From Eledone cirrhosa (Eukaryota): a stretch of 64,000 nucleotides of DNA. Below are positions 1 to 64,000 of the stretch, piece after piece (position 1 is the stretch's first letter; each line of letters opens with the position of its first letter). The notes under the pieces are model-generated. The model saw nothing but the letters and a program-made list of their open reading frames with translations, did no database searches and was not told where the DNA came from. The DNA is taken from NCBI GenBank assembly GCA_964016885.1, contig OZ024740.1, forward strand, positions 279,558,001-279,622,000, in the 5' to 3' direction. A program made the translations under genes and the position numbers.

Positions 1-404
1 TTTGGGTGATCCATTTTTTATTTGGGGGATCCATTTTTTATTTGGGTGATCCATTTTTTATTTGGGTGATCCATTTTTTATTTGGGGGATCCATTTTTTA
101 TTTGGGTGATCCATTTTTTATTTGGGGGATCCATTTTTTATTTGGAGGATCATTTTTTATTTGGGTGATCCATTTTTTATTTGGGGGGATCTATTTTTTA
201 TTTGGGTGATCCATTTTTTATTTGGGTGATCCATTTTTTATTTGGGTGATCCATTTTTTATTTGGTGGATCCATTTTTTATTTGGGAGATCCATTTTTAT
301 TTGGGGGTCCATTTTTTTGGGGGTGATCCATTTTCCATTTGGGTGATCCATTTTGTATTTGGGTGATCCATTTTTTATTTGAGGGATCCATTTTTTATTT
401 GATG

Positions 405-1426
405 GTTCTTCCAAATAAAAAATGGATCACCCAAATAAAAAAATGATCCCCCAAATAAAAAATGGATCACCCAAATAAAAAATGGATCACCCAAATAAAA
501 AATAGATCCGCCAAATAAAAAATGGATCCCCCAAATAAAAATGGATCCCCCAAATAAAAAATGGATCACTCAAATAAAAAATGGAACACCCAAATAAAAA
601 ATGGATCCCCCAAATAAAAAATGGATCCCCCAAATAAAAAATGGATCACCCAAATAAAAAATGGATCCCCCAAATAAAAAATGGATCACCCAAATAAAAA
701 CTGGATCCCCCAAATAAAAAATGGATCACCCAAATAAAAAATGGATCCCCCAAATAAAAAATGGATCCCCCAAATAAAAAATGGATCACCCAAATAAAAA
801 ATGGATCCCCCAAATAAAAAATGGATCACCCAAATAAAAACTGGATCCCCCAAATAAAAAATGGATCACCCAAATAAAAAATGGATCCCCCAAATAAAAA
901 ATGGATCACCCAAATAAAAAATGGATCCCCCAAATAAAAAATGGATCCCCCAAATAAAAAATGGATCCCCCAAATAAAAAATGGATCCCCCAAATAAAAA
1001 ATGGATCACCCAAATAAAAAATGGATCACCCAAATAAAAAATGGATCACCCAAATAAAAAATGCATCCTCCAAATAAAAAATGGATCACCCAAATAAAAA
1101 AAGATCCTAGCAAATAAAAAATGGATCACCCAAATACAAAATGGATCACGCAAATAAAAAATGGATCCCCCAAATAAAAAATGGATCCCCCAAATAAAAA
1201 ATGGATCCCCCAAATAAAAAATGGATCACCCAAATAAAAAATGGATCACCCAAATAAAAAATGGATCACCCAAATAAAAAATGGATCGCCCAAATAAAAA
1301 ATGGATCCCCCAAATAAAAAATGGATAGCCCAAATAAAAAATGGATACCCCAAATAAAAAATGGATCCCCCAAATAAAAAATGGATCACCCAAATAAAAA
1401 ATTGTTCACCCAAATAAAAAATGGAT
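405..1426 (-). repeat. ~1.0-kb reverse-oriented satellite block (family carrying the GATCCTAGC variant)
   Basis: Starts at TTTGATGGTTCTTCCAAA (~398-415) and ends at AAAAAATGGATCCCTTTTTT (~1416-1435). Carries the rare variant AAGATCCTAGCAAAT at ~1101. Homologous blocks lie at ~13800-14780, 22098-23100, 24293-25295 and 26526-27528. Confidence 0.93.
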
Positions 1427-2814
1427 CCCTTTTTTATTTAGCGGATCCATTTTTTATTTCGGTGATCCATTTTTTATTTGGTGGATCCATTTTTAATTTG
1501 GGGGATCCATTTTTTATTTGGGTGATCCATTTTTTATTTGGGGGATCCATTTTTTATTTGAGGGATCAATTTTTTATTTGGGTGATCCATTTTTTATTTG
1601 GGTGATCCATTTTTTATTTGGTGATCCATTTTTTATTTGGGGGATCCATTTTTTATTTGGGTGATCGATTTTTTATTTGGGTGATCCATTTTTTATTTGG
1701 GGGATCCATTTTTTATTTGGGTGATCCATTTTTTATTTGGGGGATCCATTTTTTATTTGGGCGATCCATTTTTTATTTGGGGGATCCATTTTTTATTTGG
1801 GGGATCCATTTTTTATTTGGGGGATCCATTTTATATTTGGGTGATCCATTTTTTATTTGGGTGATCCATTTTCTATTTGGGGGATCCATTTTTTATTTGG
1901 GGGATCCATTTTTTATTTGGGGGATCCATTTTTTATTTGAGGGTCCATTTTTTGGGGGGTGATCCATTTTTTATTTTTTGGATCCATTTTTTATTTGGGT
2001 GATCCATTTTTTATTTGGGTGATCCATTTTCTATTTGGGTGATACATTTTTTATTTGGGTGATCCATTTTTTATTTGGGTGATCCATTTTTTATTTGTGG
2101 GATCCTATTTTTATTTGGGCGATCCATTTTTTATTTGGGGGATTCATTTTTTATTTGGGTGATCCATTTTTTATTTGGGGTATCCATTTTTAATTTGGGT
2201 GATCCATTTTTTATTTGGGTGATCCATTTTTTATTTGGTGGATCCATTTTTAATTTGGGGGATCCATTTTTTATTTGGGTGATCCATTTTTTATTTGGGG
2301 GATCCATTTTTTATTTGGGGGATCAATTTTTTATTTGGGTGATCCATTTTTTATTTGGGTGATCCATTTTTTATTTGGTGATCCATTTTTTATTTGGGTG
2401 ATCGATTTTTTATTTGGGTGATCTATTTTTTATTTGGGGTATCCATTTTTAATTTGGGTGATCCATTTTTTATTTGGGTGATCCATTTTTTATTTGGGTG
2501 ATCCATTTTTTATTTGAGTGATCCATTTTTTATTTGGGGGATCCATTTTTTATTTGGGTGATCCATTTTTTATTTGGGGGATCCATTTTTTATTTGGGGG
2601 ATCCATTTTTTATTTGGGGGATCCATTTTTTATTTGGGGGATCCATTTTTTATTTGGGGGATCCATTTTATATTTGGGTGATCCATTTTTTATTTGGGTG
2701 ATCCATTTTTTATTTGGGGGATCCATTTTTTATTTGGGGGATCCATTTTTTATTTGGGTGATCCATTTTTTATTTGAGCGATCCATTCTTCTTTATTTGA
2801 GGGTTCCATTTTTT

Positions 2815-2890
2815 AAAAAATGGATCACCCAAATAAAAAATGGATCCCCCAAATAAAAAATGGTTCCCCCAAATAAATGGTTCCCTCAAA
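2815..2890 (-). repeat. 76-bp micro-inversion flanked by a ~42-bp direct duplication (copies at 5977-6052 and 9139-9214)
   Basis: Left junction CCATTTTTT|AAAAAATGG, right junction CCCTCAAA|TTTTTATTTG. Both flanks read TTTGA(G/A)CGATCCATTCTTCTTTATTTGAGGGTT. Confidence 0.9.
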
Positions 2891-3399
2891 TTTTTATTTG
2901 AACGATCCATTCTTCTTTATTTGAGGGTTTCATTTTTTATTTGGGTGATCCATTTTTTATTTTGGTGATCCATTTTTTATTTGGGGGATCCATTTTTTAT
3001 TTGGGGGATCCATTTTTGATTTGGGTGATCCATTTTTTATTTGGGTGATCCATTTTTTATTTGGGTGATGCATTTTTTATTTGGGGGAACCATTTTTTAT
3101 TTGGGGGATCCATTTTTTATTTGGGTGATCCATTTTTTATTTGGGTGATCCATTTTTTATTTGGTTGATCCATTTTTTATTTGGTTGATCCATTTTTTAT
3201 TTGGGTGATCCATTTTTTATTTGGGGGATCCATTTTTCATTTGGGTGATCCATTTTTTATTTGGGTGATCCATTTTTTATTTGGGGGCCCATTTTTTATT
3301 TGGGTGAGCCATTTTTTATTTGGGGGATCCATTTTTTATTTGGGTGATCCATTTTTTATTTGGGTGATCCATTTTTTATTTGGGGGATCCATTTTTTAT

Positions 3400-5080
3400 T
3401 TGGGTGATCCATTTTTTATTTGGGAGATCCATCAAATAAAAAATGGATCCCCCAAATAAAAATCGGATCACCATATAAAAAATGGATCACACAAATAAAA
3501 AATGTATCCCCCAAATAAAAAATGGATCACCCAAATAAAAACTGGATCCCCCAAATAAAAAATGGATCACCCAAATAGATAATGTATCCCCCAAATAAAA
3601 AATGGATCCCTCAAATAAAAAATGGATCCCCCAAATAAAAAAGGGATCCATTTTTTATTTGGGTGATCCATTTTTTTATTTGGGTGATCCATTTTTTATT
3701 TGGGGGATCCATTTTTTATTTGGGTGATCCATTTTTTATTTGGGTCATCCATTTTTTATTTGGAGGATCCATTTTTTATTTGGGTGATCCATTTTTTATT
3801 TGGGTGATCCATTTTTTATTTGGGGGATCCATTTTTTATTTGGGTGATCCATTTTTTATTTGAATGATCCATTTTTTTATTTGGGTGATCCATTTTTTAT
3901 TTGGGGGATCCATTTTTTATTTGGGTGATCCATTTTTTATTTGGGGGATCCATTTTTTATTTGGGTGATCCATTTTTTATTTGGGTGATCCATTTTTTAT
4001 TGGGGGGATCCATTTTTTATTTGGGTGATCCATTTTTTATTTGAGTGATCCATTCTTTATTTGAGGTATCCATTTTTTATTTGGGTGATTCATTTTTCAT
4101 TTTGGTGATCCATTTTTTATTTGGGGGATCCATTTTTTATTTGGGCGATCCATTTTTTATTTGGCTGATCCAGTTTTTATTTGGGTGATCCATTTTTTAT
4201 TTGGGTGATACATTTTTTATTTGGGGGATCCATTTTTTATTTGGGGGATCCATTTTTTATTTGGGAGATCCATCAAATAAAAAATGGATCCCCCAAATAA
4301 AAATCGGATCACCATATAAAAAATGGATCACCCAAATAAAAAATGGATCCCCCAAATAAAAAATGGATCACCCAAATAAAAACTGGATCCCCCAAATAAA
4401 AAATGGATCACCCAAATAGATAATGTATCCCCCAAATAAAAAATGGATCCCTCAAATAAAAAATGGATCCCCCAAATAAAAAAGGGATCCATTTTTTATT
4501 TGGGTGATCCATTTTTTTATTTGGGTGATCCATTATTTATTTGGGGGATCCATTTTTTATTTGGGTGATCCATTTCTTATTTGGGTCATCCATTTTTTAT
4601 TTGGAGGATCCATTTTTTATTTGGGTGATCCATTTTTTATTTGGGTGATCCATTTTTTATTTGGGGGATCCATTTTTTATTTGGGTGATCCATTTTTTAT
4701 TTGAATGATCCATTTTTTTATTTGGGTGATCCATTTTTTATTTGGGGGATCCATTTTTTATTTGGGTGATCCATTTTTTATTTGGGGGATCCATTTTTTA
4801 TTTGGGTGATCCATTTTTTATTTGGGTGATCCATTTTTTATTGGGGGGATCCATTTTTTATTTGGGTGATCCATTTTTTATTTGAGTGATCCATTCTTTA
4901 TTTGAGGTATCCATTTTTTATTTGGGTGATTCATTTTTCATTTGGGTGATCCATTTTTTATTTGGGGGATCCATTTTTTATTTGGGCGATCCATTTTTTA
5001 TTTGGCTGATCCAGTTTTTATTTGGGTGATCCATTTTTTATTTGGGTGATACATTTTTTATTTGGGGGATCCATTTTTTA
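3400..5080 (+). repeat. 841-bp tandem duplication nested inside the 3,162-bp unit
   Basis: Junction GATCs at 3426 and 4267. Near-identical ORFs at 3663 and 4504. Shared variants TTTGAATGATCC, TTTGAGGTATCC and GGCTGATCCAG recur at about the same offset. Confidence 0.92.
3426..3648 (-). repeat. Short inverted cassette (~11 monomers); copies at 4267-4489, 6588-6810, 7429-7651, 9750-9972 and 10591-10813
   Basis: Bounded by TTTGGGAGATCCATCAAA and AAAAAAGGGATCCATTTTTT. Internal markers are AAAATCGGATCACCATATAAAA and AAATAGATAATGTATCC. Confidence 0.93.
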
Positions 5081-8000
5081 TTTGGGTGATTCATTTTTTA
5101 TTTGGGTGATCCATTTTTTATGTTTTGGATCCATTTTTTATTTGGGGGATCCATTTTTTATTTGGGTGATCCATTTTTTATTTGGGTGATCCATTTTTTA
5201 TTTGGAGGATCCATTTTTTATTTGGGTGATCGAATTTTTATTTGGAGGATGCATTTTTTATTTGGGTGATCCATTTTTTATTTGGGTGATCAATTTTTTA
5301 TTTGGGTGATCCATTTTTTATTTGGGTGATCAATTTTTTATTTGGGGGATCCATTTTTTATTTGGGTGATCCATTTTTTATTTGGGTGTCCATTTTTTAT
5401 TTGGGTGATCCATTTTTTATTTGGGGGATCCATTTTTTATTTGGGGGATCCATTTTTTATTTGGGTGATCCATTTTTTATTTGGGTGATCCATTTTTATT
5501 TGGGTGATCCATTTTTTATTTGGGTGATCCATTTTTTATTTGGGGGATCCATTTTTTATTTGGGTGTTCCATTTGTTATTTGGGTGATCCATTTTTTATT
5601 TGGGGGTCCATTTTTTATTTGGGTGATCCATTTTTTATTTGGGGGATCCATTTTTTATTTGGGGGATCCATTTTTTATTTGGGTGATCCATTTTTTATTT
5701 GGGGATTCATTTTTTATTTGGGCGATCCATTTTTTATTTGGGTGATCCATTTTTTATTTGGGTGATCCATTTTTTATTTGGGTGATCCATTTTTTATTTG
5801 GAGGATCCATTTTTTATTTGGGGAGCCATTTTTTATTTGGGGATCCATTTTTTATTTGGGTGATCCATTTTTTATTTGGGGGATCCATTTTTTATTTGGG
5901 GGATCCATTTTTTATTTGGGGGATCCATTTTTTATTTGAGCGATCCATTCTTCTTTATTTGAGGGTTCCGTTTTTTAAAAAATGGATCACCCAAATAAAA
6001 AATGGATCCCCCAAATAAAAAATGGTTCCCCCAAATAAATGGTTCCCTCAAATTTTTATTTGAACGATCCATTCTTCTTTATTTGAGGGTTCCATTTTTT
6101 ATTTGGGTGATCCATTTTTTATTTTGGTGATCCATTTTTTATTTGGGGGATCCATTTTTTATTTGGGGGATCCATTTTTGATTTGGGTGATCCATTTTTT
6201 ATTTGGGTGATCCATTTTTTATTTGGGTGATGCATTTTTTATTTGGGGGAACCATTTTTTATTTGGGGGATCCATTTTTTATTTGGGTGATCCATTTTTT
6301 ATTTGGGTGATCCATTTTTTATTTGGTTGATCCATTTTTTATTTGGTTGATCCATTTTTTATTTGGGTGATCCATTTTTTATTTGGGGGATCCATTTTTC
6401 ATTTGGGTGATCCATTTTTTATTTGGGTGATCCATTTTTTATTTGGGGGCCCATTTTTTATTTGGGTGAGCCATTTTTTATTTGGGGGATCCATTTTTTA
6501 TTTGGGTGATCCATTTTTTATTTGGGTGATCCATTTTTTATTTGGGGGATCCATTTTTTATTTGGGTGATCCATTTTTTATTTGGGAGATCCATCAAATA
6601 AAAAATGGATCCCCCAAATAAAAATCGGATCACCATATAAAAAATGGATCACACAAATAAAAAATGTATCCCCCAAATAAAAAATGGATCACCCAAATAA
6701 AAACTGGATCCCCCAAATAAAAAATGGATCACCCAAATAGATAATGTATCCCCCAAATAAAAAATGGATCCCTCAAATAAAAAATGGATCCCCCAAATAA
6801 AAAAGGGATCCATTTTTTATTTGGGTGATCCATTTTTTTATTTGGGTGATCCATTTTTTATTTGGGGGATCCATTTTTTATTTGGGTGATCCATTTTTTA
6901 TTTGGGTCATCCATTTTTTATTTGGAGGATCCATTTTTTATTTGGGTGATCCATTTTTTATTTGGGTGATCCATTTTTTATTTGGGGGATCCATTTTTTA
7001 TTTGGGTGATCCATTTTTTATTTGAATGATCCATTTTTTTATTTGGGTGATCCATTTTTTATTTGGGGGATCCATTTTTTATTTGGGTGATCCATTTTTT
7101 ATTTGGGGGATCCATTTTTTATTTGGGTGATCCATTTTTTATTTGGGTGATCCATTTTTTATTGGGGGGATCCATTTTTTATTTGGGTGATCCATTTTTT
7201 ATTTGAGTGATCCATTCTTTATTTGAGGTATCCATTTTTTATTTGGGTGATTCATTTTTCATTTTGGTGATCCATTTTTTATTTGGGGGATCCATTTTTT
7301 ATTTGGGCGATCCATTTTTTATTTGGCTGATCCAGTTTTTATTTGGGTGATCCATTTTTTATTTGGGTGATACATTTTTTATTTGGGGGATCCATTTTTT
7401 ATTTGGGGGATCCATTTTTTATTTGGGAGATCCATCAAATAAAAAATGGATCCCCCAAATAAAAATCGGATCACCATATAAAAAATGGATCACCCAAATA
7501 AAAAATGGATCCCCCAAATAAAAAATGGATCACCCAAATAAAAACTGGATCCCCCAAATAAAAAATGGATCACCCAAATAGATAATGTATCCCCCAAATA
7601 AAAAATGGATCCCTCAAATAAAAAATGGATCCCCCAAATAAAAAAGGGATCCATTTTTTATTTGGGTGATCCATTTTTTTATTTGGGTGATCCATTATTT
7701 ATTTGGGGGATCCATTTTTTATTTGGGTGATCCATTTCTTATTTGGGTCATCCATTTTTTATTTGGAGGATCCATTTTTTATTTGGGTGATCCATTTTTT
7801 ATTTGGGTGATCCATTTTTTATTTGGGGGATCCATTTTTTATTTGGGTGATCCATTTTTTATTTGAATGATCCATTTTTTTATTTGGGTGATCCATTTTT
7901 TATTTGGGGGATCCATTTTTTATTTGGGTGATCCATTTTTTATTTGGGGGATCCATTTTTTATTTGGGTGATCCATTTTTTATTTGGGTGATCCATTTTT

Positions 8001-11000
8001 TATTGGGGGGATCCATTTTTTATTTGGGTGATCCATTTTTTATTTGAGTGATCCATTCTTTATTTGAGGTATCCATTTTTTATTTGGGTGATTCATTTTT
8101 CATTTGGGTGATCCATTTTTTATTTGGGGGATCCATTTTTTATTTGGGCGATCCATTTTTTATTTGGCTGATCCAGTTTTTATTTGGGTGATCCATTTTT
8201 TATTTGGGTGATACATTTTTTATTTGGGGGATCCATTTTTTATTTGGGTGATCCATTTTTTATTTGGGTGATCCATTTTTTATGTTTTGGATCCATTTTT
8301 TATTTGGGGGATCCATTTTTTATTTGGGTGATCCATTTTTTATTTGGGTGATCCATTTTTTATTTGGAGGATCCATTTTTTATTTGGGTGATCGAATTTT
8401 TATTTGGAGGATGCATTTTTTATTTGGGTGATCCATTTTTTATTTGGGTGATCAATTTTTTATTTGGGTGATCCATTTTTTATTTGGGTGATCAATTTTT
8501 TATTTGGGGGATCCATTTTTTATTTGGGTGATCCATTTTTTATTTGGGTGTCCATTTTTTATTTGGGTGATCCATTTTTTATTTGGGGGATCCATTTTTT
8601 ATTTGGGGGATCCATTTTTTATTTGGGTGATCCATTTTTTATTTGGGTGATCCATTTTTATTTGGGTGATCCATTTTTTATTTGGGTGATCCATTTTTTA
8701 TTTGGGGGATCCATTTTTTATTTGGGTGTTCCATTTGTTATTTGGGTGATCCATTTTTTATTTGGGGGTCCATTTTTTATTTGGGTGATCCATTTTTTAT
8801 TTGGGGGATCCATTTTTTATTTGGGGGATCCATTTTTTATTTGGGTGATCCATTTTTTATTTGGGGATTCATTTTTTATTTGGGCGATCCATTTTTTATT
8901 TGGGTGATCCATTTTTTATTTGGGTGATCCATTTTTTATTTGGGTGATCCATTTTTTATTTGGAGGATCCATTTTTTATTTGGGGAGCCATTTTTTATTT
9001 GGGGATCCATTTTTTATTTGGGTGATCCATTTTTTATTTGGGGGATCCATTTTTTATTTGGGGGATCCATTTTTTATTTGGGGGATCCATTTTTTATTTG
9101 AGCGATCCATTCTTCTTTATTTGAGGGTTCCGTTTTTTAAAAAATGGATCACCCAAATAAAAAATGGATCCCCCAAATAAAAAATGGTTCCCCCAAATAA
9201 ATGGTTCCCTCAAATTTTTATTTGAACGATCCATTCTTCTTTATTTGAGGGTTCCATTTTTTATTTGGGTGATCCATTTTTTATTTTGGTGATCCATTTT
9301 TTATTTGGGGGATCCATTTTTTATTTGGGGGATCCATTTTTGATTTGGGTGATCCATTTTTTATTTGGGTGATCCATTTTTTATTTGGGTGATGCATTTT
9401 TTATTTGGGGGAACCATTTTTTATTTGGGGGATCCATTTTTTATTTGGGTGATCCATTTTTTATTTGGGTCATCCATTTTTTATTTGGTTGATCCATTTT
9501 TTATTTGGTTGATCCATTTTTTATTTGGGTGATCCATTTTTTATTTGGGGGATCCATTTTTCATTTGGGTGATCCATTTTTTATTTGGGTGATCCATTTT
9601 TTATTTGGGGGCCCATTTTTTATTTGGGTGAGCCATTTTTTATTTGGGGGATCCATTTTTTATTTGGGTGATCCATTTTTTATTTGGGTGATCCATTTTT
9701 TATTTGGGGGATCCATTTTTTATTTGGGTGATCCATTTTTTATTTGGGAGATCCATCAAATAAAAAATGGATCCCCCAAATAAAAATCGGATCACCATAT
9801 AAAAAATGGATCACACAAATAAAAAATGTATCCCCCAAATAAAAAATGGATCACCCAAATAAAAACTGGATCCCCCAAATAAAAAATGGATCACCCAAAT
9901 AGATAATGTATCCCCCAAATAAAAAATGGATCCCTCAAATAAAAAATGGATCCCCCAAATAAAAAAGGGATCCATTTTTTATTTGGGTGATCCATTTTTT
10001 TATTTGGGTGATCCATTTTTTATTTGGGGGATCCATTTTTTATTTGGGTGATCCATTTTTTATTTGGGTCATCCATTTTTTATTTGGAGGATCCATTTTT
10101 TATTTGGGTGATCCATTTTTTATTTGGGTGATCCATTTTTTATTTGGGGGATCCATTTTTTATTTGGGTGATCCATTTTTTATTTGAATGATCCATTTTT
10201 TTATTTGGGTGATCCATTTTTTATTTGGGGGATCCATTTTTTATTTGGGTGATCCATTTTTTATTTGGGGGATCCATTTTTTATTTGGGTGATCCATTTT
10301 TTATTTGGGTGATCCATTTTTTATTGGGGGGATCCATTTTTTATTTGGGTGATCCATTTTTTATTTGAGTGATCCATTCTTTATTTGAGGTATCCATTTT
10401 TTATTTGGGTGATTCATTTTTCATTTGGGTGATCCATTTTTTATTTGGGGGATCCATTTTTTATTTGGGCGATCCATTTTTTATTTGGCTGATCCAGTTT
10501 TTATTTGGGTGATCCATTTTTTATTTGGGTGATACATTTTTTATTTGGGGGATCCATTTTTTATTTGGGGGATCCATTTTTTATTTGGGAGATCCATCAA
10601 ATAAAAAATGGATCCCCCAAATAAAAATCGGATCACCATATAAAAAATGGATCACCCAAATAAAAAATGGATCCCCCAAATAAAAAATGGATCACCCAAA
10701 TAAAAACTGGATCCCCCAAATAAAAAATGGATCACCCAAATAGATAATGTATCCCCCAAATAAAAAATGGATCCCTCAAATAAAAAATGGATCCCCCAAA
10801 TAAAAAAGGGATCCATTTTTTATTTGGGTGATCCATTTTTTTATTTGGGTGATCCATTATTTATTTGGGGGATCCATTTTTTATTTGGGTGATCCATTTC
10901 TTATTTGGGTCATCCATTTTTTATTTGGAGGATCCATTTTTTATTTGGGTGATCCATTTTTTATTTGGGTGATCCATTTTTTATTTGGGTGATCCATTTT

Positions 11001-12425
11001 TTATTTGAATGATCCATTTTTTTATTTGGGTGATCCATTTTTTATTTGGGTGATCCATTTTTTATTTGGGGGATCCATTTTTTATTTGGGTGATCCATTT
11101 TTTATTTGGGTGATCCATTTTTTATTGGGGGGATCCATTTTTTATTTGGGTGATCCATTTTTTATTTGAGTGATCCATTCTTTATTTGAGGTATCCATTT
11201 TTTATTTGGGTGATTCATTTTTCATTTGGGTGATCCATTTTTTATTTGGGGGATCCATTTTTTATTTGGGCGATCCATTTTTTATTTGGCTGATCCAGTT
11301 TTTATTTGGGTGATCCATTTTTTATTTGGGTGATACATTTTTTATTTGGGGGATCCATTTTTTATTTGGGTGATCCATTTTTTATTTGGGTGATCCATTT
11401 TTTATGTTTTGGATCCATTTTTTATTTGGGGGATCCATTTTTTATTTGGGTGATCCATTTTTTATTTGGGTGATCCATTTTTTATTTGGAGGATCCATTT
11501 TTTATTTGGGTGATCGAATTTTTATTTGGAGGATGCATTTTTTATTTGGGTGATCCATTTTTTATTTGGGTGATCAATTTTTTATTTGGGGGATCCATTT
11601 TTTATTTGGGTGATCCATTTTTTATTTGGGTGTCCATTTTTTATTTGGGTGATCCATTTTTTATTTGGGGGATCCATTTTTTATTTGGGGGATCCATTTT
11701 TTATTTGGGTGATCCATTTTTTATTTGGGGGATCCATTTTTATTTGGGTGATCCATTTTTTATTTGGGTGATCCATTTTTTATTTGGGGGATCCATTTTT
11801 TATTTGGGTGTTCCATTTGTTATTTGGGTGATCCATTTTTTATTTGGGGGTCCATTTTTTATTTGGGTGATCCATTTTTTATTTGGGGGATCCATTTTTT
11901 ATTTGGGGGATCCATTTTTTATTTGGGTGATCCATTTTTTATTTGGGGATTCATTTTTTATTTGGGCGATCCATTTTTTATTTGGGTGATCCATTTTCTA
12001 TTTGGGTGATCCATTTTTTATTTGGGTGATCCATTTTTTATTTGGAGGATCCATTTTTTATTTGGGGAGCCATTTTTTATTTGGGGATCCATTTTTTATT
12101 TGGGTGATCCATTTTTTATTTGGGGGATCCATTTTTTATTTGGGGGATCCATTTTTTATTTGGGGGATCCATTTTTTACTTGGGTGATCCATTTTTTATT
12201 TGGGGGAACCAGTTTTAATTTGGGTGATCCATTTTTTATTTGGGGGATCCATTTTTTATTTGGGTGATCCATTTTTTATTTTGAGGATCCAGTTTATATT
12301 TGGGGGATCCATTTTTTATTTGGGGGATCCATTTTTTATTTGGGTGTTTCATTTTTTATTTGGGTGATCCATTTTTTATTTGGGGGATCCATTTTTTATT
12401 TGGATGATCCATTTTTTATTTGGGA

Positions 12426-12648
12426 GATCCATCAAATAAAAAATGGATCCCCCAAATAAAAAATGGATCCCTCAAATAAAAAATGGATCACCCAAATAAA
12501 AAATGGATCACCCAAATAAAAAATGTATCCCCAAATAAAAAATGGATCCCCCAAATATAAAATGGATCCCACAAATAAAAAATGGATCACCCAAATAAAA
12601 AATGGATCCCCCAAATAAAAAATGGATCACCCAAATAAAAAAGGGATC
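12426..12648 (-). repeat. Short inverted cassette with the same junctions but different internal variants
   Basis: GGGAGATCCATCAAA at ~12422 and AAGGGATCCA at 12641. It lacks the TCGGATCACCATAT and AAATAGATAA markers. Confidence 0.88.
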
Positions 12649-13284
12649 CATTTTTTATTTGGGTGATCCATTTTTTTATTTGGGTGATTCATTTTTTATT
12701 TGGGGGATCCATTTTTTATTTGGGTGATCCATTTTTTATTTGGGTGATCCATTTTTTATTTGGGGGATCCATTTTTTATTTGGGTGATCCATTTTTTATT
12801 TGGGGGATCCATTTTTTATTTGGGCGATCCATTTTTTATTTGGGTGATCCATTTTTTATTTGGGGGATCCATTTTTTATTTGGGTGATCCATTTTTTATT
12901 TGGGTGATCCATTTTTTATTTGGGGGCCCATTTTTTATTTGGGTGATCCATTTTTTATTTGAATGATCCATTTTTTTATTTGGGTGATCCATTTTTTATT
13001 TGGGTGATCCATTTTTTATTTGGGGGATCCATTTTTTATTTGGGTGATCCATTTTTTATTTGGGGGAACCAGTTTTAATTTGGGTGATCCATTTTTTATT
13101 TGGGTGAACCATTCTTTATTTGTGGGATCCATTTTATATTTGGGGGATCCATTTTTTATTTTGGTGATCCATTTTTTATTTGGGGGATCCATTTTTTATT
13201 TGGGTGATCCATTTTTTATTTGGGTGATCCATTTGTTATTTGGGAATCCATTTTTTATTTGGGTGATCCATTTTTTATTTGGGA

Positions 13285-13447
13285 GATCCATCAAATAAAA
13301 AATGGATCCCCCAAATAAAAATCGGATCACCATATAAAAAATGGATCACCCAAATAAAAAATGGATCCCCCAAATAAAAAATGGATCACCCAAATAGATA
13401 ATGTATCCCCCAAATAAAAAATGGATCCGCCAAATAAAAAAGGGATC
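13285..13447 (-). repeat. Shortened inverted cassette (~8 monomers)
   Basis: Same two junctions. Retains TCGGATCACCATAT and AAATAGATAA and carries GGATCCGCCAAA. Confidence 0.88.
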
Positions 13448-13799
13448 CATTTTTTATTTGGGGGATCCATTTTTATTTGGGTGATCCATTTTTTATTTGG
13501 GTGATCCATTTTTTATTTGGGGGATCCATTTTTTATTTGGGTGATCCATTTTTTATTTGGGGGATCCATTTTTTATTTGGAGGATCATTTTTTATTTGGG
13601 TGATCCATTTTTTATTTGGGGGGATCTATTTTTTATTTGGGTGATCCATTTTTTATTTGGGTGATCCATTTTTTATTAGGTGGATCCATTTATTATTTGG
13701 GAGATCCATTTTTATTTGGGGGTCCATTTTTTTTGGGGTGATCCATTTTCCATTTGGGTGATCCATTTTGTATTTGGGTGATCCATTTTTCATTTGATG

Positions 13800-14780
13800 G
13801 TTCTCCCAAATAAAAAATGGATCACCCAAATAAAAAATTGATACCCAAATAAAAAATGGATCACCCAAATAAAAAATGGATCACCCAAATAAAAAATAGA
13901 TCCCCCAAATAAAAAATGGATCCCCCAAATAAAAATGGATCCCCAAAATAAAAAATGGATCACTCAAATAAAAAATGGAACACCCAAATAAAAAATGGAT
14001 CCCCCAAATAAAAAATGGATCCCCCAAATAAAAAATGGATCACCCAAATAAAAAATGGATCCCCCAAATAAAAAATGGATCACCCAAATAAAAACTGGAT
14101 CCCCCAAATAAAAAATGGATCACCCAAATAAAAAATGGATCCCCCAAATAAAAAATGGAGCCCCCAAATAAAAAATGGATCACCCAAATAAAAAATGGAT
14201 CCCCCAAATAAAAAATGGATCACCCAAATAAAAACTGGATCCCCCAAATAAAAAATGGATCACCCAAATAAAAAATGGATCCCCCAAATAAAAAATGGAT
14301 CCCCCAAATAAAAAATGGATCCCCCAAATAAAAAATGGATCCCCCAAATAAAAAATGGATCCCCCAAATAAAAAATGGATCACCCAAATAAAAAATGGAT
14401 CACCCAAATAAAAAATGCATCCTCCAAATAAAAAATGGATCACCCAAATAAAAAAAGATCCTAGCAAATAAAAAATGGATCACCCAAATACAAAATGGAT
14501 CACGCAAATAAAAAATGGATCCCCAAATAAAAAATGGATCCCCCAAATAAAAAATGGATCCCCCAAATAAAAAATGGATCACCCAAATAAAAAATGGATC
14601 ACCCAAATAAAAAATGGATCACCCAAATAAAAAATGGATCGCCCAAATAAAAAATGGATCCCCCAAATAAAAAATGGATAGCCCAAATAAAAAATGGATC
14701 CCCCAAATAAAAAATGGATCCCCCAAATAAAAAATGGATCACCCAAATAAAAAATTGTTCACCCAAATAAAAAATGGATC
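13800..14780 (-). repeat. ~1.0-kb reverse-oriented block (GATCCTAGC family)
   Basis: Runs from TTTGATGGTTCTCCCAAA at ~13793 to ATGGATCCCTTTTTT at ~14774. GATCCTAGC at ~14457. Confidence 0.9.
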
Positions 14781-16927
14781 CCTTTTTTATTTAGCGGATC
14801 CATTTTTTATTTCGGTGATCCATTTTTTATTTGGTGTATCCATTTTTAATTTGGGGGATCCATTTTTTATTTGGGTGATCCATTTTTTATTTGGGGGATC
14901 CATTTTTTATTTGGGGGATCAATTTTTTATTTGGGTGATCCATTTTTTATTTGGGTGATCCATTTTTTATTTGGTGATCCATTTTTTATTTGGGGGATCC
15001 ATTTTTTATTTGGGTGATCGATTTTTTATTTGGGTGATCCATTTTTTATTTGGGGGATCCATTTTTTATTTGGGTGATCCATTTTTTATTTGGGTGATCC
15101 ATTTTTTATTTGGGTGATCCATTTTTTATTTGGGGGATCCATTTTTTATTTGGGGGATACATTTATTATTTGGGGGATCCATTTTTATTTGGGTGATCCA
15201 TTTTTTATTTGGGTGATCCATTTTTTATTTGGAGGATCTTTTTTTTATTTGGGTGATCCATTTTTTATTTGGAGGATGCATTTTTTATTTGGGTTATCCA
15301 TTTTTTATTTGGGTGATCCATTTTTTATTTGGGGGATCCATTTTTTATTTGGGGGATCCATCTTTTATTTGTGGGATCCATTTTTTATTTGGGGGATCCA
15401 TTTTTTATTTGGGGGATCCATTTTTTATTTGGGTGATCCATTTTTTATTTGGGGGATCCAGTTTTTATTTGGGTGATCCATTTTTTATTTGGGGGATCCA
15501 TTTTTTATTTGGGTGATCCACTTTTTATTTGGGGGATCCATTTTTTATTTGGGGATCCATTTTTTATTTGGGTGATCCATTTTTTATTTGGGGGATCCAG
15601 TTTTTATTTGGGTGATCCATTTTTTATTTGGGGGATCCATTTTTTATTTGGGTGATCCATTTTTTATTTGGGGGATCCATTTTTTATTTGGGGGATCCAT
15701 TTTTTATTTGGGTGTTCCATTTTTTATTTGGGGGATCAATTTTTTATTTGGGTGATCCATTTTTATTTGGGTGATCCATTTTTTATTTGGTGATCCATTT
15801 TTTATTTGGGGGATCCATTTTTTATTTGGGTGATCGATTTTTTATTTGGGTGATCTATTTTTTATTTGGGGTATCCATTTTTAATTTGGGTGATCCATTT
15901 TTTATTTGGGTGATCCATTTTTTATTTGGGGGATCCATTTTTTATTTGGGTGATCCATTTTTTATTTGGGGGATCCATTTTTTATTTGGGCAATCCATTT
16001 TTTATTTGGGGGATCCATTTTTTATTTGGGGGATCCATTTTTTATTTGGGGGATCCATTTTTTATTTGGGGGATTCATTTTATATTTGGGTGATCCATTT
16101 TTTATTTGGGTGATCCATTTTCTATTTGGGGGATCCATTTTTTATTTGGGGGATCCATTTTTTATTTGGGGGATCCATTTTTTATTTGGGGGTCCATTTT
16201 TTGGGGGGTGATCCATTTTTTATTTTTTGGATCCATATTTTATTTGGGTGATCCATTTTTTATTTGGGTGATCCATTTTCTATTTTGGTGATACATTTTT
16301 TATTTGGGTGATCCATTTTTTATTTGGGTGATACATTTTTTATTTGTGGGATCCTATTTTTATTTGGGGGTTCCATTTTTTATTTGAGGGATCCATTTTT
16401 TATTTGGGGGATGCATTTTTTATTTGGGTGATCCATTTTTTATTTGGGGGATCCATTTTTTATTTGGGGGATCCATTTTTTATTTGGGGGATCCATTTTT
16501 TATTTGGGGGATCCATTTTTTATTTGGGGGATCCATTTTTTATTTAGGTGATCCATTTTTTATTTGGGTGATCCATTTTTTATTTGGGGATACATTTTTT
16601 ATTTGGCTGATCCATTTTTTATTTGGGTGATCCATTTTTTATTTGGGGTATCCATTTTTTATTTGGGTGATCGATTTTTTATTTGGGTGATCCATTTTTT
16701 ATTTGGTTGATCCATTTTTATTTGGGGGATACATTTTTTATTTGGGTGATCCATTTTTTATTTGTGGGATCCATTTTTTATTTGGGTGATCCATTTTTTA
16801 TTTGGTTGATCCATTTTTTATTAGGGGTATCCATTTTTAATTTGGGTGATCCATTTTTTATTTGGGTGATCCATTTTTTATTTGAGGGATCCATTTTTTA
16901 TTTGGGGAATCCATTTTTTATTTGATG

Positions 16928-17929
16928 GATCTCCCAAATAAAAAATGGATCACCCAAATAAAAAAATTGATCCCCCAAATAAAAAATGGATCACCCAAAT
17001 AAAAAATGGATCACCCAAATAAAAAATAGATCCCCCAAATAAAAAATGGATCCCCCAAATAAAAATGGATCCCCCAAATAAAAAATGGATCACTCAAATA
17101 AAAAATGGAACACCCAAATAAAAAATGGATCCCCCTAATAAAAAATGGATCACCCAAATAAAAAATGGATCCCCCAAATAAAAAATGGATCACCCAAATA
17201 AAAACTGGATCCCCCAAATAAAAAATGGATCACCCAAATAAAAAATGGATCCCCAAATAAAAAATGGATCCCCCAAATAAAAAGTGGATCACCCAAATAA
17301 AAAATGGATCCCCCAAATAAAAAATGGATCACCCAAATAAAAACTGGATCCCCCAAATAAAAAATGGATCACCCAAATAAAAAATGGATCCCCCAAATAA
17401 AAAATGGATCACCCAAATAAAAAATGGATCCCCCAAATAAAAAATGGATCCCACAAATAAAAGATGGATCCCCCAAATAAAAAATGGATCCCCCAAATAA
17501 AAAATGGATCACCCAAATAAAAAATGGATCACCCAAATAAAAAATGGATCACCCAAATAAAAAATGGATCGACCAAATAAAAAATGGATCCCCCAAATAA
17601 AAAATGGATCGCCCAAATAAAAAATGGATCCCCCAAATAAAAAATGGATCACCCAAATAAAAAATGGATCACACAAATAAAAAATGGATCCCCCAAATAA
17701 AAAATGGATCACCCAAATAAAAAATGGATCCCCCAAATAAAAAATGGATCACCAAATAAAAAATGGATCACCCAAATAAAAAATGGATCGCCCAAATAAA
17801 AAATTGATCACCCAAATAAAAAATGGATCACCCAAATAAGAAATGGATCCCCCAAATAAAAAATGGATCACCCAAATAAAAAATGGATCGCCCAAATAAA
17901 AAATTGTTCACCCAAATAAAAAATGGATC
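16928..17929 (-). repeat. ~1.0-kb reverse-oriented block; part of it is an inverted copy of ~15320-15720
   Basis: Starts at TTTGATGGATCTCCCAAA at 16921. ORFs 15449..15655(+) and 17150..17356(-) translate identically. Confidence 0.88.
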
Positions 17930-18629
17930 CCTTTTTTATTTAGCGGATCCATTTTTTATTTCGGTGATCCATTTTTTATTTGGTGGATCCATTTTTTATT
18001 TGGGGGTCCATTTTTTATTTGGGTGATCCATTTTTTATTTGGGTGATCCATTTTTAATTTGGGTGATCCGTTTTTTATTTGGGTGATCCATTTTTTATTT
18101 GGGTGATCCATTTTTTATTTGGGTGATCCATTTTTTATTTGGGGGATCCATTTTTTATTTGGGTGATCTATTTTTTATTTGGGGGATCCATTTTTTATTT
18201 GGGCGATCCATTTTTTATTTGGGGGATCCATTTTTTATTTGGGGGATCCATTTTTTATTTGGGGGATCCATTTTTTATTTGGGGGATCTATTTTATATTT
18301 GGGTGATCCATTTTTTATTTGGGTGATCCATTTTTTATTTGGGGGATCCATTTTTTATTTGGGGGATCCATTTTTTATTTGGGTGATCCATTTTTTATTT
18401 GGGGGATCTATTTTTTATTTGGAGGATTTTTTTTATTTGGGTGATCCATTTTTTATTTGGGGGGATCTATTTTTTATTTGGGTGATCCATTTTTTATTTG
18501 GGTGATCCATTTTTTATTTGGGTGATCCATTTTTTATTTGATGGATCCATTTTTTATTTGGGGGATCCATTTTTTATTTGGGGGTCCATTTTTTTTGGGG
18601 TGATCCATTTTCCATTTGGGTGATCCATT

Positions 18630-20195
18630 TTTTATTTTTTGGATCCATTTTTTATTTGGGCGATCCATTTTTTATTTGGGTGATCCATTTTTTATTTGGG
18701 TGATCCATTTTTTATTTGGGTAATCCATTTTTTATTTGTGGGATCCTATTTTTATTTGGGGGTTCCATTTTTTATTTGAGGGATCCATTTTTTATTTGGG
18801 GGATGCATTTTTTATTTGGGTGATCCATTTTTTATTTGGGTGATCCATTTTTTATTTGGGGGATCCATTTTGTATTTGGGTGATCCATTTTTTATTTGAG
18901 CGATTCATTCTTTATTTGAGGGTTCCATTTTTTATTTGGGTGATCCATTTTTCATTTTGGTGATCCATTTTTTATTTGGGGGATCCATTTTTTATTTGGG
19001 CGATCCATTCTTTATTTGGGTGATCCACTTTTTATTTGGGGGATCCATTTTTTATTTGGGTGATCCATTTTTTATTTGGGTGATCCATTTTTTATTTGGG
19101 GGCCCATTTTTTATTTGGGTGATCCATTTTTTATTTGAATGATCCATTTTTTTTATTTAGGTGATCCATTTTTTATTTGGGGGATCCATTTTTTATTTGG
19201 GTGATCCATTTTTTATTTGGGGGATCCATTTTTTATTTGGGTGATCCATTTTTTATTTGGGTGATCCATTTTTTATTGGGGGGATCCATTTTTTATTTGG
19301 GTGATCCATTTTTTATTTGAGTGATCCATTCTTTATTTGAGGGATCCATTTTTTATTTGGGTGATTCATTTTTCATTTGGGTGATCCATTTTTTATTTGG
19401 GGGATCCATTTTTTATTTTTTGGATCCATTTTTTATTTGGGCGATCCATTTTTTATTTGGGTGATCCATTTTTTATTTGGGTGATCCATTTTTTATTTGG
19501 GTAATCCATTTTTTATTTGTGGGATCCTATTTTTATTTGGGGGTTCCATTTTTTATTTGAGGGATCCATTTTTTATTTGGGGGATGCATTTTTTATTTGG
19601 GTGATCCATTTTTTATTTGGGTGATCCATTTTTTATTTGGGGGATCCATTTTGTATTTGGGTGATCCATTTTTTATTTGAGCGATTCATTCTTTATTTGA
19701 GGGTTCCATTTTTTATTTGGGTGATCCATTTTTCATTTTGGTGATCCATTTTTTATTTGGGGGATCCATTTTTTATTTGGGCGATCCATTCTTTATTTGG
19801 GTGATCCACTTTTTATTTGGGGGATCCATTTTTTATTTGGGTGATCCATTTTTTATTTGGGTGATCCATTTTTTATTTGGGGGCCCATTTTTTATTTGGG
19901 TGATCCATTTTTTATTTGAATGATCCATTTTTTTTATTTAGGTGATCCATTTTTTATTTGGGGGATCCATTTTTTATTTGGGTGATCCATTTTTTATTTG
20001 GGGGATCCATTTTTTATTTGGGTGATCCATTTTTTATTTGGGTGATCCATTTTTTATTGGGGGGATCCATTTTTTATTTGGGTGATCCATTTTTTATTTG
20101 AGTGATCCATTCTTTATTTGAGGGATCCATTTTTTATTTGGGTGATTCATTTTTCATTTGGGTGATCCATTTTTTATTTGGGGGATCCATTTTTT
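18630..20195 (+). repeat. 781-bp tandem duplication within the longest uninverted tract (~17930-21202)
   Basis: Identical ORFs at 18936 and 19717. Markers GGGTAATCC, GAGCGATTCATTC and GATCCACTT recur at +781. Confidence 0.92.
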
Positions 20196-21159
20196 ATTTG
20201 GGCGATCCATTTTTTATTTGGCTGATCCAGTTTTTATTTGGGTGATCCATTTTTTATTTGGGTGATACATTTTTTATTTGGGGGATCCATTTTTTATTTG
20301 GGGGATCCATTTTTTATTTGGGTGATCCATTTTTTATTTGGGTGATCCATTTTTTATGTTTTGGATCCATTTTTTATTTGGGGGATCCATTTTTTATTTG
20401 GGTGATCCATTTTTTATTTGGGTGATCCATTTTTTATTTGGAGGATCCATTTTTTATTTGGGTGATCGAATTTTTATTTGGAGGATGCATTTTTTATTTG
20501 GGTGATCCATTTTTTATTTGGGTGATCAATTTTTTATTTGGGGGATCCATTTTTTTATTTGGGTGATTCATTTTTTATTTGGGGGATCCATTTTTTATTT
20601 GGGTGATCCATTTTTTATTTGGGTGATCCATTTTTTATTTGGGGGATCCATTTTTTATTTGGGTGATCCATTTTTTATTTGGGGGATCCATTTTGTATTT
20701 GGGTGATCCATTTTTTATTTGAGCGATCCATTCTTTATTTGAGGGTTCCATTTTTTATTTGGGTGATCCATTTTTTATTTTGGTGATCCATTTTTTATTT
20801 GGGGGATCCATTTTTTATTTGGGCGATCCATTTTTTATTTGGGTGATCCATTTTTTATTTGGGGGATCCATTTTTTATTTGGGTGATCCATTTTTTATTT
20901 GGGTGATCCATTTTTTATTTGGGGGCCCATTTTTTATTTGGGTGATCCATTTTTTATTTGGGGGATCCATTTTTTATTTGGGCGATCCATTTTTTATTTG
21001 GCTGATCCATTTTTTATTTGGGTGATCCATTTTTTATTTGGGGGATCCATTTTTTATTTGGGTGATCCATTTTTTATTTGGGTGAGCCATTTTTTATTTG
21101 GGGGATCCATTTTTTATTTGGGTGATCCATTTTTTATTTGGGTGATCCATTTTTTATTT

Positions 21160-24100
21160 GGGAATCCATTTTTTATTTGGGTGATCCATTTTTTATTTGG
21201 GAGATCCATCAAATAAAAAATGGATCCCCCAAATAAAAATCGGATCACCATATAAAAAATGGATCACCCAAATAAAAAATGGATCCCCCAAATAAAAAAT
21301 GGATCACCCAAATAAAAACTGGATCCCCCAAATAAAAAATGGATCACCCAAATAGATAATGTATCCCCCAAATAAAAAATGGATCCGCCAAATAAAAAAG
21401 GGATCCATTTTTTATTTGGGTGATCCATTTTTTATTTGGGGGATCCATTTTTTATTTGGGTGATCTATTTTTTATTTGGGTGATTCATTTTTTATTTGGG
21501 TGATCCATTTTTTATTTGGGTGATCCATTTTTTATTTGGAGGATCCATTTTTTATTTGGGTGATCCATTTTTTATTTGGGTGATCCATTTTTTATTTGTG
21601 GGATCCATTTTTTATTTGGGTGATCCATTTTTTATTTGAATGATCCATTTTTTATTTGGATGATCCATTTTTTGGGGGGAGATCCATTTTTTATTTGGGT
21701 GATCCATTTTTTATTTGGGGGATCCATTTTTTATTTGGGTGATCCATTTTTTATTTGGGTGATCCATTTTTTATTTGGGGGATCCATTTTTTATTTGGGT
21801 GATCCATTTTTTATTTGGGGGATCCATTTTTTATTTGGAGGATCATTTTTTATTTGGGTGATCCATTTTTTATTTGGGGGGATCTATTTTTTATTTGGGT
21901 GATCCATTTTTTATTTGGGTGATCCATTTTTTATTTGGGTGATCCATTCTTTATTTGGTGGATCCATTTTTTATTTGGGAGATCCATTTTTATTTGGGGG
22001 TCCATTTTTTTGGGGGTGATCCATTTTCCATTTGGGTGATCCATTTTGTATTTGGGTGATCCATTTTTTATTTGAGGGATCCATTTTTTATTTGATGGTT
22101 CTTCCAAATAAAAAATGGATCACCCAAATAAAAAATTGATCCCCCAAATAAAAAATGGATCACCCAAATAAAAAATGGATCACCCAAATAAAAAATAGAT
22201 CCCCCAACTAAAAAATGGATCCCCCAAATAAAAATGGATCCCCCAAATAAAAAATGGATCACTCAAATAAAAAATGGAACACCCAAATAAAAAATGGATC
22301 CCCCAAATAAAAAATGGATCCCCCAAATAAAAAATGGATCACCCAAATAAAAAATGGATCCCCCAAATAAAAAATGGATCACCCAAATAAAAACTGGATC
22401 CCCCAAATAAAAAATGGATCACCCAAATAAAAAATGGATCCCCCAAATAAAAAATGGATCCCCCAAATAAAAAATGGATCACCCAAATAAAAAATGGATC
22501 CCCCAAATAAAAAATGGATCACCCAAATAAAAACTGGATCCCCCAAATAAAAAATGGATCCCCCAAATAAAAAATGGATCACCCAAATAAAAAATGGATC
22601 CCCCAAATAAAAAATGGATCCCCCAAATAAAAAATGGATCCCCCAAATAAAAAATGGATCCCCCAAATAAAAAATGGTTCCCCCAAATAAAAAATGGTTC
22701 ACCCAAATAAAAAATGGATCACCCAAATAAAAAATGCATCCTCCAAATAAAAAATGGATCACCCAAATAAAAAAAGATCCTAGCAAATAAAAAATGGATC
22801 ACCCAAATACAAAATGGATCACGCAAATAAAAAATGGATCCCCCAAATAAAAAATGGATCCCCCAAATAAAAAATGGATCCCCCAAATAAAAAATGGATC
22901 ACCCAAATAAAAAATGGATCACCCAAATAAAAAATGGATCACCCAAATAAAAAATGGATCGCCCAAATAAAAAATGGATCCCCCAAATAAAAAATGGATA
23001 GCCCAAATAAAAAATGGATCCCCCAAATCAAAAATGGATCCCCCAAATAAAAAATGGATCACCCAAATAAAAAATTGTTCACCCAAATAAAAAATGGATC
23101 CCTTTTTTATTTAGCGGATCCATTTATTATTTCGGTGATCCATTTTTTATTTGGTGGATCCATTTTTAATTTGGGGGATCCATTTTTTATTTGGGTGATC
23201 CATTTTTTATTTGGGGGATCCATTTTTTATTTGGGGGATCAATTTTTTATTTGGGTGATCCATCTTTTATTTGGGTGATCCATTTTTTATTTGGTGATCC
23301 ATTTTTTATTTGGGGGATCCATTTTTTATTTGGGTGATCCATTTTTTATTTGGGTGATCCATTTTTTATTTGGGTGATCCATTTTTTATTTGGGAATCCA
23401 TTTTTTATTTGGGTGATCCATTTTTTATTTGGGAGATCCATCAAATAAAAAATGGATCCCCCAAATAAAAATCGGATCACCATATAAAAAATGGATCACC
23501 CAAATAAAAAATGGATCCCCCAAATAAAAAATGGATCACCCAAATAAAAACTGGATCCCCCAAATAAAAAATGGATCACCCAAATAGATAATGTATCCCC
23601 CAAATAAAAAATGGATCCGCCAAATAAAAAAGGGATCCATTTTTTATTTGGGTGATCCATTTTTTATTTGGGGGATCCATTTTTTATTTGGGTGATCTAT
23701 TTTTTATTTGGGTGATTCATTTTTTATTTGGGTGATCCATTTTTTATTTGGGTGATCCATTTTTTATTTGGAGGATCCATTTTTTATTTGGGTGATCCAT
23801 TTTTTATTTGGGTGATCCATTTTTTAATTTGTGGGATCCATTTTTTATTTGGGTGATCCATTTTTTATTTGAATGATCCATTTTTTATTTGGGTGATCCA
23901 TTTTTTATTTGGGGGGATCTATTTTTTATTTGGGTGATCCATTTTTTATTTGGGTGATCCATTTTTTATTTGGGGGATCCATTTTTTATTTGGGTGATCC
24001 ATTTTTTATTTGGGGGATCCATTTTTTATTTGGAGGATCATTTTTTATTTGGGTGATCCATTTTTTATTTGGGGGGATCTATTTTTTATTTGGGTGATCC

Positions 24101-27100
24101 ATTTTTTATTTGGGTGATCCATTTTTTATTTGGGTGATCCATTCTTTATTTGGTGGATCCATTTTTTATTTGGGAGATCCATTTTTATTTGGGGGTCCAT
24201 TTTTTTGGGGGTGATCCATTTTCCATTTGGGTGATCCATTTTGTATTTGGGTGATCCATTTTTTATTTGAGGGATCCATTTTTTATTTGATGGTTCTTCC
24301 AAATAAAAAATGGATCACCCAAATAAAAAATTGATCCCCCAAATAAAAAATGGATCACCCAAATAAAAAATGGATCACCCAAATAAAAAATAGATCCCCC
24401 AACTAAAAAATGGATCCCCCAAATAAAAATGGATCCCCCAAATAAAAAATGGATCACTCAAATAAAAAATGGAACACCCAAATAAAAAATGGATCCCCCA
24501 AATAAAAAATGGATCCCCCAAATAAAAAATGGATCACCCAAATAAAAAATGGATCCCCCAAATAAAAAATGGATCACCCAAATAAAAACTGGATCCCCCA
24601 AATAAAAAATGGATCACCCAAATAAAAAATGGATCCCCCAAATAAAAAATGGATCCCCCAAATAAAAAATGGATCACCCAAATAAAAAATGGATCTCCCA
24701 AATAAAAAATGGATCACCCAAATAAAAACTGGATCCCCCAAATAAAAAATGGATCCCCCAAATAAAAAATGGATCACCCAAATAAAAAATGGATCCCCCA
24801 AATAGAAAATGGATCCCCCAAATAAAAAATGGATCCCCCAAATAAAAAATGGATCCCCCAAATAAAAAATGGATCCCCCAAATAAAAAATGGTTCACCCA
24901 AATAAAAAATGGATCACCCAAATAAAAAATGCATCCTCCAAATAAAAAATGGATCACCCAAATAAAAAAAGATCCTAGCAAATAAAAAATGGATCACCCA
25001 AATACAAAATGGATCACGCAAATAAAAAATGGATCCCCCAAATAAAAAATGGATCCCCCAAATAAAAAATGGATCCCCCAAATAAAAAATGGATCACCCA
25101 AATAAAAAATGGATCACCCAAATAAAAAATGGATCACCCAAATAAAAAATGGATCGCCCAAATAAAAAATGGATCCCCCAAATAGAAAATGGATAGCCCA
25201 AATAAAAAATGGATCCCCCAAATAAAAAATGGATCCCCCAAATAAAAAATGGATCACCCAAATAAAAAATTGTTCACCCAAATAAAAAATGGATCCCTTT
25301 TTTATTTAGCGGATCCATTTATTATTTCGGTGATCCATTTTTTATTTGGTGGATCCATTTTTAATTTGGGGGATCCATTTTTTATTTGGGTGATCCATTT
25401 TTTATTTGGGGGATCCATTTTTTATTTGGGGGATCAATTTTTTATTTGGGTGATCCATTTTTTATTTGGGTGATCCATTTTTTATTTGGTGATCCATTTT
25501 TTATTTGGGGGATCCATTTTTTATTTGGGTGATCCATTTTTTATTTGGGTGATCCATTTTTTATTTGGGTGATCCATTTTTTATTTGGGAATCCATTTTT
25601 TATTTGGGTGATCCATTTTTTATTTGGGAGATCCATCAAATAAAAAATGGATCCCCCAAATAAAAATCGGATCACCATATAAAAAATGGATCACCCAAAT
25701 AAAAAATGGATCCCCCAAATAAAAAATGGATCACCCAAATAAAAACTGGATCCCCCAAATAAAAAATGGATCACCCAAATAGATAATGTATCCCCCAAAT
25801 AAAAAATGGATCCGCCAAATAAAAAAGGGATCCATTTTTTATTTGGGTGATCCATTTTTTATTTGGGGGATCCATTTTTTATTTGGGTGATCTATTTTTT
25901 ATTTGGGTGATTCATTTTTTATTTGGGTGATCCATTTTTTATTTGGGTGATCCATTTTTTATTTGGAGGATCCATTTTTTATTTGGGTGATCCATTTTTT
26001 ATTTGGGTGATCCATTTTTTAATTTGTGGGATCCATTTTTTATTTGGGTGATCCATTTTTTATTTGAATGATCCATTTTTTATTTGGATGATCCATTTTT
26101 TTTGGGGAGATCCATTTTTTATTTGGGTGATCCATTTTTTATTTGGGGGATCCATTTTTTATTTGGGTGATCCATTTTTTATTTGGGTGATCCATTTTTT
26201 ATTTGGGGGATCCATTTTTTATTTGGGTGATCCATTTTTTATTTGGGGGATCCATTTTTTATTTGGAGGATCATTTTTTATTTGGGTGATCCATTTTTTA
26301 TTTGGGGGGATCTATTTTTTATTTGGGTGATCCATTTTTTATTTGGGTGATCCATTTTTTATTTGGGTGATCCATTCTTTATTTGGTGGATCCATTTTTT
26401 ATTTGGGAGATCCATTTTTATTTGGGGGTCCATTTTTTGGGGGGTGATCCATTTTCCATTTGGGTGATCCATTTTGTATTTGGGTGATCCATTTTTTATT
26501 TCAGGGATCCATTTTTTATTTGATGGTTCTTCCAAATAAAAAATGGATCACCCAAATAAAAAATTGATCCCCCAAATAAAAAATGGATCACCCAAATAAA
26601 AAATGGATCACCCAAATAAAAAATAGATCCCCCAACTAAAAAATGGATCCCCCAAATAAAAATGGATCCCCCAAATAAAAAATGGATCACTCAAATAAAA
26701 AATGGAACACCCAAATAAAAAATGGATCCCCCAAATAAAAAATGGATCCCCCAAATAAAAAATGGATCACCCAAATAAAAAATGGATCCCCCAAATAAAA
26801 AATGGATCACCCAAATAAAAACTGGATCCCCCAAATAAAAAATGGATCACCCAAATAAAAAATGGATCCCCCAAATAAAAAATGGATCCCCCAAATAAAA
26901 AATGGATCACCCAAATAAAAAATGGATCCCCCAAATAAAAAATGGATCACCCAAATAAAAACTGGATCCCCCAAATAAAAAATGGATCCCCCAAATAAAA
27001 AATGGATCACCCAAATAAAAAATGGATCCCCCAAATAAAAAATGGATCCCCCAAATAAAAAATGGATCCCCCAAATAAAAAATGGATCCCCCAAATAAAA

Positions 27101-27780
27101 AATGGATCCCCCAAATAAAAAATGGTTCACCCAAATAAAAAATGGATCACCCAAATAAAATATGCATCCTCCAAATAAAAAATGGATCACCCAAATAAAA
27201 AAAGATCCTAGCAAATAAAAAATGGATCACCCAAATACAAAATGGATCACGCAAATAAAAAATGGATCCCCCAAATAAAAAATGGATCCCCCAAATAAAA
27301 AATGGATCCCCCAAATAAAAAATGGATCACCCAAATAAAAAATGGATCACCCAAATAAAAAATGGATCACCCAAATAAAAAATGGATCGCCCAAATAAAA
27401 AATGGATCCCCCAAATAAAAAATGGATAGCCCAAATAAAAAATGGATCCCCCAAATAAAAAATGGATCCCCCAAATAAAAAATGGATCACCCAAATAAAA
27501 AATTGTTCACCCAAATAAAAAATGGATCCCTTTTTTATTTAGCGGATCCATTTATTATTTCGGTGATCCATTTTTTATTTGGTGGATCCATTTTTAATTT
27601 GGGGGATCCATTTTTTATTTGGGTGATCCATTTTTTATTTGGGGGATCCATTTTTTATTTGGGGGATCAATTTTTTATTTGGGTGATCCATTTTTTATTT
27701 GGGTGATCCATTTTTTATTTGGTGATCCATTTTTTATTTGGGGGATCCATTTTTTATTTGGGTGATCCATTTTTTATTTG
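21160..27780 (+). repeat. Higher-order repeat, ~2.2-kb unit x3 (spacings 2,232/2,233 and 2,195), each with one ~200-bp and one ~1-kb inverted block
   Basis: Short-cassette junction GATCs at 21203, 23435 and 25630. ORF homologs at 22068/24263/26496 and 23054/25249/27482. Confidence 0.93.
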
Positions 27781-29789
27781 GGTGATCCATTTTTTATTTG
27801 GGGGATCCATTTTTTATTTGGGCGATCCATTTTTTATTTGGGGGATCCATTTTTTATTTGGGGGATCCATTTTTTATTTGGGGGATCCATTTTTTATTTG
27901 GGGGATCCATTTTATATTTGGGTGATCCATTTTTTATTTGGGTGATCCATTTTCTATTTGGGGGATCCATTTTTTATTTGGGGGATCCATTTTTTATTTG
28001 GGGGATCCATTTTTTATTTGGGGGTCCATTTTTTGGGGGGTGATCCATTTTTTATTTTTTGGATCCATTTTTTATTTGGGTGATCCATTTTTTATTTGGG
28101 TGATCCATTTTCTATTTGGGTGATACATTTTTTATTTGGGTGATCCATTTTTTATTTGGGTGATCCATTTTTTATTTGTGGGATCCTATTTTTATTTGGG
28201 AGATCCATTTTTTATTTGGGGGATCCATTTTTTATTTGGGTGATCCATTTTTTATTTGGGGTATCCATTTTTAATTTGGGTGATCCATTTTTTTTTGGGG
28301 TGATCCATTTTTTATTTGGTGGATCCATTTTTAATTTGGGGGATCCATTTTTTATTTGGGTGATCCATTTTTTATTTGGGGGAGCCATTTTTTATTTGGG
28401 GGATCAATTTTTTATTTGGGTGATCCATTTTTTATTTGGGTGATCCATTTTTTATTTGGTGATCCATTTTTTATTTGGGTGATCGATTTTTTATTTGGGT
28501 GATCTATTTTTTATTTGGGGTATCCATTTTTAATTTGGGTGATCCATTTTTTATTTGGGTGATCCATTTTTTATTTGGGTGATCCATTTTTTATTTGAGT
28601 GATCCATTTTTTATTTGGGGGATCCATTTTTTATTTGGGTGATCCATTTTTTATTTGGGGGATCCATTTTTTATTTGGGCGATCCATTTTTTATTTGGGG
28701 GATCCATTTTTTATTTGGGGGATCCATTTTATATTTGGGTGATCCATTTTTTATTTGGGTGATCCATTTTTTATTTGGGGGATCCATTTTTTATTTGGGG
28801 GATCCATTTTTTATTTGGGTGATCCATTTTTTATTTGGGGGATCTATTTTTTATTTGGAGGATTTTTTTTATTTGGGTGATCCATTTTTTATTTGGGGGG
28901 ATCTATTTTTTATTTGGGTGAACCATTTTTTATTTGGGTGATCCATTTTTTATTTGGGTGATCCATTTTTTATTTGATGGATCCATTTTTTATTTGGGGG
29001 ATCCATTTTTTATTTGGGGGTCCATTTTTTTGGTGGTGATCCATTTTCCATTTGGGTGATCCATTTTTTATTTTTTGGATCCATTTTTTATTTGGGCGAT
29101 CCATTTTTTATTTGGGTGATCCATTTTTTGTTTGGGTGACCCATTTTTTATTTGGGTGATCCATTTTTTATTTGTGGGATCCTATTTTTATTTGGGGGTT
29201 CCATTTTTTATTTGTGGGATCCATTTTTTATTTGGGGGATGCATTTTTTATTTGGGTGATCCATTTTTTATTTGGGGGATCCATTTTTTATTTGGGGGAT
29301 CCATTTTTTATTTGGGGGATCCATTTTTTATTTGGGGGATCCATTTTTTATTTGGGGGATCCATTTTTTATTTGGGGGATCCATTTTTTATTTGGGGGAT
29401 CCATTTTTTATTTAGGTGATCCATTTTTTATTTGGGTGATCCATTTTTTATTTGGGGGATACATTTTTTATTTGGCTGATCCATTTTTTATTTGGGTGAT
29501 CCATTTTTTATTTGGGGGATCCATTTTTTATTTGGGTGATCCATTTTTTATTTGGGTGATCCATTTTTTATTTGGGTGATCCATTTTTTATTTGGGGGAT
29601 ACATTTTTTATTTGGGTGATCCATTTTTTATTTGTGGGATCCATTTTTTATTTGGGTGATCCATTTTTTATTTGGTTGATCCATTTTTTATTAGGGGTAT
29701 CCATTTTTAATTTGGGTGATCCATTTTTTATTTGGGTGATCCATTTTTTATTTGAGGGATCCATTTTTTATTTGGGGAATCCATTTTTT

Positions 29790-32700
29790 ATTTGATGGAT
29801 CTCCCAAATAAAAAATGGATCACCCAAATAAAAAATGGATCACCCAAATAAAAAATGGATCACCCAAATAAAAAATAGATCCCCCAAATAAAAAATGGAT
29901 CCCCCAAATAAAAATGGATCCCCCAAATAAAAAATGGATCACTCAAATAAAAAATGGAACACCCAAATAAAAAATGGATCCCCCAAATAAAAAATGGATC
30001 CCCCAAATAAAAAATGGATCACCCAAATAAAAAATGGATCCCCCAAATAAAAAATGGATCACCCAAATAAAAACTGGATCCCCCAAATAAAAAATGGATC
30101 ACCCAAATAAAAAATGGATCCCCAAACAAAAAATGGATCCCCCAAATAAAAAGTGGATCACCCAAATAAAAAATGGATCCCCCAAATAAAAAATAGATCA
30201 CCCAAATAAAAACTGGATCCCCCAAATAAAAAATGGATCACCCAAATAAAAAATGGATCCCCCAAATAAAAAATGGATCACCCAAATCAAAAATGGATCC
30301 CCCAAATAAAAAATGGATCCCCCAAATAAAAGATGGATCCCCCAAATAAAAAATGGATCCCCCAAATAAAAAATGGATCACCCAAATAAAAAATGGATAA
30401 CCCAAATAAAAAATGCGTCCTCCAAATAAAAAATGGATCACCCAAATAAAAAAAGATCCTCCAAATAAAAAATGGATCACCCAAATAAAAAATGGATCAC
30501 CCAAATAAAAAATGGATCCCCCAAATAATAAATGGATCCCCCAAATAAAAAATGGATCCCCCAAATAAAAAATGGATCACCCAAATAATAAATGGATCAC
30601 CCAAATAAAAAATGGATCACCCAAATAAAAAATGGATCGACCAAATAAAAAATGGATCCCCCAAATAAAAAATGGATCGCCCAAATAAAAAATGGATCCC
30701 CCAAATAAAAAATGGATCACCCAAATAAAAAATGGATCACACAAATAAAAAATGGATCCCCCAAATAAAAAATGGATCACCCAAATAAAGAATTGTTCAC
30801 CCAAATAAAAAATGGATCCCTTTTTTATTTAGCGGATTCATTTTTCATTTCGGTGATCCATTTTTTATTTGGTGGATCCATTTTTTATTTTTTGGATCCA
30901 TTTTTTATTTGGGCGATCTATTTTTTATTTGGGTGATCCATTTTTTATTTGGGTGATCCATTTTTTATTTGGGTGATCCATTTTTTATTTAGGGGATCCA
31001 TTTTTTATTTGGGGGGATCCATTTTTTATTTGGGGGGATCCATTTTTTATTTGGGGGATCCAGTTTTTATTTGGGTGATCCATTTTTTATTTGGGGGATC
31101 CATTTTTTATTTGGGCGATCCATTTTTTATTTGGGGGATCCATTTTTTATTTGGGTGATCCATTTTTTATTTGGGGTATCCATTTTTAATTTGGGTGATC
31201 CATTTTTTATTTGGGTGATCCATTTTTTATTTGGGTGATCCATTTTTTATTTGGGTGATCCATTTTCTATTTGGGGGATCCATTTTTTATTTGGGTGATC
31301 CATTTTTTATTTGGGGGATCCATTTTTTATTTGGGCGATCCATTTTTTATTTGGGGGATCCATTTTTTATTTGGTGGATCCATTTTTTATTTGGGGGATC
31401 CATTTTTTATTTGGGGGATCCATTTTTTATTTGGGGGGTCCATTTTATATTTGGGTGATCCATTTTTTATTTGGGTGATCCATTTTTTATTTGGGTGATC
31501 CATTTTTTATTTGGGGGATCAATTTTTTATTTGGGTGATCCATTTTTTATTTGGGTGATCCATTTTTTATTTGGTGATTCATTTTTTATTTGGGTGATCC
31601 ATTTTTTATTTGGTGATCCATTTTTTATTTGGGGGATCCATTTTTTATTTGGGTGATCCATTTTTTATTTGGGTGATCCATTTTTTATTTGGGGTATCCA
31701 TTTTTAATTTGGGTGATCCATTTTTTATTTGGGTGATCCATTTTTTATTTGGGTGATCCATTTTTTATTTGGGTGATCCATTTTTTATTTGGGGGATCCA
31801 TTTTTTATTTTGGCGATCCATTTTTTATTTGGGGGATCCACTTTTTATTTGGTGGATCCATTTTTTATTTGGGTGATCCATTTTTTATTTGGTGGATCCA
31901 TTTCTTATTTGGGTGATCCATTTTTTATTTGGGTGATCCATTTTTTATTTGGGGGATACATTTTTTATTTGGGTGATCCATTTTTTATTTGTGGGATCCA
32001 TGTTTTATTTGGGTGATCCATTTTTTATTTGGTTGATCCATTTTTTATTAGGGGGATCCATTTTTTATTTGTGGGATCCATTTTTTATTTGATGGATCTC
32101 CCAAATAAAAAATGGATCACCCAAATAAAAAATGGATCACCCAAATAAAAAATGGATCACCCAAATAAAAAATAGATCCCCCAAATAAAAAATGGATCCC
32201 CCAAATAAAAATGGATCCCCCAAATAAAAAATGGATCACTCAAATAAAAAATGGAACACCCAAATAAAAAATGGATCCCCCAAATAAAAAATGGATCCCC
32301 CAAATAAAAAATGGATCACCCAAATAAAAAATGGATCCCCCAAATAAAAAATGGATCACCCAAATAAAAACTGGATCCCCCAAATAAAAAATGGATCACC
32401 CAAATAAAAAATGGATCCCCAAACAAAAAATGGATCCCCCAAATAAAAAGTGGATCACCCAAATAAAAAATGGATCCCCCAAATAAAAAATAGATCACCC
32501 AAATAAAAACTGGATCCCCCAAATAAAAAATGGATCACCCAAATAAAAAATGGATCCCCCAAATAAAAAATGGATCACCCAAATCAAAAATGGATCCCCC
32601 AAATAAAAAATGGATCCCCCAAATAAAAGATGGATCCCCCAAATAAAAAATGGATCCCCCAAATAAAAAATGGATCACCCAAATAAAAAATGGATAACCC

Positions 32701-34261
32701 AAATAAAAAATGCGTCCTCCAAATAAAAAATGGATCACCCAAATAAAAAAAGATCCTCCAAATAAAAAATGGATCACCCAAATAAAAAATGGATCACCCA
32801 AATAAAAAATGGATCCCCCAAATAATAAATGGATCCCCCAAATAAAAAATGGATCCCCCAAATAAAAAATGGATCACCCAAATAATAAATGGATCACCCA
32901 AATAAAAAATGGATCACCCAAATAAAAAATGGATCGACCAAATAAAAAATGGATCCCCCAAATAAAAAATGGATCGCCCAAATAAAAAATGGATCCCCCA
33001 AATAAAAAATGGATCACCCAAATAAAAAATGGATCACACAAATAAAAAATGGATCCCCCAAATAAAAAATGGATCACCCAAATAAAAAATTGTTCACCCA
33101 AATAAAAAATGGATCCCTTTTTTATTTAGCGGATTCATTTTTCATTTCGGTGATCCATTTTTTATTTGGTGGATCCATTTTTTATTTGGGGGATCCATTT
33201 TTTATTTGGGTGATCCATTTTTTATTTGGGGGATCCATTTTTTATTTGGGTGATCCATTTTGTATTTGGGGGATCCATTTTTTATTTGGGCGATCCATTT
33301 TTTATTTGGGGGATCCATTTTTTATTTGGGTGATCCATTTTTTATTTGGGGTATCCATTTTTAATTTGGGTGATCCATTTTTTATTTGGGTGATCCATTT
33401 TTTATTTGGGTGATCCATTTTTTATTTGGGTGATCCATTTTTTATTTGGGGGATCCATTTTTCATTTGGGTGATCCATTTTTTATTTGGGGGATCCATTT
33501 TTTATTTGGGCGATCCATTTTTTATTTGGGGGATCCATTTTTTATTTGGTGGATCCATTTTTTATTTGGGGGATCCATTTTTTATTTGGGGGATCCATTT
33601 TTTATTTGGGGGGTCCATTTTATATTTGGGTGATCCATTTTTTATTTGGGTGATCCATTTTTTATTTGGGTGATCCATTTTTTATTTGGGGGATCAATTT
33701 TTTATTTGGGTGATCCATTTTTTATTTGGGTGATCCATTTTTTATTTGGTGATCCATTTTTTATTTGGGTGATCCATTTTTTATTTGGTGATCCATTTTT
33801 TATTTGGGGGATCCATTTTTTATTTGGGTGATCCATTTTTTATTTGGGTGATCCATTTTTTATTTGGGGTATCCATTTTTAATTTGGGTGATCCATTTTT
33901 TATTTGGGTGATCCATTTTTTATTTGGGTGATCCATTTTTTATTTGGGTGATCCATTTTTTATTTGGGGGATCCATTTTTTATTTTGGCGATCCATTTTT
34001 TATTTGGGGGATCCACTTTTTATTTGGTGGATCCATTTTTTATTTGGGTGATCCATTTTTTATTTGGTGGATCCATTTTTTATTTGGGTGATCCATTTTT
34101 TATTTGGGTGATCCATTTTTTATTTGGGGGATACATTTTTTATTTGGGTGATCCATTTTTTATTTGTGGGATCCATGTTTTATTTGGGTGATCCATTTTT
34201 TATTTGGTTGATCCATTTTTTATTAGGGGGATCCCTTTTTTATTTGTGGGATCCATTTTTT
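29790..34261 (+). repeat. Higher-order repeat x2 (2,297 and 2,175 bp), followed by diverged partial copies to ~36.7 kb
   Basis: Junction GATCs at 29798, 32095 and 34270. ORF offsets are 30019 to 32316 (2297) and 31231 to 33406 (2175). The marker ATGCGTCCTCC occurs at ~30413 and ~32710. Confidence 0.9.
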
Positions 34262-37200
34262 ATTTGATGGATCTCCCAAATAAAAAATGGATCACCCAAA
34301 TAAAAAATTGATCCCCCAAACAAAAAATGGATCACCCAAATAAAAATGGATCACCCAAATAAAAAATAGATCCCCCAAATAAAAAATGGATCCCCCAAAT
34401 AAAAAATGGATCCCCCAAATAAAAAATGGATCACCCAAATAAAAAATGGATCCCCAAATAAAAAATGGATCATCCAAATAAAAACTGGATCCCCCAAATA
34501 AAAAATGGATCACCGAAGTAAAAAATGGATCCCCCAAATAAAAAATGGATCATCCAAATAAAAACTGGATCCCCCAAATAAAAAATGGATCCTCCAAATA
34601 AAAAATGGATCCCCCAAATAAAAAATGGATCACCCAAATAAAAGATGGATCCCCCAAATAAAAAATGGATCCCCCAAATAAAAAATGGATCACCCAAATA
34701 AAATATGGATAACCCAAATAAAAAATGCATCCTCCAAATAAAAACTGGATCACCCAAATAAAAAAAAAATCCTCCAAATAAAAAATGGATCACCCAAATA
34801 AAAAATGGATCACCCAAATAAAAAATGGATCCCCCAAATAATAAATGGATCCCCCAAATAAAAAATGGATCCCCCAAATAAAGAATGGATCACACAAATA
34901 AAAAATGGATCCCCCAAATAAAAAATGGATCACCCAAATAAAAAATGGATCACACAAATAAAAAATGGATCCCCCAAATAAAAAATGGATCACCCAAATA
35001 AAAAATTGTTCACCCAAATAAAAAATGGATCCCTTTTTTATTTAGCGGATTCATTTTTTATTTCGGTGATCCATTTTTTATTTGGTGGATCCATTTTTTA
35101 TTTGGGGGATCCATTTTTTATTTGGGTGATCCATTTTTTATTTGGGGGATCCATTTTTTATTTGGGTGATCCATTTTTTATTTGGGGGATCCATTTTTTA
35201 TTTGGGCGATCCATTTTTTATTTGGGGGATACATTTTTTATTTGGGTGATCCATTTTTTATTTGGGGTATCCATTTTTAATTTGGGTGATCCATTTTTTA
35301 TTTGGGTGATCCATTTTTTATTTGGGGGATCCATTTTTTATTTGGGTGATCCATTTTTTATTTGGGGGATCCATTTTTTATTTGGGCGATCCATTTTTTA
35401 TTTGGGGGATCCATTTTTTATTTGGGGGATCCATTTTTTATTTGGTGGATCCTTTTTCTATTTGGGTGATCCATTTTTTATTTGGTGGATCCATTTTTTA
35501 TTTGGGTGATCCATTTTTTATTTGGGTGATCCATTTTTTATTTGGGGGATACATTTTTTATTTGGGTGATCCATTTTTTATTTGTGGGATCCATGTTTTA
35601 TTTGGGTGATCCATTTTTTATTTGGTTGATCCATTTTTTATTAGGGGGATCCATTTTTTATTTGGGGGATCCATTTTTTATTTGATGGATCTCCCAAATA
35701 AAAAATGGATCACCCAAATAAAAAATTGATCCCCCAAATAAAAAATGGATCACCCAAATAAAAATGGATCACCCAAATAAAAAATAGATCCCCCAAATAA
35801 AAAATGGATCCCCCAAATAAAAAATGGATCACCCAAATAAAAAATGGATCCCCAAATAAAAAATGGATCATCCAAATAAAAACTGGATCCCCCAAATAAA
35901 AAATGGATCACCGAAGTAAAAAATGGATCCCCCAAATAAAAAATGGATCCCCCAAATAAAAAATGGATCACCCAAATAAAAAATGGATCCCCAAATAAAA
36001 AATGGATCCCCCAAATAAAAAATGGATCCTCCAAATAAAAAATGGATCACCCAAATAAAAAATGGATCACCCAAATAAAAAATGGATCGCCCAAATAAAA
36101 AATGCATCCTCCAAATAAAAAATGGATCACCCAAATAAAAAAAAATCCTCCAAATAAAAAATGGATCACCCAAATAAAAAATGGATCACCCAAATAAAAA
36201 ATGGATCCCCCAAATAAAAAATGGATCCACCAAATAAAAAATGGATCACCCAAATAAAAAATGGATCACCCAAATAAAAAATGTATCACCCAAATAAAAA
36301 ATGGATCGCCCAAATAAAAAATGGATCCCCCAAATAAAAAATGGATCGCCCAAATAAAAAATGGATCCCCCAAATAAAAAATGGATCACCCAAATAAAAA
36401 ATGGATCACCCAAATAAAAAATGAATCCCCCAAATAAAAAATGGATCACCCAAATAAAAAATGGATCCCTCAAATAAAAAATGGATCACCCAAATAAAAA
36501 ATGGATCACCCAAATAAAAAATGGATCCCCCAAATAAAAAATTGATCACCCAAATAAAAAATGGATCACCCAAATAAAAAATGGATCCCCCAAATAAAAA
36601 ATGGTTCACCCAAATAAAAAATGGATCACCCAAATAAAAAATGGATCCCCCCAAATAAAAAATGGATCACCCAGATAAAAAATGGATCCCTTTTTTATTT
36701 AGCGGATCCATTTTTTATTTCGGGGATCCATTCTTTATTTGGGGGATCCATTTTTTATTTAGGTGATCCATTTTTCATTTGGGTGATCCATTTTTTATTT
36801 GGTGGATCCATTTTTAATTTGGGTGATCCATTTTTTATTTGGGTGATCTATTTTTTATTTGGGGGATCCATTTTTTATTTGGGGGATCAATTTTTTATTT
36901 GGGTGATCCATTTTTTATTTGGGTGATCCATTTTTTATTTGGTGATCCATTTTTTATTTGGGGTATCCATTTTTTATTTGGGTGATCGATTTTTTATTTG
37001 GGTGATCTATTTTTTATTTGGGGTATCCATTTTTAATTTGGGTGATCCATTTTTTATTTGGGTGATCCATTTTTTATTTGGGTGATCCATTTTTTATTTG
37101 GGTGATCCATTTTTTATTTGGGGGATCCATTTTTTATTTGGGTGATCCATTTTTTATTTGGGGGATCCATTTTTTATTTGGGCGATCCATTTTTTATTTG

Positions 37201-40200
37201 GGGGATCCATTTTTTATTTGGGGGATCCATTTTTTATTTGGGGGATCCATTTTTTATTTGGGGGATCCATTTTATATTTGGGTGATCCATTTTTTATTTG
37301 GGTGATCCATTTTTTATTTGGGGGATCCATTTTTTATTTGGGGGATCCATTTTTTATTTGGGTGATCCATTTTATATTTGGGGGATCTATTTTTTATTTG
37401 GAGGATCATTTTTTATTTGGGTGATCCATTTTTTATTTGGATGGATCTATTTTTTATTTGGGTGATCCATTTTTTATTTGGGTGATCCATTTTTTATTTG
37501 GGTGATCCATTTTTTATTTGGTGGATCCATTTTTTATTTGGGGGTCCATTTTTTGGGGGGTGATCCATTTTCCATTTGGGTGATCCATTTTTTATTTTTT
37601 GGATCCATTTTTTATTTGGGCGATCCATTTTTTATTTGGGTGATCCATTTTTTATTTGGGTGATCCATTTTTTATTTGGGTTATCCATTTTTTATTTGTG
37701 GGATCCTATTTTTATTTGGGGGTTCCATTTTCTATTTGAGGGATCCATTTTTTATTTGGGGGATGCATTTTTTATTTGGGTGATCCATTTTTTATTTGGG
37801 GGATCGATTTTTTATTTGGGGGATCCATTTTTTATTTGGGGGATCCATTTTTTATTTGGGGGATCCATTTTTTATTTGGGGGATCCATTTTTTATTTAGG
37901 TGATCCATTTTTTATTTGGGTGATCCATTTTTTATTTGGGGGATACATTTTTTATTTGGCTGATCCATTTTTTATTTGGGTGATCCATTTTTTATTTGGG
38001 GGATCCATTTTTTATTTGGGTGATCCATTTTTTATTTGGGTCATCCATTTTTTATTTGGGTGATCCATTTTTTATTTGGGGGATACATTTTTTATTTGGG
38101 TGATCCATTTTTTATTTGTGGGATCCATTTTTTATTTGGGTGATCCATTTTTTATTTGGTTGATCCATTTTTTATTAGGGGTATCCATTTTTAATTTGGG
38201 TGATCCATTTTTTATTTGGGTGATCCATTTTTTATTTGAGGGATCCATTTTTTATTTGGGGAATCCATTTTTTATTTGATGGATCTCCCAAATAAAAAAT
38301 GGATCACCCAAATAAAAAATTGATCCCCCAAATAAAAAATGGATCACCCAAATAAAAAATGGATCACCCAAATAAAAAATAGATCCCCCAAATAAAAAAT
38401 GGATCCCCCAAATAAAAATGGATCCCCCAAATAAAAAATGGATCACTCAAATAAAAAATGGAACACCCAAATAAAAAATGGATCCCCCAAATAAAAAATG
38501 GATCCCCCAAATAAAAAATGGATCACCCAAATAAAAAATGGATCCCCCAAATAAAAAAATGGATCACCCAAATAAAAACTGGATCCCCCAAATAAAATAT
38601 GGATCACCCAAATAAAAAATGGATCGCCAAATAAAAAATGGATCCCCCAAATAAAAAGTGGATCACCCAAATAAAAAATGGATCCCCCAAATAAAAAATG
38701 GATCACCCAAATAAAAACTGGATCCCCCAAATAAAAAATGGATCACCCAAATAAAAAATGGATCCCCCAAATAAAAAATGGATCACCCAAATAAAAAATG
38801 GAACCCCCAAATAAAAAATGGATCCCCCAAATAAAAAATGGATCACCCAAATAAAAAATGGATAACCCAAATAAAAAATGCATCCTCCAAATAAAAAATG
38901 GATCACCCAAATAAAAAAAAGATCCTCCAAATAAAAAATGGATCACCCAAATAAAAAATGGATCACCCAAATAAAAAATGGATCCCCCAAATAATAAATG
39001 GATCCCCCAAATAAAAAATGGATCCCCCAAATAAAAAATGGATCCCCCAAACAAAAAATGGATCCCCCAAATAAAAAATGGATCACCCAAATAAAAAATG
39101 GATCGACCAAATAAAAAATGGATCCCCCAAATAAAAAATGGATCGCCCAAATAAAAAATGGATCCCCCAATTAAAAAATGGATCACCCAAATAAAAAATG
39201 GATCACACAAATAAAAAATGGATCCCCCAAATAAAAAATGGATCACCCAAATAAAAAATTGTTCACCCAAATAAAAAATGGATCCCTTTTTTATTTAGCG
39301 GATCCATTTTTTATTTCGGTGATCCATTTTTTATTTGGGGGATCCATTTTTTATTTGGGTGATCCATTTTTTATTTGGGGGATCCATTTTTTATTTGGGT
39401 GATCCATTTTTTATTTGGGGGATCTATTTTTTATTTGGGCCATCCATTTTTATTTGGGGGATCCATTTTTTATTTGGGTGATCCATTTTTTATTTGGGTG
39501 ATCCATTTTTTATTTGGGTGATACATTTTTTATTTGGGGGATCCATTTTTTATTCGGGTGATCCATTTTTTATTTGGGGGTTCCATTTTTTATTTGGGCG
39601 ATCCATTTTTTATTTGGGGGATCCATTTTTTATTTGGGGGATCCATTTTTTATTTGGGGGATCCATTTTTTATTTGGGGGATCCATTTTATATTTGGGTG
39701 ATCCATTTTTTATTTGGGTGATCCATTTTTTATTTGGGTGATCCATTTTTTATTTGGGGGATCAATTTTTTATTTGGGTGATCCATTTTTTATTTGGGTG
39801 ATCCATTTTTTATTTGGTGATACATTTTTTATTTGGGTGATCCATTTTTTATTTGGTGATCCATTTTTTATTTGGGGGATCCATTTTTTATTTGGGTGAT
39901 CCATTTTTTATTTGGGTGATCCATTTTTTATTTGGGGTATCCATTTTTAATTTGGGTGATCCATTTTTTATTTGGGTGATCCATTTTTTATTTGGGTGAT
40001 CCATTTTTTTTTTGGGTGATCCATTTTTTATTTGGGGGATCCATTTTTTACTTTGGCGATCCATTTTTTATTTGGGGGATCAATTTTTTATTTGGTGGAT
40101 CCATTTTTTATTTGGGTGATCCATTTTTTATTTGGTGGATCCATTTTTTATTTGGGTGATCCATTTTTTATTTGGGTGATCCATTTTTTATTTGGGGGAT

Positions 40201-40397
40201 ACATTTTTTATTTGGGTGATCCATTTTTTATTTGTGGGATCCATGTTTTATTTGGGTGATCCATTTTTTATTTGGGTGATCCATTTTTTATTTGTGGGAT
40301 CCATGTTTTATTTGGGTGATCCATTTTTTATTTGGTTGATCCATTTTTTATTAGGGGGATCCATTTTTTATTTGGGGGATCCATTTTTTATTTGATG

Positions 40398-42018
40398 GAT
40401 CTCCCAAATAAAAAATGGATCACCCAAATAAAAAATGGATCCCCCAAATAAAAAATGGATCCCCCAAATAAAAAATGGATCACCCAAATAAAAAATGGAT
40501 CCCCAAATAAAAAATGGATCCCCCAAATAAAAAATGGATCCTCCAAATAAAAAATGGATCCCCCAAATAAAAAATGGATCCCCCAAATAAAAAATGGATC
40601 ACCCAAATAAAAAATGGATCACCCAAATAAAAAATGGATCGCCCAAATAAAAAATGGATCGCCCAAATAAAAAATGGATCGCCCAAATAAAAAATGGATC
40701 CCCCAAATAAAAATAGATCCCCCAAATAAAAAATGGATCCCCCAAATAAAAAATGGATCACCCAAATAAAAAATGGACCCCCAAATAAAAAATGGATCAC
40801 CCAAATAAAAATGGATCACCCAAATAAAAAATGGATCCCCCAAATAATAAAAAGAAACACCCAAATAAAAAATGGATCACCCAAATAAAAAATGCATCCT
40901 CCAAATAAAAAATGGATTACCCAAATAAAAAAAAATCCTCCAAATAAAAAATGGATCACCCAAATAAAAAATGGATCACCCAAATAAAAAATGGATCCCC
41001 CAAATAAAAAATGGATCCCCCAAATAAAAAACGGATCCCCCAAATAAAAAATGGATCACCCAAATAAAAAATGGATCACCGAAATAAAAAATGGATCACC
41101 CAAATAAAAATTGGATCGCCCAAATAAAAAATGGATCCCCCAAATAAAAAATGGATCGCCCAAATAAAAAATGGATCCCCCAAATAAAAAATGGATCACC
41201 CAAATAAAAAATGGATCACCCAAATAAAAAATGGATCCCCCAAATAAAAAATGGATCACCCAAATAAAAAATGGGGTCCCTCAAATAAAAAATGGATCAC
41301 CCAAATAAAAAATTGATCACCCAAATAAAAAATGGATCACCCAAATAACAAATGGATCCCCCAAATAAAAAATGGTTCACTCAAATAAAAAATGGATCAC
41401 CCAAATAAAAAATGGATCCCCCCAAATAAAAAATGGATCACCCAAATAAAAACTGGATCCCCCAAATAAAAAATGGATCACCCAAATAAAAAATGGATCC
41501 CCCAAATAAAAAATGGATCACCCAAATAAAAAATGGAACCCCCAAATAAAAAATGGATCCCCCAAATAAAAAATGGATCACCCAAATAAAAAATGGATAA
41601 CCCAAATAAAAAATGCATCCTCCAAATAAAAAATGGATCACCCAAATAAAAAAAGATCCTCCAAATAAAAAATGGATCACCCAAATAAAAAATGGATTAC
41701 CCAAATAAAAAATGGATCCCCCAAATAATAAATGGATCCCCCAAATAAAAAATGGATCCCCCAAATAAAAAATGGATCCCCCAAATAAAAAATGGATCCC
41801 CCAAATAAAAAATGGATCACCCAAATAAAAAATGGATCGACCAAATAAAAAATGGATCCCCCAAATAAAAAATGGATCGCCCAAATAAAAAATGGATCCC
41901 CCAAATAAAAAATGGATCACCCAAATAAAAAATGGATCACACAAATAAAAAATGGATCCCCCAAATAAAAAATGGATCACCCAAATAAAAAATTGTTCAC
42001 CCAAATAAAAAATGGATC
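40398..42018 (-). repeat. ~1.6-kb composite reverse-oriented block
   Basis: Continuous A-rich orientation between TTTGATGGATCTCCC and ATGGATCCCTTTTTT. The distal ~580 bp matches ~38700-39284. Confidence 0.88.
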
Positions 42019-45000
42019 CCTTTTTTATTTAGCGGATCCATTTTTTATTTCGGTGATCCATTTTTTATTTGGGGGATCCATTTTTTATTTGGGTGATTCA
42101 TTTTTTATTTGGGGGATCCATTTTTTATTTGGGTGATCCATTTTTTATTTGGGGGATCCATTTTTTATTTGGGCGATCCATTTTTATTTGGGGGATCCAT
42201 TTTTTATTTGGGTGATCCATTTTTTATTTGGGTGATCCATTTTTTATTTGGGTGATACATTTTTTATTTGGGGGATCCATTTTTTATTCGGGTGATCCAT
42301 TTTTTATTTGGGGGATCCATTTTTTATTTGGGCAATCCATTTTTCATTTGGGGGATCCATTTTTTATTTGGTGGATCCATTTTTTATTTGGGGGATCCAT
42401 TTTTTATTTGGGGGATCCATTTTTTATTTGGGGGATCCATTTTATATTTGGGTGATCCATTTTTTATTTGGGTGATCCATTTTTTATTTGGGTGATCCAT
42501 TTTTTATTTGGGGGATCAATTTTTTATTTGGGTGTTCCATTTTTTATTTGGGTGATCCATTTTTTATTTGGTGATCCATTTTTCATTTGGGTGATCCATT
42601 TTTTATTTGGTGATCCATTTTTTATTTGGGGGATCCATTTTTTATTTGGGTGATCCATTTTTTATTTGGGTGATCCATTTTTTATTTGGGGTATCCATTT
42701 TTAATTTGGGTGATCCATTTTTTATTTGGGTGATCCATTTTTTATTTGGGTGATCCATTTTTTATTTGGGTGATCCATTTTTTATTTGGGGGATCCATTT
42801 TTTATTTTGGCGATCCATTTTTTATTTGGGGGATCCATTTTTTATTTGGTGGATCCATTTTTTATTTGGGTGATCCATTTTTTATTTGGTGGATCCATTT
42901 TTTATTTGGGTGATCCATTTTTTATTTGGGTGATCCATTTTTTATTTGGGGGATACATTTTTTATTTGGGTGATCCATTTTTTATTTGTGGGATCCATGT
43001 TTTATTTGGGTGATCCATTTTTTATTTGGGTGATCCATTTTTTATTTGTGGGATCCATGTTTTATTTGGGTGATCCATTTTTTATTTGGTTGATCCATTT
43101 TTTATTAGGGGGATCCATTTTTTATTTGGGGGATCCATTTTTTATTTGATGGATCTCCCAAATAAAAAATGGATCACCCAAATAAAAAATTGATCCCCCA
43201 AATAAAAAATGGATCACCCAAATAAAAATGGATCACCCAAATAAAAAATAGATCCCCCAAATAAAAAATGGATCCCCCAAATAAAAAATGGATCCCCCAA
43301 ATAAAAAATGGATCACCCAAATAAAAAATGGATCCCCAAATAAAAAATGGATCATCCAAATAAAAACTGGATCCTCCAAATAAAAAATGGATCACCGAAG
43401 TAAAAAATGGATCCCCCAAATAAAAAATGGATCCCCCAAATAAAAAATGGATCCCCCAAATAAAAAATGGATCACCCAAATAAAAAATGGATCCCCAAAT
43501 AAAAAATGGATCCCCCAAATAAAAAATGGATCCTCCAAATAAAAAATGGATCCCCCAAATAAAAAATGGATCCCCCAAATAAAAAATGGATCACCCAAAT
43601 AAAAAATGGATCACCCAAATAAAAAATGGATCGCCCAAATAAAAAATGGATCGCCCAAATAAAAAATGGATCGCCCAAATAAAAAATGGATCCCCCAAAT
43701 AAAAATAGATCCCCCAAATAAAAAATTGATCCCCCAAATAAAAAATGGATCACCCAAATAAAAAATGGACCCCCAAATAAAAAATGGATCACCCAAATAA
43801 AAATGGATCACCCAAATAAAAAATGGATCCCCCAAATAATAAAAAGAAACACCCAAATAAAAAATGGATCACCCAAATAAAAAATGCATCCTCCAAATAA
43901 AAAATGGATTACCCAAATAAAAAAAAATCCTCCAAATAAAAAATGGATCACCCAAATAAAAAATGGATCACCCAAATAAAAAATGGATCCCCCAAATAAA
44001 AAATGGATCCCCCAAATAAAAAACGGATCCCCCAAATAAAAAATGGATCACCCAAATAAAAAATGGATCACCCAAATAAAAAATGGATCAACCAAATAAA
44101 AATTGGATCGCCCAAATAAAAAATGGATCCCCCAAATAAAAAATGGATCGCCCAAATAAAAAATGGATCCCCCAAATAAAAAATGGATCACCCAAATAAA
44201 AAATGGATCACCCAAATAAAAAATGGATCCCCCAAATAAAAAATGGATCACCCAAATAAAAAATGGATCCCTCAAATAAAAAATGGATCACCCAAATAAA
44301 AAATGGATCACCCAAATAAAAAATGGATCCCCCAAATAAAAAATTGATCACCCAAATAAAAAATGGATCACCCAAATAACAAATGGATCCCCCAAATAAA
44401 AAAATGGTTCACCCAAATAAAAAATGGATCACCCAAATAAAAAATGGATCCCCCAAATAAAAAATGGATCACCCAAATAAAAAATGGATCCCTTTTTTAT
44501 TTAGCGGATCCATTTTTTATTTCGGGGATCCATTCTTTATCTGGGGGATCCATTTTTTATTTGGGTGATCCATTTTTTATTTGGGGGATCCATTTTTTAT
44601 TTCGGTGATCCATTTTTTATTTGGGTGATCCATTTTTTATTTGGGGTTCCATTTTTTATTTGGGTGATCCATTTTTTATTTGGTGGATCCATTTTTTATT
44701 TGGGGGATCCATTTTTTATTTGGGTGATCCATTTTTTATTTGTGTGATCCATTTTTTATTTGGGGGATCAATTTTTTATTTGGGCGATCCATTTTTTATT
44801 TGGGTGATCCATTTTTTATTTGGTGATCCATTTTTTATTTGGGGGATCCATTTTTTATTTGGGTGATCCATTTTTTATTTGGGTGATCCATTTTTTATTT
44901 GGGTGATCCATTTTTTATTTGGGTGATCCATTTTTTATTTGGGGGATCCATTTTTTATTTGGGTGATCCATTTTTTATTTGGGGGATCCATTTTTTATTT

Positions 45001-45299
45001 GGGTGATCCATTTTTTATTTGGTGGATCCATTTTTTATTTGGGGGATCCATTTTTTATTTGGGGGATCCATTTTTGGGGGGGGATCCATTTTATATTTGG
45101 GTGATCCATTTTTTATTTGGGTGATCCATTTTTTATTTGGGGGATCCATTTTTTATTTGGGTGATCCATTTTTTATTTGGGCGATCCATCTTTTATTTGG
45201 GTGATCCAATTTTTTATTTGGGTGATCCATTTTTTATTTGGGGGATCAATTTTTTATTTGGCTGATCCATTTTTTATTTGGGTGATCCATTTTTTATTT

Positions 45300-47620
45300 G
45301 GTGATCCATTTTTTATTTGGGTGATCCATTTTTTATTTGGGTGATCCATTTTTTATTTTGGGTATCCATTTTTAATTTGGGTGATCCATTTTTTATTTGG
45401 GTGATCCTTTTTTTATTTGGGTGATCCATTTTTTATTTGGGGGATCCATTTTTTATTTGGGTGATCCATTTTTTATTTAGGGGATCCATTTTTTATTTGG
45501 GCCATCCATTTTTTATTTGGGGGATCCATTTTTTATTTGGTGGATCCATTTTTTATTTGGGGGATCCATTTTTTATTTGGGGGATCCATTTTTTATTTTG
45601 GGGATCCATTTTATATTTGGGTGATCCATTTTTTATTTGGGTGATCCATTTTTTATTTGGGGGATCCATTTTTTATTTGGGTGATCCATTTTTTATTTGG
45701 GGGATCCATTTTTTATTTCGGTGATCCATTTTTTATTTGGGGGATCCATTTTTTATTTGGGGGTTCCATTTTTTATTTGGGGGATCCATCAAACAAAAAA
45801 TGGATCATCCAAATAAAAAGTGGACACCTAAATAAAAAATGGATCACCCAAATAAAAAATTGATCCACCAAATAAAAAATGGATCCCCCAAATAAAAAAT
45901 AGATCACACAAATAAAAAATGGATCCCCCAATTAAAAAATGGAACACCCAAATAAAAAATGGATCACCCAAATAAAAAATGGATAACCCAAATAAAAAAT
46001 GGATCCCCCAAATAAAAAATGGATCACCCAAATAAAAAATGGATCCCCCAAATAAAAAAGGGATCCATTTTTTATTTGGGTGATCCATTTTTTATTTGGG
46101 GGATCCATTTTTTATTTGGCTTATCCATTTTTTATTTGGGTGATCCATTTTTTATTTGGGTGATCCATTTTTTATTTGGGTGATTCATTTTTTATTTGGG
46201 TGATCCATTTTTAATTTTTGGGATCCATTTTTTATTTGGGAGATCCATTTTTTATTTGGGTGATCCATTTTTTATTTGGGTGATCCATTTTTTATTTGAT
46301 GGATCCCCAAATAAAAAATGGAACCCCCAAATAAAAAATGGATCCCCCAAATAAAAAATGGATCACCCAAATAAAAAATGGATCCCCCAAATAAAAAATG
46401 GATCCCCCAAATAAAAAATGAATCCCTGAAATAAAAAATGGATCCCCCAAATAAAAAAGGGATCCATTTTTTATTTGGGCGATCCATTTTTTATTTGGGT
46501 GATCCATTTTTTATTTGGGGGATCCATTTTTTATTTGGGGGATCCATTTTTTATTTGGGGGATCCATTTTATATTTGGGTGATCCATTTTTTATTTGGGT
46601 GATCCATTTTTTATTTGGGGGATCCATTTTTTATTTGGGGGATCCATTTTTTATTTGGGTGATCCATTTTATATTTGGGGGATCTATTTTTTATTTGGAG
46701 GATCATTTTTTATTTGGGTGATCCATTTTTTATTTGGGGGGATCTATTTTTTATTTGGGTGATCCATTTTTTATTTGGGTGATCCATTTTTTATTTGGGT
46801 GATCCATTTTTTATTTGGTGGATCCATTTTTTATTTGGGGGTCCATTTTTGGGGGAGTGATCCATTTTCCATTTGGGTGATCCATTTTTTATTTTTTGGA
46901 TCCATTTTTTATTTGGGCGATCCATTTTTTATTTGGGTGATCCATTTTTTATTTGGGTGATCCATTTTTTATTTGGGTTATCCATTTTTTATTTGTGGGA
47001 TCCTATTTTTATTTGGGGGTTCCATTTTTTATTTGAGGGATCCATTTTTTATTTGGGGGATGCATTTTTTATTTGGGTGATCCATTTTTTATTTGGGGGA
47101 TCCATTTTTTATTTGGGGGATCCATTTTTTATTTGGGGGATCCATTTTTTATTTGGGGGATCCATTTTTTATTTGGGGGATCCATTTTTTATTTAGGTGA
47201 TCCATTTTTTATTTGGGTGATCCATTTTTTATTTGGGGGATACATTTTTTATTTGGCTGATCCATTTTTTATTTGGGTGATCCATTTTTTATTTGGGGGA
47301 TCCATTTTTTATTTGGGTGATCCATTTTTTATTTGGGTCATCCATTTTTTATTTGGGTGATCCATTTTTTATTTGGGGGATACATTTTTTATTTGGGTGA
47401 TCCATTTTTTATTTGTGGGATCCATTTTTTATTTGGGTGATCCATTTTTTATTTGGTTGATCCATTTTTTATTAGGGGTATCCATTTTTAATTTGGGTGA
47501 TCCATTTTTTATTTGGGTGATCCATTTTTTATTTGAGGGATCCATTTTTTATTTGGGGAATCCATTTTTTATTTGATGGATCTCCCAAATAAAAAATGGA
47601 TCACCCAAATAAAAAATGGA
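45300..47620 (+). repeat. ~2.3-kb segment duplicated at ~50330-52650 (offset 5,028-5,029)
   Basis: Identical ORF translations at 45828/50857, 46272/51301, 46775/51804 and 47373/52402. The variant junction GGATCCATCAAACAAAAAA has its GATC at 45783 and 50811. Confidence 0.92.
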
Positions 47621-50600
47621 TCACCCAAATAAAAAATGGATCCCCCAAATAAAAAAGGGATCCATTTTTTATTTGGGTGATCCATTTTTTATTTGGGGGA
47701 TCCATTTTTTATTTGGCTTATCCATTTTTATTTGGGTGATCCATTTTTTATTTGGGTGATCCATTTTTTATTTGGGTGATTCATTTTTTATTTGGGTGAT
47801 CCATTTTTAATTTTTGGGATCCATTTTTTATTTGGTGGATCCATTTTTTATTTGGGTGATCCATTTTTTATTTGGGTGATCCATTTTTTATTTGGGTGAT
47901 CCATTTTTTATTTGATGGATCCCCAAATAAAAAATGGAACCCCCAAATAAAAAATGGATCCCCCAAATAAAAAATGGATCACCCAAATAAAAAATGGATC
48001 CCCCAAATAAAAAATGGATCCCCCAAATAAAAAATGAATCCCTGAAATAAAAAATGGATCCCCCAAATAAAAAAGGGATCCATTTTTTATTTGGGTGATC
48101 CATTTTTTATTTGGGGGGATCCGTTTTTTATTTGGGCGATCCATTTTTTATTTGGGTGATCCATTTTTTATTTGGGTGATCCATTTTTTATTTGGGGGAT
48201 CCATTTTTTATTTGGGCGATCCATTTTTTATTTGGGTGATCCATTTTTTATTTGGGGGATCCATTTTTTATTTGGGGGATCCATTTTTTATTTGGGGGAT
48301 CCATTTTTTATTTACGGGATCCATTTTTTATTTGGGTGATCCATTTTTTATTTGGGGGATCCAGTTTTTATTTGGGTGATCCATTTTTTGTTTGGGTGAT
48401 CCATTTTTATTTTTTGGATCCATTTTTTATTTGGGCGATCCATTTTTTATTTGGTGATCCATTTTGTATTTGGGGGATCCATTTTTTATTTGGGTGATCC
48501 ATTTTTTATTTGGGGGATCCATTTTTTATTTGGGTGATCCATTTTTTATTTGGTGATCCATTTTGTATTTGGGGGATCCATTTTTTATTTGGGTGATCCA
48601 TTTTTTATTTGGGTGATCCATTTTTTATTTGAGGGATCCATTTTTTATTTGGGGGATCCATTTTTTATTTGATGGATCTCCCAAATAAAAAATACATCAC
48701 CCAAATAAAAAATGGATCCCCCAAATAAAAAATGGATCACCCAAATAAAAAATGGATCCCCCAAATAAAAAATGGATCACACAAATAAAAAATGGATCAC
48801 CCAAATAAAAAATGAATCACCCAAATATAAAATAGATCACCCAAATAAAAAATGGATCCCCCAAATAAAAAATGGATCCCTTTTTTATTTGTCGGATCCA
48901 TTTTTTATTTGGGGGATCCATTATCTATTTGAGTGATCCATTTTTTATTTGTGGGATCCATTTTTTATTTGGGTGATCCATTTTTTATTTGGGGGATCCA
49001 TTTTTTATTTGGGTGATCCATTTTCTATTTGGTGATCCATTTTTTATTTGGGGGATCCATTTTTTATTTGGGTGATCCATTTTTTATTTGGGTGATCCAT
49101 TTTTTATTTGAGGGATCCATTTTTTATTTGGGGGATCCATTTTTTATTTGATGGATCTCCCAAATAAAAAATAGATCACCCAAATATAAAATGGATCCCC
49201 CAAATAAAAAATGGATCACCCACATAGAAACTGGATCCCCCAAATAGAAAATGGATCCCCCCAAATAAAAAATGGATCCCCCAAATAAAAAATGGGTCAC
49301 CCAAATAAAAATGGATCACCCAAATAAAAAATGGATCCCCCAAATAATAAAAAGAAACACCCAAATAAAAAATGGATCACCCAAATAAAAAATGCATCCT
49401 CCAAATAAAAATGGATTACCCAAATAAAAAAAAATCCTCCAAATAAAAAATGGATCACCCAAATAAAAAATGGATCACCCAAATAAAAAATGGATCCCCC
49501 AAATAAAAAATGGATCCCCCAAATAAAAAACGGATCCCCCAAATAAAAAATGGATCACCCAAATAAAAAATGGATCACCCAAATAAAAAATGGATCACCC
49601 AAATAAAAATTGGATCGCCCAAATAAAAAATGGATCCCCCAAATAAAAAATGGATCGCCCAAATAAAAAATGGATCCCCCAAATAAAAAATGGATCACCC
49701 AAATAAAAAATGGATCACCCAAATAAAAAATGGATCCCCAAAATAAAAAATGGATCACCCAAATAAAAAATGGATCCCTCAAATAAAAAAGGGATCACCC
49801 AAATAGAAAATGGATCACCCAAATAAAAAATGGATCCCCCAAATAAAAAATTGATCACCCAAATAAAAAATGGATCACCCAAATAACAAATGGATCCCCC
49901 AAATAAAAAATGGTTCACGAAATAAAAAATGGATCACCCAAATAAAAAATGGATCCCCCCAAATAAAAAATGGATCACCCAAATAAAAAATGGATCCCTT
50001 TTTTATTTAGCGGATCCATTTTTTATTTCGGGGATCCATTCTTTATCTGGGGGATCCATTTTTTATTTGGGTGATCCATTTTTTATTTGGGGGATCCATT
50101 TTTTATTTCGGTGATCCATTTTTTATTTGGGTGATCCATTTTTTATTTGGGGTTCCATTTTTTATTTGGGTGATCCATTTTTTATTTGGTGGATCCATTT
50201 TTTATTTGGGGGATCCATTTTTTATTTGGGGGATCAATTTTTTATTTGGGTGATCCATTTTTTATTTGGGGGATCAATTTTTTATTTGGGTGATCCATTT
50301 TTTATTTGGGTGATCCATTTTTTATTTGGTGATCCATTTTTTATTTGGGTGATCCATTTTTTATTTGGGTGATCCATTTTTTATTTTGGGTATCCATTTT
50401 TAATTTGGGTGATCCATTTTTTATTTGGGTGATCCTTTTTTTATTTGGGTGATCCATTTTTTATTTGGGGGATCCATTTTTTATTTGGGTGATCCATTTT
50501 TTATTTAGGGGATCCATTTTTTATTTGGGCCATCCATTTTTTATTTGGGGGATCCATTTTTTATTTGGTGGATCCATTTTTTATTTGGGGGATCCATTTT

Positions 50601-53600
50601 TTATTTGGGGGATCCATTTTTTATTTTGGGGATCCATTTTATATTTGGGTGATCCATTTTTTATTTGGGTGATCCATTTTTTATTTGGGGGATCCATTTT
50701 TTATTTGGGTGATCCATTTTTTATTTGGGGGATCCATTTTTTATTTCGGTGATCCATTTTTTATTTGGGGGATCCATTTTTTATTTGGGGGTTCCATTTT
50801 TTATTTGGGGGATCCATCAAACAAAAAATGGATCACCCAAATAAAAAGTGGATCACCTAAATAAAAAATGGATCACCCAAATAAAAAATTGATCCACCAA
50901 ATAAAAAATGGATCCCCCAAATAAAAAATAGATCACACAAATAAAAAATGGATCCCCCAATTAAAAAATGGAACACCCAAATAAAAAATGGATCACCCAA
51001 ATAAAAAATGGATAACCCAAATAAAAAATGGATCCCCCAAATAAAAAATGGATCACCCAAATAAAAAATGGATCCCCCAAATAAAAAAGGGATCCATTTT
51101 TTATTTGGGTGATCCATTTTTTATTTGGGGGATCCATTTTTTATTTGGCTTATCCATTTTTTATTTGGGTGATCCATTTTTTATTTGGGTGATCCATTTT
51201 TTATTTGGGTGATTCATTTTTTATTTGGGTGATCCATTTTTAATTTTTGGGATCCATTTTTTATTTGGGAGATCCATTTTTTATTTGGGTGATCCATTTT
51301 TTATTTGGGTGATCCATTTTTTATTTGATGGATCCCCAAATAAAAAATGGAACCCCCAAATAAAAAATGGATCCCCCAAATAAAAAATGGATCACCCAAA
51401 TAAAAAATGGATCCCCCAAATAAAAAATGGATCCCCCAAATAAAAAATGAATCCCTGAAATAAAAAATGGATCCCCCAAATAAAAAAGGGATCCATTTTT
51501 TATTTGGGCGATCCATTTTTTATTTGGGTGATCCATTTTTTATTTGGGGGATCCATTTTTTATTTGGGGGATCCATTTTTTATTTGGGGGATCCATTTTA
51601 TATTTGGGTGATCCATTTTTTATTTGGGTGATCCATTTTTTATTTGGGGGATCCATTTTTTATTTGGGGGATCCATTTTTTATTTGGGTGATCCATTTTA
51701 TATTTGGGGGATCTATTTTTTATTTGGAGGATCATTTTTTATTTGGGTGATCCATTTTTTATTTGGGGGGATCTATTTTTTATTTGGGTGATCCATTTTT
51801 TATTTGGGTGATCCATTTTTTATTTGGGTGATCCATTTTTTATTTGGTGGATCCATTTTTTATTTGGGGGTCCATTTTTGGGGGAGTGATCCATTTTCCA
51901 TTTGGGTGATCCATTTTTTATTTTTTGGATCCATTTTTTATTTGGGCGATCCATTTTTTATTTGGGTGATCCATTTTTTATTTGGGTGATCCATTTTTTA
52001 TTTGGGTTATCCATTTTTTATTTGTGGGATCCTATTTTTATTTGGGGGTTCCATTTTTTATTTGAGGGATCCATTTTTTATTTGGGGGATGCATTTTTTA
52101 TTTGGGTGATCCATTTTTTATTTGGGGGATCCATTTTTTATTTGGGGGATCCATTTTTTATTTGGGGGATCCATTTTTTATTTGGGGGATCCATTTTTTA
52201 TTTGGGGGATCCATTTTTTATTTAGGTGATCCATTTTTTATTTGGGTGATCCATTTTTTATTTGGGGGATACATTTTTTATTTGGCTGATCCATTTTTTA
52301 TTTGGGTGATCCATTTTTTATTTGGGGGATCCATTTTTTATTTGGGTGATCCATTTTTTATTTGGGTCATCCATTTTTTATTTGGGTGATCCATTTTTTA
52401 TTTGGGGGATACATTTTTTATTTGGGTGATCCATTTTTTATTTGTGGGATCCATTTTTTATTTGGGTGATCCATTTTTTATTTGGTTGATCCATTTTTTA
52501 TTAGGGGTATCCATTTTTAATTTGGGTGATCCATTTTTTATTTGGGTGATCCATTTTTTATTTGAGGGATCCATTTTTTATTTGGGGAATCCATTTTTTA
52601 TTTGATGGATCTCCCAAATAAAAAATGGATCACCCAAATAAAAAATTGATCCCCCAAATAAAAAATGGATCACCCAAATAAAAAATGGATCACCCAAATA
52701 AAAAATAGATCCCCCAAATAAAAAATGGATCCCCCAAATAAAAATGGATCCCCCAAATAAAAAATGGATCACTCAAATAAAAAATGGAACACCCAAATAA
52801 AAAATGGATCCCCCAAATAAAAAATGGATCCCCCAAATAAAAATGGATCCCCCAAATAAAAAATGGATCACTCAAATAAAAAATGGAACACCCAAATAAA
52901 AAATGGATCCCCCAAATAAAAAATGGATCCCCCAAATAAAAAATGGATCACCCAAATAAAAAATGGATCCCCCAAATAAAAAATGGATCACCCAAATAAA
53001 AACTGGATCCCCCAAATAAAAAATGGATCACCCAAATAAAAAATGGATCGCCAAATAAAAAATGGATCCCCCAAATAAAAAGTGGATCACCCAAATAAAA
53101 AATGGATCCCCCAAATAAAAAATGGATCACCCAAATAAAAACTGGATCCCCCAAATAAAAAATGGATCACCCAAATAAAAAATGGATCCCCCAAATAAAA
53201 AATGGATCACCCAAATAAAAAATGGAACCCCCAAATAAAAAATGGATCCCCCAAATAAAAAATGGATCACCCAAATAAAAAATGGATAACCCAAATAAAA
53301 AATGCATCCTCCAAATAAAAAATGGATCACCCAAATAAAAAAAAGATCCTCCAAATAAAAAATGGATCACCCAAATAAAAAATGGATCACCCAAATAAAA
53401 AATGGATCCCCCAAATAATAAATGGATCCCCCAAATAAAAAATGGATCCCCCAAATAAAAAATGGATCCCCCAAATAAAAAATGGATCCCCCAAATAAAA
53501 AATGGATCACCCAAATAAAAAATGGATCGACCAAATAAAAGATGGATCCCCCAAATAAAAAATGGATCGCCCAAATAAAAAATAGATCCCCCAAATAAAA

Positions 53601-54700
53601 AATGGATCACCCAAATAAAAAATGGATCACACAAATAAAAAATGGATCCCCCAAATAAAAAATGGATCACCCAAATAAAAAATTGTTCACCCAAACAAAA
53701 AATGGATCCCTTTTTTATTTAGCGGATCCATTTTTTATTTCGGTGATCCATTTTTTATTTGGGGGATCCATTTTTTATTTGGGTGATCCATTTTTTATTT
53801 GGGGGATCCATTTTTTATTTGGGTGATCCATTTTTTATTTGGGGGATCCATTTTTTATTTGGGCGATCCATTTTTATTTGGGGGATCCATTTTTTATTTG
53901 GGTGATCCATTTTTTATTTGGGTGATCCATTTTTTATTTGGGTGATACATTTTTTATTTGGGGGATCCATTTTTTATTCGGGTGATCCATTTTTTATTTG
54001 GGCGATCCATTTTTTATTTGGGGGATCCATTTTTTATTTGGTGGATCCATTTTTTATTTGGGGGATCCATTTTTTATTTGGGGGATCCATTTTTTATTTG
54101 GGGGATCCATTTTATATTTGGGTGATCCATTTTTTATTTGGGTGATCCATTTTTTATTTGGGTGATCCATTTTTTATTTGGGGGATCAATTTTTTATTTG
54201 GGTGATCCATTTTTTATTTGGGTGATCCATTTTTTATTTGGTGATCCATTTTTTATTTGGGTGATCCATTTTTTATTTGGTGATCCATTTTTTATTTGGG
54301 GGATCCATTTTTTATTTGGGTGATCCATTTTTTATTTGGGTGATCCATTTTTTATTTGGGGTACCCATTTTAATTTGGGTGATCCATTTTTTATTTGGGT
54401 GATCCATTTTTTATTTGGGTGATCCATTTTTTATTTGGGTGATCCATTTTTTATTTGGGGGATCCATTTTTTATTTTGGCGATCCATTTTTTATTTGGGG
54501 GATCCATTTTTTATTTGGTGGATCCATTTTTTATTTGGGTGATCCATTTTTTATTTGGTGGATCCATTTTTTATTTGGGTGATCCATTTTTTATTTGTGG
54601 GATCCATGTTTTATTTGGGTGATCCATTTTTTATTTGGGTGTTCCATTTTTTATTTGTGGGATCCATTTTTTATTTGGGGGATCCATTTTTTATTTGATG

Positions 54701-56598
54701 GATCTCCCAAATAAAAAATGGATCACCCAAATAAAAAATTGATCCCCCAAATAAAAAATGGATCACCCAAATAAAAATGGATCACCCAAATAAAAAATAG
54801 ATCCCCCAAATAAAAAATGGATCCCCCAAATAAAAAATGGATCCCCCAAATAAAAAATGGATCACCCAAATAAAAAATGGATCCCCAAATAAAAAATGGA
54901 TCATCCAAATAAAAACTGGATCCTCCAAATAAAAAATGGATCACCGAAGTAAAAAATGGATCCCCCAAATAAAAAATGGATCCCCCAAATAAAAAATGGA
55001 TCCCCCAAATAAAAAATGGATCACCCAAATAAAAAATGTATCCCCAAATAAAAAATGGATCCCCCAAATAAAAAATGGATCCTCCAAATAAAAAATGGAT
55101 CCCCCAAATAAAAAATGGATCCCCCAAATAAAAAATGAATCACCCAAATAAAAAATGGATCACCCAAATAAAAAATGGATCGCCCAAATAAAAAATGGAT
55201 CGCCCAAATAAAAAATGGATCGCCCAAATAAAAAATGGATCCCCCAAATAAAAATAGATCCCCCAAATAAAAAATGGATCCCCCAAATAAAAAATGGATC
55301 ACCCAAATAAAAAATGGACCCCCAAATAAAAAATGGATCACCCAAATAAAAATGGATCACCCAAATAAAAAATGGATCCCCCAAATAATAAAAAGAAACA
55401 CCCAAATAAAAAATGGATCACCCAAATAAAAAATGCATCCTCCAAATAAAAAATGGATTACCCAAATAAAAAAAAATCCTCCAAATAAAAAATGGATCAC
55501 CCAAATAAAAAATGGATCACCCAAATAAAAAATGGATCCCCCAAATAAAAAATGGATCCCCCAAATAAAAAACGGATCCCCCAAATAAAAAATGGATCAC
55601 CCAAATAAAAAATGGATCACCCAAATAAAAAATGGATCACCCAAATAAAAATTGGATCGCCCAAATAAAAAATGGATCCCCCAAATAAAAAATGGATCGC
55701 CCAAATAAAAAATGGATACCCCAAATAAAAAATGGATCACCCAAATAAAAAGTGGATCACCCAAATAAAAAATGGATCCCCCAAATAAAAAATGGATCAC
55801 CCAAATAAAAAATGGATCCCTCAAATAAATAATGGATCACCCAAATAAAAAATGGATCACCCAAATAAAAAATGGATCCCCCAAATAAAAAATTGATCAC
55901 CCAAATAAAAAATGGATCACCCAAATAACAAATGGATCCCCCAAATAAAAAATGGTTCACCCAAATAAAAAATGGATCACCCAAATAAAAAATGGATCCC
56001 CCCAAATAAAAAATGGATCACCCAAATAAAAACTGGATCCCCCAAATAAAAAATGGATCACCCAAATAAAAAATGGATCCCCCAAATAAAAAATGGATCA
56101 CCCAAATAAAAAATGGAACCCCCAAATAAAAAATGGATCCCCAAATAAAAAATGGATCACCCAAATAAAAAATGGATAACCCAAATAAAAAATGCATCCT
56201 CCAAATAAAAAATGGATCACCCAAATAAAAAAAAGATCCTCCAAATAAAAAATGGATCACCCAAATAAAAAATGGATCACCCAAATAAAAAATGGATCCC
56301 CCAAATAATAAATGGATCCCCCAAATAAAAAATGGATCCCCCAAATAAAAAATGGATCCCCCAAATAAAAAATGGATCCCCCAAATAAAAAATGGATCAC
56401 CCAAATAAAAAATGGATCGACCAAATATAAAATGGATCCCCCAAATAAAAAATGGATCGCCCAAATAAAAAATGGATCCCCCAAATAAAAAATGGATCAC
56501 CCAAATAAAAAATGGATCACACAAATAAAAAATGGATCCCCCAAATAAAAAATGGATCACCCAAATAAAAAATTGTTCACCCAAATAAAAAATGGATC
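54701..56598 (-). repeat. Longest reverse-oriented block (~1.9 kb), composite
   Basis: Uninterrupted A-rich orientation between the standard junctions. It joins a 43152-44490-type block to a 38700-39284-type tail. Confidence 0.88.
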
Positions 56599-57489
56599 CC
56601 TTTTTTATTTAGCGGATCCATTTTTTATTTCGGTGATCCATTTTTTATTTGGGGGATCCATTTTTTATTTGGGTGATCCATTTTTTATTTGGGGGATCCA
56701 TTTTTTATTTGGGTGATCCATTTTTTATTTGGGGGATCCATTTTTTATTTGGGCGATCCATTTTTTATTTGGGTGATACATTTTTTATTTGGGGGATCCA
56801 TTTTTTATTCGGGTGATCCATTTTTTATTTGGGGGATCCATTTTTTATTTGGGCAATCCATTTTTTATTTGGGGGATCCATTTTTTATTTGGTGGATCCA
56901 TTTTTTTATTTGGGGGATCCATTTTTTATTTGGGGGATCCATTTTTTATTTGGGGGATCCATTTTATATTTGGGTGATCCATTTTTTATTTGGGTGATCC
57001 ATTTTTTATTTGGGTGATCCATTTTTTATTTGGGGGATCAATTTTTTATTTGGGTGTTCCATTTTTTATTTGGGTGATCCATTTTTTATTTGGTGATCCA
57101 TTTTTCATTTGGGTGATCCATTTTTTATTTGGTGATCCATTTTTTATTTGGGGGATCCATTTTTTATTTGGGTGATCCATTTTTCATTTGGGTGATCCAT
57201 TTTTTATTTGGGGTATCCATTTTTAATTTGGGTGATCCATTTTTTATTTGGGTGATCCATTTTTTATTTGGGTGATCCATTTTTTATTTGGGTGATCCAT
57301 TTTTTATTTGGGGGATCCATTTTTTATTTTGGCGATCCATTTTTTATTTGGGGGATCCATTTTTTATTTGGTGGATCCATTTTTTATTTGGGTGATCCAT
57401 TTTTTATTTGGTGGATCCATTTTTTATTTGGGTGATCCATTTTTTATTTGGGTGATCCATTTTTTATTTGGGGGATACATTTTTTATTT

Positions 57490-60400
57490 GGGTGATCCAT
57501 TTTTTATTTGTGGGATCCATGTTTTATTTGGGTGATCCATTTTTTATTTGGGTGATCCATTTTTTATTTGTGGGATCCATGTTTTATTTGGGTGATCCAT
57601 TTTTTATTTGGTTGATCCATTTTTTATTAGGGGGATCCATTTTTTATTTGGGGGATCCATTTTTTATTTGATGGATCTCCCAAATAAAAAATGGATCACC
57701 CAAATAAAAAATTGATCCCCCAAATAAAAAATGGATCACCCAAATAAAAATGGATCACCCAAATAAAAAATAGATCCCCCAAATTAAAAATGGATCCCCC
57801 AAATAAAAAATGGATCCCCCAAATAAAAAATGGACCACCCAAATAAAAAATGGATCCCCAAATAAAAAATGGATCATCCAAATAAAAACTGGATCCTCCA
57901 AATAAAAAATGGATCACCGAAGTAAAAAATGGATCCCCCAAATAAAAAATGGATCCCCCAAATAAAAAATGGATCCCCCAAATAAAAAATGGATCACCCA
58001 AATAAAAAATGGATCCCCAAATAAAAAATGGATCCTCCAAATAAAAAATGGATCCTCCAAATAAAAAATGGATCCCCCAAATAAAAAATGGATCCCCCAA
58101 ATAAAAAATGGATCACCCAAATAAAAAATGGATCACCCAAATAAAAAATGGATCGCCCAAATAAAAAATGGATCGCCCAAATAAAAAATGGATCGCCCAA
58201 ATAAAAAATGGATCCCCCAAATAAAAATAGATCCCCCAAATAAAAAATGGATCCCCCAAATAAAAAATGGATCACCCAAATAAAAAATGGACCCCCAAAT
58301 AAAAAATGGATCACCCAAATAAAAATGGATCACCCAAATAAAAAATGGATCCCCCAAATAATAAAAAGAAACACCCAAATAAAAAATGGATCACCCAAAT
58401 AAAAAATGGATCCTCCAAATAAAAAATGGATTACCCAAATAAAAAAAAATCCTCCAAATAAAAAATGGATCACCCAAATAAAAAATGGATCACCCAAATA
58501 AAAAATGGATCCCCCAAATAAAAAATGGATCCCCCAAATAAAAAACGGATCCCCCAAATAAAAAATGGATCACCCAAATAAAAAATGGATCACCCAAATA
58601 AAAAATGGATCACCCAAATAAAAATTGGATCGCCCAAATAAAAAATGGATCCCCCAAATAAAAAATGGATCGCCCAAATAAAAAATGGATCCCCCAAATA
58701 AAAAATGGATCACCCAAATAAAAAATGGATCACCCAAATAAAAAATGGATCCCCCAAATAAAAAATGGATCACCCAAATAAAAAATGGATCCCTCAAATA
58801 AAAAATGGATCACCCAAATAAAAAATGGATCACCCAAATAAAAAATGGATCCCCCAAATAAAAAATTGATCACCCAAATAAAAAATGGATCACCCAAATA
58901 ACAAATGGATCCCCCAAATAAAAAATGGTTCACCCAAATAAAAAATGGATCACCCAAATAAAAAATGGATCCCCCCAAATAAAAAATGGATCACCCAAAT
59001 AAAAAATGGATCCCTTTTTTATTTAGCGGATCCATTTTTTATTTCGGGGATCCATTCTTTATCTGGGGGATCCATTTTTTATTTGGGTGATCCATTTTTT
59101 ATTTGGGGGATCCATTTTTTATTTCGGTGATCCATTTTTTATTTGGGTGATCCATTTTTTATTTGGGGTTCCATTTTTTATTTGGGTGATCCATTTTTTA
59201 TTTGGTGGATCCATTTTTTATTTGGGGGATCCATTTCTTATTTGGGTGATCCATTTTTTATTTGGGTGATCAATTTTTTATTTGGGCGATCCATTTTTTA
59301 TTTGGGTGATCCATTTTTTATTTGGTGATCCATTTTTTATTTGGGGGATCCATTTTTTATTTGGGTGATCCATTTTTTATTTGGGTGATCCATTTTTTAT
59401 TTGGGTGATCCATTTTTTATTTGGGTGATCCATTTTTTATTTGGGGGATCCATTTTTTATTTGGGTGATCCATTTTTTATTTGGGGGATCCATTTTTTAT
59501 TTGGGGGATCCATTTTTTATTTGGTGGATCCATTTTTTATTTGGGGGATCCATTTTTTATCTGGGGGATCCATTTTTTTGGGGGGGATCCATTTTATATT
59601 TGGGTGATCCATTTTTTATTTGGGTGATCCATTTTTTATTTGGGGGATCCATTTTTTATTTGGGTGATCCATTTTTTATTTGGGCGATCCATTTTTTATT
59701 TGGGTGATCCAATTTTTTATTTGGGTGATCCATTTTTTATTTGGGGGATCAATTTTTTATTTGGGTGATCCATTTTTTATTTGGGTGATCCATTTTTTAT
59801 TTGGTGATCCATTTTTTATTTGGGGGATCCATTTTTTATTTGGGTGATCCATTTTTTATTTGGGTGATCCATTTTTTATTTTGGGTATCCATTTTTAATT
59901 TGGGTGATCCATTTTTTATTTGGGTGATCCATTTTTTATTTGGGTGATCCATTTTTTATTTGGGTGATCCATTTTTTATTTGGGGGATCCATTTTTTATT
60001 TGGGTGATCCATTTTTTATTTAGGGGATCCATTTTTTATTTGGGCCATCCATTTTTTATTTGGGGGATCCATTTTTTATTTGGTGGATCCATTTTTTATT
60101 TGGGGGATCCATTTTTTATTTGGGGGATCCATTTTTTATTTTGGGGATCCATTTTATATTTGGGTGATCCATTTTTTATTTGGGTGATCCATTTTTTATT
60201 TGTGGGATCCATGTTTTATTTGGGTGATCCATTTTTTATTTGGGTGATCCATTTTTTATTTGTGGGATCCATGTTTTATTTGGGTGATCCATTTTTTATT
60301 TGGTTGATCCATTTTTTATTAGGGGGATCCATTTTTTATTTGGGGGATCCATTTTTTATTTGATGGATCTCCCAAATAAAAAATGGATCACCCAAATAAA

Positions 60401-62880
60401 AAATTGATCCCCCAAATAAAAAATGGATCACCCAAATAAAAATGGATCACCCAAATAAAAAATAGATCCCCCAAATTAAAAATGGATCCCCCAAATAAAA
60501 AATGGATCCCCCAAATAAAAAATGGACCACCCAAATAAAAAATGGATCCCCAAATAAAAAATGGATCATCCAAATAAAAACTGGATCCTCCAAATAAAAA
60601 ATGGATCACCGAAGTAAAAAATGGATCCCCCAAATAAAAAATGGATCCCCCAAATAAAAAATGGATCCCCCAAATAAAAAATGGATCACCCAAATAAAAA
60701 ATGGATCCCCAAATAAAAAATGGATCCTCCAAATAAAAAATGGATCCTCCAAATAAAAAATGGATCCCCCAAATAAAAAATGGATCCCCCAAATAAAAAA
60801 TGGATCACCCAAATAAAAAATGGATCACCCAAATAAAAAATGGATCGCCCAAATAAAAAATGGATCGCCCAAATAAAAAATGGATCGCCCAAATAAAAAA
60901 TGGATCCCCCAAATAAAAATAGATCCCCCAAATAAAAAATGGATCCCCCAAATAAAAAATGGATCACCCAAATAAAAAATGGACCCCCAAATAAAAAATG
61001 GATCACCCAAATAAAAATGGATCACCCAAATAAAAAATGGATCCCCCAAATAATAAAAAGAAACACCCAAATAAAAAATGGATCACCCAAATAAAAAATG
61101 GATCCTCCAAATAAAAAATGGATTACCCAAATAAAAAAAAATCCTCCAAATAAAAAATGGATCACCCAAATAAAAAATGGATCACCCAAATAAAAAATGG
61201 ATCCCCCAAATAAAAAATGGATCCCCCAAATAAAAAACGGATCCCCCAAATAAAAAATGGATCACCCAAATAAAAAATGGATCACCCAAATAAAAAATGG
61301 ATCACCCAAATAAAAATTGGATCGCCCAAATAAAAAATGGATCCCCCAAATAAAAAATGGATCGCCCAAATAAAAAATGGATCCCCCAAATAAAAAATGG
61401 ATCACCCAAATAAAAAATGGATCACCCAAATAAAAAATGGATCCCCCAAATAAAAAATGGATCACCCAAATAAAAAATGGATCCCTCAAATAAAAAATGG
61501 ATCACCCAAATAAAAAATGGATCACCCAAATAAAAAATGGATCCCCCAAATAAAAAATTGATCACCCAAATAAAAAATGGATCACCCAAATAACAAATGG
61601 ATCCCCCAAATAAAAAATGGTTCACCCAAATAAAAAATGGATCACCCAAATAAAAAATGGATCCCCCCAAATAAAAAATGGATCACCCAAATAAAAAATG
61701 GATCCCTTTTTTATTTAGCGGATCCATTTTTTATTTCGGGGATCCATTCTTTATCTGGGGGATCCATTTTTTATTTGGGTGATCCATTTTTTATTTGGGG
61801 GATCCATTTTTTATTTCGGTGATCCATTTTTTATTTGGGTGATCCATTTTTTATTTGGGGTTCCATTTTTTATTTGGGTGATCCATTTTTTATTTGGTGG
61901 ATCCATTTTTTATTTGGGGGATCCATTTCTTATTTGGGTGATCCATTTTTTATTTGGGTGATCAATTTTTTATTTGGGCGATCCATTTTTTATTTGGGTG
62001 ATCCATTTTTTATTTGGTGATCCATTTTTTATTTGGGGGATCCATTTTTTATTTGGGTGATCCATTTTTTATTTGGGTGATCCATTTTTTATTTGGGTGA
62101 TCCATTTTTTATTTGGGTGATCCATTTTTTATTTGGGGGATCCATTTTTTATTTGGGTGATCCATTTTTTATTTGGGGGATCCATTTTTTATTTGGGGGA
62201 TCCATTTTTTATTTGGTGGATCCATTTTTTATTTGGGGGATCCATTTTTTATCTGGGGGATCCATTTTTTGGGGGGGGATCCATTTTATATTTGGGTGAT
62301 CCATTTTTTATTTGGGTGATCCATTTTTTATTTGGGGGATCCATTTTTTATTTGGGTGATCCATTTTTTATTTGGGCGATCCATTTTTTATTTGGGTGAT
62401 CCAATTTTTTATTTGGGTGATCCATTTTTTATTTGGGGGATCAATTTTTTATTTGGGTGATCCATTTTTTATTTGGGTGATCCATTTTTTATTTGGTGAT
62501 CCATTTTTTATTTGGGGGATCCATTTTTTATTTGGGTGATCCATTTTTTATTTGGGTGATCCATTTTTTATTTTGGGAATCCATTTTTAATTTGGGTGAT
62601 CCATTTTTTATTTGGGTGATCCATTTTTTATTTGGGTGATCCATTTTTTATTTGGGTGATCCATTTTTTATTTGGGGGATCCATTTTTTATTTGGGTGAT
62701 CCATTTTTTATTTAGGGGATCCATTTTTTATTTGGGCCATCCATTTTTTATTTGGGGGATCCATTTTTTATTTGGTGGATCCATTTTTTATTTGGGGGAT
62801 CCATTTTTTATTTGGGGGATCCATTTTTTATTTTGGGGATCCATTTTATATTTGGGTGATCCATTTTTTATTTGGGTGAT
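57490..62880 (+). repeat. Higher-order repeat, 2,692-bp unit x2 (each ~1.34 kb reverse plus ~1.36 kb forward)
   Basis: Junction GATCs at 57674/60366 and 59009/61701. The ORF set 57696-59980 recurs at +2692. Confidence 0.94.
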
Positions 62881-63017
62881 CCATTTTTTATTTGGGGGAT
62901 CCATTTTTTATTTGGGTGATCCATTTTTTATTTGGGGGATCCATTTTTTATTTCGGTGATCCATTTTTTATTTGGGGGATCCATTTTTTATTTGGGGGTT
63001 CCATTTTTTATTTGGGG

Positions 63018-64000
63018 GATCCATCAAACAAAAAATGGATCACCCAAATAAAAAGTGGATCACCTAAATAAAAAATGGATCACCCAAATAAAAAATGGAT
63101 CCACCAAATAAAAAATGGATCCCCCAAATAAAAAATAGATCACACAAATAAAAAATGGATCCCCCAATTAAAAAATGGATCACCCAAATAAAAAATGGAT
63201 CACCCAAATAAAAAATGGATAACCCAAATAAAAAATGGATCCCCCAAATAAAAAATGGATCACCCAAATAAAAAATGGATCCCCCAAATAAAAAAGGGAT
63301 CCATTTTTTATTTGGGTGATCCATTTTTTATTTGGGGGATCCATTTTTTATTTGGCTTATCCATTTTTATTTGGGTGATCCATTTTTTATTTGGGTGATC
63401 CATTTTTTATTTGGGTGATTCATTTTTTATTTGGGTGATCCATTTTTAATTTTTGGGATCCATTTTTTATTTGGTGGATCCATTTTTTATTTGGGTGATC
63501 CATTTTTTATTTGGGTGATCCATTTTTTATTTGGGTGATCCATTTTTTATTTGATGGATCCCCAAATAAAAAATGGAACCCCCAAATAAAAAATGGATCC
63601 CCCAAATAAAAAATGGATCACCCAAATAAAAAATGGATCCCCCAAATAAAAAATGGATCCCCCAAATAAAAAATGAATCCCTGAAATAAAAAATGGATCC
63701 CCCAAATAAAAAAGGGATCCATTTTTTATTTGGGTGATCCATTTTTTATTTGGGGGGATCCGTTTTTTATTTGGGCGATCCATTTTTTATTTGGGTGATC
63801 CATTTTTTATTTGGGTGATCCATTTTTTATTTGGGGGATCCATTTTTTATTTGGGCGATCCATTTTTTATTTGGGTGATCCATTTTTTATTTGGGGGATC
63901 CATTTTTTATTTGGGGGATCCATTTTTTATTTGGGGGATCCATTTTTTATTTACGGGATCCATTTTTTATTTGGGTGATCCATTTTTTATTTGGGGGATC
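63018..64000. repeat. Double short-inversion module (63018-63301 and 63557-63719), homologous to 45783-46464, 50811-51493 and 47660-48360
   Basis: Shares the markers CATCAAACAAAAAA, GGCTTATCC, GAATCCCTGAAAT, GGGGGGATCCGTTT and TTTACGGGATCC. Confidence 0.88.

What the first reader, a model, noticed from the sequence alone, without database searches (positions are those of the whole stretch)
1..64000. Strand-switching 20-bp satellite: about 82 polarity reversals in 64 kb form a dense field of long imperfect palindromes
Seen: 41 reverse blocks of about 76 bp to 1.9 kb, at approximately 405-1426, 2815-2890, 3426-3648, 4267-4489, 5977-6052, 6588-6810, 7429-7651, 9139-9214, 9750-9972, 10591-10813, 12426-12648, 13285-13447, 13800-14780, 16928-17929, 21203-21405, 22098-23100, 23435-23637, 24293-25295, 25630-25832, 26526-27528, 29798-30818, 32095-33115, 34270-35031, 35688-36688, 38282-39284, 40398-42018, 43152-44490, 45783-46065, 46302-46464, 47579-47662, 47918-48080, 48675-48878, 49154-49996, 50811-51094, 51331-51493, 52608-53708, 54701-56598, 57674-59012, 60366-61704, 63018-63301 and 63557-63719. 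No foreign DNA lies at any switch. Known: most satellite arrays run head-to-tail for long distances, and closely spaced inverted repeats are normally unstable. Inference: every junction can seed a hairpin or cruciform, so the array may be a structure-based element (centromere-like dyad symmetry) that is tolerated or maintained.
Basis: partly seen in the sequence, partly recalled or inferred. Interest (0 to 1): 0.75.

Follow-up and report, generated by a model that had tools for sequence, protein, structure and literature searches.

The report
Satellite built from copied inversion seams
A 20-base repeat in a mollusc genome changes direction 82 times in 64 kb, but 76 of the 82 switches are copies of just two seams, likely left by one or two old inversions and likely multiplied passively as the array duplicated, while all 14 stretches sampled from a megabase array of the same repeat on another chromosome have no switches.

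Summary
In detail: 41 reverse blocks, 82 switches, no foreign DNA. They are not 82 events. 76 of 82 are two seam sequences (J1, J2) read in either polarity. 59% of the window lies in exact direct duplications of at least 300 bp. The arms are not mirror copies: mirrored monomers are 91.9% alike, random pairs 92.3%, and perfect stems run 6-26 bp. The whole 224-kb array has 381 switches, 367 in one register. The same seams recur 16.6 Mb away. The J1 core is the main monomer of a sister array, and J2's right side resembles its second monomer; the first holds a 10-bp palindrome. This suggests a founding inversion between 8-bp inverted microhomologies, though the direction of descent is unresolved. 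The family's largest array (C5, about 1.2 Mb) had 0 switches in 14 of 14 10-kb samples, which argues against a required structure. No centromere test was possible. Similar patterns are in print for Tribolium and human satellites, and this scan noted them before in this genome, including this family.

The parts
1..64000 (.). Part of a 223.8-kb array of a 20-bp satellite (GATCCATTTTTTATTTGGG[T/G]); the array spans G000:C1:279,476,349-279,700,122, i.e. window -81,651 to +142,122
395..63560 (+). Seam J1 (+ to -; forward stops at unit index 16, reverse starts at index 6; 10-nt asymmetric loop), 24 copies after bases 401, 13796, 16924, 22094, 24289, 26522, 29794, 32091, 34266, 35684, 38278, 40394, 43148, 46298, 47575, 47914, 48671, 49150, 51327, 52604, 54697, 57670, 60362, 63553
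3425..63030 (-). Seam J1 in the opposite polarity (J1r), 14 copies after 3432, 4273, 6594, 7435, 9756, 10597, 12432, 13291, 21209, 23441, 25636, 45789, 50817, 63024
1420..61715 (+). Seam J2 (- to +; centred on GGATCC, one mismatch 4 bases from the axis), 19 copies after 1429, 14782, 17931, 23102, 25297, 27530, 30820, 33117, 35033, 36690, 39286, 42020, 44492, 48880, 49998, 53710, 56600, 59014, 61706
3635..63720 (-). Seam J2 in the opposite polarity (J2r), 19 copies after 3642, 4483, 6804, 7645, 9966, 10807, 12642, 13441, 21399, 23631, 25826, 46059, 46458, 47656, 48074, 51088, 51487, 63295, 63713
2816..9214 (-). Three copies (2816-2890, 5978-6052, 9140-9214) of a 75-bp reverse block bounded by J3 (perfect T6A6 centre, same register as J1; likely a J1 x J1r crossover) and J4 (4-nt loop, other register; likely a deletion across a J2-type seam)
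   Evidence: origins inferred
2816..12140 (+). 3,162-bp higher-order repeat, about 3 copies with 6 seams per full copy; copies 1 and 2 are 99.94% identical
21726..27530 (+). Higher-order repeat of about 2.2 kb (periods 2,195 and 2,233), 4 seams per copy
45790..52650 (+). 5,029-bp-period duplication (1,793 bp exact)
57478..62270 (+). 2,692-bp-period duplication (2,101 bp exact; 98.7% over the unit)
15182..15730 (+). Forward stretch that is an inverted copy of part of the ~1-kb reverse block (274 bp exact to 17137-17410), with no seam at its borders
18531..18556 (+). Forward-only sister-type monomer B1 carrying the 10-bp palindrome ATGGATCCAT: either the precursor of J1/J2 or a collapsed J1-J2 cassette
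28967..28992 (+). Second copy of the same B1 monomer with near-identical flanks

Best explanation
This is a 20-bp satellite array whose 0.8-5-kb higher-order repeats carry two inversion seams, likely left by one or two old inversions and likely multiplied passively by ordinary duplication. Step 1 (inferred): an inversion between 8-bp inverted microhomologies made J1 plus J2 or its perfect form J2p. One site was a sister-type monomer (ATGGATCC), the other an ordinary monomer (GGATCCAT). Step 2 (shown as sequence pattern): tandem duplication of segments holding the seams multiplied them. Step 3 (mirror copies shown; mechanism inferred): strand switching between opposite-facing monomers copied or flipped whole segments without making new seams, so each seam occurs in both polarities. 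Step 4 (inferred): crossovers between a seam and its flipped copy, or deletions, gave the rare seams J3 and J4. Tolerance is likely helped by short perfect stems, about 8% arm mismatch and interrupted centres. No function is needed to explain the pattern.
For: 76 of 82 window seams and 351 of 381 array seams are J1, J2 or J2p; 367 of 381 share one register. The 176 J1 copies fall into 55 distinct 80-mers and the 146 J2 copies into 30, and several identical 80-mers occur in both polarities. Exact direct matches of at least 300 bp cover 59% of the window; exact inverted matches of at least 150 bp cover 5.8%. A recent mirror duplication beyond the window (about +103 to +120 kb; up to 2,238 bp exact) lies among the known seam classes and their point variants. 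The same seams occur in a second array at C1:296.15-296.57 Mb (93 of 98 seams in 8 samples) and at the edge of the C5 array. The commonest monomer of a sister array at C1:295.445-295.535 Mb is the J1 core (454+96 copies in 50 kb). After B1 the commonest follower lacks the A at index 5 and ends in TTTAG (164 copies), as J2's right side does. That TTTAG variant is in 32 of 146 J2 flanks against 94 of 7,165 ordinary monomers. Re-inverting one array-2 cassette between its two GGATCC sites in a script removes both switches and yields B1 (one cassette tried). The C5 array has 0 switches in 14 of 14 interior samples.
Against: The direction of step 1 is not settled. The sister array is no more diverged than the window (0.435 vs 0.466 edits per monomer, scored against 3 and 2 reference units), and B1 can equally arise by deletion between the direct ATGGATC repeats of J1 and J2. 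The three B1 copies in this array have flanks that fit either history. J2 differs from the sister dimer by one extra C and by CG for GT. There are at least two J1 haplotypes, so one founder versus two is open. J2 cores are about half as variable as the array average (0.013 vs 0.029), though classification favours intact cores. Neutrality is not shown: similar seam-rich arrays in other satellites of this genome (unchecked notes) could reflect selection or a lineage-wide mutational bias.
Confidence: 0.72

Rival explanations
1. The seams are selected structural elements: hairpin or cruciform sites that organise (peri)centromeric chromatin, as proposed for Tribolium macro-dyads.
For: Seam 80-mers are predicted to fold (class means -11 to -27 vs -4 kcal/mol). 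The array sits in a patchwork of satellites with 16-, 19-, 25/27- and 196-bp units. Seam density is fairly even along the array, 21-52 per full 20-kb bin. PMC13081366 (abstract, first part of section 7, section 10) and PMC12581902 (passages) propose such a role, untested there.
Against: The same monomer forms about 1.2 Mb head-to-tail on C5 (0 switches in 14 samples). The neighbouring satellites show no switches: 19-mer 0 in 48 kb, 196-mer 0 in 5 of 5 samples. The family seems confined mostly to C1 and C5 (hand estimate). Arms are not homogenised across seams. The sister array's own seam lies in another register. Arm lengths vary from 75 bp to more than 3 kb.
Confidence: 0.08
2. Recurrent, sequence-driven switching: the palindromic GGATCC and TA sites in each monomer keep triggering new template switches in the same register, so many seams are independent events.
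For: 367 of 381 seams share the register in which the monomer best matches its own reverse complement. J2p and J3 are exactly what a switch at GGATCC or TA would give. There are at least two J1 haplotypes.
Against: J1 and J2 (322 of 381) are asymmetric seams that a switch at those palindromes would not make. The reciprocal perfect seams do not appear among the classes. Flanks are shared over 80 bp among up to 32 copies. 140 kb of the same monomer on C5 show no switch.
Confidence: 0.1
3. The array grew from a foldback-type transposon whose inverted arms are built of tandem repeats (Rehavkus or Tetris type).
For: Short dispersed runs of the 20-mer exist (C1:43.16 Mb; loose read ends running into unlike sequence). 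The sister array's repeat unit includes a ~1.1-kb spacer, part of which is a dispersed repeat (481 candidates, 40 scored). PMC12581902 (passages) describes satellites expanding from such elements.
Against: No internal spacer or other foreign DNA lies at any of the 82 seams. Arms are not mirror copies. The 66-aa frame in the sister spacer had no Pfam match. The best dispersed hits match only the spacer part (about the first 225-245 of 321 bases), not the adjoining monomers.
Confidence: 0.05
4. Assembly or library artefact (fold-back chimeric reads).
For: No amplification-free long reads were available. No listed piece reached the tool's bar of 31 letters on both sides of a seam. The raw RAD reads (X5, X6, X7) gave no clear bridging.
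Against: Chimeric fold-backs give mirror-identical arms at scattered positions. Here arms are no more alike than random monomers and the seams are stereotyped inside higher-order repeats that differ by 0.06-11%. The seams recur at three loci. Five listed contigs of run X1 cross J1r with 17-30 letters on each side, one with 0 mismatches at word depth 1,092. X1 may be the assembly's own sample and its library is not on record.
Confidence: 0.05

Closest known systems
Tribolium madens TmSat1/TmSat2 macro-dyad symmetries (PMC13081366; seen: abstract, first part of section 7, section 10)
   Same: Satellite arrays with inverted sub-arrays and a few highly conserved inversion sites in thousands of copies (2,044 INV_1a at 98.9%, 3,486 INV_1b at 98.2%). 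The authors note that conservation may reflect spread rather than function. The TmSat2 monomer itself contains ~300-bp inverted arms.
   Different: There, arrays mostly have two sub-arrays of several kb, tend to symmetry, lie on all chromosomes and make up 38% of the genome. Here the unit is 20 bp, there are 1.3-1.7 switches per kb, arms are unequal, the family is minor and mostly on two sequences, and its largest array is head-to-tail where sampled. The paper says macro-dyads are documented only in Tribolium; this genome is a mollusc.
Tribolium freemani TfSat01/TfSat03 macro-dyads and foldback (Rehavkus)-linked satellites (PMC12581902; seen: passages)
   Same: Inverted sub-arrays with conserved inversion points; a functional role is proposed but untested.
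   Different: Intermingled major and minor satellites on nearly all chromosomes; no transposon body occurs in this window.
Human HSat3B5 (chr9) and beta-satellite arrays (bioRxiv 10.1101/2021.07.12.452052; seen: passages)
   Same: Pericentromeric arrays with over 200 inversion breakpoints.
   Different: The passages seen give no seam ancestry or per-kb density; this array has 381 switches in 224 kb from about two seam types.
Quasi-palindrome instability of inverted repeats in yeast (PMC10164571; seen: passages)
   Same: Supplies the expectation for tolerance: 94% and 86% arm identity lower rearrangement rates about 15- and 58-fold, and a mismatch near the centre lowers recombination. In single-stranded DNA these brakes largely fail.
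   Different: Single Alu pairs in a yeast assay; the J1 loop (10 nt) is shorter than the 12-bp spacer used there, so residual instability is expected here.

Membership tests
Satellite DNA with higher-order repeats | Long tandem array of a short unit | tested here: met
   223.8 kb of a 20-bp unit
Satellite DNA with higher-order repeats | Multi-monomer units more alike than their monomers | tested here: met
   3,162-bp unit 99.94%, 2,692-bp unit 98.7%, against 92.3% between random monomers
Tribolium-type macro-dyad satellite | Inverted sub-arrays with few, conserved inversion sites | tested here: met
   351 of 381 seams are J1, J2 or J2p
Tribolium-type macro-dyad satellite | Arrays of mostly two multi-kb sub-arrays tending to symmetry | tested here: not met
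   382 blocks in one array; window median 658 bp; unequal arms
Tribolium-type macro-dyad satellite | Dominant satellite on all chromosomes | tested here: inconclusive
   22,514 exact 35-mer matches; about 90% fit C1 and C5 by hand estimate; match lists show only the first 100 places, so small arrays elsewhere are not excluded
Functional centromeric satellite | CENP-A/CenH3 occupancy | not testable with these tools
   No chromatin data among the 7 runs listed
Functional centromeric satellite | Non-B structure formed in vivo | not testable with these tools
   Only single-strand folding was computed
Fold-back inverted duplication (true palindrome) | Arms are mirror copies about the seam | tested here: not met
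   Mirrored monomers 0.919 vs random 0.923; stems 6-26 bp
Foldback transposon | Inverted tandem-repeat arms around an internal non-repeat spacer | tested here: not met
   No foreign DNA in the window
Foldback transposon | Dispersed copies with target-site duplications | tested here: inconclusive
   One dispersed run of about four monomers seen; target-site duplications not examined

The most novel reading that the evidence does not exclude
The switch-rich C1 arrays are a selected, structure-based chromatin domain that converges on Tribolium macro-dyads. A centre-interrupted seam was favoured because it keeps hairpin potential with long arms while limiting breakage: perfect-centre J2p has a shorter arm of 100 bp or less in 18 of 29 copies in this array and 21 of 22 in array 2, the interrupted J2 in only 3 of 146 (copies are not independent). 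The head-to-tail C5 array of the same monomer would then be the inert control.
Probability: 0.08. Interest if true: 0.75.

Novelty: new member of a known kind. Interest (0 to 1): 0.27.

Why it matters
As passive amplification it is ordinary satellite evolution. It also shows that a count of strand switches and the conservation of inversion sites are not evidence of function, since two seams can give hundreds of switches. Two things are useful. First, the seams can be tied letter by letter to a sister monomer with a 10-bp palindrome, which gives a concrete candidate origin. Second, one genome holds the same monomer as switch-rich arrays (C1) and as a megabase array that is head-to-tail where sampled (C5). 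That is a built-in control for the untested idea that macro-dyad symmetry marks centromeres.

Tried and rejected
The 1,593 genome-wide hits of a 24-mer spanning J1 were first read as seam copies. Rejected: the 24-mer also matches the forward-only sister monomer, which accounts for most hits. My first guess that this monomer was common in the C5 array was wrong (0 in 12 samples). An exact blunt-cut reciprocal of J1 (class 7/17, 3 copies at the array's left edge) was considered as the founder; it shares its flank variant with J2r and may be a point derivative. Ungapped arm identity (0.80-0.86 for the J1 and J2 classes) is depressed by indels and was replaced by the monomer-wise test. The divergence figures were faulty (the pattern caught reverse monomers) and were redone. 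Coordinates computed from the joined array are shifted by one base; those are used. The idea that the short reverse blocks are mirror images of short forward blocks within the window failed for the one pair aligned directly (79%); near-identical mirror partners lie beyond +108 kb. Reads could be laid only on short stretches: no listed piece has 31 letters on both sides of a seam, and the RAD reads mostly come from dispersed short copies. No RNA holder was listed, which is no evidence on expression. The 66-aa frame in the sister spacer looked mariner-like from memory but had no Pfam match. Literature: the monomer on either strand, 0 papers; octopus or cephalopod satellite and centromere searches, no title on cephalopod satellites among 6 and 4 listings; general searches. 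Subscription journals are not covered, and no supplements were read.
Full report
Observation. The window is one 20-bp satellite. A two-strand profile Viterbi gives 83 blocks, 41 of them reverse, and 82 switches. 97.2% of bases fit the model and no 20-base stretch falls below 15 matches, so there is no foreign DNA.

Setting. The window is G000:C1:279,558,001-279,622,000, on a 442.9-Mb sequence of a 3.0-Gb assembly. The genome has molluscan haemocyanin genes (39 matches to PF14830). The best single-domain PDB hits of one exon are 1js8 and 4yd9_C, which I recall as octopus and squid proteins; an octopus-like genome was also suggested by earlier notes. The array runs from C1:279,476,349 to 279,700,122 (223.8 kb) between a 19-bp and a 196-bp satellite.

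The switches are few seams, many times. In the window, 24 J1 + 14 J1r and 19 J2 + 19 J2r make up 76 of 82 switches; J1r and J2r are the reverse complements of J1 and J2. The other six bound three copies of one 75-bp block. The whole array has 381 switches: 176 J1-type, 146 J2-type, 29 of a perfect-centre form J2p, 12 J3, 9 J4 and 9 others. 367 of 381 share one register, with the axis on the GATC centre or half a unit away. Up to 32 copies share an identical 80-mer, and several identical 80-mers occur in both polarities. Exact direct matches of at least 300 bp cover 59% of the window, with periods such as 3,162, 2,692, 5,029 and about 2,200 bp. Copy identities range from 99.94% down to 89% in the nine pairs aligned.

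They are not true palindromes. Monomers at mirrored positions are 91.9% alike (706 pairs in the window), random pairs 92.3%. Perfect stems at window seams are 6-26 bp. J1 has a 10-nt asymmetric loop and J2 has one mismatch four bases from the axis. Exact inverted matches of at least 150 bp cover 5.8% of the window; the longest is 274 bp with a 1,468-bp gap. Single-strand hairpins are still predicted: class means of -11 to -27 kcal/mol for seam 80-mers against -4 for controls. In yeast, arm divergence and centre mismatches damp but do not abolish inverted-repeat instability (PMC10164571, passages).

How polarity flips. Beyond the window, at about +103 to +120 kb, lies a recent mirror duplication with exact matches of up to 2,238 bp. 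The seams listed there belong to the known classes or are point variants of them. Inside the window, 15182-15730 is a forward copy of part of the ~1-kb reverse block and has no seam at its borders. So segments are copied into the opposite orientation without new seams.

Where the seams came from. A 24-mer over J1 gave 1,593 genome-wide hits, but most belong to a sister array at C1:295.445-295.535 Mb. Its commonest monomer, B1, is the J1 core read straight on and holds the 10-bp palindrome ATGGATCCAT. Its second monomer lacks the A at index 5 and ends in TTTAG, like J2's right side: 32 of 146 J2 flanks carry TTTAG against 94 of 7,165 ordinary monomers. An inversion between B1's ATGGATCC and an ordinary GGATCCAT would give J1 plus J2r or J2p and would explain the shared register. 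Re-inverting one array-2 cassette in a script removed both switches and produced B1. The reverse history, in which a J1-J2 cassette collapsed to B1 and was then amplified, is not excluded: the sister array is no more diverged than the window (0.435 vs 0.466 edits per monomer). I put the precursor direction at about 60%. At least two J1 haplotypes leave one or two founders. J3 is what a J1 x J1r crossover at the shared TA would give, and J4 looks like a deletion across a centre; both are inferred.

The family elsewhere. A second array at C1:296.15-296.57 Mb carries the same seams: 93 of 98 in the 8 pure-array samples analysed. L088 and the composite samples L051, L052 and L106 were left out of that count. 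A third array, C5:64.445 to at least 65.63 Mb, has 0 switches in 14 of 14 interior 10-kb samples (about 12% of it), where array-1 density would predict about 240; J1 and J2r occur at its left edge. By a hand estimate from sample densities, these arrays hold about 90% of the 22,514 exact 35-mer matches. Other satellites nearby run head-to-tail: the 19-mer over 48 kb, the 196-mer in 5 of 5 samples, and 8 of 9 other samples; the ninth showed one change at a boundary between two repeats. The sister array has a seam of its own in another register, so the register is inherited, not enforced across the family.

Artefact check. Chimeric fold-backs would give mirror arms at scattered sites; neither is seen. 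Five listed contigs of public run X1 cross J1r with 17-30 letters on each side, one without mismatch at word depth 1,092. This is below the tool's 31-letter bar, X1 may be the assembly's own sample, no listed X3 piece crosses by more than 7 letters, and the RAD reads of X5-X7 are uninformative. Long-read confirmation remains open.

A hint of a stability filter. Perfect-centre seams sit mostly beside short arms: the shorter arm is 100 bp or less for 18 of 29 J2p in this array, 21 of 22 in array 2 and 9 of 12 J3, but for only 3 of 146 interrupted J2. Eleven J2p copies do have arms of 323-663 bp, and copies are related by duplication, so this is a lead, not a result. Seam cores differ from their consensus by 0.030 (J1) and 0.013 (J2) per base, against 0.029 for the array.

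Comparison. Conserved inversion sites in thousands of copies are described for Tribolium madens (PMC13081366; abstract, first part of section 7, section 10) and T. freemani (PMC12581902; passages), with a centromeric role proposed but untested. Over 200 strand switches are reported in human HSat3B5 and beta-satellite arrays (10.1101/2021.07.12.452052; passages). This array works like those but fails the two-sub-array, near-symmetric pattern. The monomer was not found in the library, nor was a paper on cephalopod satellites. Earlier notes of this scan report the same pattern in this family and in several other satellites of this genome (unchecked except where stated); my reading was recorded before I opened them.

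Verdict. Real, well explained by duplication of one or two inversion scars (0.72), a new member of a known kind, interest 0.27. A selected structural role is not excluded (0.08) and is directly testable against the C5 array.

Noticed in passing
G000:C1:295,445,600-295,535,000 (L090-L095): Sister 20/19-bp array whose repeat unit is a forward run of 1.4-5 kb, its own strand-switch seam (3-bp microhomology, other register), a ~330-bp reverse run and a ~1.1-kb spacer; part of the spacer is a dispersed repeat found on many contigs.
   Followed up: partly
L092:4009-4209: 66-aa open stretch in that spacer that looks, from memory, like the N-terminal region of a Tc1/mariner transposase; no Pfam match.
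   Followed up: partly
G000:C1:296,150,000-296,210,000 (L051, L052, L106): Composite repeat in which 20-mer blocks with J1/J2 seams alternate with a 22-bp satellite and a short G-rich run of about 15-bp units; a 200-N scaffold gap lies in L051.
   Followed up: no
L055, L056, L085, L070, end of L088: A more diverged, GC-richer relative of the 20-mer flanks both array 2 and the C5 array and grades into the main monomer; a possible older layer.
   Followed up: no
G000:C1:279.2-280.0 Mb: Patchwork of unrelated satellites abutting without spacer: 25/27-bp, 16-bp, 19-bp (at least 48 kb), this 20-mer and a 196/227-bp unit (sampled over 300 kb); both boundaries of the 20-mer array are sharp.
   Followed up: partly
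G000:C1:43,162,700-43,162,780 (L069): Solitary run of about four monomers, including the sister-type B1 monomer, in unique sequence; RAD reads point to more such dispersed short runs.
   Followed up: partly
array 1, window +118 to +142 kb, against array 2 at C1:296.30-296.57 Mb: The right end of this array (reverse with short forward blips) is the reverse-complement arrangement of the right part of array 2 (forward with mostly 32-93-bp reverse blips), 16.6 Mb away; a possible old inverted duplication or transfer.
   Followed up: partly
G000:C1:173.75-173.91 Mb, C26:21.93-22.02 Mb, C27:61-67 kb: Several haemocyanin gene copies, with the two on C26 facing in opposite directions.
   Followed up: no

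What the first reader, a model, noticed from the sequence alone, without database searches (positions are those of the whole stretch)
398..63725. Nearly all inversions use just two stereotyped junctions, each centred in register on the monomer's GATC dyad
Seen: forward-to-reverse switches read TTTG-GGAGATCCAT-CAAA (e.g. 3419-3436) or its exact reverse complement TTTG-ATGGATCTCC-CAAA (e.g. 16921-16938), with minor derivatives such as ATGGTTCTTC, GGGGATCCAT and ATGGATCCC. Reverse-to-forward switches read AAAAAA-GGGATCCA-TTTTTT (3637-3656) or its reverse complement AAAAAA-TGGATCCC-TTTTTT (1416-1435). These cover 38 of the 41 blocks. In both, the symmetry axis falls in GATC, so the 20-bp GATC lattice continues across the inversion. 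Inference: either one ancestral inversion at the GGATCC palindrome was amplified many times (the simplest reading), or there is recurrent site-preferential strand exchange at this dyad, resembling a recombination core site.
Basis: partly seen in the sequence, partly recalled or inferred. Interest (0 to 1): 0.72.

Follow-up and report, generated by a model that had tools for sequence, protein, structure and literature searches.

The report
One old satellite inversion, copied widely
A 20-letter DNA repeat flips direction 82 times in this window and 76 of the flips use two junction sequences, likely because one old inversion was copied and re-flipped as the array grew, not because an enzyme keeps cutting at the GATC site; the same repeat on another chromosome showed no flip in 160 kb read.

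Summary
In detail: 38 of 41 reverse blocks are bounded by two junction types centred on GATC. The copies are inherited, not made afresh. 73 of 82 window junctions lie in exact paralogous stretches of at least 200 bp. Three of four flank markers per junction class tested never change side of the asymmetric core. All 240 exact copies of the commonest junction form lie in neighbouring arrays on C1. A 1.18-Mb array of the same monomer on C5 showed 0 switches in 160 kb holding 5,582 dyads. The two junctions are the exact reciprocal products of one inversion between an ordinary monomer and a rare variant with a perfect 10-bp palindromic core, sharing 8 bp, so the shared register is one fact, not two. 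Later large inversions are seamless. About 11 rarer junction types exist, most off-register. The layout is described in Tribolium satellites, and the scan noted it before on other DNA of this genome.

The parts
1..64000 (.). 20-bp satellite array (10-bp core with GATC dyad plus 10-bp T-rich spacer; two main monomer variants), 41 reverse blocks of 64-1895 bp; part of a 224-kb array at G000:C1:279,476,347-279,700,123
3419..3436 (+). Junction J1, plus orientation (forward core, then reverse spacer). 14 in window: 11 with the rare A at core position 3, 3 with G
16921..16938 (-). Junction J1, minus orientation. 24 in window: 15 exact, 5 with further substitutions, 4 with a 9-bp core
3637..3656 (+). 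Junction J2, plus orientation (palindromic centre interrupted by one substitution); 19 in window
1416..1435 (-). Junction J2, minus orientation; 19 in window
2805..2824 (.). Junction J3: a separate forward-to-reverse switch in the T/A tract, 10 bp from GATC, lattice kept; copies also near 5976 and 9138
2887..2900 (.). Junction J4: off-register reverse-to-forward switch (5-bp arms round a 4-base loop), partner of J3; 3 in window, 9 in the array
18541..18550 (+). H monomer: ordinary forward monomer whose core is the perfect palindrome ATGGATCCAT, with no inversion at it; 18 paralogous places carry the one-step neighbour GTGGATCCAT and 1 the ordinary core. The kind of monomer that likely founded J1 and J2
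28977..28986 (+). Second copy of the H monomer
2814..9137 (+). Direct duplication, period 3,162 bp, 99.94% identical ungapped, carrying six junctions per unit: shows junctions being copied as passengers

Best explanation
The two junction types are likely the inherited scars of one old inversion in a 20-bp satellite, copied hundreds of times as the array grew and likely re-oriented by later seamless exchanges between existing forward and reverse blocks. Step 1 (inferred): a rare monomer with a perfect 10-bp palindromic core (H) shares 8 bp with an ordinary monomer read on the other strand; a microhomology-mediated inversion or double template switch between the two, a few monomers apart, gave J1 and the perfect-centre form of J2. 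Step 2 (shown as products; mechanism inferred): tandem duplication and unequal exchange multiplied the cassette, lengthened its blocks and carried it to other arrays; point changes gave the sub-lineages of each junction. Step 3 (product shown; mechanism inferred): once forward and reverse blocks coexist, fold-back or homologous template switching between them makes larger inverted copies without any new junction, which puts J1 and J2 in both orientations. No function is shown.
For: In silico inversion between an ordinary and an H monomer yields exactly the two junctions found (121 and 106 exact 30-bp copies in the fetched regions); inversion between two ordinary monomers yields a left junction with 0 copies there and in the genome. 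H monomers exist uninverted: 3 in the 224-kb array, 2 in a 10-kb stretch of C195, 410 of 562 parsed monomers in a sibling array at C1 295.44-295.55 Mb. The J1 + perfect J2 pair encloses blocks of only about 35-78 bp over much of the C1 296.3-296.47 Mb stretch. Descent: the rare core A is in 215 of 410 J1 copies as the exact core against 18 of 8,138 ordinary monomers; a neighbouring marker is in 127 of 149 copies of a second J1 lineage; 16 of 171 J1 flank haplotypes (77 copies) occur in two arrays and 12 (51 copies) in both orientations; 73 of 82 window junctions lie in exact paralogs of 200 bp or more, median 970 bp. Confinement: 240 of 240 exact J1 copies lie in fetched C1 stretches. Control: C5 interior, 160 kb of satellite, 5,582 dyads, 0 switches against 381 switches in 224 kb here; 5,809 of the genome's 6,058 reverse-strand exact monomers are in the fetched stretches. 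Seamless re-inversion: an inverted duplication with arms of about 8 kb, axis near C1 279,669,710, 0-4 mismatches per 400 bp over most of its length, with no new junction type.
Against: Flanks turn over within 1-3 monomers: J1 falls into three sub-lineages, and two of them (238 and 149 copies) share no rare flank marker, so two or three founder events at H monomers cannot be excluded. The direction H to junction is inferred; H could also be left by collapse of a J1/J2 pair, although the window's H copies sit where paralogs have a one-step variant. In this window J2 is never the perfect form predicted by step 1 (38 of 38 interrupted), so one more substitution is needed; three copies with a full forward core fit a blunt inversion at the core edges instead. 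One J2 marker (an extra T in a run) is on the other side in 5 of 51 copies. Only 160 kb of the 1.18-Mb C5 array were read.
Confidence: 0.8

Rival explanations
1. Repeated but rare microhomology events: H monomers arise now and then, and each can seed the same J1/J2 pair, so the sub-lineages are two or three independent inversions that were then amplified.
For: H monomers occur uninverted; the two large J1 lineages share no rare flank marker; about 4 of 12 founder junction types lie in the dyad register (hand count; P = 0.002 at 1/20 per event, 0.09 at 3/20); one perfect-centre forward-to-reverse junction formed in the H-rich sibling array.
Against: The H-rich array, with hundreds of such cores, has only 1 of 27 switches at the palindrome; one point change per lineage is enough to derive the sub-lineages from one ancestor; perfect and interrupted J2 forms share the same flank markers.
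Confidence: 0.12
2. An enzyme cuts or exchanges strands at the GATC dyad again and again, like a site-specific recombinase or a nuclease making staggered cuts at the core edges.
For: 960 of 1,025 switches in five regions are J1 or J2 by a strict pattern; the core occurs in both orientations; a sibling satellite without the dyad showed 0 switches in six 10-kb stretches.
Against: 0 switches over 5,582 dyads on C5; markers never stand alone on the wrong side in 127, 128, 134 and 39 marked copies; rare lineage markers mark most copies; no perfect G/C-centred product; the window is satellite from end to end and holds no gene.
Confidence: 0.03
3. The junction-bearing units are kept or favoured because the inverted arms can form hairpins with a role in chromatin or centromere structure, as proposed for Tribolium; interrupted centres would be favoured where arms are long.
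For: 80-base stretches over J1 and J2 fold to -26.4 and -24.9 kcal/mol against -4.8 for plain array; perfect-centre J2 has a shorter arm of 110 bp or less in 171 of 187 copies, interrupted J2 in 16 of 260; 43 of 49 against 7 of 101 flank haplotypes.
Against: Any inversion junction folds well by construction; the largest array of the family does without junctions; the arm-length pattern follows lineages and regions, so it may rest on very few events; no chromatin or centromere data here.
Confidence: 0.05
4. Assembly or read artefact (fold-back chimeric reads).
Against: Arms are not mirror copies (median 12 bp to the first mismatch); junctions carry heritable point variants shared between arrays and contigs.
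Confidence: 0.01

Closest known systems
Macro-dyad symmetries with conserved inversion sites in Tribolium madens TmSat1/TmSat2 (PMC13081366; abstract, passages and first part of Discussion read)
   Same: Satellite arrays that change monomer orientation often, with two predominant, highly conserved inversion types present in thousands of copies, and intermingling with a second satellite (seen here at C1 295.2-295.4 and 296.1-296.2 Mb).
   Different: There the unit is about 110 bp, subarrays are kilobases long, the inversion subunits are 11-24% diverged and the arrays lie on all chromosomes; here the unit is 20 bp, blocks are 35 bp to a few kb, the junctions are in-register single breakpoints explained by 8-bp microhomology, and an uninverted megabase array of the same monomer serves as a control. 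The paper says such symmetries were documented only in Tribolium.
Tribolium freemani TfSat01/TfSat03 (PMC12581902; passages read)
   Same: Conserved inversion points found on non-homologous chromosomes; here the same J1 and J2 lineages stand on C1, at one end of the C5 array and on C195.
   Different: The authors think the switches too pervasive for inversion alone and suggest function or circular-DNA spread; here founder plus amplification accounts for the data.
Chionographis japonica Chio1/Chio2 centromeric satellites (PMC10264360; passages read)
   Same: Short monomers (23 and 28 bp) with an internal dyad, arrays mixing forward and reverse orientation.
   Different: Those are CENH3-bound centromere units; the passages read give no junction sequences; no centromere evidence here.
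Fold-back inverted duplications with a spacer (PMC3907307; abstract and outline read)
   Same: The 8-kb inverted duplication beyond the window has near-identical arms and a non-mirrored spacer bounded by inverted homology.
   Different: There unique DNA and short inverted microhomology; here long inverted satellite blocks supply the homology, so no scar is left.

Membership tests
Satellite arrays with macro-dyad symmetry and conserved inversion sites (Tribolium type) | Tandem satellite whose arrays contain inverted subarrays | tested here: met
   41 reverse blocks in the window, 381 switches in the 224-kb array
Satellite arrays with macro-dyad symmetry and conserved inversion sites (Tribolium type) | Few, highly conserved inversion-site types in many copies | tested here: met
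   960 of 1,025 switches are J1 or J2
Satellite arrays with macro-dyad symmetry and conserved inversion sites (Tribolium type) | Subarrays of several to tens of kilobases | tested here: not met
   Reverse blocks in the window 64-1,895 bp; only the later inverted duplication reaches about 8 kb per arm
Satellite arrays with macro-dyad symmetry and conserved inversion sites (Tribolium type) | Intermingling with a second satellite through fixed transitions | tested here: inconclusive
   Not in the window's array; present in sister arrays with 22-bp and 15-bp repeats
Satellite arrays with macro-dyad symmetry and conserved inversion sites (Tribolium type) | (Peri)centromeric location on many chromosomes | not testable with these tools
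   Family seen on C1, C5 and C195 only; no chromatin data
Site-specific inversion system (recombinase core site) | The core flips relative to fixed flanks or exchanges recurrently | tested here: not met
   Four flank markers never alone on the opposite side; a fifth, in a T run, in 5 of 51
Site-specific inversion system (recombinase core site) | Every intact site is a substrate | tested here: not met
   0 switches over 5,582 dyads on C5
Site-specific inversion system (recombinase core site) | Linked recombinase gene | tested here: inconclusive
   None in the window, which is all satellite; the genome was not searched for one
Site-specific inversion system (recombinase core site) | Orientation heterogeneity among reads of one individual | not testable with these tools

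The most novel reading that the evidence does not exclude
A two-step point mutation that perfects a monomer's internal palindrome turns a unidirectional satellite into a self-inverting one, and the founder junction must then lose its perfect centre before its arms can grow long: palindrome instability filters which junction lineages expand. The C1 arrays (inverted) and the C5 array (uninverted) would be a natural before-and-after pair for the origin of Tribolium-type macro-dyad satellites in a distant animal.
Probability: 0.12. Interest if true: 0.5.

Novelty: new member of a known kind. Interest (0 to 1): 0.22.

Why it matters
It shows that conserved inversion sites in a satellite need no function or enzyme: one base-resolved founder event, amplification and seamless re-inversion give the pattern, and an uninverted array of the same monomer is at hand as a control. 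That bears on the open proposal that conserved inversion sites of Tribolium satellites are functional. By itself it is an ordinary piece of satellite evolution.

Tried and rejected
Palindromic duplication centred on the junctions themselves: rejected, arms differ within a median 12 bp, and the longest stretch to a third mismatch is 96 bp. Crossover between two ordinary monomers in GGATCC as origin of J1: rejected. H monomers in the window as collapsed inversions: not favoured, paralogs carry a one-step variant. Automatic register values for rare junctions are shifted by small indels in neighbouring monomers; the 4-of-12 figure is a hand count, and mutated J1/J2 derivatives were set aside before it. 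Paper search for six motifs of the repeats: 0 papers; searches for the layout and for octopus satellites gave no description of this family. Rfam on L075: 0 matches; Pfam on a 50-residue frame in L075: 0 families. Earlier scan notes near the window: none shown. No tree was built; flank haplotypes were compared by marker counts instead.

Full report
Observation. The window is a 20-bp satellite from end to end: a 10-bp core with a GATC dyad and a 10-bp T-rich spacer, with two main variants (907 and 629 of 2,165 parsed monomers). A strand map gives 41 true reverse blocks and 82 switches. 38 blocks are bounded by junction J1 (forward core, then reverse spacer; or its reverse complement) and junction J2 (reverse spacer, core, forward spacer); 3 blocks have another pair, J3 and J4. 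The four quoted sequences are at the quoted places.

Context. The window is G000:C1:279,558,001-279,622,000 of a 3.0-Gb genome and lies in a 224-kb array with 381 switches. The family has 42,278 forward and 6,058 reverse exact monomers in the genome. I fetched 180 stretches (about 1.8 Mb): this array whole; sister arrays at C1 295.19-295.59 and 296.10-296.70 Mb; parts of an array on C5 at about 64.37-65.63 Mb; nine stretches of C195. In five contiguous regions 960 of 1,025 switches are J1 or J2 by a strict pattern; six more are mutated or deleted derivatives; the rest fall into about 11 rarer types.

Why both junctions are in register. In a periodic array a clean inversion puts both ends in the same register, so this is one coincidence (reasoning from the geometry). 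The dyad register has the longest run of identity between the monomer and its reverse complement, 6 bp for the G variant. But exchange between two ordinary monomers would leave a perfect G/C-centred palindrome as the forward-to-reverse junction, and that has 0 copies. The junction found needs a partner whose core is the perfect 10-bp palindrome ATGGATCCAT (H). Such monomers exist: twice in the window, uninverted, at a place where 18 paralogs carry a one-step variant; twice in 10 kb of C195; and as 410 of 562 parsed monomers in a sibling array at C1 295.44-295.55 Mb. Simulated inversion between an ordinary and an H monomer gives exactly J1 and the perfect-centre J2. That pair, enclosing about 35-78 bp, is the common cassette at C1 296.3-296.47 Mb and stands, reversed, at the far end of this array. 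The perfect J2 has 84 exact copies of the 32-base form in the genome. The window's J2 differs from it by one base and shares flank markers with it. The founder step is inferred, not shown; a blunt inversion at the core edges fits three J2 copies with a full forward core.

Inheritance. 73 of 82 window junctions lie in exact paralogous stretches of 200 bp or more (median 970 bp), and 2814-5975 is repeated at 99.94%. J1 has three sub-lineages of 238, 149 and 23 copies among 410 parsed in three regions (40 forward-to-reverse switches did not fit the parser). The exact core with the rare A is in 215 of 410 against 0.22% of ordinary monomers. 16 of 171 flank haplotypes occur in two arrays and 12 in both orientations. 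All 240 exact copies of the commonest form are inside the fetched C1 stretches. Junctions at one end of the C5 array and on C195 carry the same lineage markers. Against a single origin: the two large J1 lineages share no rare flank marker, because flanks turn over within a few monomers.

No recurrent exchange at the dyad. The C5 array interior gave 0 switches in 160 kb of satellite with 5,582 dyad-bearing monomers; a run of five monomers matched 277 times forward, and its 7 reverse matches are all on C1; 5,809 of 6,058 reverse monomers are accounted for in the fetched stretches, so the unread interior holds at most 249. Flank markers keep their side of the asymmetric core: 127 to 0, 134 to 0 and 39 to 0; a fourth is on its usual arm in 128 copies, on both arms in 20 of these and never alone on the other; a fifth, an extra T in a run, is 46 to 5. 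In the H-rich array the main junction (22 of 27) is off-centre and only 1 is at the palindrome: each array family amplifies its own founder junction. A sibling satellite without the dyad showed no switch in six 10-kb stretches, which fits either reading. About 4 of 12 founder types lie in the dyad register by hand count (P = 0.002 at 1/20, 0.09 at 3/20), a bias that short microhomology would give.

How both orientations arise. Beyond the window there is an inverted duplication with arms of about 8 kb round C1 279,669,710, with 0-4 mismatches per 400 bp over most of its length and a non-mirrored spacer. It flips J1 and J2 and adds no new junction type. Homologous fold-back between a forward and a reverse block is the likely route (inferred; compare PMC3907307, abstract).

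An unexplained pattern. Perfect-centre J2 has a shorter arm of 110 bp or less in 171 of 187 copies, interrupted J2 in 16 of 260; by flank haplotype 43 of 49 against 7 of 101. Longer, more perfect, spacer-less palindromes are less stable (PMC7999016, passages), so a filter is plausible, but the classes follow lineages and regions, 16 perfect copies have long arms, and the arms are imperfect anyway. It is kept as the novel case. Junction stretches fold far better than plain array, as any inversion junction must.

Comparison. Frequent orientation switches with two conserved inversion types are described for Tribolium madens (PMC13081366; abstract, passages, first part of Discussion) and T. freemani (PMC12581902; passages); mixed-orientation arrays of short dyad-bearing monomers for Chionographis (PMC10264360; passages). 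This array works like those but has much shorter blocks and no shown centromere role. Five paper searches found no description of this repeat family; the library lacks most subscription journals, and no supplements were read. Earlier notes of this scan reached the same reading on other DNA of this genome, including the sister array and the seamless duplication; I had found both before reading them. New here are the H-monomer founder, the C5 control and the polarity test.

Verdict. Real, well explained, a new member of a known kind. Interest 0.22.

Noticed in passing
G000:C1:295.19-295.37 Mb and 296.10-296.21 Mb (L021-L024, L051-L060, L074, L080): A compound macro-repeat of about 2-4 kb: a 22-bp satellite, a short 15-bp repeat and the 20-bp satellite with J1 and J2, present as two similar clusters about 0.9 Mb apart.
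   Followed up: partly
L075 and L087-L095 (G000:C1:295.44-295.55 Mb): Sibling satellite dominated by monomers with a perfect 10-bp palindromic core, amplified as forward block, reverse block and a piece of non-satellite DNA. That piece looks like a SINE of octopod type and a mariner-like transposase fragment (both recalled; Rfam and Pfam gave no match).
   Followed up: partly
L063, L130-L134 (G000:C1:296.57-296.65 Mb); L141-L146, L101 (C5 64.37-64.44 Mb); L177-L178 (C195): A more diverged, G+C-richer 20-bp sibling without the GATC dyad borders the main family on three contigs; possibly the older form.
   Followed up: partly
G000:C1:279,661,371-279,678,059 (L016-L018): Recent inverted duplication, arms about 8 kb, spacer under 2 kb, no scar.
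   Followed up: yes
G000:C1:296,182,266 and paralogs (L022, L053-L059): One J1 lineage has the same rare marker on both arms and near-perfect mirror arms to 85-96 bp, which suggests arm-to-arm conversion.
   Followed up: partly
window 1-64000: J1 and J2 change from mostly plus to mostly minus orientation between about 13 kb and 27 kb of the window, the mark of a larger seamless inversion boundary.
   Followed up: no
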